Part shown: positions 1 through 41,458 of the stretch, piece by piece
How the letters are laid out: the number at the start of each line of letters is the position of its first letter
How positions within the stretch are numbered: position 1 is the first letter of the stretch
Virus genome (UHGV): UHGV-0205600
Reading direction: 5' to 3' (one strand)
Length of the DNA: 41,458 nt
Source: a virus
Notes under the pieces: model-generated
The model's input: only the letters and a program-made list of their open reading frames with translations
Databases searched by the model: none
Told to the model about the DNA's origin: nothing
Position numbers and translations under genes: made by a program

Positions 1-9
1 ATGTGGCTG

Positions 10-951
10 TTAAATGCCATCAACGTACGAAATGGTTTCTTTGTACACTGGCTCGACTGCACCCAGCTTGCCGTAGTAAGTGACGATCTGATACAGACCG
101 CGATACTGCACCGGCACGCTCTGAAGCGGAACCAGCGGGTAGCGGACGTATTTTTTATCGTTGGTGTACGCAACCATGCGATCCTTATTCCCCACACCAC
201 GGCCTTTCAGCCATTTAACCGCGCGGATATTCAGCGGAATACCGTTCTGGTGATAGCTGATGGTGTTGGTCTGAAGGTACGTCAACAGGGACTGGTTACC
301 CGCAGATGAAACGATGATGCTGGACAACAGAGCAAACTGCTCAGGCGGGATCAGCAAATCACGCGGAACCACAGAGTAACCGGAAGCGGCCCACGCATCA
401 GACAGCACCTGGTTAATGCTTGCGCGGATTTCGTCCGGTGTTGAGGTTGCCCACGTTTTGGCAGCGTTGTTGACAGGCACACCGTCCAGGGTAACAAGAC
501 CTTTCAGGTTTAATGCGGAATCGCCAACATACACCTGTTCATCGTTATCCATCTGCCATTTCAGTTGCATCCCGTCATACTTCTGCGTATCGATCGGGCG
601 TCCGACCTGCTGAGCAGCCTGCAATTCTATGACCGTCCAGCCAAGTTCCATCCCCCACAGGTTCAGCGGGTTACCGGATTTGCCGATATCCACGTTTACG
701 CCAGCAATAGCGGTTGAGTCTTTGCCTACCCAGTTTTTGCCATTCGGATTTGCACCAGTACCCGCAGCGGCGAAGCTGGTATTCGTCCAGCTGGAAATGT
801 CATCTGCGATGGAGACATCTTCACGCAGTTGGATATCGCGGGTCCAGGTGTACCCCACCAGTGGCAGGTTCAGCGTCTGGTCGAGTCGCTCCAGCTCCCC
901 GATGAGAAAGGCACCAGAGCTGTCAACGGTTGCCTGATCAAAAGTAATCAT
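10..951 (-). CDS. major capsid protein
   Basis: 313-aa ORF, last gene of the head operon downstream of portal, F-like and scaffold genes; assignment by position and size. Confidence 0.6.
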   Translation of the reverse strand: MITFDQATVDSSGAFLIGELERLDQTLNLPLVGYTWTRDIQLREDVSIADDISSWTNTSFAAAGTGANPNGKNWVGKDSTAIAGVNVDIGKSGNPLNLWGMELGWTVIELQAAQQVGRPIDTQKYDGMQLKWQMDNDEQVYVGDSALNLKGLVTLDGVPVNNAAKTWATSTPDEIRASINQVLSDAWAASGYSVVPRDLLIPPEQFALLSSIIVSSAGNQSLLTYLQTNTISYHQNGIPLNIRAVKWLKGRGVGNKDRMVAYTNDKKYVRYPLVPLQSVPVQYRGLYQIVTYYGKLGAVEPVYKETISYVDGI

Positions 952-962
952 TCGTCTGTTCC

Positions 963-1469
963 TTAAATCTTCCAGGAAATTTCTGCATTGCCGTCAGCAT
1001 CACCGGCACCTGTGAATTCAGCGTTGGTCAGCACCACGTTTTTGCCACTGACTGACGTGGCCATGAATCCACCCAGCGGCACTTTGATGGATTCATCAGT
1101 GGAGACGACAACGTATACCGGGTCGCCTTTTTTGATGGTGCTGGCATCAAAATCAGAACCGAGATTAACGGTCACGTAGCCACGCTTCATTGCGTCGCCC
1201 GGGAAGTTCTTGCCACTCCCCACCTGGCGAACCATGTCCGGCTGCGAAGTGGTCGGATAAGGGCGCACATAGATCCCCTTCACCTTGTCTGCGGTATCAC
1301 CATCTGCCAGCGGCACGAAAAAACCGTCATCATCGTATTTACCAGCCAGCCCATAGGCAGCAAAGGCGTTATCGGATTTAAGGACCACCGGTTCGACGGT
1401 TAAGTCCTGCGGGCGAGAGACAGCCCCGGCAATGCCAACAGGCATCCGGTACAGAAATACATTATTCAT
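963..1469 (-). CDS. head protein, possibly decoration or scaffold-associated
   Basis: 168-aa ORF between the putative scaffold/protease and capsid genes; assignment by position only. Confidence 0.4.
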   Translation of the reverse strand: MNNVFLYRMPVGIAGAVSRPQDLTVEPVVLKSDNAFAAYGLAGKYDDDGFFVPLADGDTADKVKGIYVRPYPTTSQPDMVRQVGSGKNFPGDAMKRGYVTVNLGSDFDASTIKKGDPVYVVVSTDESIKVPLGGFMATSVSGKNVVLTNAEFTGAGDADGNAEISWKI

Positions 1470-1472
1470 TTT

Positions 1473-2693
1473 TTACCCTTTACGGTTTGCCCAGAATTCA
1501 GCGTTTTGTTTGTTCAGGGAAGCGATACTGGTCATGCCCATATTTGGGCGCTGTGCATCGCCGGTGGTGGCGCGGGTGTTTCGCCCTTTGGCAATCTCAG
1601 ACACGGCATTAAACGCCATGTCGACTGATTGTTTCGGCAATTTGCGGATATCCGCATCACCGACTATCTGGCGAACCAGCGTTTTGTCAGCAGAAGCCAG
1701 AACCTCACGTTTGAACGCGGTCGGTTTCATCTTACGGCTCAGATCAATACCCGGAACGATAACTTCGGCACGCCAGGCTGAGTCACCAGTAATCGTGGTT
1801 TCCTCTTCATCGTCCTCGCCGTCACCGGTCGGATTATCGTCAGGCTTATTGTCGTTATCGCCCGTCGCATTTCCTTCCAGCTTAGCCAGCAGGGCTTTCA
1901 GTAATGTTTTGAGGTCATCATCACTGTCGCCCGTTGGACCTCCGCCCATCTCTGGTGCTTTGTCCGGTAGCGGTTGCTGTGGGGACAGGTTGATGTTGAG
2001 ATTAACGCCCTGCGGCAAATCCCCCTCATCTCCTGTAACCGATGCGGGAGCCGACTCCACCAGTTCGTTCATGGTGTCAGCGTCACCCGTTTTGATGGCC
2101 GTGCGCATGCGGGTCCACCAGCTTTTCTTTTGATTTGCCATTGTGTCTCTGTCTCCAATTGCACAACGATTTCCGGCTCTGCCTTTAGGGACAAGAGCCA
2201 CATGGTTTCCGGTAATATCAACCTGCTCAGCCTTACCCGGCTCAGTCTGCTTATATTCCGCGTCATAGCCACACGACACTTCGCGCAGGCCATCTTCGAT
2301 CAGCTGAATGGCGTTTTCGTCTTTGACGATAAGGTCAGCCAGCATCAAATCAGACTGCACACCCGTCCCGCGCCGGACATTCTGAAGATGCCCGACCGCG
2401 AGCTCTTTCCAGTTCTCTGGATTCACCAGCCGCACATCCCCGTTTTCATCCTCGGGATGCAACACCGTGATACTCATTCCTTCGAATGAGGCAAGCGTGG
2501 CGGGATGGAATACCTGCTCAGGAGAACGCGTGACGACTATTTCACCGAACTTATCGGGTTTCAGTTTTGGCAGGTCATCAGCACCATAGAGCTGCTTACC
2601 TGTTCGTCCTATCGGCACGTCTTTGCACAGCAACGAGCCGTCAGCCAGCTGATAGCGGGTTTCCCCCAGCCGGGTATTGAAAAAATATTTCAT
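1473..2693 (-). CDS. putative prohead protease/scaffold protein
   Basis: 406-aa ORF with a central acidic Asp/Glu/Gly-rich linker, located between the head morphogenesis and capsid genes. Confidence 0.5.
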   Translation of the reverse strand: MKYFFNTRLGETRYQLADGSLLCKDVPIGRTGKQLYGADDLPKLKPDKFGEIVVTRSPEQVFHPATLASFEGMSITVLHPEDENGDVRLVNPENWKELAVGHLQNVRRGTGVQSDLMLADLIVKDENAIQLIEDGLREVSCGYDAEYKQTEPGKAEQVDITGNHVALVPKGRAGNRCAIGDRDTMANQKKSWWTRMRTAIKTGDADTMNELVESAPASVTGDEGDLPQGVNLNINLSPQQPLPDKAPEMGGGPTGDSDDDLKTLLKALLAKLEGNATGDNDNKPDDNPTGDGEDDEEETTITGDSAWRAEVIVPGIDLSRKMKPTAFKREVLASADKTLVRQIVGDADIRKLPKQSVDMAFNAVSEIAKGRNTRATTGDAQRPNMGMTSIASLNKQNAEFWANRKG

Positions 2694-2707
2694 GTGTTAC
2701 CTGCGAT

Positions 2708-3442
2708 TCAGGCGGGATAAGAATGGGAGGTGGGAAAAACGATTTCTTTATAACAGCGACAATTCGGGAGCTCGCCAGCGTGACCGGTCATGCCATCAAG
2801 CGTTGGAGGTTTGCCCCATTCGACAAATTTACCTTCCATTTCCCGATGAGAATGCCTGACGTCACCATCTTCGGCTGTACGCCAGATATAACCATTCGAA
2901 CCAATTGCCAGCGCACGCGCCTGATCCAGCGCGCCGGTTGCACGTCCAAGTTCAGTACGGGCAATCAGGTCAGCTCTGGACTTTGCTATATCACCCGATG
3001 CGGCTATTTCTTTAGCAAAATGTTCCGCTCTCCCACCGGTCACAACAGCTTCAATCGCCCGATTCTGGATGTCGTACACCCTGTCAGCCGCCTCGAGGGG
3101 TAGCGATTTAATGTACTTAACCTGTTCAGCAACGATGGATTTCATCACCTGCCCTGGCGGGGCACTGTTTACCAGATTGCGTAGCTCACGGCTGATGGTT
3201 TTGCTGTGTTTACGCCACTGCTCATCATTCTTGCGCACAATATCGGCAGTAAAGTTTTCCGCGACCTTTGTCGCCCAGGGGGTGATGATTTCACTGTAGC
3301 GTTCCAGCGCCTCAATAATTTCCGTGATACTGTCATTTGAACCATCGTAGTGACCATTTACGATGTCCCCTACCGCCCGCGCTATCCTGCGTAGGCTGGT
3401 TCGATACCGGATTTCCGCCTGACGGTTCCTGCGGTTCGTCAT
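2708..3442 (-). CDS. head morphogenesis protein (Mu F / SPP1 gp7-like)
   Basis: Immediately downstream of portal; C-terminal GELPNCRCY-type motif typical of the F-like family; the longest ORF (to 3481) overlaps the portal end, so the start is probably an internal Met. Confidence 0.65.
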   Translation of the reverse strand: MTNRRNRQAEIRYRTSLRRIARAVGDIVNGHYDGSNDSITEIIEALERYSEIITPWATKVAENFTADIVRKNDEQWRKHSKTISRELRNLVNSAPPGQVMKSIVAEQVKYIKSLPLEAADRVYDIQNRAIEAVVTGGRAEHFAKEIAASGDIAKSRADLIARTELGRATGALDQARALAIGSNGYIWRTAEDGDVRHSHREMEGKFVEWGKPPTLDGMTGHAGELPNCRCYKEIVFPTSHSYPA

Positions 3443-4799
3443 CAGGTTCGCCGATGCCGGGCGGCGCTTCATCTTCGGCATTCTCGATGTCCTCGTCGGT
3501 AATGGATGCCCCGATGCCGGTTACGTCAGAATTTTCTCGCAAATCAGTCATAGCGGCTTTCAGTGTCATCAGACCATCACCCAGCGCTGTACTGATTGCG
3601 TTGGTAGTGTTTAACGCCACCGTTGAGCGATCGACATCAGACATTTGCCAGAGCGGGTTAAACTCAAACGTGAAATCGTCCGGCAGCGGCTTGCCAAGCT
3701 CCGAACGATGCATGATGTCCAGTATCCGCCGCACCGGAAGACGTAAACGCCTCTCCTGCAACGAGCTTACCCGGTCGTAATAGTTGGCAAGGTCTGCATC
3801 GCCGGTAGAAAATCCCTTCGGGGACTGTCCGAACAACCGCACCAGTGGGATACCAACAGCGCCACTAATCTGTTCTGCAAACTGTGAAAGGATGTCATCC
3901 AGACCACTGAAGCTGTACTGATGGGTTTCAAACTTATCCCGCGAGTCCATGAGAGTCATGCCTTCATTGCTCTGGAACTGTCGAATCAGGTCAATATTCT
4001 TCAGCAACGCTTCATACGCAGGACCACCAAGTGCGATAAGCTCGCGTAGCTTCTCCACGCTGTAGGTACGCAAATGCGCTTTGTAGACCAGCTGCGCCGC
4101 GCCGACAGTAGCGCTGTCGAACGCGGTAAGACGATCCCAGATACGCTCTACAACCGACATTCCCCATTCGTTCTCGGTCATCTTCTGCTGAAATGGCAGC
4201 GTGACGCCATCAAAGCGAATCAGTCGACTGTGATGAATGCGCCAGGCAGGAATTCCCGTTGCTGTGGTCACCACATCGTAAAACTCAGGTTTACCCAGGT
4301 CCGGCCCCATATCTTTAATGCGGCGGGTCAGTACCGGGTCAATCATCCAGCGGTCGAGCGGGAGAATCCCCTTAAACTTGCCCTTACCGATGGTTTCGGG
4401 TCGCAGCGGGGTCATTGGTGCCTGCCCCTCAATCATGATGAAACCCACCGCGCCGCCGTAGAGGCGCGACCATTTCAGCACGTCATTCAGCGCATCCCAG
4501 ATTTGCAACTCATCCAGTTGTGATTCGAGAATGCCGCGATCTTTTGCATCAATTTCCGAAGTGATGCGAATGCCTTTGCGGGTCATATCATCCGGGATAG
4601 CATCGACCGCTTCGCCGATGATCCAGGACGAACGATAGGACCATTCCACCAGCATGCGGTTACGACTGGTGAAATTAGCCCGGTAGGTGGATGCTGAGTG
4701 CTGGTTAGTTGTCTGCATCCCTACGCGGGCAATAAAATTCTCATAACCATCAGCTGTGGCCTGCGCAGTTCGCCGCAGGGCTTGTTTGTTTCGTGCCAT
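3333..4799 (-). CDS. portal protein
   Basis: 488-aa ORF directly downstream of the large terminase with a 1-nt overlap and an acidic C-terminus; position and size typical of a portal. Confidence 0.7.
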   Translation of the reverse strand: MARNKQALRRTAQATADGYENFIARVGMQTTNQHSASTYRANFTSRNRMLVEWSYRSSWIIGEAVDAIPDDMTRKGIRITSEIDAKDRGILESQLDELQIWDALNDVLKWSRLYGGAVGFIMIEGQAPMTPLRPETIGKGKFKGILPLDRWMIDPVLTRRIKDMGPDLGKPEFYDVVTTATGIPAWRIHHSRLIRFDGVTLPFQQKMTENEWGMSVVERIWDRLTAFDSATVGAAQLVYKAHLRTYSVEKLRELIALGGPAYEALLKNIDLIRQFQSNEGMTLMDSRDKFETHQYSFSGLDDILSQFAEQISGAVGIPLVRLFGQSPKGFSTGDADLANYYDRVSSLQERRLRLPVRRILDIMHRSELGKPLPDDFTFEFNPLWQMSDVDRSTVALNTTNAISTALGDGLMTLKAAMTDLRENSDVTGIGASITDEDIENAEDEAPPGIGEPDDEPQEPSGGNPVSNQPTQDSAGGRGHRKWSLRWFK

Positions 4800-6421
4800 C
4801 AGGCCTGTCTCCCTAGCAGCTCCCAGATGTTCAGGGCTGAATTCATTGGGGCATAGTTGATCATCACCGAGTCGGCAAGGTTTGGCGATCGGGTTCCATC
4901 AGGCTGTTTATCAATAACTATTTTTCCCACACCATTAATGGAATAGGTCGGCTGCGAAAGCTCGATGATGAGTTTATCTTTGAGTGCCATGCTACTGCTG
5001 ATTGAGATGATTTCGTCCGGGTTGTAAGCCATACCTTCAACCACGGCGCGCCAGGTATTCTGAAAAAGTTTACGTAACCGCCACCAGCTCTGGGCTTTGG
5101 CGTTAGCGAAGAAGTCCTTGTTCAGACGTGCGGCTTGCCCGTTGTCCCCGCGAACAGCTTCATCATCCGGATCAAATACCGCGCCACTACCTCGAAACGG
5201 TGTGGCAAGTATTGACGGTCGACGCGCAGCGTTACGCAGTTCGTTGATAGCGCGTGCATCGCCGCGAACGCCAGCGCCCAGCCCGTCCTCGTCAAAGCGA
5301 AACTCTTCGAGGTTGTCCTGTTCGCAAAAGCCGAAAACCTTCTCGACGGACTGATAAATGTCGCTGCCCACACCGGACCATTCCCGCACATTTTCCAGGA
5401 GGAAGCCATGACGGGTGGAAAAGGCATTTTTGTCCCTGCCTTCATCAGCGACATCCATCGCGCCAAGTCGTTTGCCTGTTGGCTGGATACCCAGTCTGAT
5501 ATGCGCATCAACGGCAGCCTGTACCCATTCGGATGGAATCAGGACGCCTTCCGCTGATGCGCTGTAGTTCAGATCAAGTTCCTGTGCCACCACCACCGGA
5601 TTATCGATTTTCTCGCATTCCCTGCGATACCACTCTTCATCCTTGCGAGGATCATCCCGCCAGTGGAATGTGAATACCGGTATCTTCCCGCCATGACGCT
5701 TCTGAGCGAACGGGTTAGCCATGCCGTTAACTGAACTCAGGTCGATACGGCAACGCGTCGTTTGTGACAACGCCGCATCAATCAGCAGAGGACGCTGAAG
5801 GAATGCAGCCTCATCAACCAGATAAAGCGTGGCACGGTCACCACGACCAATATTATCGCCAGCCTCGCCTTTGATAACGGCACCAGTTTCAGGAAACTCA
5901 ACACGCATATATGGCGCGTGCTTCTTCTCGCTCCACGAACCGCGAAACTCTACAGGTAGTGTTTCCACGAACTTGCGCGCCTTCCAGAACAATGCTTTCG
6001 GGTCACCGGTGCTGTCGACGTATTCCTCTTTACGGGAGCCGAAACCGATAACCATTTCTTTGTTGAAGAGACAAAGCGAGCAGGCCAGTCCGATCGCGGT
6101 CCAACTGAGCCCCATTTCACGGGATTTTTCGGTAATACCATTCTCCCTATTGCCCCAGCGTTCCATAATCCAGTGGATCCACTCCTCCTGCTTAGGGAAG
6201 AGTAAAAACGGAATGGTCACCGGCAGGCCATAATCAATATTACGCGGGTCCGTTGTCATGCCCCAGTCGATGATGAACTGAGCCGGGTTGGTTCGGTAAA
6301 ACTGTTTTAGTGCTGGCAATATTTCAGGGTTCTGGCGAATGCGCTGTAAGCGTTCCATCCGCCATTCAAAAACCATCTGGTAATCAGGATTTTTAAAATC
6401 GAAGGGGAATGGTAACGGCAT
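4799..6421 (-). CDS. terminase large subunit
   Basis: 540-aa ORF following the small terminase; N-terminal ATPase-like and C-terminal nuclease-like layout; canonical terS-terL-portal order. Confidence 0.85.
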
Positions 6422-6423
6422 AC

Positions 6424-6975
6424 TTAGCCCATCATTTTTCTATACGCCTCTGCAGCCTGCTCCGGCGTTAAGTTGGTAATTTCTGTTCTGACTGGTCCTC
6501 CATCAGCGCCAGTCACTTCATTTTTGACGTTGTCTTTAAACGCCTGAACAGAAACATGACGCCCAAGCAACTCAAGGTTTTTAACCTTATCAGGCCATTT
6601 GATTTTCTTCAGAAGTGCGGCGCTATCTGCGGATACCATCTCCATGACATCCATTCCTGATAGCGTTGTGCGCCATACCTTAGGCCAGTCTTTAATGGGT
6701 TTTAGCTCACCGTTTTGCAGGAGAATGTCAAGCACATCCATCTGGTCGATTTCAATAAGGCGATTAAGCACATATTCTGCATTAATACCAACAAGATCAT
6801 TGCGTTGCGCTTTCAGTTCGGCGATTCTTAACTTGATGTCAGGTTTTGACAGGTTTTCGGATGCGGTACGGTTAGCTGTCTTAGCGCTGTACCCCGCCCG
6901 AATAGCCGCTTGCGTGGCGTTTAAATCGATGAGGTACTCGCGACAGAACATTTCTTGTTTGTCGGTGAGTGCCAT
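6424..6975 (-). CDS. terminase small subunit
   Basis: 183-aa ORF with N-terminal [15 protein letters not shown]...[12 protein letters not shown] helix-turn-helix typical of small terminases; directly upstream of terL. Confidence 0.75.
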
Positions 6976-7002
6976 GTATCTCTCTCTTAAAAAGGAAGCT
7001 TT

Positions 7003-7212
7003 ATGTCAAAAAATCCACGTACCCCTAAATTTAAAATCGGCGACATTGTTTATTTGGTTTCAGGCGGCCCGGCGATGGCTATTCAGGAGCCAATCATAAA
7101 CAGCTTTGATGTTTTTGTTGGTGATTACTGGTGTCAGTGGTTTTCAGGAAGAAAGCAAGAAAGAGCCAGATTTCCAGAAGAATCACTGACTGCTACCAAC
7201 CCAAAGCCGTAA
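7003..7212 (+). CDS. small protein, DUF2158/YodC-like
   Basis: 69-aa ORF with KIGDIVYLVSGGPAM motif resembling the YodC/DUF2158 family; divergent from terS. Confidence 0.5.
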   Translation: MSKNPRTPKFKIGDIVYLVSGGPAMAIQEPIINSFDVFVGDYWCQWFSGRKQERARFPEESLTATNPKP

Positions 7213-7247
7213 ACCCAAACGCACTCAAGTTGTCTCTTACAGACGTG

Positions 7248-7496
7248 ATGAAGTGGATGATGGCTCAGTTAGAATATGACGGTTGCCTGTATCAGGAAGA
7301 CGTAGTTGATTATTTAGTCAAACTCGATAATGAGCAGTTTCTGAAAGAAAATGCTGATGGTAATCTTGTTTTATCTACACCTGTCATTACCCAATTCCGC
7401 AAAGTAAGCGGTGATAAAGTGGTTTGGGTTAAGCCTGAGCGATATTGGCGTTATCGCGTTAATGAAGATGAGCCTGGTCGCGAAGCGCGCGGATAA
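7248..7496 (+). CDS. hypothetical protein
   Basis: In-frame ATG at 7248 (MKWMMAQ...) within ORF 7131..7496, 36 nt after the preceding gene; about 83 aa; no recognisable motif. Confidence 0.4.
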   Translation: MKWMMAQLEYDGCLYQEDVVDYLVKLDNEQFLKENADGNLVLSTPVITQFRKVSGDKVVWVKPERYWRYRVNEDEPGREARG

Positions 7497-7677
7497 ATAA
7501 TCTGTGGTGACTCTGTGTTATGGTCACCATTCTTATTCAACGGAATCCAAGTCCGGTTTTACCATAATTCTGCACCTAAAGTTAAAGCCATTACAATGAT
7601 GCTACCCATTTGACGGCAATAGAAAAGCCACTCGCACTTGCCAGTGGCCCTATGTCTTTTACTAAATCGCAGCTTGA

Positions 7678-8418
7678 TCAATGTTGAGGAAGTGAATTAA
7701 CTGCATTTACGATTGGTTCTAACGAGAAACCAGTCCCAATGCCAGGATTGGCATTAAGATTCAACATTTCATTAACCATTTGCAGTGAGCGACTGAACAT
7801 ATCTGCCATTCGTCCAAAGTTAACCCCCATGACTTCCACTGACATTTGCTGTGCTGCCTGCGCCAAATAGCCGCGAAGCTGAGCAACTTCATTAGAGAGC
7901 TGCTGCGCATCAGGCGGCAGAATGTATCGACGTTGAGTAACAATGCCTACAGCTTCTCCCGTTTCCCGGTCAATAATTGGACCGCCTGAATTTCCACCAT
8001 TAACCATTCCATCAAGAGCAAAACGCCCACTTTCCAGAGGGGCGGAAATAATCCCTTCATTCGTAAGCAATTGAGGCAGCCCATGCGGATACCCGGCAAA
8101 GATTAACTTTTTGCCTCGAGTTGGAGTAAATCCTACGGATGGTTGAAGTACTGTTCTCCCGGCAGGAAGCGGTGATTGCAACCGCATAATCGCAAAGTCG
8201 TTGTCACCATCAATGTACAATATTTGAGCTTCTATATGCTCATTAGATTCAGTCTGAAGGTTAACATGATTAATTTGACGCAGATTCTGCAAGTTACAGC
8301 AGGCGGCGACAACATGAAAATTGGTTACGACCAGATCTTCTCGCATAAAGCTGAACCCACTACCACGAGAATCCCCTGCAATGACCTGAAAAGTTGCGTT
8401 GGCTAGAGTTTGATGCAT
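7678..8418 (-). CDS. trypsin-like serine protease (S1 family), cytoplasmic
   Basis: 246-aa ORF with catalytic-triad motifs in order: TNFHVV (His), DNDFAIMRL (Asp), GGNSGGPI (Ser); no N-terminal signal peptide. Confidence 0.75.
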   Translation of the reverse strand: MHQTLANATFQVIAGDSRGSGFSFMREDLVVTNFHVVAACCNLQNLRQINHVNLQTESNEHIEAQILYIDGDNDFAIMRLQSPLPAGRTVLQPSVGFTPTRGKKLIFAGYPHGLPQLLTNEGIISAPLESGRFALDGMVNGGNSGGPIIDRETGEAVGIVTQRRYILPPDAQQLSNEVAQLRGYLAQAAQQMSVEVMGVNFGRMADMFSRSLQMVNEMLNLNANPGIGTGFSLEPIVNAVNSLPQH

Positions 8419-8531
8419 CGATTTGCTCCGATACCGGTGTGTGAAAAAATCATAATGAATTCATCCACCAGAATAATTGATGTGTCACATCAATTTACGC
8501 TCGAAATATTCAATACATCAATTAGCCCGTA

Positions 8532-8969
<438 letters not shown>

Positions 8970-9269
8970 TAAGGCTGGAGGTTCATCTTTCAGTGGCTGC
9001 CAGTGTTATTTCCCCACTTACTGGCTTGGGTTGTTTCGCTGTACTGCCGTAACTGGTTGCCCAGAATAAATTCCGGTTTCATTATCAAGCCCACCCGTAG
9101 ATAGGCTTTGTAATGAACTGGCTCTTATCTCAACGCAGCCCCTTACCGCGCGCCAGATGCTCAACTTCAAGCATCAGCAATGAGATGTTTAATCTGGATT
9201 CACTCCAGAAGTGATCACCACCCTGTCTACAGAGCCAGATGTGAAGGATGATGAGTAAAATTATCGCTA

Positions 9270-9719
9270 TCATCGAAGGCATTGCGTCCTGATGTATTCC
9301 TGCAAGTAGTTAACCTGCGCGGTTATCCTGTCGATTCCACTTCGGAGACGGTAATAATTGAGTTCAGCATCTGCTGTAAGTCTTGGGCTTTCTCCATCGC
9401 CCATGCTGCTGGCTCCGGTCGTTGACTTTGCACAGGTGGCGGCGACTTGCAGGCGCTTACGCCCAGCAGAAACATCAGCACGGAGACTTTCGATAGTCGC
9501 GTTAGCATCAGCAAGTTCCTTTGTATATCTTGCGTCGAGTTCTGCTACATCACGTTGACGCTTCTGCATATCAGCGATGATGGATGTGGCTTTATCGCGC
9601 TGTTCTTTGTAGGTCATGGCGTTATCACGGTAATGATTAACAGCCCATGACAGGCAGACGATGATGCAGATAACCAGAGCGGAGATAATCGCGGTTACTC
9701 TACTCATTGTTGCCCCCAC
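9270..9719 (-). CDS. Rz: i-spanin Rz
   Basis: 149-aa ORF after the endolysin with an N-terminal TM segment ([16 protein letters not shown]) and coiled-coil periplasmic region; embedded Rz1 in the +1 frame. Confidence 0.7.
9323..9514 (-). CDS. Rz1: o-spanin Rz1 (lipoprotein embedded in Rz)
   Basis: ORF wholly inside Rz in another frame; lipobox-like LLGVSAC followed by a Pro-rich segment. Confidence 0.55.
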
Positions 9720-10201
9720 AAACAGACTTCACGCTCAATCTCACGGCGAGTCATCAGCCCTTTCCATTGCTTACCGCCAGCGTATGTCCAGCGCCGTAGC
9801 TGATCACATGCGCCTTTGATATCGCCCTGGTTTATTTTGCGAAGAAGCGTCGATGTTCTGAAATTTCCAGCACCAACGTTGTAAACGAACGAGTAAAGAG
9901 CGCCGCGCGTTGTTTCCGGTATATCGACTTTGATGTACGGGTTAATTTGTCTGGCGACAGTGGCAAGGTCTTTATTCAGGAGGGCTTTGCATTCTGCTTC
10001 GGTATACGTTTTACCGAGCATAATGTCTTTTCCGGTATGCCCGTAACATACAGTCCATACACCAACGATATCTTTATATGGTATGTAGCTGACGCCTTCC
10101 AGACCATCGTTACCACTTGGGCCAGTGATTAACACAGATGCTATAGCAATAGCCCCGCCACCAATAGCCGCAGCAACGGCTTTTCGTAATGATGGAGGCA
10201 T
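9704..10201 (-). CDS. R: SAR endolysin (phage 21 R-type lysozyme)
   Basis: 165-aa ORF with N-terminal signal-anchor-release segment [16 protein letters not shown] and lysozyme core; matches recalled phage 21 R. Confidence 0.85.
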
Positions 10202-10416
10202 TATTCACCTCTCGCAGCCTTTCTTCTGTCTTCTCTGATTTTGAAGTACAGATTTGTCAGATAGGTGAGAAAGCCCAACACAAGGCTTCCAAGCACCCCA
10301 ATCGCAGCCCACTGTGATGGACTGACCTGATCCAACCACTGCAAAAACCAGTATCCCGCACTACCAGCGGATGTTCCGTAGGCAATGCCAGTTGAGATTT
10401 TGTCCATTGATTTCAT
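10201..10416 (-). CDS. S: pinholin (phage 21 S-type), dual-start
   Basis: 71-aa ORF starting MKSMDK (dual-start holin/antiholin motif) with two TM segments; immediately upstream of the SAR endolysin. Confidence 0.85.
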
Positions 10417-10534
10417 AGCAACGCCTCCGCCAGTAACGGATTGCGTAGTTCTTATATTGGGAAGGGAGAAAAAGAAGACCGCAGCATAACTATCACTGAT
10501 GAATTCAGGACATCCAGTGGCTACGGCTCAGTTA

Positions 10535-10611
10535 TGGTGCTGGTTAACGGACTTGAACCGCTACCCATTCGCTTACAAGGCGACCGCTCTACCATTGGAG
10601 CTAAACCAGCA
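10535..10611 (-). tRNA. tRNA gene, anticodon tentatively UGU (Thr)
   Basis: Minus-strand read gives perfect 7-bp acceptor stem gctggtt/aaccagc, D-arm gctc/gagc with GG in loop, T-arm ggttcaagtcc, discriminator A and encoded CCA; anticodon stem has one mismatch. Confidence 0.55.
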
Positions 10612-10615
10612 TATT

Positions 10616-10690
10616 TGGCGGGACAGCGTGGACTCGAACCACGATAAGAAGGTTAACAGCCTTCCGTAATGACCTTTATACGACTGACCC
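10616..10690 (-). tRNA. tRNA-like gene, anticodon tentatively GUU (Asn), non-canonical
   Basis: Minus-strand read has T-arm cgtgg-ttcgagt-ccacg, anticodon arm gaagg-ctgttaa-ccttc and encoded CCA, but the acceptor stem has a U-U mismatch and the D-arm spacing is short. Confidence 0.45.
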
Positions 10691-10781
10691 AAATAAAAAA
10701 AGCCACCGTTGCAACTTAAGAGTCACTAACGGCAGCTTATGCGAATAGTGTTGCTCATTTGCTCAATGATGTCAACACGTT

Positions 10782-11327
10782 CTATGCTACATGTTTAATT
10801 TTCTCTACACGTTTCCGGTTTTTAAACGCACTATCCAGAGCCGGGTAAATCATAAACAACGAGGCATTGAGGATTTCGTCAACTTCCCGTCGACAGGTTG
10901 CGAGCGATGGTTTTTGAATGCGCCCGCCGCCCCGGCATAACATCTTGCGAGGTCTTGCGACGCGATGATAGTAAGATGCAATGGCGTGCTTGGAAGAGCC
11001 GTGGGCGTAGTAGCTGAGGAGGATGCCAAAGGCTTTCTTGTCAATGTACATGACGGAATCGACGACCTGAGAAATCAACATTCCATCATCATCATTACAC
11101 ATTGGCCTTGTCATAACTCTTCCCGGCTCTACGCTCTCCATGAACTTAGCTATTACGCTGCTCATGCGCTTTTCCAGACGACCTGAATAAACCCATGCGC
11201 CCCACAGTTCAAGCCAGCCATTCAGCCACTCGTGCTGTTCTTTGGTGAGGTTTAGTTCTCTTATGCCCATGCGCCTTCTCCCTTGTGATCTGGAATGGTT
11301 TTTACTGAGAACGTCATGCGGCCTCAC
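10782..11327 (-). CDS. Q: late antiterminator Q (Q-like family)
   Basis: WGAW and CNDDDGMLI motifs typical of the QuuD/82-type Q family; sits between nin region and lysis genes; true start may be the internal MGIRE Met near 11270. Confidence 0.7.
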
Positions 11328-11925
11328 TTCTGCTGTTTCGCAGGTCTTTGAGTTTCTGCTGATACTCCGCCTTGATGGCCCTGCACTCTTCGACAGTCCA
11401 GCGATGGCGGTTATGGTTTGATTCGATTTCGTCTACTGCTTCCTGCCCGATGCGGCTAATCAGTTCGACGCGATACGGAACGAGATTTCCGCTTTTGTGC
11501 TGGTTGCACACCACGCATTGCTTGTGAATATTGCGTTCATCAAATCGGAGTTGAGGTGCCGCAGCAGTTGTCCGGTAATGTCCGGCATCCCACTGAGCAG
11601 ACGTGAGCGTTCCGCAAGAGATACATGGTAAGTCGCGGTCTCTTTCTCTGATGAAGGCGTTTACGGCTTGTTGGGCTTGTTTAATCCAGTAACTGCGGGG
11701 CTTTAAGGCGAGTTTTCTAATCTTAAGTTTATCTTTCTGTTTCTGCTCCTCTCGTCGTCGTTTCTTCTCTGCTGCTTTTTCCGCTTTTTCGCGTTCTTTA
11801 CTTCGTCGTTCGAGTGCTATCTTGGTTCCACACTCTGGAGAGCACCACCACTGATTAGCGAATGCAGGGTGAAACCATTCCCGACATTCATCGTTTTTAC
11901 ATCGTCTTCGCGCTGGTTTAGCCAT
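11314..11925 (-). CDS. ninG: NinG (Rap-like recombination endonuclease)
   Basis: About 203 aa with Cys-rich N- and central regions and a lysine/glutamate-rich repeat; position after ninF as in lambda. Confidence 0.8.
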
Positions 11926-12130
11926 CATCTTCTTCCTCGTGCATCGAGCTATTCGAATCGCTCATCAGCTCTGCACAGCAGTACTCACACACGTGAACTT
12001 CCAGCACATGCAGCTTCTGACCGCAATTAGCGCACGTTAAAGCCCGCTCGACGCTTTCTTGTTCGTAACTTCGATTTGGGTCAATCACCTTGTATTCCTC
12101 GCACGATGTCTTAGCCACCGGATATCCCAC
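11918..12130 (-). CDS. ninF: NinF-like small zinc-finger protein
   Basis: Contains [41 protein letters not shown] resembling lambda NinF; true start is probably a downstream GTG/ATG, so the listed ORF is 5'-extended. Confidence 0.5.
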
Positions 12131-12267
12131 AGGTGAGCCGTGTAGTTGAAGGTTTTTACGTCAGATTCTTTTGGGATTGGCTTGCGTTTATTTCTGGAGC
12201 GTTTCGTTGGAAGGTATTTGCAGTTTTCGCAGATGATGTCGGTGATACTTCGTCGCTGTCGTCTCAT
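12085..12267 (-). CDS. ninE: NinE
   Basis: Internal start [52 protein letters not shown] (60 aa) matches recalled lambda NinE; ORF in track is 5'-extended. Confidence 0.65.
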
Positions 12268-12704
12268 GCCGCCCTGTCTCCCCATCGCGCTTTCCATTCG
12301 AGAGCCAGTCGCGCTTCGTCCGACCACTTAACGCCACGCTCTGTACCGAATGCCTGTATAAGCTCTAATAGCTCCGCAAATTCGCTTACACGCATCCTGC
12401 TGGTTGACTGGCCTATTACCACAAAGCCATTCCCGGCAAGGTTAGGAACAACATCCTGCTGCTTTAATGCTGCGGTAAACACACACTTCCAGCTTTCTGC
12501 ATCCAGCCAGCGACCATGCCATTCAACCTGACGAGAGACGTCACCAAGGCAAGCCCAAAGCTTTCGATTCTGGTCTAAGCTGCGGTTGCGTTCCTGAATG
12601 GTTACTACGATTGGTTTGGTTGGGTCTGGAAGAATTTGCTGTACCGCGTGAATAGCGTTTTGCTGATGTGCTGGAGATCGAATTTCAAAGGTTAGTTTTT
12701 TCAT
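12264..12704 (-). CDS. ninB: NinB (Orf family recombination protein)
   Basis: [50 protein letters not shown]... matches recalled lambda NinB; start at MKKL. Confidence 0.85.
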
Positions 12705-12777
12705 GACTTCCCTCTCCCCCAAATAAAAAGGCCTGCGATTACCAGCAGGCCTGTTATTAGCTCAGTGATGTAGATGG

Positions 12778-13068
12778 TCATCTTTTAACTCCATATACCG
12801 CCAATACCCGTTTCATCGCGGCACTCTGGCGACACTCCTTAAAAATCAGGTTCGTGCTCATCTTTCCTTCCCGTTCTTCCCTGGTAGCAAACCGGTAATA
12901 CACCGTTCGCCAGACCTTACCTTCGATAACCAGAAGACCTGCCCGTGCCATTTTAGCCGCGGCCTGATTTATGCTGGTTACTGTTGCGCCTGTTAGCGCG
13001 GCAACGTCCGGCGCACAGAAGCTATTATGCGTCCCCAGGTAATGAATAATTGCCTCTTTGCCCGTCAT
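12778..13068 (-). CDS. ren: Ren
   Basis: 96-aa ORF matching recalled lambda Ren (MTGKEAIIHYLGTHNSFCAPDVAALTGATVTS...). Confidence 0.85.
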   Translation of the reverse strand: MTGKEAIIHYLGTHNSFCAPDVAALTGATVTSINQAAAKMARAGLLVIEGKVWRTVYYRFATREEREGKMSTNLIFKECRQSAAMKRVLAVYGVKR

Positions 13069-13766
13069 ACACTTGCTCCTTTCAGTCCGAACTTAGCTTT
13101 GATTTCTGCGATCTTCGCCAGAGCCTGTGCACGATTTAGAGGTCTACCGCCCATGACAGGAAGTTGTTTTACTGGTTCAGGGATCGCCTCACCACGGTTA
13201 ATTCTCGCAGTCATATGGACAAGCTCATCTGCGGCCTTACGGCGTAATTCCGCATCAGTAAGCGCATTGGCCCGCATGTTCTGATACAGGTTGGTAACCA
13301 GCCAGTAGTGCGCGTTTGATTTCCACGGATAAGACTCCGCATCCGGATACAGGCCTCGCTTCCGGCAATACTCGTAAACCATATCAACCAGCTCGCTGGC
13401 GTTTGGCAGCCCGGCGGTAACGGATGCTTCTTCCCGGCACCAGGCAACAAACTGCCCGGGTGATGGCAGGAATGGTCGATTCTGCCGACGGGCTACGCGC
13501 ATTCCAGCGTTAACCTGTTCCATCGTGGTGATCCCATTTTCCCGGAAAGCCAGAACCCACTGGCGGCGGATTTCGTTCAGTTCATTCTGGTCACGGTTAG
13601 CCAGGCTCGCCGGGAAAGTTGCCAGTAACTGGCTGAACACACCATTGATGATCTGCGCTACCTGTTGTACCTGCGGCTTTTCGTCGTACTGTTCCGGCAT
13701 GTTGTTGGCGATCCGGCGCATCTGCTCACGGTCAAAGTTAACCATCTGTGCGGCGATGTTTTTCAT
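13065..13766 (-). CDS. P: replication protein P (helicase loader)
   Basis: 233-aa ORF matching recalled lambda P in length and sequence; follows O with a 4-nt overlap. Confidence 0.9.
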   Translation of the reverse strand: MKNIAAQMVNFDREQMRRIANNMPEQYDEKPQVQQVAQIINGVFSQLLATFPASLANRDQNELNEIRRQWVLAFRENGITTMEQVNAGMRVARRQNRPFLPSPGQFVAWCREEASVTAGLPNASELVDMVYEYCRKRGLYPDAESYPWKSNAHYWLVTNLYQNMRANALTDAELRRKAADELVHMTARINRGEAIPEPVKQLPVMGGRPLNRAQALAKIAEIKAKFGLKGASV

Positions 13767-14662
13767 AAATCCACCCCGTAAATCCAGTCAGTGTTTGTCA
13801 GGTCGAGTTTTGGTTTGCTGGCTGTCACGCCTGCCTGTTGCTTGTTACGGTTGATTTCGAGCTGGGTCCACTTGTCGCGGAGTTTGGCCGGACTCAGCAC
13901 GTTACCGGACCAGAAGTTGTCCTGGCAGGCCCAGCGGAAAAGCACACACATATCGCGGTGGTTACGTCCGTCACGTTCACGCATCAGGCGGATATCGTTA
14001 GCCCACCCAGCAAAATTCGGTTTTCTGGCTGATGGCGCGATGGTCTTCACCATGTCAAACATCCACTCTGCGGCGGTCAGGTCTTCTGCTGTTCCCCACT
14101 TGCTGCCGCTCTGAATTGCAGCATCCGGTTTAACCACAGAAAGATCGTTTTCTGGCTGGTCAGAGGATTCGCCAGAATTCTCGGACGAATAATCTTTTCT
14201 TTTTTCTTTTGTAATAGTGTCTTTTGTGTCTCCCTGTTTTGAGGGATAGCAATCCCCCAATTTGAGGGATGTTTTATCCCTCGTTTTAGGGGATTTTCCC
14301 TCGTTTTGAGGGATACACCATTCTGAGATGTTTTTATTTGGTCCAAACATGCCGCCTTGCTGCTTGATAATATTCATTCTGACGAGTTCTAACTTGGCTT
14401 CATTGCACCGTTTGACAGGTAACTTTGTAATCTCGCTAAGTTGAGAATCGGTGATTCTGTCCATTGGTTTATTCCACCCATAGGTTTTACGCAGAATGGC
14501 AAGCAGCACTTTAAACTGTCGCTTGGTCAGATCTGCGCCCGAATAAGCCTCAAGCAGCATATTTGATAGTCTGGCGTAACCATCATCGAGATCTGCCACA
14601 TTACGCTCCTGTCCGGCAAAGTTACCTCTGCCGAAGTTGAGTATTTTTGCTGTATTTGTCAT
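13763..14662 (-). CDS. O: replication initiator O
   Basis: 299-aa ORF matching recalled lambda O; contains the origin iterons within its coding sequence. Confidence 0.9.
   Translation of the reverse strand: MTNTAKILNFGRGNFAGQERNVADLDDGYARLSNMLLEAYSGADLTKRQFKVLLAILRKTYGWNKPMDRITDSQLSEITKLPVKRCNEAKLELVRMNIIKQQGGMFGPNKNISEWCIPQNEGKSPKTRDKTSLKLGDCYPSKQGDTKDTITKEKRKDYSSENSGESSDQPENDLSVVKPDAAIQSGSKWGTAEDLTAAEWMFDMVKTIAPSARKPNFAGWANDIRLMRERDGRNHRDMCVLFRWACQDNFWSGNVLSPAKLRDKWTQLEINRNKQQAGVTASKPKLDLTNTDWIYGVDL
14229..14320. repeat. ori-lambda-type replication origin: four iterons plus adjacent AT-rich segment
   Basis: Four tandem copies of a ~19-bp unit (tccctgttttgagggata / tcccccaatttgagggatg / tccctcgttttaggggat / tccctcgttttgagggata) inside O, followed by an AT-rich stretch. 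Confidence 0.8.
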
Positions 14663-14694
14663 AATGACTCCTGTTGATAGATCCAGTAATGACC

Positions 14695-14988
14695 TCAGAA
14701 CTCCATCTGGATTTGTTCAGAACGCTCGGTTGCCGCCGGGCGTTTTTTATTGGTGAGAATCGCAGCAACTTGTCGCGCCAATCGAGCCATGTCGTCGTCA
14801 ACGACCCCCCATTCAAGAACAGCAAGCAGCATTGAGAACTTTGGAATCCAGTCTCTCTTCCACCTGCTGATCTGCGACTTATCAACTCCCACAGCTTCCG
14901 CTGTCTTCTCAGTTCCAAGCATTGCGATTTTGTTAAGCAACGCACTCTCGATTCGTAGAGCCTCGTTGCGTTTGTTTGCACGAACCAT
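14695..14988 (-). CDS. cII: transcriptional activator cII
   Basis: Internal start MVRANKRNEALRIESALLNKIAMLGTEKTAEAVGVDKSQISRWKRDWIPKFSMLLAVLEWGVVDDDMARLARQVAAILTNKKRPAATERSEQIQMEF matches recalled lambda CII (97 aa). Confidence 0.9.
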   Translation of the reverse strand: MVRANKRNEALRIESALLNKIAMLGTEKTAEAVGVDKSQISRWKRDWIPKFSMLLAVLEWGVVDDDMARLARQVAAILTNKKRPAATERSEQIQMEF

Positions 14989-15107
14989 ATGTAAGTATTT
15001 CCTTAGATAACAATTGATTGAATGTATGCAAATAAATGCATACACCATAGGTGTGGTTTAATTTGATGCCCTTTTTCAGGGCTGGAATGTGTAAGAGCGG
15101 GAATGTC

Positions 15108-15323
15108 TTAAGCGGCTTTGTGTTCCGGAGGGAACACGTCATCAAGACTGACTTTTGCGCCTAACTTGTTTAGGCATGCAACAAGAGCGCGGCATGTTTT
15201 AAGGTCTGGGAAGCGACGACCAGATTCCCAATGCCCAATAGCTCCCTGTGTGCATCCAACCGCCTTAGCAAGTGTTGTTTGAGAGATATTCAGTGACTCT
15301 CGATATTTTCGTAGGTTGCTCAT
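15108..15323 (-). CDS. cro: Cro-like repressor (non-lambda immunity type)
   Basis: 71-aa HTH protein (MSNLRKYRESLNISQTTLAKAVGCTQGAIGHWESGRR...) divergent from cI and upstream of cII; sequence differs from recalled lambda Cro. Confidence 0.7.
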   Translation of the reverse strand: MSNLRKYRESLNISQTTLAKAVGCTQGAIGHWESGRRFPDLKTCRALVACLNKLGAKVSLDDVFPPEHKAA

Positions 15324-15434
15324 ATGCCCTCCATAGTAACCATGAGACAATAATACGATATGTACTTTTGGAATGCAAACAAAAAATACATCTTGTGCAT
15401 GGATGGTTTTAGTACAGAGCGTAATAATAAGGAT
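15324..15434. promoter_or_regulatory. OR/PR/PRM-type divergent control region between cro and cI
   Basis: 111-bp AT-rich spacer between divergent cro and cI starts; operators not individually resolved. Confidence 0.5.
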
Positions 15435-16094
15435 ATGAAAATGAAATGGTATGAACTGGCTAGATCCAGAATGAAAGAGCTCGGCATAACTCAAGAGAAG
15501 TTGGCTGAAGAGCTTGGTATGACGCAGGGTGGAATTGGTCACTGGTTGCGCGGATCTCGTCATCCATCTCTTGACGAGATTGGTGTGGTGTTTAAATACC
15601 TTGGTATTGATAACGTCTCATTCAACCACGACGGTACATTTTCACCTGTTGGCGAATACTCATCTGCCCCCGTTAAAAAACAATATGAGTACCCTGTTTT
15701 TTCTCATGTTCAGGCCGGGATGTTCTCGCCTGAGCTTAGAACCTTTACCAAAGGTGATGCGGAGAGATGGGTCAGCACAACCAAAAAAGCCAGTGATTGT
15801 GCGTTTTGGCTTGAAGTTGAAGGTAATTCCATGACCGCACCAACAGGATCCAAGCCAAGCTTTCCTGACGGGATGTTAATTCTCGTTGACCCTGAGCAGG
15901 CTGTTGAGCCAGGTGATTTCTGCATAGCCAGACTTGGTGGTGACGAGTTTACCTTCAAGAAACTGATCAGGGATAGCGGTCAGGTGTTCCTACAACCACT
16001 AAACCCGCAATATCCAATGATCCCATGCAATGATAGCTGTTCCGTTGTAGGGAAAGTTATCGCCAGCCAGTGGCCAGAAGAGACGTTTGGGTGA
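15435..16094 (+). CDS. cI: CI-type prophage repressor (HTH plus S24 LexA-like autopeptidase domain)
   Basis: N-terminal HTH ([23 protein letters not shown]) and C-terminal S24 signature GNSMTAP with downstream FTFKKL lysine; start taken at MKMKWYEL. Confidence 0.8.
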
Positions 16095-16119
16095 TAGGAA
16101 TGGATGTTAAGGATTAAGA

Positions 16120-17166
16120 ATGTCAGCGATTGATCAACCTGCGCAATATGTTATCAAGTCAGAAGACGACTTTGTATCTTTTGTAACAGAAATGCTCGGA
16201 AGGAAGGATATCGACTCAAGCGACTTCACATTCCCTAACGTAGTTTTCAGTGGATGGCCAAAGATCAATATTAATGTAAAAGGCGATCCAAATAGATATA
16301 ATTCTTCATTGACTGCGTCAATGCTTTTTGGTATGGCAGAGCTTACGCATGAAATACAAAAAGCATTTACGGTAGTCAGTCACAGCACTCATAATCGGCA
16401 GAAGCTAAAAGATGCAGAGAAAGGTTTGCTGGATATTGTCTACCGAATAAGCGAAGGCTCAAGCCAAGCGGATGGTGACTCAGATCCGATTGTAAACGGA
16501 GTGGTGACAGTGTTTACTCAAGCGATAGGCAAAATGACAGGAAGGCAAGCACTATGCGCCGTCGCCGCTATCGTCTTAGCTGCCAGCACGGTAGGCTATA
16601 AGTGGATCAATGAGTACTACGAAACACAGCGACATGACCAAGATTCTCAGGTGCAATTGGTGGAAAAAAGCACCAAAGCGGTAAACGAAGCACAAGACAA
16701 TGTGCTCAAGTTGTTGATTAGCGGTCAAACAAACATTAGCAGAGAGGTTCTGGCTCACGGCGAGGATGGTAAAAGCAAGTTGCTTAAAAAGCTTGCTCAA
16801 GACTCGTCAGTTGAGAGGGTAACAATTGGTCAGAGAGTGGTAAATAGAGAACAGTTGAATACCTTAAACCAAAGACAATCAATTGATCGAAAAAAGGAAA
16901 CTAGAAGAGATAACTTTTATGTCACGGGCGTTCGTCGCTCGGGAGAAACAAATCAGGACATAAATATTGACGTCATAAGGGTTTCAAATGGTGAATCTTT
17001 CACCATAAAAACCTCAGCCGACATAACATCTACTGATGAGCTTCTTGAGTTTTTGAATGCTGTAGCCAAAGAATCAACTGTTGAAATTTCATACCTAGAG
17101 GTTGTAGAAAATGGGCACATTTCAACAGGGCAATTGATAAATATATTCCCCAGCGAACCAGAGTGA
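16120..17166 (+). CDS. hypothetical 348-aa protein in the rexAB slot, co-transcribed with cI
   Basis: Starts 25 nt after cI stop with an AGGA-type RBS; predicted central hydrophobic helix (ALCAVAAIVLAASTVGYKWI); followed by a rho-independent terminator then PL/nutL/N; does not resemble recalled lambda RexA or RexB. Confidence 0.7.
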   Translation: MSAIDQPAQYVIKSEDDFVSFVTEMLGRKDIDSSDFTFPNVVFSGWPKININVKGDPNRYNSSLTASMLFGMAELTHEIQKAFTVVSHSTHNRQKLKDAEKGLLDIVYRISEGSSQADGDSDPIVNGVVTVFTQAIGKMTGRQALCAVAAIVLAASTVGYKWINEYYETQRHDQDSQVQLVEKSTKAVNEAQDNVLKLLISGQTNISREVLAHGEDGKSKLLKKLAQDSSVERVTIGQRVVNREQLNTLNQRQSIDRKKETRRDNFYVTGVRRSGETNQDINIDVIRVSNGESFTIKTSADITSTDELLEFLNAVAKESTVEISYLEVVENGHISTGQLINIFPSEPE

Positions 17167-17175
17167 TGCACTCCA

Positions 17176-17207
17176 AACCCGGCCTCAGCGCCGGGTTTTC
17201 TTTTTCC
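17176..17207 (+). terminator. rho-independent terminator ending the cI operon (tImm-like)
   Basis: Stem aacccggc / gccgggtt with 6-nt loop followed by a T-run (ttttcttttt). Confidence 0.7.
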
Positions 17208-17270
17208 AAAATATAAACCCATTAAATACAAAGCGTTATAAAAAACTAATTATATTTAGAACATTTTGTA

Positions 17271-17299
17271 TTGACTCGATAAAGTACAAATCGTACTAT
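17271..17299 (+). promoter_or_regulatory. putative PL promoter
   Basis: -35 ttgact, 17-nt spacer, -10 tactat upstream of nutL and N; flanking repeated TACAAA/TTTGTA motifs may be operator half-sites. Confidence 0.5.
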
Positions 17300-17340
17300 T
17301 TAGCCATCAGCAGGACGCACTGACCACCATTGAAGGTGAG

Positions 17341-17370
17341 GCTCTTAAAAATTTAGCCCTGAAGAAGGGC
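17341..17370 (+). promoter_or_regulatory. nutL (boxA plus boxB hairpin)
   Basis: boxA-like gctcttaaa followed by boxB gccctgaagaagggc, matching the recalled lambda nut boxB hairpin. Confidence 0.75.
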
Positions 17371-17480
17371 AGCATTCAAAGCAGAAGGCTTTGAGTAGCG
17401 CGAAATGCAGCTGCAAGACAGCAACCGTGGAGATAAGCATCACGGCGCGTTACTCAAAGCTAACTGACAGGAGAATCCAG

Positions 17481-17813
17481 ATGGATGCACAAGCACGCCG
17501 CCGCGAACGTCGCGCAGAGAAACAGGCTCAATGGAAAGCAGCAAATCCCCTGTTGGTTGGGGTAAGCGCAAAACCAGTTAACCGCCCTATTCTCTCGCTG
17601 AATCGCAAACCGAAATCACGAGTAGAAAGCGCACTGAATCCGATAGACCTTACGGTGCTGGCTGAATACCACGAACAGATTGAAAGCAACCTGCAACGTA
17701 TTGAGCGCAAGAATCAGCGCACATGGTACAGCAAGCCACGCTGTGAAATGGGTGTGACTTGCTCAGGCCGCCAGAAGCAACGCGGAAAATCAATTCCAGC
17801 TTATTACGATTGA
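17481..17813 (+). CDS. N: antiterminator N
   Basis: MDAQARRRERRAEKQAQWKAANPLLVGVSAKPVNRPILSLNRKPKSRVESALNPIDLTVLAEYH... matches recalled lambda N, including the arginine-rich motif. Confidence 0.9.
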   Translation: MDAQARRRERRAEKQAQWKAANPLLVGVSAKPVNRPILSLNRKPKSRVESALNPIDLTVLAEYHEQIESNLQRIERKNQRTWYSKPRCEMGVTCSGRQKQRGKSIPAYYD

Positions 17814-17821
17814 GGTGAGCC

Positions 17822-17959
17822 ATGCTCAAGAAAGTCAAACGCCGACTTTACAAAGAAGGTAGATATTCATGCCAGTTGCCAAAATGCGACACAACAAAAT
17901 GGAGTGTCGATGATTGGTGTAACTGGATAGATAGATACGGAACTTGGTGGGATAAATAA
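17822..17959 (+). CDS. small Cys-rich hypothetical protein (45 aa)
   Basis: Hand-translated: MLKKVKRRLYKEGRYSCQLPKCDTTKWSVDDWCNWIDRYGTWWDK; strong SD (gaggtg) 5 nt upstream of the ATG. Confidence 0.35.
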   Translation: MLKKVKRRLYKEGRYSCQLPKCDTTKWSVDDWCNWIDRYGTWWDK

Positions 17960-18013
17960 CAGGTAACTTAAGCGTATTTACTTTCGCAGCAAACAACTTA
18001 TTTGAGGTGATAT

Positions 18014-18100
18014 ATGGAAGAAGAATTTGAAGAGTTCGAAGAGCATCCTCAGGATGTGATGGAACAATACCAGGACTATCCGTATGACTACGACTATTGA
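18014..18100 (+). CDS. small acidic peptide (28 aa)
   Basis: Hand-translated: MEEEFEEFEEHPQDVMEQYQDYPYDYDY; strong SD (gaggtg); overlaps the ral start. Confidence 0.3.
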   Translation: MEEEFEEFEEHPQDVMEQYQDYPYDYDY

Positions 18101-18263
18101 TAAAAATCAATGGTGTGGACAATTCAAGCGATGCAATGGATGCAAGCTGCAATCGGAATGCATGGTTAAGCCTGAAGAAATGTTTCCTGTAATGGAAGAT
18201 GGGAAATATGTCGATAAATGGGCAATACGAACGACGGCAATGATTGCCAGAGAACTTGGTTAA
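18084..18263 (+). CDS. ral: Ral restriction-alleviation protein
   Basis: Hand-translated 59-aa ORF MTTTIDKNQWCGQFKRCNGCKLQSECMVKPEEMFPVMEDGKYVDKWAIRTTAMIARELG matches recalled lambda Ral. Confidence 0.8.
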   Translation: MTTTIDKNQWCGQFKRCNGCKLQSECMVKPEEMFPVMEDGKYVDKWAIRTTAMIARELG

Positions 18264-18418
18264 CAGAACAACAAAGCTGCCTGATAGTGGCCTTTATTTT
18301 TGGCATAAATAACAGAATAAACACTGCACTGTGTATTCATTCCAACGAGTGAATACACGGAGCAATGTCGCTCGTAACTAAACAGGAGCCGACTTGTTCT
18401 GATTATTGGAAATCTTCT

Positions 18419-18447
18419 TCGCCCTCCAGTGTGAGGGCGATTTTTTA
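18419..18447 (+). terminator. rho-independent terminator (tL-type) upstream of the 122-aa ORF
   Basis: Stem tcgccctc / gagggcga with 6-nt loop followed by tttttt. Confidence 0.65.
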
Positions 18448-18466
18448 TCTATGAGGATATGAATAG

Positions 18467-18835
18467 ATGTCAAACATCAAAAAATACATCATTGATTACG
18501 ACTGGAAAGCATCAATAGAAATTGAAATCGACCATGACGTAATGACAGAGGAAAAACTTCACCAGATTAATAATTTCTGGTCAGACTCTGAATACCGACT
18601 CAATAAACACGGCTCTGTATTAAATGCTGTATTAATCATGCTGGCGCAACATGCTCTGCTTATAGCAATTTCAAGCGACTTAAATGCATATGGTGTTGTG
18701 TGTGAGTTCGACTGGAATGATGGAAATGGTCAGGAAGGATGGCCTCCAATGGATGGTAGCGAAGGAATAAGAATTACCGATATCGATACATCAGGAATAT
18801 TTGATTCAGATGATATGACTATCAAAGCCGCTTGA
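18467..18835 (+). CDS. hypothetical 122-aa acidic protein in the sieB slot
   Basis: ORF with RBS (gagga) 8 nt upstream; between ral and cIII; acidic C-terminus (DIDTSGIFDSDDMTIKAA); no recognised motif. Confidence 0.6.
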   Translation: MSNIKKYIIDYDWKASIEIEIDHDVMTEEKLHQINNFWSDSEYRLNKHGSVLNAVLIMLAQHALLIAISSDLNAYGVVCEFDWNDGNGQEGWPPMDGSEGIRITDIDTSGIFDSDDMTIKAA

Positions 18836-18907
18836 GCGCGGCGTTACCGCATACCAATAACGCTTCACTCGAGGCGTTTTTCGTTATGTATAAATAAGGA
18901 GCACACC

Positions 18908-19072
18908 ATGCAATATGCCATTGCAGGGTGGCCTGTTGCTGGCTGCCCTTCCGAATCTTTACTTGAACGAATCACCCGTAAATTACGTGACGGATGGAAA
19001 CGCCTTATCGACATACTTAATCAGCCAGGAGTCCCAAAAAATGGATCAAACACTTATGGCTATCCAGACTAA
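18908..19072 (+). CDS. cIII: CIII (FtsH inhibitor)
   Basis: Hand-translated 54-aa [57 protein letters not shown] matches recalled lambda CIII. Confidence 0.85.
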   Translation: MQYAIAGWPVAGCPSESLLERITRKLRDGWKRLIDILNQPGVPKNGSNTYGYPD

Positions 19073-19184
19073 ATTCACTATCGCCACTTTTATTGGCGAT
19101 GAAAAGATGTTTCGTGAGGCCGTCGACGCTTATAAAAAATGGATATTAATACTGAAACTGAGATCAAGCAAAAGCATTCACTAA
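19041..19184 (+). CDS. kil: Kil (host cell-division inhibitor)
   Basis: Internal start [47 protein letters not shown] (47 aa) matches recalled lambda Kil; overlaps the cIII end and gam start. Confidence 0.8.
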
Positions 19185-19555
19185 CCCCCTTTCCTGTTTT
19201 CCTAATCAGCCCGGCATTTCGCGGGCGATATTTTCACAGCTATTTCAGGAGTTCAGCCATGAACGCTTATTACATTCAGGATCGTCTTGAGGCTCAGAGC
19301 TGGACGCGTCACTACCAGCAGATCGCCCGTGAAGAGAAAGAGGCAGAACTGGCAGACGACATGGAAAAAGGCCTGCCCCAGCACCTGTTTGAATCGCTAT
19401 GCATCGATCATTTGCAACGCCACGGGGCCAGCAAAAAAGCCATTACCCGTGCGTTTGATGACGATGTTGAGTTTCAGGAGCGCATGGCAGAACACATCCG
19501 GTACATGGTTGAAACCATTGCTCACCACCAGGTTGATATTGATTCAGAGGTATAA
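19139..19555 (+). CDS. gam: Gam (RecBCD inhibitor)
   Basis: 138-aa ORF matching recalled lambda Gam, including the internal MNAYYIQ start of the short form. Confidence 0.9.
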
Positions 19556-19560
19556 AACGG

Positions 19561-30115: not shown

Positions 30116-31311
30116 GACTCCACCGTTATAACGATATTTTCCGGGGTACAGGACGTAGATTCGTTGTATCTGATATCAATGTTTGATGACGACAAAGCCC
30201 CCGGGGATTTCCCAATCGTCAGTTCCTGAATATCGTAATAGCGTGCATTCCCGCCACTCACCACGCCAAGATTCGCCGGTGAGTAAATGCGACTTAAAAG
30301 GACCGAATCACCAATCATCAGACTATTGATATAGTCGGAAATAGCCTGCTGGATCTGCTGCCCTATCTGTGAGGTATAACCCGTAAAAACTTTTAATTTA
30401 ATCCGGGCGTAAACAGGCACATCACTGGAACGCGAGAATTTGATTACATGGGGATTGCCGTATTTATCCGGAACCGTAACGGATGTTGTACCGTGAGTGG
30501 CTGTCCCCTGGCCTTTATTTCCTCTGATAGCCTGAGCAATATCCGTCACATCACCGCCATCCACAATTACAGCAACAGAGTGTGGCGGTAACCCGTTACC
30601 GTCCTCCGAACCAGTATCGTTTTCATAGAGTTTGTGGCGGGTTACACCGGTAACATTAGAAACAGCACCATCCAGTGCTTCAAATGGGGTTATTGATGGC
30701 AACGCAACACTTTGCGACTGGCGGATACGTAACTCCGCATCAGTTTCTGCTGGAGTGCCTACAGTAGCTGCAGCAGGATTGGTTACCGAAACCCAGCCAC
30801 GGGTTGGCGTATTAATTTCAGTGATAGTTCCAGCCAGCGCCGCCACTGCACCACTGACAGAACATTTTGCGGTCACCATCACTGTACCATCCACGCCGAC
30901 CACCACTGAAGCAGGCAAACGCCATATCACATTATTACTGTCTTTCACGCTGCCATTAATGATGGTTGTTCCGGCAGTTCCTGTAAGAAGCAAATCAACC
31001 GTAGAATTCGTCGCGCCTTTACGTGAAATACCATTTATTTTCACGTTACTGGTCAGTGCAGCCCCATAGCCGGTTGCCGGTGAAAAACAGTTGTAGACAG
31101 TTATCGCCATATTATTGGCATCATGAATCGCCAGCGCCATCAGAGCCACCATCTGGCCGTCTTTGCTGTCCGGTTCGAGGTAGGCATCACTGCCATAAAT
31201 CTGCTGAAAATAGCTAATCAGGGTGCTGAGTATCGTCTGATAATCAGGCGCACTGATCCCCTCCGCGGTTACCTTTGCAGATAAACCGAGAGAATCAAGG
31301 TTCAGAGCCAT
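30112..31311 (-). CDS. baseplate J-like protein (Mu gp47-like position)
   Basis: 399-aa ORF in the baseplate block; size and position as for baseplate J family. Confidence 0.55.
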   Translation of the reverse strand: MALNLDSLGLSAKVTAEGISAPDYQTILSTLISYFQQIYGSDAYLEPDSKDGQMVALMALAIHDANNMAITVYNCFSPATGYGAALTSNVKINGISRKGATNSTVDLLLTGTAGTTIINGSVKDSNNVIWRLPASVVVGVDGTVMVTAKCSVSGAVAALAGTITEINTPTRGWVSVTNPAAATVGTPAETDAELRIRQSQSVALPSITPFEALDGAVSNVTGVTRHKLYENDTGSEDGNGLPPHSVAVIVDGGDVTDIAQAIRGNKGQGTATHGTTSVTVPDKYGNPHVIKFSRSSDVPVYARIKLKVFTGYTSQIGQQIQQAISDYINSLMIGDSVLLSRIYSPANLGVVSGGNARYYDIQELTIGKSPGALSSSNIDIRYNESTSCTPENIVITVES

Positions 31312-31664
31312 TACGCCTCCGATGTAACAGTCGTTATTCCATAGAGAGTGTCGATTTCAGCGGAAAACATGACACGTCGGGTCGTGGTATCCACCGTCGT
31401 ATTGAAAGAGAGGATTGATTTAACGCCCTGCGTTTCCAGAATGCGTTTTCTGATCGCTAGGTTGTAAGTTTCCGGTTTTTGCCTGCCCAGCACAGACTGG
31501 ATCCACGGAGTCCCTTCGGTAGTGTCGAGAAACCATTGCCCATACCACAATTCGAATCGCGTTTTCACAGCCTGCGCCACGGCCTCAGGCGAGTTAATCA
31601 GCCAGGTGTCATCACCGCTGCCAAAGGTGTAATCGCCATCGGCGTCTTCACGTCTGTATCGCAT
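31311..31664 (-). CDS. small baseplate protein (Mu gp46-like position)
   Basis: 117-aa ORF overlapping start/stop with neighbours; assignment by synteny. Confidence 0.45.
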   Translation of the reverse strand: MRYRREDADGDYTFGSGDDTWLINSPEAVAQAVKTRFELWYGQWFLDTTEGTPWIQSVLGRQKPETYNLAIRKRILETQGVKSILSFNTTVDTTTRRVMFSAEIDTLYGITTVTSEA

Positions 31665-32416
31665 CAGTTTACCCCGTCGGTACTGCTTCCACCGCGCTGA
31701 ACACCGCCATGAGTGTGCGTATCATCGATTGGCTTGCCGTTAGCCTTAACGCTCCCCAAGAACTCAACAGCACCAGTGATTTTTGAAGCCACGCCAGAAA
31801 CAACAGACCCCACCATGCCCCCCATCCAGGTTAACAGGCCATGAATGGTTACTTTCTCAGAAAAATCAGCCAGAGGGGCGGCCACATCAAGCCCCCCGGG
31901 AGCGACAATTTTAATTTTCCTGGTATCAGGATTAAGCTCAAAATAGGTGCTGCCGTCGTCACTACGCAACTGTGTGGCACTGGTATTAATACCGCTAATC
32001 TTCCTTGCCTGCGACTGGGGACCGACAATACAAAACGAATCCGATAAATCATGCATTCTGTCATCAACAGGCTCCTGTATCCCGCCGTTCTGCCACCAGA
32101 AATCAATACAACGATCGGCAAAAACGACAAGACACTCATCCCCGGCTTTTATCGGAAAAGTCAACGTACAGCCTCCGCCGCGCGGGAATACCACTGGCAC
32201 ATCCACCAGCAATGGGTAATTTTTGGTAATGCGGCTGCCGTCATTATCCTTTTCAACCGAACGGATAGCAGGCTGCACAACCGCCGTCACCGCATCAGGA
32301 TCGAATGACTGAATAATGCCAGGCAAGGCGACACGGATCTGGTTTTTAATGGTTTCCCGCTCGGATTTGAATGTTTCAGCAAGGTCGCCGCTGCGGGTCT
32401 GGTCGGATACTGCCAT
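31664..32416 (-). CDS. baseplate spike/assembly protein V-like
   Basis: 250-aa ORF at the position of Mu gp45; assignment by synteny. Confidence 0.45.
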   Translation of the reverse strand: MAVSDQTRSGDLAETFKSERETIKNQIRVALPGIIQSFDPDAVTAVVQPAIRSVEKDNDGSRITKNYPLLVDVPVVFPRGGGCTLTFPIKAGDECLVVFADRCIDFWWQNGGIQEPVDDRMHDLSDSFCIVGPQSQARKISGINTSATQLRSDDGSTYFELNPDTRKIKIVAPGGLDVAAPLADFSEKVTIHGLLTWMGGMVGSVVSGVASKITGAVEFLGSVKANGKPIDDTHTHGGVQRGGSSTDGVN

Positions 32417-32557
32417 TTGATAGGCTCCAATAATTTAAAACACTTGCTTTGATATTTTTGTTAAGAGCAATCAAACTATATGTTCGGATAGTGGTTGGTT
32501 TTATTAACCGTTTTCCGCTTATCAATCACAGCAATTAAATCTTTACAAGGATTAGAT

Positions 32558-32779
32558 ATGAGCACTGACTCGCAAACAACCGATATTCAGGTCAAATGCC
32601 TGCATTGTGGAGCATGGTTTCCTTCAGCTATATGGATTGGGGATCGTGAGTCCCTTCAGTCTGGAGTTTTGTTTGGGAACAAGCAACAATGCCCGAAATG
32701 TCATAAAATGACTGATTGTAATAAAGAAAATTTCAAAGCTAGATTTAAGGATGGCGGATTTATAGGTACGAAAGTCTAA
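32558..32779 (+). CDS. small zinc-ribbon protein (about 73 aa)
   Basis: Start at MSTDSQTTDIQVKCLHCGAW...; two CxxC pairs (CLHCG, CPKCH); opposite strand to the surrounding tail operon. Confidence 0.45.
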   Translation: MSTDSQTTDIQVKCLHCGAWFPSAIWIGDRESLQSGVLFGNKQQCPKCHKMTDCNKENFKARFKDGGFIGTKV

Positions 32780-32796
32780 ATAACATCCCCAAAAAA

Positions 32797-32818
32797 AGCC
32801 TCACGGCGATATGAGGCT
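32797..32818. terminator. bidirectional rho-independent terminator
   Basis: Stem agcctca / tgaggct with 8-nt loop, flanked by an A-run upstream and a T-run downstream; sits between two convergent small genes. Confidence 0.6.
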
Positions 32819-32841
32819 TTTTCAATGAATACTAAAAATGT

Positions 32842-33189
32842 TCAATCAGCAATTTTCTTACAAGGGTAAGATCCAATGATTTTCGGAGCATCCATGCTGT
32901 GTTGCAGCAGTTGGACGTTCAGGAAGGCTTTTCCGTTACGCTTCACAAACTCAAAGCCGTAATTGTTGCCATCGCGGGAAGGCATCAGGCCCATGTCGGT
33001 TTTAACGTTGTCCCAGTCATCTTTCTGACCAAGAAACTTAATTTTCTGAGATGTTACCTGTTCGCCGTTGATTTTCGTCCACCCGTTATCAGATGCATGA
33101 AGTCGGTATCCCCCGCATTGCAAATCAGCGAAAGCCGATGAGCAGGAAAACAGTAACGAAATTGTCAGAACTAACTTCATACGCTTCAT
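32842..33189 (-). CDS. secreted small protein (about 115 aa)
   Basis: Start at MKRMKLVLTISLLFSCSSAFA, a Sec signal peptide; Cys-containing mature region; inserted between baseplate genes. Confidence 0.5.
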   Translation of the reverse strand: MKRMKLVLTISLLFSCSSAFADLQCGGYRLHASDNGWTKINGEQVTSQKIKFLGQKDDWDNVKTDMGLMPSRDGNNYGFEFVKRNGKAFLNVQLLQHSMDAPKIIGSYPCKKIAD

Positions 33190-34253
33190 GAATAAATCCT
33201 TTGCTGCGCTGAGGACGAAAGTAAATCCGCCGCGCCACGCGCTTCGCACATCATGTCCATGTACCACGCCTGGCCCCTTGTGTCACCAGTGTACATAATC
33301 CCGCGCACAATATAAACGCCATCCGTTGCGATGCTGGCAGGCTGCGATGTGGTGCCGCTGAGCGTGATATTTCCGTCCGTGTTCTGGTCGGTGATCTGAC
33401 CACCAGCCATCGCAATATCGTTGTTCGACAACGCGGTACGATAGACGGAAGCCTGATCCAGCTGAATGAGCCCGTTAACCCGGATGTTCGGATTAATAAG
33501 CGCGCGGACGTTTACGCCGTTACCGATAGTCTGCTGCGGCATTCCAATAAGCCCGGTAGCGCTGTTGAGCACAATCGCTTCGTGAACATATTCGTTATTC
33601 GCCACCATCTGGCGCTGACCGTCCACGAATTGCCATGTTGCGCCACATTGTCCGGCTACGTTATCCATTAGATGCCGCGTCATGCCAAAGAGTACCCGCC
33701 CCCGGGGGAATACAGTAGCAGGCATTTCAGGCGTCAGGCCTTCGGTCGCGCCTTTGGCTTCGAAGTCTTTCATCAGCGCACGGTTCACATCAGCGACCGT
33801 GTAACCGGCAGCCAGCGTCTGTGAGGTTATACTGGTAGCAAAAGCCAGATCAGTATCTGCTGCCTGAATCAGGACGTAGGTATCAACCGGACTGTCTTTT
33901 CCTGTGACCGAGTAGCGAATTTCACCGCTGAAAATCAGTCCGTAGTTGCGGCCATCACTCTGGCCCACGTCCGCCGCGTCAACTTCCCGCACTGTCCCGA
34001 CGTCGCTTGCCGACACCTCCGGCGCGATACCGTCGTAACCCGCAATCAGACGCACTTTCGAAAACTCCTGTCCGGTGATTCGGTTCACAGTATCTGCCGA
34101 GAGGTTATAAATTTTGATAGTCCCTACCCGGGATGCACTGCTGATGTTGAACCAGTCGATCGTAAAGGTAACTTTAAAATCACTTAGCTCAATTCCCTGA
34201 CCGTTCTCGTCCACAAGCTGCAGCTCGAAATGTCTCATCCAGTTCTGTGACAT
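33186..34253 (-). CDS. baseplate hub protein (Mu gp44 P-like position)
   Basis: 355-aa ORF downstream of tape-measure-associated genes; assignment by size and synteny. Confidence 0.5.
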   Translation of the reverse strand: MSQNWMRHFELQLVDENGQGIELSDFKVTFTIDWFNISSASRVGTIKIYNLSADTVNRITGQEFSKVRLIAGYDGIAPEVSASDVGTVREVDAADVGQSDGRNYGLIFSGEIRYSVTGKDSPVDTYVLIQAADTDLAFATSITSQTLAAGYTVADVNRALMKDFEAKGATEGLTPEMPATVFPRGRVLFGMTRHLMDNVAGQCGATWQFVDGQRQMVANNEYVHEAIVLNSATGLIGMPQQTIGNGVNVRALINPNIRVNGLIQLDQASVYRTALSNNDIAMAGGQITDQNTDGNITLSGTTSQPASIATDGVYIVRGIMYTGDTRGQAWYMDMMCEARGAADLLSSSAQQRIYS

Positions 34254-34255
34254 GC

Positions 34256-34558
34256 TTACTCCGTTGATACCAGTAAATGGCTGCGACCGCCCAGGTCAGT
34301 TTTTGTGGGGTAATCCTGTGTGTTGTCATCACAGACCACCACCAGCTTAAAACCAAGCCCCATACAGGCGTACTGCGCCAGCAGGTCGGCACCAGTGACG
34401 AGAGGAATACCGGAGATTACCGGCTCCCCTCTGTCGTTCTGCAGGTCCATAATCCAGTACAGATCGCGCCATATGATGCTAATCCGCCAGGTAACACCAC
34501 CTAAGACGATGCTGAACTGCTGGTTGTCCGCTGTCAGCGGAATTTCCTGAATTGTCAT
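34256..34558 (-). CDS. tail protein
   Basis: 100-aa ORF in the tail block with tight spacing to neighbours. Confidence 0.4.
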   Translation of the reverse strand: MTIQEIPLTADNQQFSIVLGGVTWRISIIWRDLYWIMDLQNDRGEPVISGIPLVTGADLLAQYACMGLGFKLVVVCDDNTQDYPTKTDLGGRSHLLVSTE

Positions 34559-35145
34559 TAGCCGCCCCCCAGTAATGACGCCACGTTACCCGTGATGCTT
34601 TTCAGCAGTGAAGTATCTGGAGGCTTTGTGGTTTTGTTGCCGCTATTCTGTACCGCCGACGTGCTGGCCCCTTCCTTCATGTTGGTTTTATCCGCGACGG
34701 TAATCTGCTGTGTCCGGGAGATAAGGACCTCCCTCAGGGTGAGGACGGCGGACAGGACGTTTTCGGTTGTCTTGTCCGTCGTCACTTCCAGCGCCCGGAT
34801 CAACATGTTGCTGTACAGTCGTTTACCGGTTACCACATCGAAGGGGATACGGCTTTCCTGCAGATCCAGTAGCTCCTGATACGTCTGCTGAGGACTCAGG
34901 CCGAGCAGGCTGGTAGCCGTCAGATTACTGGCAAAATCCAGCAATGCGCCGTCACCGGCGAAACCAACCTCCATCACCACTTCTGACGGTTTTTTATAGG
35001 CATGATCAGCGACAGCGGCCCCAACCTCTACCGGATGCTCTGTTATTTCAAGCATATCTGTATGCTTCTCTGAAATAACAACACTGGGAACAATCATTCC
35101 TATTTTTCTGCTCTGCTGATGAAAAAGTGTAGAGAGAATATCCAC
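34558..35145 (-). CDS. tail protein (DNA-circulation-like position after tape measure)
   Basis: 195-aa ORF immediately downstream of the tape measure gene; assignment by synteny. Confidence 0.4.
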   Translation of the reverse strand: MDILSTLFHQQSRKIGMIVPSVVISEKHTDMLEITEHPVEVGAAVADHAYKKPSEVVMEVGFAGDGALLDFASNLTATSLLGLSPQQTYQELLDLQESRIPFDVVTGKRLYSNMLIRALEVTTDKTTENVLSAVLTLREVLISRTQQITVADKTNMKEGASTSAVQNSGNKTTKPPDTSLLKSITGNVASLLGGG

Positions 35146-37133
35146 TAACCCACCCTCACCTGATTACTTCGCATGACCTGAGCATTTGCAGACTGTTGCC
35201 GACGTGCAACCTCATTACCGACAGCGTGCGGATCTCCGCCACCGTAAATGTGGTAGGTATTTTGCTGGTTAACCTCTGTCACTTTGCCACTAATTCCCGC
35301 CACGGCAGCCTTATTAATCAGCTCTCGAGAATAGATATTTCTTCCATTCTCATGCTGGATAATGCTGCTCATCAATGCTGACATGGTTTGCGGATCGCTC
35401 ATATTCAGGGCAGCCCGGGGATCCACTCCCAGTCGTTGCGATACAGCCCTGATATACGCAGTTGTGTTGTTATTATCAGACGCAGGTGCCCAGGTAGAGA
35501 TAATTTTCTCCACACTGTTTATTCCCCGTCCGGCGTACAGCATTAACTGACGAGCAAGAGCCCGTAATCCATCAAAGGCAGTTTCAAATCTGGCAAATCG
35601 CCCGCCCGGGCGTTCAAGAGAAGCCCCTGCCTGACCAGCAAAATTAAGGTTTCCCGGATTGTTATTCCGTTCTCCTCGTTTCGTAGCCTGTGCATGTTGT
35701 TCCGGCTCATCATCACCAAACCAGCCGCGTACCGTCCGGCCCACACTGCGGGGATCAAATCCCCAGTGCTCTTTAATCCAGTCGGCAGTACTGTTAGCGC
35801 TGTCTGTAACCATCGGCATCGCTGACGGATTTTCGCTGCCCTGATTAAGTATCTGTTTGCCGATGCTGACGGCATCAGCCCAGCGGCCATCTTTGATAGC
35901 GTTGAGCAGGTCGGCGATCATGTTCAGCATTTTGCTGAATTCGCCCATCTGGTCGATGAAGTTGCTGAAATCCCACTTCAGGGACCATGATTTGGGGTCA
36001 ATATTGAGCAGTTTCGCCAGCGCTTTCACCAGGTCGTTAACGGTCGTTTTAAGGTCACGAACCATCTTCAGCGCGGCATCAACCTCCGGTTTCCACTTGC
36101 CCCAGTCAATCAGGCTGTCGCCGCCTTCCTTCCAGGTCTGATAGTCCTCCCACAGGAGGGCAATCCCCGCCGCCAGCGCGGTAATGAGGCCAATCGGCGA
36201 CATCCAGAACGTACTGTTCAGAATGCGCAGCGCAATCGTCAGTGCGCCAAACAGCGAGATCAACTCCCGCGTTTGCTTATCCAGCGATTGCCACCAGGTG
36301 ATGAGGCCTGATGTCCCCTCAATCAGTCTGAAGAACAGCCGCCCGATAATATCCCCGAGCGCCAGAATGCCTTTTATGGCTTTCGTCAGGGTCTGCTCGA
36401 TACGCGGGAAGTTGTCCAGGATATGGCGGCGCAGTGTGTCCAGCGAACCCGCAAGCCCACCCGCAAGATTAGAGCCGATTTTGTCACGGGCCATGCCTGC
36501 CATCGCGCCAAACTCACGCAGGGAGGTCATAAATTTGTTGGAGCTTCTGGCCGCCTCGTCAGCATTGAAGCCGATAGCTTTCGCCATTGCGCTGTACTGC
36601 CCGGAGAAGCCACCCACACCGCGACGCATAGCCAACAGGGTATTTTCGTCAATGCCCAGCATCTGCGCATACTGGTTAGCACGGTAATACGGCATGTCGC
36701 TGAGCTTCTGGCCTACCCCTGTAAAAATAGCGGCCATGTCACGCATGTTACCGCTGGCATCCCGTGTCTGTACCCCCAGACGATTCAGAAATCCCTCCGC
36801 CCCGGGATTATTACGAATAAACCGGGAGAGGTTTTCCAGAGAAGATCGCGCAGCGTCCACGCTGCCGCCAACCTGCGAAACCGCATAGCCAATAGACTGA
36901 ATTCCCTGGACTGTCGCGCCGGTGCGCTGTGACGCCCAGTAAAGATTATCCAGGCCGGAGGCGATCTTAGCCGTGAAGGCCACCACGGACAGCGCCGCTC
37001 CTTCGACGGCCAGCCCCATTTTGATGACATTTGCAGTTGTACCGGCGAGGACAGAACCGAATTTTTTCGCTCCTGCATCATCCACACTGAAGCCAAGCGA
37101 GACAAGGAAATCTTTAATAGTCTCGGCGTTCAT
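35145..37133 (-). CDS. tail tape measure protein
   Basis: Longest tail ORF (about 660 aa), helical/Ala-Gly-rich with hydrophobic central segments; downstream of tube and chaperone genes. Confidence 0.65.
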   Translation of the reverse strand: MNAETIKDFLVSLGFSVDDAGAKKFGSVLAGTTANVIKMGLAVEGAALSVVAFTAKIASGLDNLYWASQRTGATVQGIQSIGYAVSQVGGSVDAARSSLENLSRFIRNNPGAEGFLNRLGVQTRDASGNMRDMAAIFTGVGQKLSDMPYYRANQYAQMLGIDENTLLAMRRGVGGFSGQYSAMAKAIGFNADEAARSSNKFMTSLREFGAMAGMARDKIGSNLAGGLAGSLDTLRRHILDNFPRIEQTLTKAIKGILALGDIIGRLFFRLIEGTSGLITWWQSLDKQTRELISLFGALTIALRILNSTFWMSPIGLITALAAGIALLWEDYQTWKEGGDSLIDWGKWKPEVDAALKMVRDLKTTVNDLVKALAKLLNIDPKSWSLKWDFSNFIDQMGEFSKMLNMIADLLNAIKDGRWADAVSIGKQILNQGSENPSAMPMVTDSANSTADWIKEHWGFDPRSVGRTVRGWFGDDEPEQHAQATKRGERNNNPGNLNFAGQAGASLERPGGRFARFETAFDGLRALARQLMLYAGRGINSVEKIISTWAPASDNNNTTAYIRAVSQRLGVDPRAALNMSDPQTMSALMSSIIQHENGRNIYSRELINKAAVAGISGKVTEVNQQNTYHIYGGGDPHAVGNEVARRQQSANAQVMRSNQVRVG

Positions 37134-37310
37134 TATCCTCTCTCCATTTCTCAATGCGCCGCTGGTTATCCGCTTTTACCGCCAGATGGTCATTCAAGAG
37201 AGCAATGTCGTACAAATCGACAGAGCCATCTTTAAGTGCTGTATAAGGAATTAACCCGGCGTCAACCGGATTGAGAAGGTAGGACAGCCCGTCCGGCAGG
37301 CTGTTAAACG

Positions 37311-37763
37311 TCAGCCCTGTTGCAGGCTCTGCGTCGTGCTGGTAAGGGGTGTAGGCAAAAAATTTCCCAGCGAATCGGCGACCACCCGCGCCACCAGCTG
37401 CAGCATGACCAGCAGGTCAATATCATCAAACATCAGTTCGCCCTGGGTAAATACCGGCACCCATCCGTCCATATGACGCCGCGATACCACCGCAAGACAG
37501 GGATGAATAATCGCATCGGTGTCATCTTCGGTCAGGGAAGACAGTTCCTCAGCGATACGCGGGAGCATGGTTTCAAACACCGGTTTTAACTGCTCGAATT
37601 TCACGGTGTCGATTTTGCCGTCAGCAGGCAAACGGGAGCGAATGCTCCCGAAATCTGACATCATTCCCGCCAGTACCGGCAGAAGTTTGCGGGTCACTTT
37701 CAGCTGGTCAAAAACGCTGAGTTTTGCCACGCGATATTTCACGCCTTTGATTTCGAATTCCAT
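37311..37763 (-). CDS. tail assembly chaperone
   Basis: 150-aa acidic ORF between the tube and tape measure genes. Confidence 0.4.
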   Translation of the reverse strand: MEFEIKGVKYRVAKLSVFDQLKVTRKLLPVLAGMMSDFGSIRSRLPADGKIDTVKFEQLKPVFETMLPRIAEELSSLTEDDTDAIIHPCLAVVSRRHMDGWVPVFTQGELMFDDIDLLVMLQLVARVVADSLGNFLPTPLTSTTQSLQQG

Positions 37764-37766
37764 GTA

Positions 37767-38207
37767 TTAAAACTCCCCGAGAACCTGGTCAATCTTGCCG
37801 CAGTCAAACACCCACGGCATCGTATTACCGGTTTTAGCGTTGGCATTATCCGGTTGTTTCTGGAACGCAACACTGCGTGCCGTGATGATGTCGCCGCTGA
37901 CCTTGTTGCGGATCACGATAACGTTATTCCCCCATGTGGCAGAAGACTGGCTCTGTGCGTTATACGCCAGCGACAATTTTTTATTTGTCGGTGATGTCTT
38001 CAGAAGGTTAACGGTAATCGTCCCGCTTTTATCTGCATGGAGGCTGTGCATCACTTCACCATCAGCACCGATGGTCATGGTGTTTTTAGGACCGCCCATC
38101 GCAACCACAATCCCCTCTTCAGAACTTGCAGAACCGTACCCGAGGTCAATCGAACCGGTCGGGCCGGTCAGCGTCGCAGTGACATCCATAAAAGAATAGG
38201 TAGACAT
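37767..38207 (-). CDS. tail tube protein
   Basis: 146-aa ORF directly downstream of the sheath-like gene. Confidence 0.5.
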   Translation of the reverse strand: MSTYSFMDVTATLTGPTGSIDLGYGSASSEEGIVVAMGGPKNTMTIGADGEVMHSLHADKSGTITVNLLKTSPTNKKLSLAYNAQSQSSATWGNNVIVIRNKVSGDIITARSVAFQKQPDNANAKTGNTMPWVFDCGKIDQVLGEF

Positions 38208-38217
38208 TCACTTCCCC

Positions 38218-39363
38218 TTAGCGAACAACGTTAATCTGTACGTCAGCGTAATGAACCGCGCCTGCAAGTTTTATTGCAGCCTGAATCACCGGAGCCTTAC
38301 GGGCTTCACGTTCTGATTGTGCCTGTTCATCCAGCGGCTGGGCGTATACGTAATAACCTTTGGGCAGTGTGTCACCTGATGACAACTGACCAAGGTCGCC
38401 CCCGTTCCATACGCCCGGAGCAATCAGTCCATTCTGAACGGCCTGATCCAGTGATTTTTCAACATTTGATAACAGTCGGGTAATACCGGCTTCAGTCTGG
38501 GGAACTTTCGTGGTGCTGGTATAAAGCAGGTTATAGAGGTTGGTCTGCACATAATTCTGTAACCAGTCCAGGCCGTGGCGTTCATCAAAGAAATCGCCGT
38601 TAGCCATCACTCCCTGCTGGAGGATAGCCGTATCATTCTGGTAGTACACGAATACATTGCAGTTTTTTGCATCAAGTGCCGATGCCTGGCTGACTGTCAG
38701 TGTTTCATACCCGACACCCGGCTCCTGCTTAAACTTGAGCGTAATCGCGGTATTACTGCCATTGAAATTAACCGTGAATACCCGGCCAAATGCAGATAAC
38801 GCAGCGTATTTATTACCCGATGAATACTGAATAAAACTGCGTGAATATCCGGCGGTTTTCAGTTTTGATGCCAAATCATCGCTGGATGCAGTCTGCAGGC
38901 ATTTATCATCGCTTGTCGTAATCGCCAGAATACGGCTTACAGAAGAGGATTCGATCGCCGCAGCCACTTTCAGCCAGTCTGCATCCGGAATATCTTCATC
39001 GTCTGCAATCCCCAGCCCATACCATGAAGTATAATCGAGCATGGCATTCACAGCCTGCTCCAGCGTCTCAAGCGTGGCCTGTTCGCTGTCACCCTTCGTT
39101 TTCACCCAACGACCAACAAAAACCTCCTGAGGTTTCGGTGATTGTGAGAAAAACACCTGCGCAGCCTTATATTCTGGTGATTCCACGCCAAAATCTTTTC
39201 CAATATCTTCCGCGGCAGAATAACGGCGAATGCGCTCACTTACCGGAATGATTGTGGACGGGCCGAGAATGAGTAATGCACCAAAATTTCGCCCTGATGC
39301 TGCACGCGGCGACATGATCACATCAACATTAACAACGTTTGATACAGGCAAGCCCTGTGCCAT
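38218..39363 (-). CDS. tail sheath-like protein
   Basis: 381-aa ORF upstream of the tube gene in a contractile-tail gene order. Confidence 0.55.
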
Positions 39364-39366
39364 AGC

Positions 39367-39975
39367 TTAATCTCCGAAAAAGATGACTGGTGCTTCCACC
39401 AGCGATTTAATACCGTACTCGCGCACAACCTTCCGGCGCAGGCGCACCGTCATATCGTAGCGGCGGACCCATTGCTGATTAATAAGTTCAGGGAAGGGGG
39501 TCAGACCTGTGTAATCGCCAAGAGACAGCCCCAGCGCATTCAGTGCTGCATTGTTCTGCGGTACAGATATACCGTCACGAAACCGGGACGCATACACCAT
39601 CCCCGCCGGACCATAAAACGAAGCCATACACTCAATCGTTTCATGCCGCCAGAGCTTAGAGCCATCATCGGTCTGTCTGGTGAATGCCGGACTGTCATCA
39701 CCTGACCATCCGATAACCCCAAACGCACACCAGTTCGTTTCAGCCGGTAGCAGTGGCGGCTGCTCTTTCTGCCAGCGCGGGCGAACCATCCCGGCAGACA
39801 GACCGGAAACGTTACGCATCCACTGGCTTAACAGCCTGTCGAGCGCTTCGTCATAATCCGGATCGCCACTGGTTGGTATCAGCCATCCGCGCTCTGTACT
39901 GGTGTTATTGCTCAACCGGAATTCCCCCATCAAACGGCAGCAACTCACAATGCGCCTGAACGAATCCGGCACCAT
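39367..39975 (-). CDS. structural protein, head-tail joining region
   Basis: 202-aa ORF in the operon between head and tail genes; start uncertain. Confidence 0.35.
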   Translation of the reverse strand: MVPDSFRRIVSCCRLMGEFRLSNNTSTERGWLIPTSGDPDYDEALDRLLSQWMRNVSGLSAGMVRPRWQKEQPPLLPAETNWCAFGVIGWSGDDSPAFTRQTDDGSKLWRHETIECMASFYGPAGMVYASRFRDGISVPQNNAALNALGLSLGDYTGLTPFPELINQQWVRRYDMTVRLRRKVVREYGIKSLVEAPVIFFGD

Positions 39976-40294
39976 AAGCTGTATACGGGTCGACGAAGGT
40001 CACACGATAATCACGGCCCTGATACGTCACGATATCGGCATCACGGCCAGTCTGTCCCTGCGTCAGTCGCTCAGTCGTCACAATCAGAATTGCACCGCTG
40101 ATTACCTGCCCTGCCTGCATACGGCGGTTTTCCAGAGAGCGATCAACAGTTACGACTCCGGCAAACTGCTTTTTAACTTCGCTGTCGCTGCCGATCCCGT
40201 CCTCATCCACCGTTTGCACTCGGCGTGTTACCCACAAATTGAAGTCGCAAAAATCGGGGTCAAAAAGCACATCTGTTACATCAAGAGTCGGCAT
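39905..40294 (-). CDS. structural protein, head-tail joining region
   Basis: 129-aa ORF overlapping neighbours within the structural operon. Confidence 0.35.
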   Translation of the reverse strand: MPTLDVTDVLFDPDFCDFNLWVTRRVQTVDEDGIGSDSEVKKQFAGVVTVDRSLENRRMQAGQVISGAILIVTTERLTQGQTGRDADIVTYQGRDYRVTFVDPYTAYGAGFVQAHCELLPFDGGIPVEQ

Positions 40295-40835
40295 CTTTAT
40301 CCCTCACTACATGGGTAATAGCTCTGCGATATTGCCCGGTGTCAATTAATGGTTTCGCCAGATCGGTTCCGGGAGATTCGCCAGCAGCACGCCGGGCAAG
40401 TTCCAGTGTTGCCCCCTTGCGCCCCCGACGAGCCCGGGCTTCAACAGTACTGTCAGCAAGCGGCGTAAAGCCGGTAATGGTCATGTAACGCCTGACACCA
40501 TTAACGGCCAGCGTTCCGGCACGGTTGAGTGCGCCTTCTGCTCCCGCAGCATTACCATCCAGTGCAGCCTGCGCCGCGGCTTTGAGCTGCGGCACCGTCT
40601 GCTCTTCTGCCGATTTAACGCCGGGGGCCAGGTGAGGTCGTGGCGGGATGTTCTGCTCTGGTGAGCCGTATTCGTTGAGGTAACCGATGCCCGCATTACC
40701 AAACGGAACATCATCCCGCTCGCTGTCTTCCGAAGGGATGCCGACCAGCACATCTTTTTTGGTTAACGACCTGAGCGCATCCAGAATGGCCTTAGCGTTA
40801 TCCACCCTCGTTGTTACACCGCTTTTGAAACTCAT
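40281..40835 (-). CDS. structural protein, head-tail joining region
   Basis: 184-aa ORF within the structural operon. Confidence 0.4.
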
Positions 40836-41239
40836 AGCTGGCGACCGCCTGCACCGAACATCGTGATCAACTGATAAAATTCAGCGCCATATCGGGTGTT
40901 ATTCCAGAAACCTGCATCAGGATTCAGCGTCGCGCTGGTGTCATAACTGACGCTTACCTTATCCACGGACTTTGAGGACTGAACACCATTGGTTGAACCG
41001 CCCGAACCACCAGCCAGCATCGCCCGGCTGTCTGCCGCCCAGAGCGTCATGTAGTGCGCAACGAACAACCCGGCAAAGTACGGAAACAACTTTTTGCCGG
41101 TGACGTTTTCGCTCAGCAGTTCATCGGCCAGATTCAGACGAAACTGGATTTGCGCTTCGGGATATTTGGCAGGGTCAGCAAACTGCGGGAAGTCGCGGCG
41201 AAAATCACTTACCGCTGGCAGACTTTGATTCTTTGGCAT
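40832..41239 (-). CDS. head-tail connector-like protein
   Basis: 135-aa ORF that would directly follow the capsid genes if the window is circularly joined. Confidence 0.45.
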
Positions 41240-41426
41240 TTTTTACCTCGTTACGCGCGTCTGTGGCTTTGCCAACGGATACTTCCGCGTGCGCACGAGT
41301 GAACCAGTGCGTGGCAACGTCTTCCTCCACAGCATGACGGCCTTTAACAAACTCGCGCCGTGAACCGTCGGGAAGCGTGAGCACAAACGGGGTATGTACG
41401 TGTATTACTGCATTATTTTTTGCCAT
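41205..41426 (-). CDS. small structural protein
   Basis: 73-aa ORF at the window end; would follow the major capsid gene if the sequence is circular. Confidence 0.35.
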
Positions 41427-41458
41427 CGGGTCATCCTTAATGGCCCCGCCAGGGGGCC

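Follow-up and report, generated by a model that had tools for sequence, protein, structure and literature searches.

A temperate lambdoid phage genome of the E. coli/Shigella type built from known exchangeable modules, with a virion module predicted to be of SEN34 rather than Mu type

SEN34 is a Salmonella phage of the genus Brunovirus that falls in cluster "temperate 26" of the lambda supercluster of Casjens & Grose. It is a myovirus by electron microscopy, lambdoid, and classed as a new lambda cluster (PMC5261728). The window, that is, the entire 41,458-nucleotide stretch analysed here, shares the order of its genes from TerS, TerL, portal, head, neck, sheath, tube, TMP, baseplate and fibre through to O-acetyltransferase, int, exo-bet-gam, repressors, cII, O, P, nin, Q and lysis; in both, the O-acetyltransferase adjoins the tail fibre genes and int, and the virion proteins are collinear at 65-96% amino acid identity. 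The DNA differs, with 75-84% identity over ~49% of the window and no match reaching 90%, and SEN34, whose host is Salmonella diarizonae, has a different integrase, immunity, Q, lysis genes and cargo. The best described phage covers 55% of one 25-kb half of the window in nucleotide comparison; the first-pass annotation's expectation that no single described phage would be collinear with the genome therefore holds for the DNA but not for gene order, which SEN34 shares. The window is a whole temperate phage genome of the E. coli/Shigella type assembled from well-known exchangeable modules (Table 1), a mosaicism ordinary among this group of phages. It very probably represents the complete, circularly permuted, excised-attP genome of a temperate lambdoid E. 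coli/Shigella phage, the backbone of which is a recurrent prophage lineage.

Identities were obtained by local blastn/tblastn against reference genomes, including lambda, 21, P22, SfV and Mu. These comparisons reproduce the chimera that had been read from the sequence, in which modules of lambda, phage-21 and P22 type surround a heteroimmune cI/cro, along with nearly all of the proposed protein identities; the exceptions are the Mu-like tail and baseplate and the phage-21-type spanins. The virion module matches the phages vB_EcoM-606R2/611R5/683R1/689R2 at 94.5-98.3% over 18.2 kb, contiguous across the window ends: the 606R2 match passes from base 41458 directly onto base 1 (local blastn), and the window is therefore a circular permutation. 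The early region of the 606R2 group is wholly different (DNA polymerase, helicase, another repressor); differences also occur in the N-terminus of TerS, the tip of the tail fibre, the baseplate island and the middle of the TMP. Similarity to 606R2 ends within TerS at ~6612 (blastn, sliding identity) and that of the backbone returns at ~29083 within the fibre gene, where residues 1-125 are the only part matching 606R2 and a yak prophage, the host-range C-terminus having been swapped. Headful packaging, as claimed earlier, is suggested by homology, the TerL nuclease domain resembling Sf6 gp2 (PDB search, E 4.8e-27); the sequence of the whole window reveals neither a recognisable pac site nor terminal redundancy, and its ends do not overlap. 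Virion morphology and headful packaging are inferred from relatives, and we likewise infer viability and what the cargo genes do.

The contractile tail and baseplate had been described as Mu-like, which would make the virion half a Mu-like (SfV-like) tail joined to lambdoid early genes, the situation in phage SfV. The order of spike, small wedge, Baseplate_J, small wedge, fibre and fibre-assembly genes does resemble Mu gp45-gp50, Baseplate_J is common to Mu and the window, a head protein of the Phage_Mu_F family is present, and TerL has 30% identity to Mu gp28 across 200 residues (tblastn). However, similarity to Mu DNA is nil, with zero bases covered, and SfV DNA gives a single short match in the virion module, within the tail fibre gene near 29100. 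At the protein level, fibre residues 98-129 share 84% identity with SfV, and the fibre-assembly protein shares 35% with Mu; at E 1e-3, tblastn matched none of the other tail and baseplate proteins to either phage. The Pfam families also differ: those of Mu are Phage_sheath_1, Tail_tube, DNA_circ_N, GpP/GPD, Mu_Gp45, GP46, Mu_Gp48, Mu gpT and Portal_Mu, whereas the window has DUF3383, KPP10_Orf10, Dit_like, Pam3_gp18, E217_GP41, DUF2612, DUF2184 and DUF1073, and of eight Mu tail and baseplate families it holds one, the generic Baseplate_J. Even this protein is nearer to XM1 gp16 (PDB search, E 4.9e-17) than to the 360-residue "gp47" chain of 9ki1 (E 0.0052), which we take to be Mu gp47, and the N-domain of the spike is unlike that of Mu. 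A Mu-like or SfV-like tail module was thus rejected at the family level and is scarcely credible; the Mu-like tail and HK97-like head of SfV are unrelated to the virion module of the window. The module is instead of the SEN34/Brunovirus myovirus type, with XM1, Pam3 and E217 as its closest solved relatives, and the sheath resembles XM1 7kh1 (E 6.9e-41) and Pam3 8hdr (PDB search).

The other half of the genome is lambdoid. Segments 11289-15101 (97.6-98.2% identity, with nin, ren, P, O and cII at 98.2%), 17305-17393 and 17455-17737 resemble lambda DNA and between them take in N and the nut sites, and positions 17989-21952 (ral to exo) are 97.8% identical to lambda. In agreement with the earlier reading, N, Ral, CIII, Kil, Gam, Bet, Exo, CII, O, P, Ren and NinB/E/G are 93-100% identical to their lambda counterparts. 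Likeness to phage 21 consists of a single contiguous 5.3-kb block from R21 to O (9459-14757, 97.7%), which contains Q21, pR'/QBE, tRNA-Asn, tRNA-Thr, S21 and R21, and of the ral-to-ea segment (97.0% over 17989-21952); ninC and ninD are absent from the nin region, as in phage 21, and a Q21 paQ site was found by motif search. cII and N are lambda-type, unlike those of phage 21. The proposed phage-21 lysis genes hold for the holin (100%) and the endolysin (98%) but not for the spanins, which are P22-type: Rz/Rz1 has 90% amino acid identity to P22, against only 56% to phage 21, with a crossover from P22-type to phage-21-like sequence near 9600-9650 (sliding identity). Compared with lambda and phage 21 together, the window differs in its immunity core, rex-position gene, int/att, spanins and all virion genes.

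Lambda similarity stops at 15101, just beyond cro. The different immunity type noted previously is borne out, as Cro has no tblastn match in lambda, 21, P22 or SfV and cI is a hybrid with a non-lambda 5' half and a 3' half (15684-16108) 93.6% identical to lambda. The cI/cro DNA is 92-93% identical to Stx phages 2851, Nil2 and Stx2 II, 98% to Dewey and Louie and 100% to phi458. Operators were assigned from a single 20-nt inverted copy, and the motif derived from it is not enriched over the genome. phi458, an APEC prophage, matches 9449-11283 at 93.6%, 11314-21186 at 99.1% and 21537-23723 at 98.9%, with identical cro/cI, the same integrase and the same 348-aa rex-position gene (100%). Electron microscopy shows it to be a siphovirus (PMC9701743), and megablast finds no counterpart of its virion module in the window. 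The early half of the window thus sits on a siphovirus, and the virion half on other early regions. This occurrence of each half in other combinations is observed directly, as are the sequence relationships and the junction coordinates.

The P22-like Xis, Int and attP claimed before are confirmed. The module occurs at thrW in SfV, SfI, SfII and SfIV (97-98% DNA identity to the window) and in P22 (80% DNA, 90% Int protein), and the window shares an identical 46-bp attP core with SfV, P22 and E. coli thrW/attR. These phages also carry a surface-polysaccharide-modification gene near attP, which in the window lies 3.3 kb from the core; their cargo is gtrABC, that of the window an acyltransferase and a nuclease. 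A motif search of the xis/int module found no TTGC-N6-TTGY CII site. As this canonical site for int expression is missing, and defective lambdoid prophages are frequent in E. coli, the sequence might be a defective or satellite-like remnant incapable of forming plaques. Every essential module is nevertheless present with full-length alignments to homologues, and attP is intact with int and cargo joined across it, the excised configuration. Close relatives (the vB_EcoM-6xxR series and SEN34 for the virion, phi458 for the early region) are deposited as phage genomes, and particles of SEN34 and phi458 have been observed by electron microscopy; a remnant is therefore unlikely, and the complete temperate phage remains preferred.

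The arrangement is not unique to the window. A prophage of E. coli QML220601 (NZ_CP132063, 3,789,554-3,833,110), situated at thrW adjoining proA, has the same module order and attachment site and covers 33,151 of the 41,458 bases (80%) at >=90% identity, mostly in blocks of 97-99%. It differs mainly at islands 6976-9700, 21177-21461, 24003-29079 and 32430-32854, where its cargo consists instead of FRG-domain, AAA ATPase and HNH genes together with an invertible pinE fibre segment. The window's virion module, its island 1 and the block from Q21 to R21 all recur in the SCU-171 prophage, which however has other immunity, recombination and integrase genes and lies elsewhere, adjoining torS. These chromosomes bear on whether the contig is an assembly chimera of at least two co-resident prophages joined at shared repeats, for the junctions fall on short sequences conserved in many lambdoid phages that could mislead an assembler, among them the 5' end of Rz, the b-region-like linker and tail fibre codons 98-129. 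Independent complete E. coli chromosomes nevertheless carry several of the major junctions unbroken: virion, TerS, Q21 block, immunity, int and attR in QML220601, TerS, island 1 and lysis in SCU-171, and attP with the 488-aa gene in many genomes. The acyltransferase-to-virion stretch (26673-41458) is found in NRZ14408 at 98.7% in three gapped pieces (55% query coverage), so contiguity of the tail fibre junction is only partly shown. With the window ends also joining collinearly in 606R2, an assembly artefact is highly improbable.

In the preferred reading, a SEN34-type myovirus module with a P22/Sf6-like headful terminase, DUF1073 portal, DUF2184 capsid, DUF3383 sheath and XM1/Pam3/E217-type baseplate is coupled to a phage-21-like late and replication block, running from the 5' end of a mostly P22-type Rz (~9459, crossover ~9600-9650) via R21, S21, the tRNAs and pR'/QBE through Q21, nin, ren and P up to O. 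Lambda-type cII, N and both nut sites surround cro, OR and the DNA-binding half of cI, a non-lambda immunity core of Nil2/2851/Stx2-II type, followed by a pL operon, ral to exo, common to lambda and phage 21, and by xis, int and attP of SfV/P22 type targeting thrW. The modules were presumably joined by recombination at short conserved linkers or intragenically at domain boundaries, as at the N-terminus of TerS, the 5' end of Rz, mid-cI and tail fibre codon ~125. Interdependent parts were probably co-inherited: the S21 pinholin travels with the R21 SAR endolysin, Q21 keeps its own QBE/pR', and lambda N is matched by lambda boxB at both nutL and nutR. Accessory genes lie at junctions, where insertions leave operons unbroken.

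Table 1. Modules, genes and sites of the window with their positions
Feature	Position	Strand	Basis or remark
Head and packaging genes	10..6975	-	Pfam; 606R2 98.3% over 1-6612; SEN34 proteins 80-96%
Major capsid, DUF2184	10-951	-	Pfam
Cement protein	963-1469	-	Pfam
DUF2213	1473-2693	-	Pfam
Mu-F-like head morphogenesis protein	2708-3481	-	Pfam
DUF1073 portal	3333-4799	-	Pfam
TerL	4799-6421	-	Pfam; PDB likeness to Sf6 gp2
TerS, Terminase_2 family	6424-6975	-	Pfam
Variable island 1, virion/lysis boundary (TerS to lysis), GC 44%	6976..9269		Pfam, PADLOC, PGAP names
YodC-family ORF, island 1	7003-7212	+	
DUF6953 ORF, island 1	7131-7496	+	
S1/trypsin-like peptidase, island 1	7678-8418	-	
P22-like remnant, island 1	8910-9050		
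Rz spanin gene, P22-type (embedded Rz1 expected)	9270..9719	-	tblastn, sliding identity
SAR endolysin R21	9704-10201	-	98% aa identity to phage 21
Pinholin S21	10201-10416	-	71/71 residues identical to phage 21
tRNA-Thr and tRNA-Asn	10535-10690	-	ARAGORN
pR' late promoter with Q-binding element and terminator, phage-21 type	~10690-10790	-	pR'/Q-binding element 102/102 nt same as phage 21
Q21 antiterminator	10782-11327 (ORF)	-	99% identical to phage 21
NinG, NinF, NinE, NinB, then Ren, P, O	11314..14662	-	Lambda 93-100% aa (O 100%; P, Ren, NinB, NinG 99%; NinE, NinF 93%); phage 21 99-100%
cII (lambda-type), pRE, nutR	14695..15101	-	CII 100% to lambda, 40% to phage 21
pRE CII site	14966-14979		TTGCGTTTGTTTGC; motif search; lambda type
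nutR boxB	15064-15083		Inverted pair with nutL boxB
Heteroimmune core: cro, OR region, cI	15108..16094		
cro	~15108-15323	-	HTH_3
cI	15399-16094 (PGAP) or 15360-16094 (ORF)	+	HTH_3 and Peptidase_S24
348-aa gene, rexAB position, right after cI on the same strand (cI to pL), GC 42%	16120..17166	+	phrog_6191, function unknown
OL operator-like copy	17281-17300		Inverted copy of 15349-15368
nutL boxB, lambda	17355-17374		Inverted pair with nutR
N, lambda-type	17481-17813	+	93% identical to lambda
pL operon, ral..DUF4222	17989..22252	+	Pfam; proteins 94-100% identical; order ral, ea10, cIII, kil, gam, bet, exo, orf60a, orf63, orf61-like; to lambda (aa) Ral, Ea10, CIII 100%, Kil, Bet, Exo 99%, Gam 98%
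TraR/DksA zinc-finger gene	21757-21975	+	Pfam
DUF4222 gene, phage-21-like	22023-22301	+	Pfam
Integration module	22243..23848	+	DNA 97.2% to SfV, 80.4% to P22
xis	~22273-22623	+	95% SfV, 87% P22 (aa)
int	22500-23663	+	98% SfV, 90% P22 (aa)
attP core, 46 bp	23678-23723		3' end of tRNA-Thr thrW
Low-GC cargo island, attP to tail fibre genes	23849..28040		
LmuA/Cap4-like nuclease, 488 aa, GC 33.5%	24117-25583	-	
173-aa unknown	25899-26420	-	
Conserved lambda b-region-like linker	26454-26631		
Acyl_transf_3 O-acetyltransferase, GC 31%	26974-27999	+	
Tail fibre assembly protein	28042-28452	-	Caudo_TAP
Tail fibre	28437-29453	-	Gly_rich_2
Baseplate genes	29435..35145	-	Pfam; PDB matches to XM1, Pam3, E217, phi92 baseplate proteins
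DUF2612	29435-30115	-	Pfam
Baseplate_J	30112-31311	-	Pfam
Wedge-like protein, 117 aa	31311-31664	-	
Spike	31664-32416	-	
Variable island within baseplate block, GC 36%	32434-32853		
141-aa protein	Between variable island and hub	-	
E217_GP41-like hub	33186-34253	-	Pfam
Pam3_gp18-like plug	34256-34558	-	Pfam
Dit-like protein	34558-35145	-	Pfam
Tail and neck genes	35145..41426	-	Pfam; PDB; 606R2 DNA identity 94.5-97%
Tape measure	35145-37154	-	
Tail assembly chaperone	37311-37763	-	
Tube	37767-38207	-	PDB likeness to Pam3
DUF3383 sheath	38218-39363	-	Pfam; PDB likeness to XM1, Pam3
Neck terminator	39367-39975	-	
Neck and adaptor proteins incl. DUF4054	39905-41426	-	Pfam

The cargo stretches do sit at module junctions, as had been proposed, and appear as gaps in alignments to the closest relatives; there are three (TerS/lysis, cI/pL and attP/tail fibre), with an additional variable stretch inside the baseplate block. 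Their accessory genes probably serve defence, exclusion and O-antigen acetylation, and the leads offered by the genome are these uncharacterised cargo genes only, notably the LmuA/Cap4-like nuclease adjoining attP. The rex-position gene has no Pfam or PADLOC match; among deposited phages it is found in phi458 alone, and the homologues found were all from Enterobacterales. The attP/tail fibre island has no megablast match in phages, and positions 23660-26635 occur at 99.7% identity in many E. coli genomes. Island 1 is present in its entirety in two of 5426 complete E. coli genomes; it also has small ORFs.

From its list of open reading frames and its composition, the 41,458-bp window is laid out as a whole temperate phage genome. 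The phenomenon is textbook lambdoid mosaicism, familiar since the modular theory of phage evolution; the literature already includes lambdoid myoviruses such as SfV and SEN34. The combination of a lambdoid early region, a SEN34-type myovirus and integration at thrW is likewise already represented by a described phage and many sequenced prophages; the value of the genome is mostly bookkeeping, as a clean and well-resolved case of lambdoid modular exchange. The practical gain is accurate annotation, with a virion that is SEN34-type rather than Mu-like and spanins that are P22-type, and a further gain is that four or five insertion hot spots are now mapped, their uncharacterised cargo being open to screening for defence or lysogenic-conversion functions.

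Features of the phage genome, in window positions
Feature	Position	Strand	Remarks
Head and terminase genes	10-6975	-	ORF list
Island 1	6976-9269		YodC-like, DUF6953, S1 peptidase
YodC-family ORF, DUF6953 ORF, 246-aa S1/trypsin-like peptidase	7003-8418		between TerS and lysis genes
Lysis genes	9270-10416	-	ORF list
Q and nin	10782-12722	-	ORF list
ren-P-O-cII-cro	12778-15323	-	ORF list
cI	to 16094	+	followed by the 348-aa gene (+)
Gene in the rex slot (rexAB position)	16120-17166	+	348 aa, phrog_6191; 25 nt after cI, same strand
N through exo	17481-21023	+	followed by small ea-type genes
xis-int	to 23663	+	followed by attP
attP-proximal island	23849-28040		488-aa protein, 173-aa protein, Acyl_transf_3 O-acetyltransferase
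Low-GC stretch	24-28 kb		GC 31-40%; after attP
488-aa gene	24117-25583	-	GC 33.5%
173-aa gene	25899-26420	-	beside the 488-aa gene
Acyl_transf_3 O-acetyltransferase	26974-27999	+	GC 31%; 3.3 kb from attP
Baseplate-operon hot spot	32434-32853		420 bp, GC 36%; between spike and hub genes
Tail fibre, baseplate, tail and neck genes	to window end	-	ORF list

The match to Escherichia phage vB_EcoM-606R2 (606R2) passes from base 41458 to base 1 without a break, and because it crosses the ends, the window is a circular permutation of a closed genome; no terminal overlap is present in it. An intact attP links the integrase gene to the cargo, and the state captured is the excised form, not the prophage form. 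The C-terminal nuclease domain of TerL resembles Sf6 gp2 (4idh, E 4.8e-27; 8dkr, E 6.7e-33) and TerS matches PF03592 (Terminase_2), with headful packaging being plausible from the TerL homology; the packaging signal of SEN34 was not identified (PMC5261728). P22 has an unannotated remnant (40745-40990) that resembles the TerS N-terminus (window 6725-6974), with 75% DNA identity and 52% protein identity across residues 36-89; it lies downstream of rha and upstream of gene 3 of P22 itself.

The first-pass annotation, largely correct in what it observed and partly correct in how it read this, had given the virion a Mu-like contractile tail and baseplate, a claim that was rejected after blastn, tblastn, Pfam searches of both protein sets and a PDB sequence search, and that is its one substantive error. 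When the lambda, phage 21, SfV, P22 and Mu genomes were compared locally with the window (blastn, tblastn), Mu was found by blastn to have no DNA in common with it, and the tail and baseplate proteins had no tblastn match to Mu or SfV except for the fibre-assembly protein (35% to Mu) and a short conserved fibre segment (residues 98-129, 84% to SfV). The Pfam families of the head are DUF2184 capsid, E217/Pam3-type cement, DUF2213, Phage_Mu_F, DUF1073 portal and Terminase_2, those of the neck and tail are DUF4054, tail-terminator_9, DUF3383 sheath, KPP10_Orf10 tube and TAC_15, and those of the baseplate are Dit_like, Pam3_gp18 plug, E217_GP41 hub, a spike with the Apex motif, Baseplate_J and DUF2612. 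The counterparts in Mu are Phage_sheath_1, Tail_tube, DNA_circ_N, GpP/GPD, Mu_Gp45, GP46, Baseplate_J, Mu_Gp48, Mu-like_gpT and Portal_Mu; only Baseplate_J (PF04865, E 8.6e-16 for the wedge protein of the window) is common to both sets, and nearly all contractile systems have a member of this family. A Mu-type sheath and tube (Phage_sheath_1, PF10618) are absent, as the window has DUF3383 and KPP10_Orf10 where Mu has Phage_sheath_1/1C/domII and Tail_tube. DNA_circ_N (gp43), the GpP/GPD hub (gp44), the Mu_Gp45 spike, GP46 and Mu_Gp48 were all found in Mu and in none of the window proteins at E 0.01.

In the PDB sequence search, the sheath comes nearest to the solved structures of XM1, a Vibrio phage (E 6.9e-41), and of the cyanophage Pam3, which is also the nearest for the capsid and tube. 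Chains of Pam3, E217 and phi92 are matched by the spike as well as by the Baseplate_J protein, the latter also matching XM1 gp16 (E 4.9e-17); stronger matches were obtained to 9zd7 gp88 (5.1e-31) and 9ndy (2e-24) for the Baseplate_J protein and to 9ndy (2.7e-13) for the spike. The weakest PDB match of the Baseplate_J protein (E 0.0052) is the 360-residue 'gp47' chain of 9ki1, which we take to be Mu gp47.

The virion module is collinear with that of Salmonella phage SEN34. Comparison of 27 virion ORFs (10-6975 and 28042-41426, with the island ORF 32495-32779 left out) gave matches in the same order for 26, TerS being the one without a match; the head, tail and baseplate proteins are collinear and 65-96% identical in amino acids, with the fibre-assembly protein (37%) and a 141-aa protein (50%) below the rest. 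Electron microscopy shows SEN34 to be a myovirus, and with its lambda-like genome and myovirus morphology it founded a new lambda cluster (PMC5261728). This micrographic evidence, taken with the XM1/Pam3 sheath and tube homologues, suggests by analogy a contractile tail for the present phage. As SEN34 aligns to 20,159 of the 41,458 bases at 71-84%, roughly 39% overall and below the ICTV genus criterion of about 70% nucleotide identity over full genome length, the phage shares the SEN34 virion type but, by that criterion, not the genus Brunovirus. The centre of the tape-measure gene (35713-36085) diverges from both 606R2 and SEN34 between conserved flanks; the whole protein is 74% identical to that of 606R2 and 99% to that of the thrW prophage in E. 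coli strain QML220601.

The early region has lambdoid hallmarks: divergent cI/cro between pL and pR, an N antiterminator and nut sites, and, in lambda order, O/P replication, nin, Q with pR' and a lysis cassette. The lambda matches given in the first-pass annotation were reproduced by local blastn and tblastn, and the early proteins are 93-100% identical to lambda: Ral, Ea10, CIII, CII and O are at 100%, Kil, Bet, Exo, P, Ren, NinB and NinG at 99%, Gam at 98%, and N, NinE and NinF at 93%. Lambda DNA matches cover 11289-15101 (97.6-98.2%), 15684-16108 (93.6%), 17305-17393, 17455-17737 and 17989-21952 (97.8%). Positions 9459-14757 also form a single uninterrupted phage-21-like block (97.7%), collinear with phage 21, that holds R21, S21, tRNA-Asn, tRNA-Thr and Q21 (99%); the late promoter pR' with its Q-binding element (QBE) is the same as that of phage 21 in 102/102 nt, and the nin region is the short phage-21 version, without ninC and ninD. 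In sequence terms, the early region is as much phage 21 as lambda. The only elements specific to lambda are N, both nut boxB hairpins (15064-15083 and 17355-17374) and cII, which is 100% identical to lambda against 40% to phage 21. CII sites of the lambda type lie at pRE (14966-14979) and within Q21 (10945-10958); the TTGC-N6-TTGY CII-binding motif of a CII-dependent pI site was not found in the xis/int module (22000-23700).

In the lysis cassette, the S21 pinholin (71/71 residues) and the R21 SAR endolysin (98%) are phage-21 alleles, confirming the earlier assignment of these two genes. Phage-21 Rz/Rz1 spanins were considered and rejected, Rz being P22-type (90% aa identity to P22 vs 56% to phage 21) with P22-like DNA at 9279-9673 (94%); the crossover in Rz lies near 9600-9650, in the conserved first ~25 codons.

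The immunity region had been described as heteroimmune, correctly: Cro (HTH_3) matches nothing in lambda, phage 21, P22 or SfV, and CI (HTH_3 and Peptidase_S24) is a hybrid with a foreign DNA-binding half and a lambda-like C-terminal half. Lambda similarity ends at lambda coordinate 38247, just past cro, and restarts at 35583, just inside pL, the classical limits of an 'imm' substitution. The same cro/cI recurs at 100% DNA identity in the APEC phage phi458, at 98% in the podoviruses Dewey and Louie, and at 92-93% both in CP-933H-type prophage repressors and in the Stx phages 2851, Nil2 and Stx2 II; the immunity type is a common one. A 20-nt OR sequence (15349-15368) that recurs inverted in OL (17281-17300) is a candidate operator; this assignment is tentative because the motif derived by eye from OR and OL, ATAC-N5-GTAY, is not enriched genome-wide (45 matches vs 39.7 expected).

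The integration module holds as P22-like at the family level (Int, 387 aa, 90% to P22; Xis 87%), and its near relatives are the Shigella flexneri converting phages. Across xis, int and attP, DNA identity is 97.2% to SfV, 97-98% to SfI, SfII and SfIV and 80.4% to P22, with Int and Xis at 98% and 95% to SfV. The window, SfV, P22 and E. coli attR share one and the same 46-bp attP core (23678-23723); in attR this core makes up the 3' end of thrW, a tRNA-Thr gene neighbouring proA, and a related prophage adjoins the tRNA-Thr next to proA.

No described phage among 50,697 records is collinear with the whole genome, the best covering 55% of one 25-kb half and none covering more than that of either half. 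At >=90% identity, described phages jointly cover 79.4% of the window; what is left is exactly the island set and the centre of the tape measure gene. The QML220601 prophage covers 33,151 of 41,458 bases at >=90% identity and differs at 6976-9700, 21177-21461, 24003-29079 and 32430-32854. phi458 shares the early, immunity and integration half (11314-23723) at 99% and is a siphovirus by electron microscopy (PMC9701743), a direct case of one early half on both a siphovirus and a myovirus-type genome. The same virion half is found with three different early regions. In 606R2 the early region is unrelated; the prophage of E. coli SCU-171 shares the virion half together with island 1 and the Q21-to-R21 block, but differs in its immunity, has a RecT-type recombination module and sits at another site with a different integrase. 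Because the halves recur in other combinations, each circulates on its own, and the window represents one of many permutations.

Several crossovers lie inside genes, at domain boundaries: ~6612 in the TerS N-terminus, ~15684 in mid-cI and ~29083 at tail fibre codon ~125, with a further one at the 5' end of Rz. Others fall at short sequences conserved among many lambdoid phages, such as 26454-26631, which together with 23857-24011 flanks the 488-aa/173-aa cargo; these two segments share 83-87% identity with phage 21 and with the b region of lambda (24162-24340 and 27308-27464), and look like conserved recombination linkers, the first being named a 'capsid protein' fragment by PGAP in E. coli genomes. 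Coupled elements moved together (pinholin with SAR endolysin, Q21 with QBE, N with both nut sites), as the modular-exchange model predicts.

The location of cargo at module junctions, also proposed in the first-pass annotation, holds for island 1, the rex slot, the attP-proximal island and the baseplate-operon spot. Promoter and terminator scans of the islands gave counts not above shuffled expectation, and for this reason do not show 'moron' status. The 488-aa protein has no Pfam, PHROG or NCBIfam match, although 6/31 homologues match Mrr_cat, and it carries an N-terminal PD-(D/E)xK-like motif with invariant D74 and Q88-C89-K90. Its AlphaFold model (pLDDT 84.7) has Lamassu LmuA as best PDB neighbour, followed by MspJI, Cap4, Cdn1 and Can2 (E 8.6e-4), and a weak PADLOC match to LmuA was also seen; with moderate confidence, it is predicted to be probably a stand-alone nuclease defence effector, possibly working with its 173-aa neighbour, an ORF for which no match of any kind was found. 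Many E. coli genomes carry both genes at prophage ends, with 99.7% identity. The 348-aa gene occurs only in phi458 among deposited phages, with homologues found only in Enterobacterales; its low-confidence model has an OB-fold-like C-terminal barrel, and it may be a lysogen-expressed exclusion gene. The S1 peptidase has weak PADLOC matches to the protease domains of RT-Protease_XI and Avs1b, and the complete island 1 is present in only 2/5426 complete E. coli genomes. No PADLOC system match above noise was obtained for the 488-aa protein, the 348-aa protein or the YodC/DUF6953/S1-peptidase cluster. It is conceivable but rather doubtful that one or more of these islands (the 488-aa LmuA/Cap4-like protein with its helical C-terminal domain, the 348-aa gene, the YodC cluster) encode an anti-phage or exclusion function; if true, the junction islands would carry a function not yet described.

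The best match of the O-acetyltransferase among all deposited phages is only 28.5% (TL-2011b), and because of this a serotype-specific assignment is not possible; it is a divergent allele, and the Sf phages carry gtr genes in the equivalent island. On its plus strand, the baseplate-operon spot has a 94-aa ORF that weakly matches a zinc ribbon, and 606R2 and the QML220601 and SCU-171 prophages each have different genes at this position.

Follow-up and report, generated by a model that had tools for sequence, protein, structure and literature searches.

The window, that is, the whole stretch of 41,458 bp analysed here, carries 26 structural genes on the minus strand, from the small terminase gene terS (6975) to a tail fibre assembly gene (28042), in a series that is continuous across the point where the two window ends meet. 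In operon order, this virion module comprises:

6424..6975, minus: TerS, 183 aa, first structural-operon gene (PF03592 Terminase_2, 7e-40; phrog_51)
4799..6421, minus: TerL, 540 aa (phrog_2)
3333..4799, minus: portal, 488 aa (PF06381 Phage_portal_3, 7e-106; phrog_146)
2708..3481, minus: Mu F-like head morphogenesis protein (PF04233, phrog_324)
1473..2693, minus: DUF2213 head protein, protease/scaffold class (PF09979, phrog_1961, phrog_12864)
963..1469, minus: capsid cement/minor capsid protein (PF23982, PF22758, phrog_563)
10..951, minus: major capsid protein, 313 aa, complete (PF09950, 1e-87; phrog_264, 1e-99)
1..9: right half of the junction spacer, the first 9 nt of the 41-nt capsid/neck spacer (gapless alignment to ON470579)
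41427..41458: left half of the junction spacer, its last 32 nt (read from the sequence)
39367..41426, minus: head-completion and neck block (phrog_6497, 302, 222, 939 and 1973; NF047914; PGAP names in a collinear prophage), with the five following members
41205..41426, minus: STY1053 family protein, 73 aa, the far-end gene
40832..41239, minus: DUF4054 protein
40281..40835, minus: Neck1
39905..40294, minus: adaptor
39367..39975, minus: neck terminator
35145..39363, minus: tail block (phrog_205, 280, 1688, 2276) with sheath (38218..39363), tube (37767..38207), chaperone (37311..37763) and tape measure (35145..37154)
29435..35145, minus: baseplate block (PHROG/NCBIfam-type annotation and PGAP names in a collinear prophage) with 195-aa and 100-aa proteins, hub (33186..34253), a phrog_3443 protein, spike (31664..32416), wedge (31311..31664), baseplate J (30112..31311) and DUF2612 protein (29435..30115)
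28437..29453, minus: tail fibre (phrog_11303/863)
28042..28452, minus: tail fibre assembly protein, end of the structural operon (phrog_188)

The real start of the Mu F-like gene probably lies downstream of the listed ORF start, the gene being annotated as shorter in relatives. Outside the virion module, the window presents a lambda-type regulatory and replication layout (N, cI/cro, cII, O/P, nin, Q, lysis):

9270..10416, minus: lysis cassette with holin (10201..10416), lysozyme (9704..10201) and Rz spanin (9270..9719) (PF04971, PF00959, PF03245)
10535..10690, minus: tRNA-Thr(UGU) and tRNA-Asn(GUU), between Q and the lysis genes (ARAGORN)
10782..14662, minus: replication/nin region with O (13763..14662), P (13065..13766), ren, NinB/E/F/G and the antiterminator Q (10782..11327) (PF04492, PF06992, PF06530 and prophage annotation)
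14695..17813: immunity region (Peptidase_S24 and HTH_3, N36, translations, prophage annotation), with the five following members
14695..14988, minus: cII
15108..15323, minus: cro-like gene
15399..16094, plus: cI-type repressor
16120..17166, plus: 348-aa protein in the rexAB position
17481..17813, plus: N
18084..21023, plus: early-left block with ral, DUF2528, cIII, kil, gam, bet (19561..20346) and exo (20343..21023) (collinear PGAP annotation of a 98.6%-identical prophage; about 98% identical to lambda)

The window very probably represents the single, complete genome of a temperate lambdoid contractile-tailed phage of E. coli; that the genome is complete and the phage temperate had been proposed in the original prediction. 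There the head operon was described as leaving the window start at the major capsid gene, with the head-tail joining genes at the far end, and the annotation agrees. Joining position 41458 to position 1 restores a spacer of 41 nt that separates the major capsid gene, which is whole with its stop codon 9 nt from the start of the window, from the head-completion gene at 41205..41426; no open reading frame is cut, and the structural operon thereby becomes continuous, as predicted, through all 26 genes. Elsewhere in this operon, neighbouring genes mostly overlap or lie no more than 14 nt apart. The left half of the spacer contains a hairpin (GGCCCC-GCCAG-GGGGCC), and the window break falls at the hairpin edge.

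The joined end and start align without gaps over 800 nt to phage vB_EcoM-606R2 (ON470579, positions 18277-19076; 790/800, 99% identity), whose spacer is also 41 nt long. In 11 complete E. coli chromosomes the two sides of the junction are base-adjacent, the match to 23723-41458 directly abutting the match to 1-23676 (for example between 3809937 and 3809938 in NZ_CP132063), and a 42-mer spanning the junction is intact in 36 IMG/VR contigs. No base is thus missing or extra relative to independent relatives, which disposes of the objection that the ends might not be joinable without disrupting an ORF. Nor is there anything bacterial at the ends: the only bacterial-derived sequence in the window is a 46-bp thrW core lying within an intact attP in mid-window. 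The test for terminal overlap, suggested together with the prediction, gave none: exact and BLAST searches detected neither overlap nor direct repeat between the window ends, so that closure is established by comparison with relatives. In all likelihood, the linear string is therefore a closed circle opened at an arbitrary site within the spacer that separates the major capsid gene from the first of the head-completion genes; this break does not mark an end produced by packaging.

No essential module is missing, and all of them are intact. Packaging, head, neck, tail, baseplate, fibre, cargo, attP/int/xis, recombination, immunity, replication, nin, Q, tRNA and lysis modules were each annotated as single copies, and a search of the whole window detected no repeat of at least 25 nt and no IS element, in line with the expectation that every module of a temperate phage occurs once. 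The attachment site and the genes that surround it are as follows:

22243..23663, plus: excisionase (22243..22623) and tyrosine integrase (22500..23663) (PF00589, 3e-48; TIGR01764)
23678..23723, minus: attP core, 46 bp identical to the 3' end of the tRNA-Thr gene thrW
24117..26420, minus: low-GC cargo beside attP (35-38% GC), with the two following members
24117..25583, minus: 488-aa protein with LmuA/Mrr-like nuclease domain (weak fold match)
25899..26420, minus: 173-aa ORF, no assigned function
26974..27999, plus: acyltransferase-3 family membrane protein (PF01757, 5e-28; phrog_3333, phrog_6705)

The attP core, located between the integrase gene and the cargo region, is an exact match to the 46-bp thrW core published for the Shigella phages SfI, SfII, SfV and SfX (PMC3636060). 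In the window, the integrase arm, the core and the cargo arm are joined; lysogens of E. coli carry this sequence divided between attL and attR at thrW-proA. In strain QML220601, for instance, the left arm matches attR and the right arm attL, the two being 43.5 kb apart, and attR is a complete tRNA-Thr gene adjoining proA. The integrase would recombine the 46-bp core with the 3' end of thrW and yield the prophages that are seen beside proA. A 71-mer covering attP was also found in two IMG/VR contigs. The prophages of E. coli lysogens span exactly 23723→41458→1→23676 of the window, from which we conclude with high confidence that the window corresponds to one att-to-att unit in its excised circular (attP) form and not in its prophage form. 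The intact attP rules out a prophage with host flanks, and a phage-plasmid is likewise ruled out, no partition or plasmid replication genes being present alongside int and attP. An attP-like junction also occurs between the copies of a tandem dilysogen, and sequence alone cannot distinguish the two; the window could accordingly be a chromosome stretch from a polylysogen, cut capsid-to-capsid, with the internal attP as the copy junction. Such a cut would, however, have to be exactly one unit long, with no nucleotide duplicated or missing at the ends, and in all chromosomes inspected the match is a single att-to-att unit, making this origin barely credible.

The closest isolated relative is the Salmonella phage SEN34 (genus Brunovirus; prototype of a group within the lambda supercluster whose members have myovirus morphology, PMC5261728), whose host is S. 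enterica subsp. diarizonae, whereas that of the window phage is E. coli. SEN34 forms plaques, and its circular record of 40,740 bp (41,458 bp for the window) shows an identical gene order around the whole circle: terS-terL-portal-MuF-DUF2213-cement-MCP-neck-sheath-tube-TMP-baseplate-fibre-tfa, followed by O-acetyltransferase, int/xis, red genes, repressor, O/P, nin, Q and lysis. Matches in the same order were obtained for 24 of the 26 virion proteins (37-96% amino acid identity, mostly 65-96%; TerL 95.6%, portal 91.8%, MCP 86.6%), some of them partial (50 of 73 residues for the 73-aa protein, the first 96 residues of the fibre, and part of tfa). The two phages differ in integrase and att site, immunity region, fibre tip and TerS. 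The ICTV genus rule asks for a genome-wide nucleotide similarity of at least about 70%. With 49% of the window aligned at 80% identity (0.49 x 0.80 = 0.39, computed against 37 of the 40.7 kb of SEN34), the nucleotide threshold of the genus Brunovirus is not reached.

The integration and early modules point elsewhere. The Shigella flexneri serotype-converting phages SfI, SfV, SfII and SfIV have the identical 46-bp thrW attP core and a near-identical integrase, and the lambda-like early region of SfI is about 98% identical to that of the window. They also share with the window a contractile tail and a tRNA-Asn/Thr pair that follows Q, described at the same place in SfI (PMC3636060). Their O-antigen-modification cargo sits where the tail genes face attP, and there the window has a probable counterpart. 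In contrast, the Sf phages possess an HK97-type head/terminase module with a 10-nt cos, whereas the window has the SEN34/DUF1073/DUF2184-type module (PF06381/PF09979/PF09950) and lacks that cos; their cargo is gtrABC, that of the window the acyltransferase and two genes without assigned function. As for lambda itself, cII, O, P, ren, nin, gam/bet/exo, kil, cIII and N show about 98% DNA identity over parts of 9591-21952, whereas the repressor N-terminal domain, cro and the virion, lysis and integration modules differ, lambda being a siphovirus and the window phage a myovirus. The phage is a new mosaic of a SEN34-type virion module and a lambda/SfI-type early and integration module.

Several E. 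coli phages and prophages share part of this mosaic. The virion module of vB_EcoM-606R2 is 96.6% identical over 52% of 20000-41458; the early region of phi458 (OP434518) is 98.7% identical; and the thrW prophage of QML220601 covers 89% of 1-23676 at 98.6% and 71% of 23723-41458 at 97.1%. All three differ from the window in the cargo beside attP, in the moron slots and in the fibre region, which in those relatives contains an invertible pinE segment. Among the phage records searched, none covers at least 80% of either window half; coverage by prophages in the E. coli genomes reaches 81-89% of 1-23676 in three cases and stays below 80% of 23723-41458 in all. The exact mosaic is therefore without confirmation by an identical second copy in the collections searched. 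Given that missing twin, and the long near-identical stretches common to lambdoid phages that can mislead assemblers, one may suspect an incomplete or chimeric assembly, misjoined at a shared lambdoid segment or lacking one. We regard such an artefact as very unlikely. The module boundaries are collinear with those of real prophages (the 89% match to 1-23676 lies in one chromosome with the other arm adjacent), all genes are intact, the size of 41.5 kb fits that of SEN34 (40.7 kb) and of related prophages (42-45 kb), and the differences are limited to known variable slots (attP cargo, fibre tip, morons).

The original prediction also called the genome circularly permuted, which holds for the record as a rotated writing of a closed circle; as a property of packaged DNA, permutation is suggested by terminase similarity only. 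Pfam and NCBIfam searches gave no match for TerL, so its packaging class is not assignable from a family. It is 99.3% identical to TerL of vB_EcoM-606R2, 95.6% to that of SEN34 and 50% to that of BcepB1A. TerS, by contrast, had no tblastn match in SEN34 despite the similarity of the large subunits. Among PDB sequences, only E217 TerL (8dkr, E 7e-33) and Sf6 gp2 (E 5e-27) matched TerL up to E=10, mainly through the nuclease half (about 31-34% identity), and no cos-type TerL appeared even at that threshold. A motif search of the window found none of the SfI/SfV cos 10-mers, the SfI cos primer sites, the lambda cosN 12-mer in what we take to be its sequence, or P22 pac, which excludes those specific sites only. 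The P22 pac sequence was taken from PMC5261728. Sf6 packages its DNA in the pac/headful mode (PMC3851460), and for Pbunaviruses such as E217 headful packaging and permuted DNA have been reported (PMC12390725). Judging from the terminase sequence, we infer that concatemeric DNA would be packaged by the headful mode from a pac site recognised by TerS, yielding virion DNA that would be terminally redundant and circularly permuted and would hence assemble as a circle. Alternatively, the phage could be a cos or other fixed-end packager with unique virion ends and no permutation, the circular assembly being just a rotated record. SfI, SfII, SfIV and SfV, with the same int/attP and early region, are cos phages; early reports suggested defined ends for PB1-like phages; and the authors of SEN34 state that its packaging sequence was not identified (PMC5261728), and a survey of the literature on DNA packaging in SEN34, BcepB1A and Brunovirus returned nothing usable. 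Against fixed ends stand a head/terminase module unrelated to the HK97-type module of SfI and SfV, the absence of their cos sequences from the window and the exclusive match of TerL to solved headful terminases, and we consider this alternative unlikely, though of some weight. Headful packaging remains our preferred reading.

The immunity region is not that of lambda: the repressor C-terminal domain is lambda-like (near-identical to lambda cI, as we take its sequence to be), whereas the N-terminal DNA-binding domain is different and cro is non-lambda, so that the phage is presumably heteroimmune to lambda. In the position of lambda rexAB it carries the 348-aa gene, which is 100% identical in phi458. 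Further accessory genes lie between the lysis genes and terS:

7003..8418: moron block (Pfam; 44-46% GC), with the three following members
7003..7212, plus: DUF2158 protein
7131..7496, plus: DUF6953 protein
7678..8418, minus: trypsin-like serine protease

The protease shows similarity to the protease domains of PADLOC RT-Protease_XI and Avs1b. On the attP side, the acyltransferase-3 gene lies 3.2 kb from attP, with two genes without assigned function in between, and SEN34 has an O-acetyltransferase in the matching position; by its family, it is probably an O-antigen acetylase acting as lysogenic-conversion cargo. The low-GC cargo genes had no match in Pfam, PHROG or NCBIfam. The 488-aa protein belongs to a family of proteins of about 485 aa, and a fold search ranked LmuA and MspJI first, weakly. 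We tentatively suggest that it could act on its own as an anti-phage nuclease and represent an undescribed family, and that the 348-aa gene could be a new prophage exclusion gene; the nuclease may then combine an LmuA/Mrr-like PD-(D/E)xK N-terminal domain with a helical C-terminal domain, without an LmuB/C partner.

The finding of a complete genome is useful for annotation but ordinary in itself, and the combination of a SEN34-type virion with a lambda/SfI-type early and integration module is already common in E. coli chromosomes. With the whole closed genome in attP form, the other features of the window can be read as phage-borne rather than host-derived, and the integration site (thrW) and the prophage ends are fixed. 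This reading also locates the variable cargo slots, namely the attP side, the rex position and the interval between lysis genes and terS, in which the lysogenic-conversion and candidate defence genes reside.

The 41,458-bp window contains 173 ORFs of at least 60 aa (mechanical calling), two tRNA genes and no ambiguous bases. In DNA searches, the window resolved into a mosaic of enterobacterial phage modules that are already known. From ~9.6 to 23.8 kb, it shares 98-99% identity with segments of phi458 (an Escherichia phage), SfI (a Shigella phage) and lambda; from ~29 to 41.5 kb, its identity is 96.6% with the tail region of the Escherichia phage vB_EcoM-606R2 and ~80% with the Salmonella phage SEN34. 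No phage record covering at least 80% of either window half was found in the phage DNA search. The GenBank 'complete genome' of vB_EcoM-606R2 (ON470579.1) opens on bacterial genes (1..2254), namely those for tRNA adenosine deaminase, pgpC and yfhH; it seems to represent a prophage together with flanking host DNA and not a clean phage genome.

In agreement with the original prediction, each functional module of a temperate phage is present once. The genes for lysis (P21-type holin, lysozyme, Rz), regulation and replication (Q, NinB/E/F/G, ren, P, O, cII, cro-like, LexA-family repressor, N) and recombination and integration (ral, cIII, kil, gam, bet, exo, xis, tyrosine integrase) are intact, and the window ORFs include no additional terminase, integrase or repressor. 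A tandem pair of genes for tRNA-Thr(UGU) and tRNA-Asn(GUU) lies between Q and the holin gene (10535..10690, minus strand). Such a pair has been reported at the equivalent position in SfI (PMC3636060) and is also present in the thrW prophage of E. coli strain QML220601. The head operon had been described as leaving the window start at the capsid gene, with the head-tail joining genes at the far end, and this description is accurate:

10..951, minus strand, major capsid gene (PF09950, phrog_264), complete, its stop codon 9 nt from the window start
upstream of the capsid gene, minus strand, genes for cement, DUF2213 head, Mu-F-like and portal (PF06381) proteins
4799..6421, minus strand, TerL
6424..6975, minus strand, TerS (PF03592), the upper limit of this group
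41205..41426, minus strand, 73-aa STY1053-family protein, far end of the window
from there down to 28042, DUF4054, Neck1, adaptor, neck terminator, sheath, tube, chaperone, tape measure, baseplate, tail fibre and fibre-assembly genes

Read across the junction (position 41458 joined to 1), the 26 structural genes form a single minus-strand operon, as expected if the ends join. Neighbouring genes overlap or are at most 14 nt apart, with three exceptions of 156 nt, 425 nt and, at the junction itself, 41 nt. The sole ORF in the 425-nt gap of the baseplate operon (32417..32841) is on the plus strand, encodes 94 aa and shows weak zinc-ribbon matches. Relatives carry different inserted genes there (257 aa in QML220601, 170 aa in vB_EcoM-606R2, two small ORFs in SEN34), which identifies a variable moron slot.

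The window ends share no terminal overlap or repeat, so closure is unreadable from the window by itself, and a search of the whole window detected no direct or inverted repeats of at least 25 nt. At the sequence level, the joining of the ends is settled by comparison with independent sequences. When the final 400 nt are placed before the initial 400 nt, the joined sequence aligns with ON470579 at 790/800 positions and with zero gaps; in both sequences, a 41-nt spacer separates the capsid gene from its neighbour. When the window was split at attP and both parts were searched against complete E. coli genomes, the match to 23723-41458 stopped one base before the match to 1-23676 started in 11 chromosomes (base-adjacent, e.g., at 3809937/3809938 in NZ_CP132063, 1151192/1151191 in NZ_CM128562 and 3747321/3747322 in NZ_CP154406). 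A 42-mer spanning the junction is intact in 36 IMG/VR contigs. The window break cuts no ORF, and its distance of ~7 kb from terS marks it as a point at which the sequence was opened arbitrarily rather than as a packaging end. The window opens (41458/1) a few bases beyond a GC hairpin located in the capsid/next-gene spacer (41436..41452; 6-bp stem GGCCCC/GGGGCC, 5-nt loop GCCAG). This hairpin, which has no T-run, may be an attenuator or mRNA-stabilising element setting the capsid-to-neck protein ratio. The initial observation is thus confirmed and its interpretation as a complete closed genome is supported, the result being an ordinary one.

The integration region and the cargo genes of the window are as follows:

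7003..8418, moron block of lower GC between the lysis cassette (Rz) and terS: DUF2158 gene (69 aa, plus strand), DUF6953 gene (121 aa, plus strand), trypsin-like serine protease (246 aa, minus strand)
23678..23723, attP core TGGTGCCGATAATAGGAGTCGAACCTACGACCTTCGCATTACGAAT, just past the integrase stop (23663)
24117..25583, minus strand, 488-aa ORF of low GC beside attP
26974..27999, plus strand, Acyl_transf_3 membrane protein, O-antigen acetylase-like, ~36% GC

When reverse-complemented, the attP core matches exactly the 46-bp core published for SfI, which is common to SfII, SfV and SfX and corresponds to the 3′ end of the tRNA-Thr gene thrW (PMC3636060). In QML220601, the int-side arm and core run into a complete tRNA-Thr adjoining proA-proB, and the cargo-side arm (the attP arm away from int) and core lie 43.5 kb distant; in strain B1S11, the cargo-side junction adjoins pao genes. 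Where E. coli sequences match the cargo side, the match consistently starts at window positions 23660-23673. Since the two arms are separate in prophages and joined here, the window holds the recombinant attP of an excised circle. An attP 71-mer is present in two IMG/VR contigs. The chromosomal prophages run from 23723 through 41458 and 1 to 23676, exactly the entire window, and related thrW prophages are 42-45 kb long.

Neither Pfam nor NCBIfam gave a match for TerL. In a search of all PDB sequences up to E=10, its matches were limited to the nuclease domain of E217 TerL (E 7e-33) and to Sf6 gp2 (E 5e-27). Sf6 is a pac/headful phage (PMC3851460), and headful, permuted genomes have been reported for the Pbunaviruses, the group of E217 (PMC12390725). 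A motif search of the window detected neither the SfI/SfV cos 10-mers, nor the lambda cosN 12-mer, nor the P22 pac sequence; for SEN34, the authors could not identify a packaging signal (PMC5261728). Provided that the genome is complete, headful packaging appears quite probable.

The trypsin-like protease domain encoded by the moron block resembles those of PADLOC RT-Protease_XI and Avs1b. The attP-side slot has a low GC content (35-40%), and in other E. coli prophages it contains retron Ec67, AAA+FRG+HNH, DUF262 or GIY-YIG genes. The 488-aa protein encoded here has no Pfam, PHROG or NCBIfam match and belongs to a broad, widespread family of ~485-aa proteins (120 clusters), for some members of which the source annotation reads DUF4297 (Cap4-type nuclease) or restriction endonuclease. 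The top fold matches of its AlphaFold model (pLDDT 83.5), Lamassu LmuA and MspJI, are weak, and agree with a weak PADLOC LmuA match and with the invariant residues D74/Q88/K90. Homologues stand alone in cargo slots of other mobile elements, one a P2-like prophage remnant and one an island of Acinetobacter, and have no partner gene in common; we consider the protein a candidate stand-alone defence nuclease. The Acyl_transf_3 gene, analogous to the gtr/oac cargo of Shigella phages and matching in position the O-acetyltransferase gene of SEN34, is likely a lysogenic-conversion gene.

Three genes of the immunity region stand out:

15108..15323, minus strand, cro
15399..16094, plus strand, repressor
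16120..17166, plus strand, 348-aa ORF between repressor and N, replacing lambda rexAB

The repressor is a hybrid: from a 14-residue stretch onward, it appears near-identical to lambda cI. Although the flanking genes share ~98% DNA identity with lambda, the N-terminal HTH domain and cro differ from those of lambda, so that immunity is probably not lambda's. The 348-aa protein, without match in Pfam, PADLOC, NCBIfam or PDB sequences, is 100% identical in phi458 and ~25% identical to 'GspM-containing' proteins from PhiR12 phage immunity regions; a match in mEp332 covers only 27% of it, at 29% identity. Its gene may be a prophage exclusion gene.

SEN34 is a plaque-forming myovirus (40,740-bp circular record) whose whole layout is collinear with the window, even in having an O-acetyltransferase gene placed between int and the fibre genes. 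Counterparts of 24 of the 26 virion proteins are encoded by SEN34, with identities that range from 37 to 96% and are mostly 65-96% (TerL 95.6%, portal 91.8%, MCP 86.6%), with partial matches only for the 73-aa gene, the tail fibre and tfa. TerS has no match in SEN34 (tblastn), though the adjacent TerL is so similar, suggesting an exchange of the DNA-recognition subunit, and with it of pac specificity, that was independent of the motor subunit. The nucleotide similarity, 0.39, falls short of the rule for the genus Brunovirus.

Three modules make up the phage: the virion module is of SEN34 type (Brunovirus-like), the early region of lambda/SfI type and the int-attP(thrW) module of SfI/SfV type, the last with probable surface-modification cargo beside it. 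The cos site and the HK97-like head that define SfV-type phages are absent. The phage is best seen as a new mosaic within a known type of lambdoid myophage that is common in E. coli as a thrW prophage.

Follow-up and report, generated by a model that had tools for sequence, protein, structure and literature searches.

In phage lambda, the slot running from the 3' end of cI to the terminator t_imm, upstream of PL, nutL and N, is occupied by rexA and rexB, two genes that are presumably carried on the same PRM/PRE transcript as cI and that specify at least one membrane-associated component (RexB is a multi-pass membrane protein). Even after 60 years, understanding of the Rex system is still poor. 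P22 SieA, HK97 gp15, T4 Imm and lactococcal Sie2009 are prophage-expressed, membrane-anchored single proteins, and genes of the Sie2009 type also adjoin the repressor gene. BstA, from the Salmonella prophage BTP1 and its relatives, is the product of one gene located just 3' of the repressor gene, presumably co-transcribed with it and provided with its own terminator; it occurs in Gram-negative prophages behind repressors of diverse types and localises to the sites of phage DNA replication (PMC8585504). The cI–N interval, which houses both rexAB and bstA, has been described as a hotspot of mosaic diversity (PMC8585504).

The 348-codon ORF that we describe here has something in common with each of these systems. 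Like rexAB, it lies between cI and t_imm, presumably on the PRM/PRE transcript, and its product is predicted to be associated with the membrane; like bstA, it is a single gene immediately downstream of a repressor gene, presumably co-transcribed with it and closed by its own terminator, and it recurs behind diverse repressors in Gram-negative prophages; like SieA and the other Sie proteins, its product is predicted to be a prophage-expressed single protein anchored in the membrane. It differs from rexAB in that there is one gene instead of two, with no sequence or profile similarity to either Rex protein and with an OB-fold and an unrecognised N-terminal domain in place of the RexA fold, and it differs from BstA in its predicted membrane helix. 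Compared with the Sie proteins, to which it shows no homology, the protein is much larger (348 residues) and comprises a large conserved non-membrane domain as well as an OB-fold; a best-conserved domain of about 140 residues is atypical for the small Sie proteins known so far. Neither the slot nor the kind of cargo in it is novel; the family of proteins and the architecture are.

The window, i.e. the whole stretch of DNA that was analysed (41,458 nt, virus genome UHGV-0205600), corresponds to Escherichia phage phi458 (OP434518.1), with 100% identity at positions 15300–17400. This temperate lambdoid phage was obtained by induction of an avian pathogenic strain of E. coli (PMC9701743). The phage has been isolated, forms plaques and lysogenises E. 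coli MC1061. In its GenBank record the ORF appears as Orf11 (UYE91744.1), a 'hypothetical protein', and the corresponding RefSeq entry is WP_001272876.1. The locus is made up as follows:

15108–15323, minus strand: cro-type HTH gene of 71 codons, an ORF with a GGAGG ribosome-binding site, divergent from cI
15324–15434, no strand: cI–cro intergenic region, positioned between the divergent cro and cI genes
15435–16094, plus strand: gene for a cI-type repressor (HTH_3 and Peptidase_S24), from Pfam and PHROG matches
16089–17175, plus strand: cargo cassette of 1.09 kb, delimited by the blastn breakpoints relative to Dewey and lambda
16095–16119, plus strand: cI–ORF spacer of 25 nt, free of a terminator, with an AAGGA Shine-Dalgarno sequence (16109–16113) 6 nt before the ATG
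16120–17166, plus strand: 348-codon ORF with an ATG start, member of PHROG 6191
17175–17208, plus strand: intrinsic terminator AACCCGGCCTCAGCGCCGGGTTTTCTTT, identical to lambda t_imm
17271–17299, plus strand: PL-like promoter (TTGACT-17 nt-TACTAT), upstream of nutL and N
17356–17370, plus strand: nutL boxB GCCCTGAAGAAGGGC, inside a block 96.6% identical to lambda
17481–17813, plus strand: lambda-like antiterminator N gene, 110 codons

The repressor gene was recognised by its matches to Pfam (PF00717, E = 8.9e-29; PF01381, E = 8.3e-11) and to PHROG 4 (E = 1.9e-62). Its candidate start codons are at 15435 and 15441; the start given in GenBank (15519) would truncate the HTH. The divergent cro-type gene carries no annotation in the GenBank record, and the gene at the homologous position in related phages is designated Cro or transcriptional repressor. 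By analogy with lambda, OR, PR and PRM are expected in the intergenic region, from which the lysogenic transcript presumably originates.

The limits of the cassette emerge from comparison with lambda and with phages closely related to phi458. The match to lambda spans positions 15684–16108 (94% identity; the C-terminal half of cI plus 14 nt), stops there, and resumes with 100% identity at 17176–17203, whose lambda counterpart is the t_imm terminator that follows rexB, to continue through nutL; the corresponding interval of lambda contains rexA–rexB. Phage Dewey, whose cI is the same, is devoid of the cassette and matches the window at 15300–16088 and 17176–17500. Dewey, 720R6, 683R2 and Louie all have the cI and PL flanks in common with phi458 at 98% identity, and the ORF is missing from them. 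The ORF replaces rexA–rexB in the exact slot, from the 3' end of cI to t_imm, and fills it alone: the interval does not hold a two-gene cassette composed of a sensor and an effector. It is a horizontally mobile prophage cargo gene (moron), being present or absent between near-identical phages, followed by its own terminator and deviant in base composition (GC content of 0.42 for the cassette, against 0.48 for the window).

The terminator stem (17175–17198) comprises nine base pairs, six of them G–C, and is followed by a T-run (−15.5 kcal/mol according to RNAfold); the hairpin begins 8 nt past the stop codon of the ORF. A sequence-only reading of the window had placed the ORF in the rexAB slot, 25 nt after cI and with its own ribosome-binding site, had seen a terminator between it and PL, nutL and N, and had called the slot a known hotspot for defence cargo expressed in lysogens. 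The coordinates listed above and the breakpoints of the lambda match bear out the first three of these claims, and the published account of the cI–N interval the fourth (PMC8585504).

The interval between cI and the ORF was scanned for transcription signals: neither a terminator nor a promoter above chance level was detected in it, and the 25-nt spacer is devoid of promoter-like sites. Five promoter-like sites were found in the region, where 5.0 are expected by chance. A hairpin located inside the ORF (16307–16323) and a promoter-like site at 16366–16395 are of the kind found at chance frequency and were disregarded. The ORF probably relies on the cI promoters. Since no terminator and no above-chance promoter separates the two genes, and since the repressor–gene–terminator layout recurs in Pantoea and Marinomonas (see below), we infer that the ORF is transcribed together with cI in the lysogen. 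Note that the 25-nt spacer moves together with the cassette behind other repressors.

The product of the ORF matches PHROG 6191, a group of unknown function, over nearly its entire length (E = 5.8e-36; residues 7–342 of 348 against positions 5–331 of the 338-position profile), and this PHROG is the only one matched by the aligned relatives (66 of 66). A word-indexed search retrieved 56 relatives from Enterobacterales, every one of them labelled 'hypothetical', while an exhaustive profile search yielded at least 930 representative clusters (50% identity) at E ≤ 1e-3, 576 of them at E ≤ 1e-10. Nearly all family clusters are 320–350 residues long, and the named sources extend to Geobacter, Marinomonas, Celerinatantimonas, Betaproteobacteria and Kiloniellaceae. 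Given the full-length PHROG match, the 56 close homologues and the 930 representative clusters, the ORF is a genuine gene and not a chance reading frame.

Unlike BstA, which carries a KilA-N-type domain, neither the phi458 protein nor any of the 66 relatives contains a Pfam domain at E ≤ 0.01. The NCBIfam search of the phi458 protein gave noise only; the weak Pfam and NCBIfam matches (fvmX3-analog, E = 0.16; FtsH_ext, E = 0.93) fell far short of the threshold, and a match to PriA (E = 1.3e-3) scored 17 bits, the cut-off being 813. No defence model of PADLOC-DB 2.0, a search that the sequence-only reading had proposed, matched the phi458 protein at E ≤ 10, and the 66 relatives produced scattered single matches (E > 1e-3), none of them consistent. 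A profile search against the PDB sequences returned nothing (best E = 2.4), and none of the PHROGs annotated as exclusion proteins was matched by the phi458 protein at E ≤ 1. Homology to the Rex proteins was rejected: when the 25-sequence profile of the family was compared by hhalign with lambda RexA, the probability was 0.05% over 12 aligned columns, and with lambda RexB it was 0.2%. The statements that the protein resembles neither RexA nor RexB and bears no assignable motif, both made from the sequence alone, are thus upheld by these profile methods. A literature search found no study of the PHROG 6191 family or of its accessions.

The homologues of PhiR12_2 and mEp332 were labelled 'T2SS GspM containing protein' by their depositors. 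This label was not reproduced by Pfam, the GspM/T2SSM models giving no match at E ≤ 1, be it for the phi458 protein or for the homologue from PhiR12_2. The phi458 protein does share with GspM a bitopic-type layout, in which a hydrophobic helix precedes a helical and beta-rich domain, but its C-terminal fold is an OB barrel whereas the periplasmic domain of GspM is ferredoxin-like.

The architecture of the protein was deduced from an AlphaFold2 model based on a 66-sequence alignment (mean pLDDT 84, pTM 0.67), which replaces a 25-sequence model with a pLDDT of 64. Four predicted parts follow one another:

16141–16533, plus strand: N-terminal alpha/beta domain (residues 8–138), pLDDT of about 90, acidic, no fold match
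16546–16608, plus strand: hydrophobic helix ALCAVAAIVLAASTVGYKWI (residues 143–163), from the Kyte–Doolittle profile, probable single membrane anchor
16612–16809, plus strand: charged helical stalk (residues 165–230), variable, from the AlphaFold2 model
16882–17154, plus strand: C-terminal OB-fold beta-barrel (residues ~255–345), from structure comparison

Conservation within the family is highest in the N-terminal domain (F43, W46, P47, G55, L96, G113, S114 and S115), which is consistently acidic. In the family alignment, no obvious catalytic motif is apparent among the conserved residues of this domain, and the proteins as a whole show no conserved motif of a toxin or enzyme kind. The stalk is modelled as two long helices reaching residue ~226 and is preceded by a linker (residues 164–184) of low AlphaFold2 confidence. 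The C-terminal domain is modelled as a five-stranded closed beta-barrel, which structure comparison of the model recognised as an OB-fold; among its best structure matches are SilF (a periplasmic metal chaperone), YgiW and the B subunits of AB5 toxins. Foldseek against BFVD gave weak OB-like matches only, none at E ≤ 1e-3. Comparison of a model with known structures, suggested by the sequence-only reading, assigned a fold to the C-terminal domain and left the N-terminal one without a match. In the phi458 clade the OB domain is acidic (pI 4.5–5.0; 4.8 in the phi458 protein), which disfavours nucleic-acid binding and makes a protein or ligand partner more likely than DNA. No metal-binding Met/His/Trp motif is conserved in this domain in the family alignment.

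The central helix was called hydrophobic on the criterion of a 19-residue window with a mean Kyte–Doolittle value of at least 1.6. One window passes in the phi458 protein (residues 145–163, mean 1.72, within an AlphaFold2 helix starting at residue 141), so that there is a single hydrophobic segment, as opposed to the several of RexB. The aligned segment reaches the same value in 58 of the 66 family members though its sequence is poorly conserved; it is rich in A, G, S and T, and ends in an aromatic/lysine belt (GYKW, FWKxW) resembling that of membrane anchors. On the Hessa scale, the sum is positive (+3.0 kcal/mol for phi458; family mean +2.2). The positive-inside rule predicts an N-in orientation for the enterobacterial clade and a C-in orientation for the distant clade, and was abandoned as a guide to topology because of this contradiction. 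The pTM of 0.67 hints at a possible packing of the N-terminal part against the C-terminal one, an arrangement at odds with a location on opposite sides of the membrane. On balance, we regard anchoring of the phi458 protein in the membrane by this helix as likely. The central hydrophobic helix noted from the sequence alone is therefore real as a hydrophobic segment; its transmembrane status is only probable, in view of the positive Hessa sum and the conflicting flank charges.

The genomic contexts of the family show how independent the gene is of any given repressor. In IMG/VR, ORFs at least 99% identical to that of phi458 lie 25–76 nt behind four types of repressor that are 19–70% identical to one another, and a copy 87% identical follows a fifth type. 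Where the C-terminus of the repressor is unrelated, a fossil of the 3' end of a lambda-type cI precedes the cassette, and a hairpin of the t_imm type closes the cassette in all five of the other carriers checked. Conversely, two repressors that are 99.6% identical (an IMG/VR prophage and PhiR12_2) are followed by family alleles that share only 25.9% identity, and for repressors at 96% identity the alleles share 45%. More distant relatives (19–62% identity) are found directly behind cI-type repressors in Pantoea, PhiR12_2, Marinomonas (30-nt gap) and marine viral contigs (20-nt gap), and a Mu-like prophage has a relative separated by one gene from an S24 protein. The repressor–gene unit of Pantoea and Marinomonas is without an internal terminator and has one at its end; a downstream early-left promoter was found in phi458 and in Marinomonas (a consensus promoter), and the scan detected none in Pantoea. 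By our tally, roughly 16 of the ~35 distinct contexts examined are repressor-adjacent.

Other copies of the gene lie elsewhere. In Enterobacter, Cronobacter and Xenorhabdus they occupy the ends of prophages, with tail-fibre, DinI-like and UmuD-like genes as neighbours; in Serratia, the gene is inserted between icd/att and int, and in another prophage it is found among baseplate genes. In a P2-like prophage of Celerinatantimonas it lies between the tail genes S and V, beside genes for ParD-like and PIN proteins, a position that we take to be that of the P2 Z/fun exclusion gene; the old/tin hotspot of P2 is documented in the literature. Finally, one copy lies outside prophages, in a metagenomic island in which PDC-S19 (E = 3e-148), the family gene, a 72-codon ORF, a NERD protein and SoFic (E = 9e-37) succeed one another. 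A scan of genome contigs with the distant clade yielded a single locus. Prophage ends next to int/att or tail fibres and the S–V interval of a P2-like prophage are classic positions for lysogenic-conversion or defence genes.

From the genomic context and the predicted architecture, we consider an anti-phage function of some kind to be fairly probable, because the cassette behaves as an autonomous unit, selected for expression in the lysogen, independent of repressor specificity, and exchanged and allele-replaced at exclusion or defence sites of prophages. The association with these contexts is also compatible with other lysogenic-conversion roles. As to the mechanism, we tentatively favour a block of phage genome entry (superinfection exclusion), since the protein is probably membrane-anchored and an entry block requires no self-immunity; the lack of this requirement would fit a cassette common to heteroimmune lambdoid, P2-like and Mu-like prophages. 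Against this reading count the size of the best-conserved domain, the borderline character of the helix, the hint that the two halves may pack together, the lack of a consistent PADLOC match and of a match to an exclusion-annotated PHROG, and the rarity of the gene in E. coli. The lysogenic transcript would start at PRM (and PRE), cover cI and the ORF and stop at t_imm; its product would be anchored in the inner membrane by the single central hydrophobic helix, and, through an action at the cell envelope, would protect the lysogen from phages that superinfect it. A membrane-embedded core, probably oligomeric, would be formed by the conserved N-terminal domain and the helix, and the variable stalk and OB module would bind an ejection component of the incoming phage or a host entry factor. 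A broader proposal, which we put forward as speculative and rather unlikely, is that PHROG 6191 represents a widespread and so far unrecognised class of phage sensors, each a single protein spanning the membrane. Their fast-evolving stalk and OB-fold would detect the phage at the envelope, and the conserved N-terminal domain, of novel fold, would execute the response across the membrane, either an entry block or abortive infection; the cassette would spread from one defence hotspot to another among lambdoid, P2-like and Mu-like prophages.

Abortive infection of the Rex kind, carried out by a single polypeptide, is doubtful in its own right and yet nearly as likely as an entry block. The N-terminal domain, then cytoplasmic, or the OB-fold would sense a phage product, and the helix would oligomerise and depolarise the membrane, so that the cell would be killed or arrested before phage release. 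The ORF does occupy the slot of RexAB, whose RexB is a membrane effector, but the protein is unrelated to either Rex protein and has to make do with a single, borderline hydrophobic segment. The A/G/S/T-rich composition of this segment would favour helix–helix packing, and the combination of a large conserved domain with a variable one recalls the effector-plus-sensor layout of many abortive systems; a conserved motif typical of toxins or enzymes is, however, lacking. The homologue found beside SoFic and PDC-S19 is in line with such a role, whereas the distribution of the family is harder to reconcile with it: an abortive system present in many unrelated prophages would have to spare each of its carriers at the time of its own induction, and no element for this purpose was noticed.

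It is less likely that the protein is a lysogenic-conversion factor unconnected with phage defence, i.e. an envelope protein that alters host physiology, for instance the tolerance of stress, the properties of the surface, the ability to colonise, or the handling of metals or ligands by means of an OB-fold in the periplasm. Moron sites also carry non-defence cargo, such as bor, lom and umuDC-like or dinI-like genes, and in several prophages the family gene itself adjoins DinI-like and UmuD-like genes. The resemblance of the OB-fold to SilF, YgiW and the AB5-toxin B subunits points in the same direction, but a metal-binding Met/His/Trp motif is not conserved in the domain. Loss of the whole phi458 prophage alters biofilm formation and virulence of APEC, an effect that was not attributed to the ORF (PMC9701743). 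Against a niche trait, one homologue resides inside a defence island, and the replacement of alleles behind identical repressors, together with the spread of the family over prophages of Gamma-, Beta- and Alphaproteobacteria and of Geobacter from very different habitats, argues for a target in the phage–host conflict. A role in modulating the prophage's own lysis–lysogeny switch or its induction, comparable to the second role reported for lambda RexA and RexB, is very improbable: many prophages have the gene in tight linkage with a repressor gene, and its neighbours often contain a Peptidase_S24 domain (cI-type or UmuD-like), but practically the same protein serves behind four repressor types and an 87% identical copy behind a fifth, near-identical repressors tolerate alleles 26% identical, and many copies lie far from immunity regions (at prophage ends, among tail genes and in the non-prophage island).

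If the protein does have an anti-phage function, the prophage-encoded defences would be joined by a new family that shares no domain with known systems and numbers at least 930 clusters at 50% identity, and the classical rexAB slot would gain a second mechanistic paradigm. The recurrence of the gene in the cI–N slot, in the P2 S–V slot and beside SoFic and PDC-S19 would then confirm the value of mining these hotspots jointly. In E. coli itself the gene is rare, being present in 18 of 5426 complete genomes.

Nucleotide comparison of Escherichia phage phi458 with lambda shows the immunity module of phi458 to be bordered by a sharp mosaic junction: the sequence from the nutL region into the beginning of N (window 17305-17500) is 97-98% identical to lambda, t_imm is 100% identical and the C-terminal half of cI (15684-16108) is 94% identical, while no nucleotide similarity to lambda was found for the N-terminal (helix-turn-helix) part of the repressor or for cro. 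In the phi458 GenBank record, cI (Orf12) starts at an internal Met, window 15519, lying within the helix-turn-helix; a start at 15435 or 15441 is preferable. The record also lacks an annotation for the divergent cro gene:

15108-15323, divergent from cI: cro gene, 71 aa, with a GGAGG ribosome-binding site

Among the relatives of the 348-aa ORF (the family), alleles are swapped within a single slot. The repressors of loci L028 and L002 (an IMG/VR prophage and PhiR12_2) are 99.6% identical, but the downstream family alleles share only 26% identity; likewise, those of L055 and L010 are 96% identical, with downstream alleles only 45% identical. Behind repressors with unrelated C-termini, a non-coding remnant of a lambda-type cI 3' end (CAGTGGCCTGAAGAGACGTTTGGGTGA) lies upstream of the cassette (the cargo unit holding the family gene), which suggests that the cassette spread via recombination out of a lambda-type immunity region:

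L026, 3925-4000: lambda-type cI 3'-end remnant
L028, 3925-4000: lambda-type cI 3'-end remnant
L030, 1224-1315: lambda-type cI 3'-end remnant

One family copy, found behind cI and two small ORFs, is broken into reading frames of 246 and 78 aa; another is 5'-truncated and adjoins a transposase fragment:

L037, 3060-4108: decayed family copy
L038, 1490-2416: decayed family copy

Six family database entries (P0005, P0006, P0044, P0046, P0047 and P0051) are 279-281 aa long, the gene callers having chosen the internal Met68. These entries are likely mis-started, since the 67 N-terminal residues that they lack are conserved across the family (I12, F43, W46, P47, G55).

At the Geobacter locus (L017, 3443-4983), the family gene is the fourth and last of four same-strand genes, adjoined by an ISL3 transposase. 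The other three (173, 146 and 189 aa) gave no Pfam or PADLOC matches; the row is possibly a multi-gene variant of the family system.

At prophage ends, certain genes recur on the flanks of the family gene: a short, convergently oriented Peptidase_S24/UmuD-like gene accompanied by a partner of ~79-143 aa, umuC-like genes and DinI-like genes. These flanks may represent a moron cluster or a functional tie to SOS:

L004, 6172-7097: prophage-end flank of the family gene
L045, 5191-6113: same
L051, 3440-4068: same
L008, 6294-7980: same

Finally, in one prophage (L054) the family gene sits among baseplate genes, directly after a 112-aa ORF that could be a second exclusion-type moron:

L054, 3488-3826: 112-aa ORF, its signal sequence (MIRPLLAVSLLISAQC...) resembling that of a lipoprotein

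What the first reader, a model, noticed from the sequence alone, without database searches (positions are those of the whole stretch)
18331..18358. Stable stem-loop without a T-run in the ral to sieB-slot spacer
gtgtattca-(10 nt)-tgaatacac forms a perfect 9-bp stem about 60 nt upstream of the tL-type terminator. Lacking a U-tract, it is not a simple terminator. It could be an RNase III processing site, a protein-binding site, or part of a small RNA in the PL transcript.
Basis: seen in the sequence. Interest (0 to 1): 0.25.

Follow-up and report, generated by a model that had tools for sequence, protein, structure and literature searches.

The report
Conserved hairpin flanking phage sRNA PreS
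The stem-loop is real and sits one base upstream of the start of PreS, a recently published lambda small RNA that boosts phage DNA replication; it is kept as a base-paired structure in five unrelated sequence versions, so it most likely marks where PreS is cut out of the long early-left transcript.

Summary
A perfect 9-bp stem lies at 18331-18339/18350-18358. As RNA it extends to 14 bp with a CAAC loop (-21.8 kcal/mol, z -7.4).

The label is partly wrong. The spacer is ral to ea10, the window has no sieB, and the terminator 60 nt downstream is lambda tL2a.

The 88 nt after the hairpin (18360-18447) are the published Hfq-dependent lambda sRNA PreS/LPR1 (Silverman et al., bioRxiv 2024; Mol Cell 2025). 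The authors' primers start PreS at GAGCAATG, which is window 18360, one base after the stem. Their full deletion leaves the hairpin intact. The preprint never mentions the hairpin.

I anchored only on the PreS 5' core and examined 235 phage and prophage loci. 234 carry a hairpin at this exact place, in five sequence-unrelated classes. Eight consecutive pairs covary, a U.G wobble is invariant, and the PL-strand RNA is always the more stable strand. The one exception is HK022, where IS903 sits in the loop.

Best reading: a precursor hairpin of the PreS cassette that defines the 5' processing site. RNase III is the leading candidate nuclease, untested. After the cut the hairpin may cap the upstream mRNA.

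The locus is known; the hairpin's role is a modest new lead.

The parts
18084..18263 (+). ral (restriction alleviation), 59 aa. It is shortened by a TAA where lambda has AAA. This is the gene upstream of the spacer.
   Evidence: ORF list. phrog_1055 'restriction alleviation ral', E 2e-45, profile positions 1-59 of 66. 99% DNA identity to lambda-like phages.
18326..18329 (+). Conserved non-coding GC(A/G)C at the 5' foot of the hairpin. G18326 and C18327 can pair with PreS +4 and +3. C18329 pairs with PreS +1.
   Evidence: In alignment A3, pair 13-50 is G-C in 28/29 sequences, pair 14-49 is C-G in 28/29, and pair 16-47 is C-G in 29/29. The motif is present in all five hairpin classes.
18329..18360 (+). 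Hairpin P0: a 14-bp RNA stem (18329-18342 with 18347-18360) and loop CAAC (18343-18346).
   Evidence: -21.8 kcal/mol, z -7.4. RNAalifold predicts it independently. Covariation is shown. Five sequence classes occur at the same position in 234 of 235 loci.
18360..18447 (+). PreS (LPR1) sRNA, 88 nt. It is identical to lambda except C18420 (lambda has T).
   Evidence: The authors' cloning and T7 primers begin GAGCAATGTCGCTCGTAACT and end ...GAGGGCGATTTTTTA (Table S5). The preprint places it 'between ea10 and ral', gives the 3' end as tL2a, and reports ~88 and ~68 nt bands.
18360..18373 (+). P1: a small 5' hairpin of mature PreS (GAGC / GCTC). It competes with the outer pairs of P0.
   Evidence: RNAalifold consensus, pairs 47-60 to 50-57. 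These pairs are invariant, so there is no covariation evidence for or against them.
18381..18398 (+). P2: a PreS internal hairpin (AACAGG / CTTGTT).
   Evidence: Pair 71-84 is A-U in 19 sequences and G-C in 10. Pair 72-83 is G.U, A-U or G-C.
18395..18411 (+). Published PreS seed region. The M1 mutation is at 18399-18401, M2 at 18409-18411, and the seed deletion lies between 18394 and 18412.
   Evidence: Primers P838/839, P888/889 and P970/971 in Table S5, mapped onto the window sequence.
18419..18446 (+). tL2a intrinsic terminator (8-bp stem, then TTTTTT). It forms the PreS 3' end and the Hfq-binding tail.
   Evidence: It is annotated tL2A in the Sf6 and HK620 records. The preprint equates the LPR1 3' end with tL2a.
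18467..18835 (+). ea10, the gene downstream of the spacer.
   Evidence: ORF list. phrog_646, E 4e-71. Annotated Ea10 in matching phage records.

Best explanation
The stem-loop is an RNA structure in the PL (early-left) transcript. It forms the 5' flank of the PreS sRNA cassette, which runs: stop codon, GC(A/G)C, hairpin P0, PreS, tL2a.

Shown here:
- It lies one base upstream of the published PreS +1.
- It travels with PreS behind many unrelated upstream genes.
- It is conserved as a structure, not as a sequence.
- Its pairing is better in the PL-strand RNA than in the opposite strand.

Inferred:
- PreS is not a primary transcript. It is cut out of the PL transcript.
- The hairpin sets the position of the cut that creates the PreS 5' end. 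In the precursor fold, G+1 and +3/+4 are paired with the invariant upstream C and GC. The cut therefore falls at the base of a roughly 17-position helix, about 13 bp from the loop. That geometry suits RNase III, possibly cutting one strand only next to the A x A mismatch.
- After the cut, the PreS 5' GAGC refolds into P1. If only the 3' arm is cut, the hairpin stays on the upstream fragment as a 3' cap against exonucleases.
- The hairpin also insulates PreS folding from whatever gene recombination places upstream.

My probabilities: an RNA structural element belonging to the PreS cassette, about 0.9. It determines 5'-end formation, about 0.55. The enzyme is RNase III, about 0.3.
For: Position. 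PreS primers start at window 18360, and the full-deletion homology arm ends at 18359, leaving the hairpin intact. The reported 88-nt size equals 18360-18447.

Cassette linkage. I anchored on the PreS core only. 234 of 235 loci have a hairpin ending 0-2 nt before +1. The five classes are A GTGTATTCATT, B TATAGCAGATT, C TAATGACCATT, D TAATGCGGA and E TTATCGACTTTC. Class A follows at least 20 unrelated upstream contexts and class B at least 7. Both occur with lambda-type and with P22-type PreS bodies.

Covariation. 94.6% of cells are paired against 82.1% in shuffles (0 of 500 shuffles reach the observed value). Slid controls give 29-48%. Eight consecutive pairs change on both sides in 5-8 of 29 distinct sequences. 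RNAalifold finds the same helix unprompted. Class B has a compensatory A-U to U-A variant in 4 loci.

RNA and strand. U27.G36 is a wobble in 28 of 29 sequences. The + strand fold is more stable than the - strand fold in all six hairpin sequences folded, covering classes A-D, by 0.7 to 8.9 kcal/mol.

Chance. Only 1.85% of random 42-nt windows from the same loci fold at -14.9 kcal/mol or better.

Not a promoter. No sigma-70-like site is placed for a start at 18360, and the would-be -10 region differs between classes. PreS is made only in the lytic cycle, from 10 min after induction, like PL transcripts.

RNase III fit for the lambda class. The two positions between the putative staggered cuts would be U.G and G-C, matching the in vivo rule of paired positions with at least one G-C.
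Against: - No RNA-end or nuclease data for this site were available to me. The +1 comes from the authors' constructs and approximate northern sizes, with no 5' mapping described in the preprint.
- The conserved helix has only about 17 positions, with one or two mismatches. That is short for RNase III.
- In classes B to E, the two positions 5' of the cut are a C x U mismatch and a U.G pair, which fits the in vivo RNase III rule poorly.
- The outer pairs (GC with +3/+4, C with +1) never vary, so they carry no covariation evidence. The RNAalifold consensus instead puts +1 at the first base of P1, one unpaired base after P0.
- A double-strand RNase III cut would remove the hairpin from the upstream mRNA. 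The 'processing' and '3' cap' roles are compatible only if one strand is cut.
- The sequences are related and recombining, so shuffle statistics overstate independence.
- The published Mol Cell version was not readable and may already explain biogenesis differently.
Confidence: 0.55

Rival explanations
1. The hairpin's main job is to stabilise the 3' end of the upstream message. Some other endonuclease, such as RNase E, cuts in the single-stranded 5' part of PreS. The hairpin then blocks 3'-to-5' exonucleases and prolongs the life of ral or whatever gene lies upstream. The PreS 5' end is a by-product rather than being directed by the hairpin.
For: - In most contexts the hairpin begins about 4 nt after the stop codon of the upstream ORF (…GAATAA-GCAC-stem).
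- It is a stable stem without a U-tract, the typical form of intercistronic stabilisers (established knowledge, e.g. REP elements and T7 RNase III products).
- The RNAalifold consensus leaves +1 outside P0.
- The 88-to-68-nt step falls in an AU-rich single strand (GUAACUAAAC), as RNase E prefers.
Against: - The hairpin tracks PreS, not the upstream gene. Each class follows many unrelated upstream contexts, and none of the 235 PreS loci lacks the hairpin except the IS-disrupted one.
- The sequence around the cut (CACG|GAGCAAU) does not resemble the RN|WUU RNase E preference (from memory of Chao et al. 2017, not tested here).
- The invariant non-coding GC upstream of the stem is unexplained by a pure 3' cap.
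Confidence: 0.2
2. It is a DNA-level feature: part of a 'boundary sequence' (bsq4) that serves as a homologous-recombination joint or cruciform hot spot for module exchange among lambdoid phages. On this view it has no RNA function of its own.
For: - The Sf6 record annotates GCAC + hairpin + PreS up to the terminator stem as 'bsq4; boundary sequence'. HK542 has 'boundary sequence 4'.
- BLAST homology breakpoints cluster at the hairpin edges, at query positions equal to window 18326, 18337 and 18360.
- Hairpin classes reassort with PreS body types and with flanking genes.
- IS903 inserted in the loop in HK022.
Against: - A recombination joint needs sequence identity, not pairing. Here five unrelated sequences keep the same pairing register.
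- Wobble pairs (T.G) are kept on the PL strand only, and the opposite strand folds worse in every hairpin sequence folded.
- The downstream part of bsq4 is now known to be a functional sRNA. That explains its conservation without a recombination role.
Confidence: 0.1
3. It is an operator-like DNA palindrome bound by a dimeric phage or host protein. Alternatively, it is part of a dedicated PreS promoter.
For: The 9-bp arms are separated by 10 bp, which is a plausible dimer site. A dedicated promoter would explain why PreS ends at tL2a despite N antitermination (inference).
Against: - No promoter-like hexamers are placed for a start at 18360, and the total count of promoter-like sites is at the shuffle level.
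- The arm sequences differ completely between classes, yet class A occurs in phages with different immunity regions and different neighbours: lambda, HK97, 933W, Sf6 and HK620.
- The symmetry is broken at conserved T.G positions.
- PreS is absent in lysogens and appears with PL transcription.
Confidence: 0.05
4. It is a chance palindrome with no function.
For: Perfect 9-bp hairpins are expected about 1.75 times per shuffled window.
Against: Structure is conserved with compensatory changes in 234 of 235 loci and five classes. The element is present in 2236 of 5426 complete E. coli genomes.
Confidence: 0.01

Closest known systems
PreS (LPR1), the Hfq-dependent sRNA of phage lambda (Silverman, Nashef, ... 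Melamed; bioRxiv 10.1101/2024.10.31.621285; Mol Cell 85:4678, 2025)
   Same: It occupies the same locus and strand. The window 18360-18447 matches the authors' LPR1 primers at both ends. It lies between ral and ea10, ends at tL2a, and carries the same seed.
   Different: The hairpin lies just outside the mature RNA, ending one base before +1. The preprint text does not mention it: 0 hits for 'hairpin' or 'stem-loop', and no TSS or nuclease is given for LPR1. Its full-deletion mutant retains the hairpin.
Boundary sequence bsq4 of lambdoid phages (annotation in the Sf6 and HK542 records; concept from Clark et al. 2001 and Casjens et al. 2004, cited from memory)
   Same: Sf6 bsq4 (L002 2237-2349) is GCAC + this hairpin + PreS up to the terminator stem.
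   Different: bsq4 was described as a conserved DNA joint between modules. The evidence here points to an RNA structure plus an sRNA as the reason for its conservation.
RNase III processing hairpins in phage polycistronic RNAs (T7 R1.1-type sites; lambda sib and the N-leader sites)
   Same: It is an intercistronic stem-loop without a U-tract in an early phage transcript. The putative cut is at the helix base next to a 1x1 internal loop. The lambda class meets the 'two paired positions with a G-C between the cuts' rule.
   Different: The conserved helix is shorter, about 17 positions. Classes B to E have a mismatch at the putative cut. No cleavage data exist. The product downstream is an Hfq sRNA rather than an mRNA.
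3'UTR-derived (type II) sRNAs released from mRNAs by endonucleolytic cleavage, such as CpxQ, and DicF from the Qin prophage dicB operon
   Same: The sRNA shares the terminator of an upstream coding transcript and is released by processing. A further shortening to a 68-nt form occurs.
   Different: Those examples are generally RNase E products cut in single-stranded AU-rich sites (from memory). Here a covarying hairpin abuts the 5' end.

Membership tests
PreS/LPR1 sRNA (downstream element) | Sequence identity to published LPR1 from +1 (GAGCAATGTCGCTCGTAACT) to the 3' end (…GAGGGCGATTTTTTA) | tested here: met
   The window 18360-18447 matches the primers in Table S5. It differs from lambda by one base, C18420.
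PreS/LPR1 sRNA (downstream element) | Location between ral and ea10 on the PL strand, with the 3' end at tL2a | tested here: met
PreS/LPR1 sRNA (downstream element) | Hfq binding and regulation of dnaN and alaS | not testable with these tools
   The seed region is identical to lambda. Function is taken from the paper only.
PreS/LPR1 sRNA (the hairpin itself as part of the mature RNA) | Lies within the 88-nt or 68-nt species | tested here: not met
   The 9-bp core ends at 18358 and +1 is 18360. The extended stem does pair with +1 (G18360), so the overlap with the mature RNA is that single base. Northern sizes are ~88 and ~68 nt.
Intrinsic (Rho-independent) terminator | G+C-rich stem followed directly by a U-tract | tested here: not met
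   The stem is A+U-rich and is followed by GGAGCAAT. The terminator scan does not report it.
RNase III substrate | dsRNA of about two helical turns | tested here: inconclusive
   The lambda class can form 22 positions at 82% complementarity. The helix conserved across classes has about 17 positions with 1-2 mismatches.
RNase III substrate | Two paired positions, with at least one G-C, between cuts staggered by 2 nt (in vivo rule, PMC6212723) | tested here: inconclusive
   Met in class A (U.G and G-C). Not met in classes B to E (C x U or similar mismatch, plus U.G) if the cut is at the same place.
RNase III substrate | rnc-dependent cleavage in vivo or in vitro | not testable with these tools
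   No data found.
Sigma-70 promoter for PreS | -35 and -10 hexamers placed for a start at 18360 and conserved among homologues | tested here: not met
   The only promoter-like site is at 18260-18288, and the count is at chance level. The -12 to -7 region differs in every class.
Boundary sequence bsq4 | Coincides with the annotated bsq4 of Sf6 | tested here: met
   L002 2237-2349 runs from GCACTGTG… to …GAGGGC.
Any Rfam family | Covariance-model match | tested here: not met
   Only sub-threshold chance hits overlap 18306-18446: rliE at 20 bits and RyhB at 19 bits. PreS is not in Rfam 15.

The most novel reading that the evidence does not exclude
The hairpin is a portable, exchangeable processing signal. 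Every lambdoid phage uses it to release PreS from the N-antiterminated PL transcript. RNase III makes a single-strand cut at its base, which creates the PreS 5' end and also leaves a 3' cap on the upstream message. The five discrete stem classes set different processing efficiencies or timing. This would give PreS a dedicated biogenesis element, comparable in logic to sib retroregulation.
Probability: 0.25. Interest if true: 0.5.

Novelty: new member of a known kind. Interest (0 to 1): 0.35.

Why it matters
PreS is among the first phage sRNAs shown to reprogram an essential host function: it up-regulates dnaN translation. How it is made from an antiterminated operon transcript is not stated in the text I could read.

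A covarying hairpin abuts its 5' end in 234 of 235 loci examined. The hairpin+PreS unit occurs in 41% of complete E. coli genomes (2236 of 5426). This gives a concrete, testable candidate for the biogenesis signal.

It also gives an RNA-level reason for the conservation of a 'boundary sequence' (bsq4) that was noted two decades ago. For annotation, it shows that the published full deletion of lpr1 leaves this element in place.

Tried and rejected
- Rfam scan of 17300-19200 at E <= 10. Nothing was found for the hairpin or PreS; only the cIII thermoregulator passed.
- Known EHEC and EPEC prophage sRNAs. AgvB, AsxR, PasA-D, StxS and HnrS are encoded in the late region, the structural region or elsewhere, not here.
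- Promoter hypothesis. Rejected on the scan and on the lack of conserved hexamers across classes.
- Terminator on the minus strand. There is no adjacent T-run.
- Literature searches for tL2, tL2a and RNase III sites in the pL operon. Nothing usable was returned. The classic papers (Luk & Szybalski 1983; Hyman & Honigman 1986) are not in the library.
- My single genome-contig scan used a 16-base pattern that was too loose. It was filled mostly by chance matches in unrelated bacteria, and only a few Escherichia-type hits were usable.
- The Mol Cell version of the PreS paper could not be read.
- Table S3/S5 and the supplementary figures of the preprint contain no 5'-end or nuclease data for LPR1.

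Full report
**Observation.** As RNA the helix grows to 14 bp (18329-18342 with 18347-18360). It has two G.U pairs and a CAAC tetraloop, plus three outer pairs beyond an A x A mismatch. The energy is -21.8 kcal/mol, z = -7.4 against dinucleotide shuffles. The repeat finder extends it to 22 positions at 82% complementarity. No T-run follows, and the terminator scan does not call it. A perfect 9-bp hairpin is not rare on its own: the window has 8 such loci, and shuffles give 1.75 +/- 1.7 register-level hits. The sequence alone therefore does not prove significance.

**Context.** The PL operon lies on the + strand.
- A PL-like promoter is at 17271-17299, and nutL boxB is at 17357-17371.
- N is at 17478-17813, followed by a 45-aa ORF and an orf28 homologue.
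- ral is at 18084-18263, then the 203-nt spacer, then ea10 (18467-18835), cIII, kil, gam, bet and exo.
- The terminator 60 nt downstream (18419-18446) is lambda tL2a, as annotated in Sf6 and HK620.

**What lies next to the hairpin.** The roughly 125-150 nt from the hairpin to the terminator are 94-100% identical in about 390 phage records that differ in their flanking genes. In Sf6 this stretch is annotated 'bsq4; boundary sequence'.

A literature search found that lambda encodes here the Hfq-dependent sRNA LPR1, renamed PreS. The preprint places it 'between ea10 and ral' with its 3' end at tL2a. It reports bands of about 88 nt and a processed form of about 68 nt. The RNA is made only in the lytic cycle, from 10 min after induction. 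It activates dnaN and represses alaS. The paper was later published in Mol Cell 85:4678, 2025.

The authors' cloning and T7 primers start LPR1 at GAGCAATGTCGCTCGTAACT, which is window 18360. They end it at ...GATTTTTTA, which is window 18447, giving 88 nt. The homology arm of their full deletion ends at ...TGAATACACG (18359), so that deletion keeps the hairpin.

The hairpin's perfect stem therefore ends one base before PreS +1. In the extended fold, G+1 itself pairs with C18329. The preprint text contains no occurrence of 'hairpin', 'stem-loop' or 'transcription start'. It names no promoter or nuclease for LPR1, and the supplements add nothing. The Mol Cell version could not be read.

**Is the hairpin conserved as a structure?** To avoid selecting on the hairpin, I collected loci by the PreS 5' core only (GAGCAATRTCGCTCGTAAC), from IMG/VR and from phage records.
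- Of 235 loci, 234 have a hairpin that ends 0-2 nt before +1.
- The hairpins fall into five classes whose central stems are unrelated in sequence: A CTGTGTATTCATTC/GAGTGAATACACG; B TATAGCAGATT/AGTCTGCTATG; C TAATGACCATT/AGTGGTCATTG; D TAATGCGGA/TTCCGCATTG; E TTATCGACTTTC/GAGAGTCGATAG.
- Class B has a compensatory variant (GCAG/CTGC to GCTG/CAGC) in 4 loci.
- The single exception is HK022. There IS903 sits in the hairpin loop, flanked by the 9-bp duplication TCATTCCAA.

On a MAFFT alignment of 29 distinct sequences, 94.6% of cells are paired. Shuffles give 82.1% (0 of 500 reach the observed value), and slid registers give 29-48%. Eight consecutive stem pairs change on both sides in 5-8 sequences, with almost no broken cells. 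RNAalifold, given no structure, predicts the same helix. It also predicts PreS hairpins P1 (invariant) and P2 (covarying). Random 42-nt windows from the same loci reach -14.9 kcal/mol in only 1.85% of cases.

**RNA or DNA, and which strand?** A U.G wobble next to the loop is kept in 28 of 29 sequences, and a second wobble sits at the stem base. These would be C.A mismatches in the opposite strand. In all six hairpin sequences folded (classes A-D), the PL-strand RNA folds better than the complementary strand, by 0.7 to 8.9 kcal/mol. Together with the + strand terminator, this points to an RNA element of the PL transcript.

**To what is it linked?** Class A follows at least 20 unrelated upstream contexts, and class B at least 7. 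Both combine with lambda-type and with P22-type PreS bodies. The conserved unit starts at about (C)GAATAA-GC(A/G)C, and its TAA often serves as the stop codon of whatever gene lies upstream. The hairpin therefore belongs to the PreS cassette, not to ral or any other upstream gene.

**Mechanism.** There is no sigma-70-like promoter placed for a start at 18360. The would-be -10 region lies in the variable arm. PreS follows PL kinetics. PreS is therefore most likely cut out of the PL transcript.

The invariant features around the cut are C(-31):G(+1) and the non-coding upstream GC facing +3/+4. They suggest a precursor helix in which the cut lies at the base of the stem, about 13 bp from the loop and beside a 1x1 internal loop.

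This geometry suits RNase III. The lambda class also satisfies the in vivo rule of two paired positions with a G-C between the staggered cuts. Three points weigh against RNase III:
- The conserved helix has only about 17 positions.
- Classes B to E have a mismatch at that place.
- The outer pairs never vary.

The RNAalifold consensus instead puts +1 at the first base of P1, one unpaired base after P0.

I therefore commit to 'precursor hairpin that defines the PreS 5' processing site' at about 0.55, with RNase III as the enzyme at about 0.3. The main rival, at 0.2, is a pure 3'-end stabiliser of the upstream mRNA. A DNA recombination joint (0.1), an operator or promoter (0.05) and chance (0.01) are less likely, for the reasons given under the rivals.

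**Comparison and novelty.** The locus is known as PreS, tL2a and bsq4. The hairpin is not part of mature PreS as published, and it is not discussed in the text I could read. It is best filed as a new example of a known kind of element: a processing or stabiliser hairpin flanking an sRNA in a polycistronic phage transcript. The hairpin+PreS unit is present, and unannotated, in 2236 of 5426 complete E. coli genomes.

The finding is a modest lead for PreS biogenesis. It also supplies an RNA-level explanation for an old 'boundary sequence'. It is not a surprise for specialists.

Noticed in passing
window 18261-18284: ral ends at a TAA where lambda has AAA, giving 59 aa instead of 66. The next 21 nt still read QNNKAA-stop in frame, so this is a recent nonsense change at the C-terminus.
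   Followed up: partly
window 17814-18100: There is no sieB between N and ral. Instead there is a 45-aa ORF (17822-17959, phrog_1871, like Sf6 gene 36). There is also an acidic 28-aa homologue of lambda orf28 (18014-18100), with its own Shine-Dalgarno sequence, overlapping the ral start.
   Followed up: partly
window 18420: The only difference from lambda within PreS is C instead of T at the foot of the tL2a stem. It turns a U.G pair into C-G and should strengthen the terminator.
   Followed up: no
L006 (HK022) 100-160 and 1190-1225: IS903 is inserted in the loop of the hairpin, with a 9-bp target duplication TCATTCCAA. The two arms are about 1 kb apart. This is a natural test case for whether the hairpin is needed for PreS.
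   Followed up: partly
window 18895-18953: An Rfam Lambda_thermo (cIII thermoregulator) match at 88.5 bits, in front of and overlapping the cIII start.
   Followed up: no
window 16120-17300: A 348-aa ORF of unknown function (phrog_6191) lies on the PL strand. It ends in a clean intrinsic terminator (17175-17198 plus a T-run) just upstream of a PL-like promoter (TTGACT-17-TACTAT, 17271-17299). The operators do not look lambda-type, while nutL boxB (17357-17371) is lambda-like. The immunity region therefore appears to be a hybrid.
   Followed up: no
window 18276-18300: A weak terminator-like hairpin (GCTGCC…GGC) followed by CTTTATTTTT, directly after the lambda-type ral stop. It is not conserved outside lambda-type contexts.
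   Followed up: no
loci L005, L013, L025, L026, L090 and others (P22-type PreS bodies): Salmonella/P22-like phages carry a diverged PreS body with a longer 3' part and a different terminator. The 5' core and GTTCTG(G/A)TTA are kept, and P2 is kept by compensatory changes (AACAGG/CTTGTT versus AACGAG/CTCGTT). The published conservation analysis used at least 92% identity and would have missed these.
   Followed up: partly
E. coli genome collection: The hairpin+PreS unit occurs in 2236 of 5426 complete E. coli genomes, with up to 6 copies per genome and 20 places on plasmids. None of the 8 rows listed shows an annotated feature under the match.
   Followed up: no

What the first reader, a model, noticed from the sequence alone, without database searches (positions are those of the whole stretch)
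18467..18835. Unknown 122-aa acidic protein in the sieB slot, directly behind a strong terminator
The interval between ral and cIII holds sieB in lambda and is a hotspot for early-expressed exclusion or anti-defence genes. Here it carries an unrecognised 122-aa protein with an acidic C-terminus. A strong terminator ends only 20 bp before its RBS, so the gene is probably read mainly under N antitermination, early in lytic growth. That timing and the acidic tail are compatible with an anti-restriction or anti-defence role alongside Ral and Gam.
Basis: inference. Interest (0 to 1): 0.55.

Follow-up and report, generated by a model that had tools for sequence, protein, structure and literature searches.

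The report
Lambda ea10 gene, function still unknown
The "unknown" 122-residue protein is gene ea10 of phage lambda, a common and long-catalogued early gene whose function has never been established, so the finding is a rediscovery and not a new element.

Summary
The ORF at 18467-18835 (+) is real. It encodes a protein 100% identical to phage lambda Ea10 (NP_040621; Pfam DUF2528, 160 bits). The stretch from orf28 to cIII matches lambda at about 99% DNA identity.

In lambda, sieB lies between N and ral, and the ral-cIII interval holds ea10.

The "strong terminator" is real (stem 18419-18440, T-run 18441-18446). It is lambda tL2a, which is also the 3' end of the Hfq-dependent sRNA PreS/LPR1. It ends 20 nt before the ATG and 6 nt before the Shine-Dalgarno, which leaves no room for a promoter. 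Expression by N-antiterminated pL read-through therefore fits, and this is classical lambda knowledge.

The function of Ea10 remains unknown:
- It is non-essential.
- It was reported as abundantly made.
- It has no similarity by sequence or fold to any solved structure.
- The old "ssb" label has no support.

New descriptive points:
- The family has about 600 clusters at 50% identity.
- It is uniformly acidic (98% of representatives have pI below 5).
- It sits in the early operons of both lambdoid and Mu-like phages.

An anti-defence or host-inhibitor role is plausible but untested. Verdict: already known gene, low interest.

The parts
17356..17370 (+). nutL boxB (GCCCTGAAGAAGGGC), the N-utilisation site upstream of N
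   Evidence: The hairpin was picked up (reported on the - strand as GCCCTTCTTCAGGGC). The sequence is the lambda boxB from my own knowledge. The lambda record annotates NutL at the equivalent place.
17481..17813 (+). N antiterminator gene (lambda-type N, MDAQARRRERRAEKQAQWK...)
   Evidence: ORF list. The start is taken at the internal ATG. N is at the equivalent position in lambda.
18084..18263 (+). ral (restriction alleviation), 59 aa here against 66 aa in lambda
   Evidence: phrog_1055 ral, positions 1-59 of 66.
18359..18446 (+). PreS/LPR1 Hfq-dependent sRNA. The 5' end is approximate and is inferred from the ~88 nt size reported for lambda.
   Evidence: About 99% identical to lambda here. 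The sRNA is described between ral and ea10 and ends at tL2a. Fold energy -33.7 kcal/mol, z -4.0.
18419..18446 (+). Intrinsic terminator tL2a (8-bp stem with 6 G-C pairs, 6-nt loop, T6 run)
   Evidence: Identified as tL2a in bioRxiv 10.1101/2024.10.31.621285.
18453..18457 (+). Shine-Dalgarno GAGGA of ea10, 9 nt before the ATG
   Evidence: Read directly.
18467..18835 (+). ea10 coding sequence (122 aa plus stop), Pfam DUF2528
18859..18883 (+). Second terminator-like hairpin and T-run, directly after ea10. It is probably another member of lambda's tL2 cluster, but that assignment was not verified.
   Evidence: Identical in lambda. Present after ea10 in 74 of 79 related viral loci.
18895..18953 (+). 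cIII thermoregulator RNA element (Rfam RF01804), overlapping the start of cIII (CDS 18908-19072)
   Evidence: 88.5 bits, E = 1.4e-21.

Best explanation
**Identity (shown, about 0.99).** This is gene ea10 of a lambda-like prophage. Its product is identical to lambda Ea10, a member of Pfam DUF2528.

**Expression (inferred here from 99% identity to lambda and from the layout, about 0.9).**
- ea10 has no promoter of its own.
- It is read from pL only when N-modified RNA polymerase runs through tL2a. The N site nutL is at 17356-17370. The tL2a hairpin ends 20 nt before the ATG.
- Transcripts that stop at tL2a yield the sRNA PreS/LPR1. Transcripts that read through give ea10-cIII-kil-gam-bet-exo mRNA.
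- Ea10 is therefore a delayed-early product of the lytic phase.

**Function (inference only).** Ea10 folds into a compact, very acidic alpha/beta domain and is made in quantity. I think it most likely acts stoichiometrically, by binding and blocking a host macromolecule. The likeliest targets are a DNA-handling protein or a defence protein. That would make it a dispensable host-takeover or anti-defence accessory, alongside Ral, Gam and Kil.
- The general version, a non-enzymatic binder of a host factor: about 0.5.
- The specific anti-defence or DNA-mimic version: about 0.3.
For: **Identity**
- 100% amino-acid identity to NP_040621.
- 98.7-99.5% DNA identity to lambda and many lambdoid phages, with features annotated Ea10.
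- DUF2528 at E = 1.8e-47 and phrog_646.
- The lambda gene order orf28-ral-ea10-cIII-kil-gam is reproduced here.

**Expression**
- Terminator at 18419-18446, and no promoter-like site between it and the ORF.
- tL2a and PreS are described at this spot, and their expression is lytic-only.

**Protein properties**
- AlphaFold model with pLDDT 94.7 and pTM 0.86. It has one beta-hairpin, four helices, a conserved loop and a third strand.
- pI 4.28, net charge about -14.
- Acidity is a family trait: 98% of 122 representatives have pI below 5, and the median net charge is -13.
- Ea10 was reported as abundantly produced. It was once mistaken for the kil product (PMC3961180).

**Dispensability**
- No CRISPRi phenotype (PMC10695390).
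- A viable IS10 insertion in ea10 (PMC2327257).
- (sieB-ea10)<>cat strains still show Kil-dependent filamentation and are used for Red recombineering.

**Genomic context**
- Always co-oriented within early operons.
- In the lambdoid pL operon in some loci.
- In about half of the distant loci it follows MuA/MuB and precedes GemA/Mor in Mu-like prophages of Salmonella, Serratia, Citrobacter, Oceanobacter, Pseudoalteromonas, Deltaproteobacteria and Calditrichota.
- P22 carries the non-homologous anti-exclusion gene 17 at the same position, before c3.

**Selection**
- Strong purifying selection, dN/dS 0.07.
Against: - No experiment links Ea10 to any target or defence system. The searched literature says its role is not understood.
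- The best-conserved residues (E20, D22, N35, F37, W38, R44, E90-G91-W92, D96-G97-S98, G100) form specific polar and glycine-rich motifs. That pattern would also suit a ligand pocket or a catalytic site better than a generic acidic decoy surface.
- The gene is nearly invariant across E. coli prophages: at least 95% DNA identity in 1479 genomes. That is not the pattern of rapid diversification often seen in arms-race genes.
Confidence: 0.5

Rival explanations
1. Ea10 is a single-stranded-DNA-binding protein. This is the old 'ssb' annotation carried in many database records. On this reading it would assist Red recombination or replication.
For: [quoted passage not shown] It lies upstream of gam-bet-exo. 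Known phage SSBs are also acidic overall (my own knowledge).
Against: - No hit to SSB or OB-fold families in Pfam.
- The confident model is a beta-hairpin plus four helices, not an OB fold.
- No solved SSB appears among the fold neighbours.
- It has only 8 K+R in 122 residues, with a net charge of about -14.
- Strains deleted for sieB-ea10 are used routinely for Red recombineering.
- I found no experimental source for the label in the searchable literature.
Confidence: 0.05
2. Ea10 is a small-molecule binder or a small enzyme. One example would be a sponge for a host immune signalling molecule. It would use the pocket formed by the conserved EIDH, NxFW, R44 and EGWPxxDGSxGI motifs.
For: - The best-conserved positions are polar, aromatic or glycine residues in loops.
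- High abundance suits a stoichiometric sponge.
- The protein has the size and early timing of known sponge proteins (my own knowledge).
Against: - No fold similarity to any solved sponge or enzyme.
- No Pfam relation beyond DUF2528 across 122 members. The recurrent weak V-ATPase_H_C hits are below threshold.
- I could not inspect the model coordinates to confirm that the conserved residues form one pocket.
Confidence: 0.15
3. Ea10 is an SPFH-like module that acts on the host HflKC-FtsH protease system together with the neighbouring cIII gene. It would thereby tune the lysis-lysogeny decision.
Against: - Foldseek finds no SPFH protein.
- Profile comparison with E. coli HflC and HflK gives a probability of 0.1-0.2%.
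- About half of the distant family members examined sit in Mu-like phages with no cIII nearby.
- cIII follows ea10 in only 65 of 79 lambdoid loci.
Confidence: 0.03
4. The ORF is a conserved passenger with no function of its own. It would be retained only because it is linked to the PreS sRNA and the cIII regulatory signals.
For: The gene is non-essential. PreS and ea10 are almost always linked, in 76 of 77 loci.
Against: - dN/dS is 0.07.
- About 600 clusters of homologues exist, including in Mu-like phages where it is translationally abutted to MuB and there is no PreS.
- The fold is predicted with high confidence.
- The protein is abundant.
Confidence: 0.02

Closest known systems
Phage lambda Ea10 (gene ea10, old synonym 'ssb'; NP_040621; Pfam PF10800 DUF2528; phrog_646)
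   Same: The protein sequence is identical. The neighbours are the same (orf28, ral, PreS/tL2a upstream; hairpin, cIII, kil, gam downstream). The DNA is about 99% identical.
   Different: Nothing differs in the gene itself apart from two synonymous changes. The surrounding prophage differs from lambda in three ways. There is no sieB. ral is 7 codons shorter. A different gene occupies the rex slot.
P22 gene 17 (Pfam PF17420 GP17; annotated 'allows growth on phage Fels2 lysogen')
   Same: It holds the same position in the pL operon, directly upstream of c3/cIII and downstream of ral, and it ends with a terminator. It is a small early accessory protein.
   Different: It is not homologous: hhalign probability 0.2% and a different Pfam family. 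Its anti-exclusion phenotype therefore cannot be transferred to Ea10.
Acidic DNA-mimic inhibitors of host nucleases and restriction systems (lambda Gam, T7 Ocr, ArdA)
   Same: They are small, strongly acidic, made early, non-essential in laboratory hosts, and encoded beside other host-inhibitor genes. The general properties of these mimics come from my own knowledge.
   Different: No sequence or fold similarity to any of them. Ea10 has well-conserved loop motifs that these mimics typically lack. No target is known.
Lambda SieB
   Same: Both are non-essential genes of the region to the left of N.
   Different: SieB is a 184-aa protein encoded between N and ral. In the lambda record it is annotated on the strand opposite to N, ral and ea10. 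This window has no sieB at all.

Membership tests
Ea10 / DUF2528 (PF10800) | Match to the family HMM above Pfam's gathering score | tested here: met
   160.6 bits against a cut-off of 22, covering profile positions 1-104 of 104. phrog_646 is covered 1-122 of 122.
Ea10 / DUF2528 (PF10800) | Identity to the type member, lambda Ea10 | tested here: met
   122 of 122 residues identical.
Ea10 / DUF2528 (PF10800) | Lambda synteny: downstream of ral and tL2a/PreS, upstream of cIII, same strand as pL transcription | tested here: met
SieB superinfection exclusion | Sequence similarity to SieB, and position between N and ral | tested here: not met
   The only Pfam hit above threshold is DUF2528. Lambda sieB is at 34482-35036, between N and ral. 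That segment is absent from the window.
Single-stranded DNA-binding proteins (OB-fold SSB) | OB-fold domain or SSB family signature | tested here: not met
Single-stranded DNA-binding proteins (OB-fold SSB) | Binding of ssDNA | not testable with these tools
   This needs purified protein. The net charge of -14 argues against it.
DNA-mimic anti-restriction or anti-nuclease proteins | Strongly negative surface charge, conserved across the family | tested here: met
   pI 4.28. 98% of 122 family representatives have pI below 5.
DNA-mimic anti-restriction or anti-nuclease proteins | Structural or sequence relation to a known mimic (Ocr, ArdA, Gam, Arn and others) | tested here: not met
DNA-mimic anti-restriction or anti-nuclease proteins | Binding and inhibition of a DNA-binding host enzyme | not testable with these tools
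   This needs pull-downs or plating assays.
SPFH / band-7 domain (HflK, HflC) | Significant fold or profile similarity to the SPFH domain | tested here: not met
P22 GP17 anti-exclusion protein (PF17420) | Homology to gp17 | tested here: not met
   hhalign probability 0.2%. gp17 hits PF17420 and Ea10 does not.
Moron (autonomous promoter-gene-terminator cassette) | Own promoter immediately upstream of the gene | tested here: not met
   No promoter-like site between 18288 and 18467 on the + strand. Only 20 nt separate the T-run from the ATG. A terminator-like hairpin does follow the gene.
Known anti-phage defence proteins (PADLOC) | Match to any defence-system model | tested here: not met
   0 families at E <= 0.1.

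The most novel reading that the evidence does not exclude
DUF2528/Ea10 may be a widespread, unrecognised class of early phage inhibitor. The family has about 600 clusters at 50% identity, is uniformly acidic, and is shared by lambdoid and Mu-like transposable phages. Candidate modes of action are a DNA mimic or a sponge that neutralises a common host defence or DNA-handling protein. On this reading the block PreS sRNA + tL2a + ea10 would be a two-output host-takeover module. Termination would give the sRNA that raises DnaN. Read-through would give the inhibitor.
Probability: 0.3. Interest if true: 0.6.

Novelty: already known. Interest (0 to 1): 0.2.

Why it matters
As a finding it matters little. 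The gene, its position, its terminator and its N-dependent timing have been in the lambda literature since the early 1980s. The same gene is present in about 27% of complete E. coli genomes.

What stays open is a long-standing small gap: what Ea10 does. This work adds four points that make ea10 a reasonable candidate for modern anti-defence screens:
- A confident fold with no solved relative.
- Acidity conserved across the whole family.
- A distribution that spans lambdoid and Mu-like early regions.
- No support for the inherited 'ssb' label.

None of this establishes a function.

Tried and rejected
1. **sieB identity or slot.** Rejected by the lambda annotation and the alignment.
2. **The 'ssb' annotation.** No OB fold and no SSB signature.
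3. **Homology to P22 gene 17, the positional analogue with an anti-exclusion phenotype.** hhalign probability 0.2%.
5. **Sequence searches of the PDB.** I used the single protein and profiles of 50 and 122 sequences. Only chance-level hits came back.
6. **Foldseek against PDB and BFVD.** Nothing informative. One unnamed 121-aa viral protein matched.
7. **afdb50.** This library was unavailable.
8. **PADLOC defence models.** None matched.
9. **Domain fusions.** Longer family members (P0130, P0196, P0208, P0235) carry no second Pfam domain. The Gam and DUF5405 'fusions' (P0026, P0110) look like deletion chimeras of neighbouring genes.
10. **A conserved partner gene next to DUF2528.** None holds across lineages. 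Only the general early-region context is shared.
11. **An independent promoter.** None between the terminator and the ORF. The one + strand site (18260-18288) lies upstream of PreS, and the count of sites is within chance expectation.
12. **Literature.** No paper in the searchable library assigns a function to Ea10 or DUF2528. The single two-hybrid partner reported for Ea10 could not be located in the text held.

Full report
**1. What is in the sequence**

The + strand of this window reads in the direction of lambda's leftward (pL) early operon. The genes run in this order:
- a cI-like repressor (15360-16094)
- an unannotated 348-aa gene (16120-17166)
- nutL boxB (17356-17370)
- N (17481-17813)
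- a 45-aa DUF5484 ORF (17822-17959)
- orf28 (18014-18100)
- ral (18084-18263)
- the ORF of the finding (18467-18835)
- cIII (18908-19072), kil, gam (19139-19555), bet and exo

The ORF of the finding starts with ATG and encodes 122 aa. A GAGGA Shine-Dalgarno lies 9 nt upstream of the ATG.

The consensus scan finds a terminator-like hairpin at 18419-18440 (8 pairs, 6 of them G-C), followed by T6 at 18441-18446. A second hairpin lies directly after the ORF at 18859-18878. No promoter-like site lies between the first hairpin and the ORF. The T-run ends 20 nt before the ATG and 6 nt before the Shine-Dalgarno.

**2. Identity**

- The protein is 122/122 identical to lambda Ea10, NP_040621.
- The DNA from orf28 to cIII aligns with lambda at about 99%. 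Inside ea10 there are two substitutions, both synonymous.
- Megablast finds the segment in 328 phage records. Many of them annotate it Ea10, "reading frame ea10" or "ssb".
- Pfam gives DUF2528 at 160.6 bits against a cut-off of 22. PHROGs gives phrog_646, function unknown.
- The gene is present at 95% DNA identity or more in 1479 of 5426 complete E. coli genomes. There PGAP calls it "DUF2528 family protein".
- In lambda the ral-cIII interval holds ea10. sieB lies between N and ral.

**3. The terminator and expression**

A 2024 preprint (bioRxiv 10.1101/2024.10.31.621285) describes an Hfq-dependent sRNA called LPR1, later PreS.
- It is about 88 nt long, is processed to about 68 nt, and lies between ral and ea10.
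- Its GC-rich hairpin and U-tail are terminator tL2a of the early left operon.
- It appears within 10 min of induction and is absent in lysogens.
- It raises translation of the host dnaN.

The window carries this element almost unchanged, at roughly 18359-18446. It folds with z = -4.0 against shuffles. One T-to-C change at 18420 replaces a U-G wobble pair in the stem with a C-G pair.

Three features together fit the established lambda picture that ea10 is read only by N-modified polymerase passing tL2a:
- nutL and N lie upstream.
- The terminator abuts the ribosome-binding site.
- There is no room for a promoter.

I infer that the same transcript has two fates. Stopping at tL2a gives PreS. Reading through gives ea10-cIII-kil-gam-bet-exo message. 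This was not tested here.

Among IMG/VR loci that carry an identical Ea10:

| Element | Present |
|---|---|
| PreS segment upstream, at fixed spacing | 76 of 77 |
| downstream hairpin | 74 of 79 |
| cIII | 65 of 79 |
| ral | 26 of 76 |

PreS, tL2a, ea10 and the downstream hairpin therefore travel as one mosaic block.

**4. What is known about Ea10**

In the searchable literature its role is "not fully understood".
- It is non-essential by CRISPRi (PMC10695390).
- It tolerates an IS10 insertion (PMC2327257).
- It is removed in (sieB-ea10)<>cat strains, which still show Kil-dependent filamentation and serve for Red recombineering (PMC3961180).
- The same paper notes that an abundantly produced early protein, first taken for Kil, was in fact Ea10.
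- No paper mentions DUF2528 beyond a table entry.

**5. What the protein looks like**

An AlphaFold2 model built on 50 homologues is confident, with pLDDT 94.7 and pTM 0.86. Its elements are:
- a beta-hairpin (strands 4-11 and 15-22)
- four helices (28-37, 41-48, 51-70, 74-80)
- a long conserved loop (81-100, EGWPPMDGSEGI)
- a third strand (101-107)
- an acidic C-terminal segment

Searches for relatives gave the following:
- Foldseek against the PDB gives nothing at E <= 0.001.
- BFVD gives one unnamed 121-aa viral protein.
- The afdb50 library was unavailable.
- Sequence and profile searches of the PDB are empty.
- The SPFH lead is not supported by profile comparison with E. coli HflC or HflK, at probability 0.1-0.2%.
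- The inherited "ssb" label has no support. There is no OB fold and no SSB signature. The protein has a net charge of about -14 and only 8 basic residues.

**6. The family**

An exhaustive profile search finds 598 clusters at 50% identity with E <= 0.001. Nearly all are single-domain proteins of 110-140 aa.
- Longer members carry no second known domain.
- Acidity is conserved across the family. 98% of 122 representatives have pI below 5, and the median net charge is -13.
- The best-conserved positions are Y7, E20, D22, N35, F37, W38, R44, L56, F81, E90-G91-W92, D96-G97-S98 and G100.
- Selection is strongly purifying, with dN/dS of 0.07 against a 77%-identical homologue.

**7. Genomic context of distant members**

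Close relatives sit in lambdoid pL operons.

In about half of the distant loci examined, the gene lies in the early region of Mu-like transposable prophages. It comes after the MuA-like transposase and the MuB-like ATPase, often abutting MuB, and before Gam, GemA and Mor. The hosts include Salmonella, Serratia, Citrobacter, Oceanobacter, Pseudoalteromonas, a deltaproteobacterium and a Calditrichota MAG. In the Calditrichota MAG it sits between MuA and MuB. Burkholderia Mu-like phages carry it next to GemA.

No single neighbour is conserved across lineages. The only shared feature is an early, co-oriented, accessory position.

In P22, the gene directly before c3 is gene 17, annotated as allowing growth on a Fels-2 lysogen. 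It is not homologous to Ea10. This shows that the position can host an anti-exclusion gene, but the phenotype does not transfer to Ea10.

**8. Most likely mechanism and rivals**

Identity and expression are secure. For function I commit to the following reading. Ea10 is an abundant, acidic, stoichiometric binder of a host macromolecule, and a dispensable host-takeover or anti-defence accessory like its neighbours Ral, Gam and Kil. I put about 0.5 on the general form and about 0.3 on a specific anti-defence or DNA-mimic role.

The main rival is a ligand-binding or enzymatic pocket formed by the conserved loop motifs (0.15). The other rivals are ssDNA binding (0.05), an HflKC/FtsH link (0.03) and a functionless passenger (0.02). 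The remainder is "something else".

**9. Verdict**

The timing inference is correct and is textbook. The anti-defence idea stays open.

The new information is descriptive only:
- a confident fold with no solved relative
- acidity conserved across the family
- a lambdoid plus Mu-like distribution
- linkage to PreS

Interest is low.

Noticed in passing
window 18084-18263 (change at 18261): ral encodes 59 aa here, not the 66 aa of lambda. An A-to-T change turns the AAA codon after ...ELG into TAA, which removes the last 7 residues (KQNNKAA). Whether this Ral still alleviates restriction is unknown.
   Followed up: partly
window 17814-18013: There is no sieB between N and orf28/ral. The roughly 700-bp lambda segment is replaced by a short stretch that carries a 45-aa DUF5484 ORF (17822-17959; phrog_1871, function unknown).
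   Followed up: partly
window 16120-17166: The rexA/rexB slot, directly after the cI-like repressor, holds a 348-aa protein. It has no Pfam or PADLOC match and hits only phrog_6191 (function unknown). The position suggests a prophage-expressed exclusion or defence gene. Phage phi458 has the same arrangement.
   Followed up: partly
window about 18359-18446; loci L050-L129: The PreS/LPR1 sRNA and ea10 are almost always linked: 76 of 77 loci, at fixed spacing of 20-21 nt. By contrast ral is present upstream in only 26 of 76. The mosaic boundary therefore lies upstream of PreS.
   Followed up: yes
L008-L021, L025, L030, L033 (genome contigs): ea10 copies 100% identical to lambda occur on short or roughly 48.5-kb low-coverage contigs in assemblies of unrelated taxa. 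These include Pseudoxanthomonas, Enterococcus, Shewanella, Bradyrhizobium, Paenibacillus, Kitasatospora and Arthrobacter. This is almost certainly lambda control-DNA contamination of those assemblies.
   Followed up: no
L038 about 6001-6700 (Gallionellales MAG): Two DUF2528 genes lie in tandem (120 aa and 117 aa).
   Followed up: no
L028 about 5880-6000 (Buttiauxella MAG): A 57%-identical Ea10 homologue is also preceded by a GC-rich hairpin and T-run (GCCCGCCACCGTGCGGGCTTCTTTTT) just before its RBS. The terminator-then-gene layout may therefore be conserved beyond the lambda sequence itself. This could be a PreS analogue.
   Followed up: no
window 18895-18953: The lambda cIII thermoregulator RNA (Rfam RF01804, 88.5 bits) is intact at the start of cIII.
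   Followed up: yes
window 17481-17813: The N protein is lambda-like over most of its length but has a different C-terminal end (...SKPRCEMGVTCSGRQKQRGKSIPAYYD). The comparison with lambda N is from memory and was not aligned here.
   Followed up: no

Follow-up and report, generated by a model that had tools for sequence, protein, structure and literature searches.

Lambdoid phages carry extra genes known as morons, a term whose lambdoid sense reportedly goes back to Juhala and colleagues in 2000, and of which lambda lom and bor are examples. P2-like prophages have the hotspots old/tin and Z/fun, as far as the summary of them in bioRxiv 10.1101/2024.10.15.618418 extends (Rousset et al., 2022). 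PD-lambda-1, a homologue of which figures below, has been characterised by experiment as the nuclease SNIPE (PMC13190303). Both morons and defence hotspots in phages are firmly established, and the locus analysed here, an ordinary accessory-gene (moron/defence) hotspot of a known kind, does not overturn current understanding. The searchable literature yielded no description of a cargo slot in this particular setting, with a baseplate hub gene and a gene for an exported protein (here called sec) on one side and the spike gene on the other.

The window, meaning the whole stretch of 41,458 nucleotides that was analysed (UHGV virus genome UHGV-0205600), is a temperate, SEN34/Brunovirus-like E. coli myophage with lambdoid regulation that encodes a Q antiterminator. 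It contains the whole prophage, circularly permuted, and in a near-identical prophage PGAP labels the Q gene 'antiterminator Q family protein'. The features discussed below are:

10782-11327, minus strand: Q-family antiterminator gene (Pfam Phage_antitermQ, E 1.1e-24)
31664-32416, minus strand: membrane-puncturing spike gene, 250 aa (PF18352), the right conserved flank
32434-32841, no strand: variable cassette of about 0.41 kb, a true insertion running from the sec stop to the spike ribosome-binding site
32434-32557, plus strand: AT-rich region upstream of the zinc-ribbon gene, about 30% GC, with the Shine-Dalgarno (SD) sequence AAGGA at 32547-32551
32558-32779, plus strand: predicted zinc-ribbon gene, 73 aa, ATG at 32558, antisense to the late operon; the slot cargo
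32793-32822, both strands: hairpin resembling a bidirectional intrinsic terminator, from folding and stem conservation
32842-33189, minus strand: sec, 115 aa, ATG at 33189, last stop base at 32842 (phrog_3443)
33186-34253, minus strand: baseplate hub gene, 355 aa (phrog_196, 'baseplate hub'), the left conserved flank

The operon layout is fixed, running from hub to sec to cargo slot to spike, with the hub gene kept across all related loci compared and the spike gene likewise conserved in related loci. The hub matches phrog_196 with an E value of 8e-89 and Pfam E217_GP41 with 4e-5, the latter under the curated cut-off. The spike matches PF18352 (E 6e-44) and the GpV Apex motif, has a weak match to TIGR01644 (phage_P2_V, E 1e-7), and is preceded by the SD sequence GGAG, the complement of 32425-32428. 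Hub followed by spike is the order of a Mu-type baseplate block; the nearest Pfam models of this block are E217 gp41, Pam3 gp18 and Dit_like, not Mu models. Between the two lies the non-structural DNA that the original prediction had described as a plus-strand zinc-ribbon ORF of 73 aa antisense to the tail operon, a minus-strand protein of 115 aa with a Sec signal peptide, and a bidirectional terminator separating these convergent genes, and each of these elements is present.

The variable part of this region has sharp borders. Homology with the 689R2, YP3 and APEC prophages breaks off on the spike side at 32429-32433 and begins again at 32844-32854, breakpoints that leave sec outside the variable segment. 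In the window and 77 related loci together, 34 unrelated cargo clusters occupy the slot, which ranges in length from 4 to 2068 bp and is empty in four loci. In nearly all relatives, a conserved terminator precedes the spike ribosome-binding site by about 10 nt; it is present in 50 of the 55 distinct cargo-bearing loci and in all three empty slots of 60-82 nt (the fourth, L047, is just 4 nt), and absent from the loci with the zinc-ribbon cassette. A search for flanking repeats that would mark the cassette as a transposon- or att-like insertion returned short imperfect repeats only, none of them convincing. Most slot cargo has no recognised function. The exceptions include a homologue of SNIPE/PD-Lambda-1 (L048-L050 and L063, E 1e-84), so that the slot carries validated defence cargo in these relatives, as well as toxin-antitoxin-like pairs with SocA_Panacea (E 1e-20) or YafO toxin (E 4e-17) matches and HEPN-like pairs. 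The slot is a hotspot at which recombination exchanges cargo between phages that are nearly identical elsewhere, and it has what marks a defence hotspot, namely conserved flanks around many unrelated cargo sets that include known defence systems.

In the window, the cargo is the antisense gene. The mechanical ORF limit at 32495 gives a TTG-start version of 94 aa; the likelier start is the ATG at 32558, 6 nt downstream of the SD sequence, and both signals are kept in the copy at a related locus (L088). The two copies share 81% nucleotide and 89% amino acid identity, with pS 0.71, pN 0.07 and dN/dS ~0.03, values of strong purifying selection. Two CxxC knuckles (C14/C17 and C45/C48) are present in the protein, and these four cysteines are invariant in an alignment of 16 diverse sequences; C54 is a fifth cysteine invariant across the family, and the tail TxCNKENF...DGGF is conserved. 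The structural model is all-beta (pLDDT 76.8). With both conserved knuckles on beta-hairpins, the protein is placed in the zinc-ribbon class, and metal binding is predicted. Homologous ORFs of equal length, more than 80 in number, share 14 invariant columns, the five cysteines among them. They are spread over phyla at 36-70% GC, with members in Pseudomonas, Rhodanobacter, Acidobacteriota, Nitrospira and other lineages, which by sequence comparison points to an uncharacterised family of about 70 aa spanning several phyla. A word-indexed protein search had returned three clusters, an underestimate, and pattern scans later recovered the larger family.

Searches for named relatives of the protein were negative. 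None of the named zinc-finger regulator families (Ogr/Delta, TraR/DksA, the IS1595 ribbon and others) was matched above its threshold: the best Pfam matches had E values of 0.03-0.2, all below gathering scores, and NCBIfam gave nothing; PADLOC, PDB sequence searches (also empty for sec) and tblastn against 50,697 phage records gave no match or no genuine one. Among 83 loci with 212 neighbouring ORFs, no conserved partner gene emerged. The neighbours include tail-fibre genes, DNA methylases, Mrr and EcoRV nucleases, and integrases, and Pfam annotation of 145 of them shows integrases, methylases and nucleases scattered amid housekeeping genes.

The cassette occurs in 4 of 5426 complete E. coli genomes and in 5 of 78 loci (the window counted), the other loci having one of 33 further cargo types or nothing at that place. 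At 36% GC (zinc-ribbon gene 40%, upstream region 30%) it departs from a context of 48-54%. Sporadic presence between conserved genes, deviant GC and a predicted terminator of its own are features that the cassette shares with morons, and the original prediction was right to call the antisense gene atypical. The gene is a real, mobile, horizontally acquired cargo with moron-like character. A sigma-70 consensus scan upstream of it found no match, and the sole promoter-like candidate conserved in L088 pairs TTGATA (32449-32454) with CAAACT (32472-32477) across a 17-nt spacer, at 8 of 12 matching positions.

The hairpin at 32793-32822 consists of AAAAAGCCTCA, an 8-nt loop and TGAGGCTTTTT, forming a perfect 11-bp stem flanked by T-runs of 7 on the minus strand and 5 on the plus strand. 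Its folding energy is -16 kcal/mol on the plus strand (z = -4.5) and -21.5 on the minus strand (z = -3.9), none of 200 shuffles folded as well, and L088 keeps the stem with a changed loop. A simple terminator scan missed it, probably since the A/T stem ends absorb the T-run. As a predicted terminator, it would close the zinc-ribbon gene on the plus strand and sec on the minus strand. Rfam matches to STnc230 (25.9 bits, where the gathering score is 50) and Phe_leader at 32785-32892 are chance matches, because the alignment covers the terminator hairpin alone; a literature search on STnc230 returned nothing relevant.

How a terminator can sit inside a late operon is suggested by the Q gene: as the prophage encodes this antiterminator, late transcription should pass an internal terminator. 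We propose that, during lytic growth, Q-modified RNA polymerase would read through the hairpin such that the spike and downstream baseplate genes are still made, with the late transcript also crossing the zinc-ribbon gene in antisense. In a lysogen, where the late operon would be silent, the zinc-ribbon gene may be transcribed from its own weak promoter up to the hairpin, and, by analogy with the recognised slot cargo, its product most likely works on the lysogen's behalf against competing mobile elements, in its likeliest form as a phage exclusion or defence factor that would bind a protein or nucleic-acid target through its zinc ribbon. Taken as a whole, this explanation, which combines the hotspot layout, Q read-through, lysogen-expressed conflict cargo and an envelope-acting sec product, is in our view somewhat better than an even bet. 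The functional step on its own, that the zinc-ribbon protein is a conflict factor serving the lysogen and most likely an exclusion or defence factor, is plausible at rather less than even chances. The defence assignment is one of guilt by association only, because some homologues lie amid housekeeping genes (tig-clpP, recG).

A different role for the zinc-ribbon protein deserves weight, if as an unlikely one: it could be a counter-defence or regulatory factor, for example an inhibitor of restriction or another host immune system, or a small zinc-finger protein that regulates transcription or proteolysis in host or phage. Several homologues adjoin DNA methylases of phages or mobile elements (L098, L109) and occur in viral contigs, one lies between tig and clpP, and small zinc-binding phage regulators exist, such as P2 Ogr and TraR/DksA. 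However, the protein has no Pfam match to Ogr_Delta, TraR/DksA or other named zinc-finger families even at E <= 1, an antisense position in a late operon would be unusual for an early anti-defence gene, and the remaining recognisable slot cargo is defence- or toxin-antitoxin-like.

For the second gene, sec, the mechanical ORF limit at 33267 corresponds to a GTG-start version of 141 aa, and the likelier gene is the shorter one, whose ATG overlaps the hub TGA as ATGA (33186-33189). Its family comprises 379 clusters at 90% identity; PHROG leaves the function of phrog_3443 unassigned, PGAP names the protein 'STY1065/STY2022 family phage-derived protein' in a relative, and the literature held nothing relevant under that name. 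The gene follows the hub directly in four sequenced phages and in PGAP-annotated prophages, with 689R2, YP3, SEN34 and APEC prophages among them, and in 80 of 80 related IMG/VR loci; remote homologues (P0133 and P0137) also follow a hub, and sec is kept even where the slot is empty. Thus, with its start overlapping the hub stop, sec is a lineage-wide fixed part of the baseplate module, attached to the hub gene as its neighbour. A consensus scan found no sec promoter independent of the late operon, and within the hub 3´ end the scan was negative and candidate hexamers are not kept in divergent lineages. Among hubs more than 80% identical, synonymous codon entropy dips at hub codons ~299-343, a stretch that is also strongly constrained at the protein level.

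The N-terminus of the sec product, MKRMK-LVLTISLLFSCSS-AFA/DL, has a basic n-region, a hydrophobic h-region (maximum 10-aa hydropathy 2.44) and an AxA cleavage site, giving a predicted signal peptide of about residues 1-21 (33127-33189). An AxA-type site precedes a conserved cysteine in 114 of 119 homologues, and a canonical lipobox ([LVI][ASTVI][GAS]C) occurs in only one of the 119; the LFSC of the window is non-canonical and not conserved. These counts indicate a signal-peptidase-I substrate that is generally no lipoprotein, and sec is predicted to be a Sec-exported protein of this type; the lipoprotein option left open in the original prediction is dropped. Some homologues do bear an N-terminal lipoprotein extension. 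C25 and C110 never vary, a pattern that fits a periplasmic disulfide, and the mature part, modelled as an 8-stranded beta-barrel, had no match among BFVD structures at E <= 0.001. The mature part is under purifying selection (pN/pS 0.13-0.32) and the signal sequence evolves fast (pN/pS 0.71). Alleles of about 67% versus about 92% identity assort independently of the hub, the spike and the tape-measure C-terminus, and are swapped between identical hubs.

We suggest that sec encodes an exported periplasmic beta-barrel that would be made with the late genes, and that its likeliest place of action is the envelope, in entry or exclusion or in protection of the infected cell, while a place in the virion is less likely. 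A narrower version holds that it is a Spackle-like periplasmic immunity protein. It would bind and block the device with which arriving tails of its own type degrade the cell wall or puncture the membrane. The effect would be superinfection exclusion or protection of an already infected cell. We regard this version as improbable. Alleles of sec showed no co-variation with the tape-measure lysin domain (C-terminal and endolysin-like, about residues 490-625), the hub or the spike, and sec falls outside the PliC/MliC lysozyme-inhibitor family.

Still less probable, to our minds, is a role of sec in the structure or morphogenesis of the baseplate, with a hydrophobic N-terminus that is no export signal. 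Its universal linkage to the hub, the stop/start overlap in the window and the strong purifying selection would all be at home in such a factor. Against it stand the classic n-h-c signal, whose AxA site is kept in 114 of 119 homologues while the signal sequence itself changes fast, the paired invariant cysteines, the lipoprotein extensions of some homologues and the swapping of alleles between identical hubs.

The original prediction had treated the two small genes as a convergent moron pair that entered a contiguous Mu-type hub-spike block together. Neither gene is structural by sequence, both converge on one terminator, and GC drops from the hub (54%; hub and spike 52-54%) through sec (45%) to the zinc-ribbon gene (40%). 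An insertion in the baseplate operon does exist, but it is the 0.41 kb of the cassette, and sec lies beyond its breakpoints, follows the hub in every relative, and so lacks the sporadic presence of a moron; moreover, the cassette is paired with two different sec alleles (99% and 67%). A single insertion is therefore very doubtful, and as regards sec it is refuted. The proposed comparison with related tail modules bore out the prediction for the sporadic zinc-ribbon gene and went against it for sec, whose conservation beside the hub is the outcome that the prediction itself had named as contrary. Finally, that the zinc-ribbon ORF arose by chance in an AT-rich spacer, as might be supposed from its lack of a family match and its omission by PGAP in three RefSeq genomes, has a negligible probability and is ruled out by the conservation pattern, that is, by the dN/dS against L088, the same-length homologues and the conserved SD sequence and ATG.

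If this account is true, the baseplate operon in this group of temperate Enterobacterales myophages contains a cargo slot with sharp limits, spanning from the sec stop codon to the conserved terminator, in which few of the 34 cargo types are recognisable as defence or toxin-antitoxin genes. Its left-edge marker, sec, is carried by SEN34, Mulock, GZ7 and ST405-OXA48phi-type Klebsiella prophages, and the slot would be a convenient place to look for candidate anti-phage genes, and one that is easy to search. Our analysis also flags two uncharacterised proteins, a hub-linked, predicted periplasmic beta-barrel and a small zinc-ribbon family missed by annotation pipelines. It is a speculative thought, and one we hold to be unlikely, that the zinc-ribbon family acts on its own as a new effector, for defence or counter-defence, in the conflict between phage and host, with sec an ancestral, lineage-wide periplasmic exclusion or immunity factor and the slot an unmined source of defence genes.

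The nearest known systems include generic zinc ribbons such as ribosomal protein L33 and LysW. The SNIPE homologue that occupies the same slot elsewhere is a membrane-anchored nuclease of 411 aa, encoded on the operon strand, and the zinc-ribbon protein is unrelated to it in sequence and size. The sec product has no sequence relationship to T4 Spackle, to the PliC/MliC lysozyme inhibitors or to T6SS immunity proteins, its fold similarity is generic, there is no co-variation with a putative target, and any shared activity is putative; T4 Spackle is helical. As with lambdoid morons, we find extra genes in a Q-antiterminated late operon, with deviant composition and a terminator of their own, in some relatives only; unlike them, the zinc-ribbon gene is antisense to the operon and its promoter is only a candidate, and sec, the exported gene that resembles lom, is present throughout the lineage and not sporadically. 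To the extent that the P2-like hotspots are described in the summary cited above, they resemble the slot in their conserved structural flanks, hypervariable cargo swapped by recombination and known anti-phage systems, and the Z/fun hotspot is likewise placed within the tail genes, on the downstream side of a baseplate gene. The slot differs from them in its SEN34-like lineage, its E217/Pam3-type baseplate, its lambdoid Q regulation and its position between hub and spike, as well as in an unusual fixed gene on the left, sec, and a conserved terminator as the right border.

The genes flanking the slot, a variable segment (~32434-32841) between the stop codon of the exported-protein gene and the spike ribosome-binding site, form a contractile-tail baseplate block on the minus strand. 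Both mechanical open reading frames and the hairpin between them were found where the original prediction had placed them, and the genes themselves are plausibly shorter than these frames.

Features of the baseplate block and of the convergent small genes
31664-32416, minus: spike (PF18352 plus GpV Apex motif)
32495-32779, plus: mechanical ORF, TTG start, 94 aa
32558-32779, plus: zinc-ribbon gene, ATG at 32558, 73 aa, AAGGA 6 nt upstream, two CxxC pairs
32793-32822: inverted repeat between the convergent genes, 11-bp perfect stem, 8-nt loop
32842-33267, minus: mechanical ORF, GTG start, 141 aa
32842-33189, minus: exported-protein gene, ATG at 33189, 115 aa, N-terminus MKRMKLVLTISLLFSCSSAFA/DLQC
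33186-34253, minus: hub (phrog_196, E 8e-89)
35145-37154, minus: tape measure
Same block, minus: Dit-like protein
Same block, minus: Pam3 gp18-like plug
Same block, minus: sheath initiator
Same block, minus: J-like wedge

At 33186-33189 (ATGA), the start codon of the exported-protein gene overlaps the TGA stop codon of the 355-aa hub gene upstream, leaving no spacer. A terminator-like hairpin was found where a bidirectional terminator had been proposed between the convergent genes: the structure at 32793-32822 has a folding energy of -16 kcal/mol on the plus strand and -21.5 kcal/mol on the minus strand, T-runs follow its stem on both strands, and 0 of 200 shuffles folded as well.

The two small genes had been proposed to be one insertion. 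This is excluded, given that relatives carry the exported-protein gene at the same place and the homology break leaves it out. Comparison of these loci identifies the exported-protein gene as a conserved part of the module, outside the insertion; it is the antisense zinc-ribbon gene that was inserted, as an atypical accessory gene. Phages 689R2, YP3 and SEN34, as well as APEC prophages, have a homologue of the 115-aa protein at the same position. An IMG/VR scan gave 357 matches, and the order in the 80 best loci, for which it was read, was hub, exported-protein gene, variable gap and spike wherever the flanks sufficed. Remote homologues, from a profile search of 1.84 billion representatives, have the same arrangement, hub followed by exported-protein gene. 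Among them, P0137 and P0157 (loci L091-L093) are extended at the N-terminus by a further ~190-aa domain that has a lipobox (LSGC, VSCA) and matches nothing in Pfam, and are still encoded directly 3´ of the hub gene. The annotated SEN34_20 (L003, Salmonella phage SEN34, NC_028699.1: 15497-15838; 77 aa) is apparently truncated at its N-terminus, since tblastn aligns window residues 1-115 starting right after the hub stop codon. The family (phrog_3443) is narrow, with 67 representatives at 50% identity and only 20 records in sequenced phages, all temperate and with Enterobacterales hosts. One relative bears the PGAP name 'STY1065/STY2022 family phage-derived protein'; we found no literature on this family.

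Homology to the window ends at 32429-32433 on the spike side and resumes at 32844-32854, just past the exported-protein stop codon. Slot length ranges from 4 to 2068 bp across 77 loci, and the contents of these and the window fall into 34 unrelated sequence clusters, with four slots empty. On this gene content, the slot behind the exported-protein gene is a hotspot. Recognisable cargo, a minority of slot contents, includes a 411-aa PD-Lambda-1/SNIPE homologue with a T5orf172/MUG113 domain (L048, L049, L050 and L063; PADLOC E 1e-84), a SocA/Panacea pair, a YafO-toxin pair, many two-gene sets in which a ~130-aa protein bears a RAYYxMYH motif and has a weak HEPN_IX match, DUF4282 and DUF2335 membrane proteins, and several secreted proteins. 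Experiments on PD-Lambda-1, a membrane nuclease also named SNIPE, have shown that it cleaves phage DNA as the DNA is injected (PMC13190303). The slots of 689R2 and its relatives (L001 2378-2890, L052, L069) hold a 148-170-aa protein with an RNNLFHGGK motif, which is HEPN-like (Rx4H); as it has no Pfam or PADLOC match, we regard it as a further candidate defence gene. At least three cargo types besides the zinc ribbon are antisense (L051, L058, L044).

About 10 nt ahead of the spike ribosome-binding site, an intrinsic terminator that is conserved among the loci, AACCCGCC-loop-GGCGGGTTTTTT, marks the right border of the hotspot. Of 55 distinct cargo-bearing loci, 50 have it, as do all three empty slots measuring 60-82 nt (the fourth, L047, has 4 nt only); in the IMG/VR loci L013-L089 it lies in the last ~50 nt before the spike gene. 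This spread, empty slots included, points to an ancestral design of hub, exported-protein gene, optional cargo, terminator and spike. Only the zinc-ribbon loci and L070 lacked the terminator in the scan, and it is absent from the window at 32417-32470. The zinc-ribbon loci have a different hairpin, which separates the inverted zinc-ribbon gene from the exported-protein gene.

The distribution of alleles makes it evident that recombination often occurs around the exported-protein gene and slot: exported-protein alleles ~67% and ~92% identical to that of the window occur with hubs >97% identical, and no tracking with spike or tape-measure alleles was found. Just upstream of the exported-protein gene, hub codons ~299-343 (33225-33359, minus) have a synonymous codon entropy of 0.25-0.39, versus 0.5-0.9 elsewhere, among hubs >80% identical. 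No promoter hexamers are conserved there in divergent lineages, and the low entropy may reflect either a signal embedded in the gene or ancestry recently shared close to the hotspot.

The window cargo is a 0.41-kb cassette of 36% GC. It recurs with an identical protein in IMG/VR loci L010-L012 and, next to the other exported-protein allele, in L088 (89% amino acid and 81% nucleotide identity); among 5426 complete E. coli genomes it was present in just 4. Its conservation identifies the zinc-ribbon ORF as a real gene. Between the window and L088, pS is 0.71, pN 0.07 and dN/dS ~0.03, and the SD, ATG and hairpin stem are kept while the loop differs. PGAP left the gene unannotated in all three RefSeq genomes inspected. 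A word-indexed protein search returned only three clusters; with pattern scans, which covered genomes, viral contigs and metagenomes, the number of equally long homologues rose to >80. Their sources are Pseudomonas, Rhodanobacter, Pyrinomonadaceae, Nitrospira, Thermoanaerobaculaceae, Longimicrobiaceae and Phycisphaerae, together with samples of soil, sediment and freshwater. An alignment of 16 diverse members has 14 invariant columns, including C14, C17, C45, C48 and C54, the last within a conserved TxC(N/D)KEN(F/M)...DGGFxG tail. No family match was found in Pfam, NCBIfam, PHROG or PADLOC, and no sequence match in the PDB. The homologues share no conserved neighbour; tail-fibre genes, DNA methylases, Mrr and EcoRV nucleases, integrases and housekeeping genes adjoin them. 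In L100 (a Pyrinomonadaceae MAG) and L097 the surroundings are housekeeping genes, between tig and clpP or after recG, and thus the family is not confined to mobile elements.

The exported protein had been predicted to be secreted, possibly as a lipoprotein. Of 119 homologues, 114 have an AxA-type site ahead of the conserved Cys and one has a canonical lipobox; this supports export, makes the protein a signal-peptidase-I substrate and led us to reject the lipoprotein reading. Selection is purifying on both halves of the mature protein (pN/pS 0.32 and 0.13); its signal peptide changes rapidly (0.71). Two cysteines, C25 and C110, do not vary across the family, and the confident AlphaFold model (pLDDT 83.5) is an up-and-down barrel of eight strands. 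We favour a role in the envelope rather than the virion. A Spackle-like protein that blocks the wall-degrading device of an incoming tail would be an appealing reading, given the endolysin-like C-terminal ~200 aa of the tape measure (PDB 7q47 'Endolysin', E 1e-13; 9vvp Gp29, E 1.5e-20), but we consider it improbable, as the exported protein shows neither allele co-variation nor a specific fold match. Pfam finds no SLT match in the window tape measure; PGAP names near-identical proteins 'lytic transglycosylase'.

The window is a complete, circularly permuted prophage, near-identical to one in E. coli CP182374; the permutation (junction 41458/1) follows from collinearity with that genome, by which the head genes at window positions 1-6975 continue the tail/head block ending at 41458. 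Strain 873.10 (CP061754) has the same prophage rearranged, with a truncated hub gene adjoining a bet/exo recombination module. Regulation is lambdoid, with a Nin region, a lambda-family holin and a Q antiterminator (10782-11327; Pfam Phage_antitermQ, E 1e-24). The data establish the architecture of the locus and its hotspot, show that both genes are real, and place an export signal, a hairpin and a Q gene in the prophage; on this footing the locus could work as follows. After induction, Q-modified polymerase would read through the 32793-32822 hairpin and, in relatives, would likewise pass the spike-proximal terminator, so that the spike and downstream genes would be expressed; the late transcript would be antisense to that of the zinc-ribbon gene, which in the lysogen would be transcribed on its own, with termination at the hairpin. 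A consensus promoter scan for this gene was negative, and the sole conserved candidate is TTGATA-17-CAAACT (32449-32477). Its association with other slot cargo leads us to favour, tentatively, that the zinc-ribbon protein may benefit a lysogen that is in conflict with other phages or mobile elements; the main rival, a function in counter-defence or regulation, seems rather unlikely.

In the literature searched we found no description of this hub-spike slot. The closest known arrangements are lambdoid morons and the P2 hotspots, especially Z/fun, which lies like the window slot among tail genes, downstream of a baseplate gene (Rousset et al. 2022, as summarised in bioRxiv 10.1101/2024.10.15.618418). 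The locus is thus a further instance of an established kind of arrangement, which differs from both in phage lineage and exact position, in the fixed exported-protein gene at its left edge and, within the window's lineage, in the conserved terminator at its right edge.
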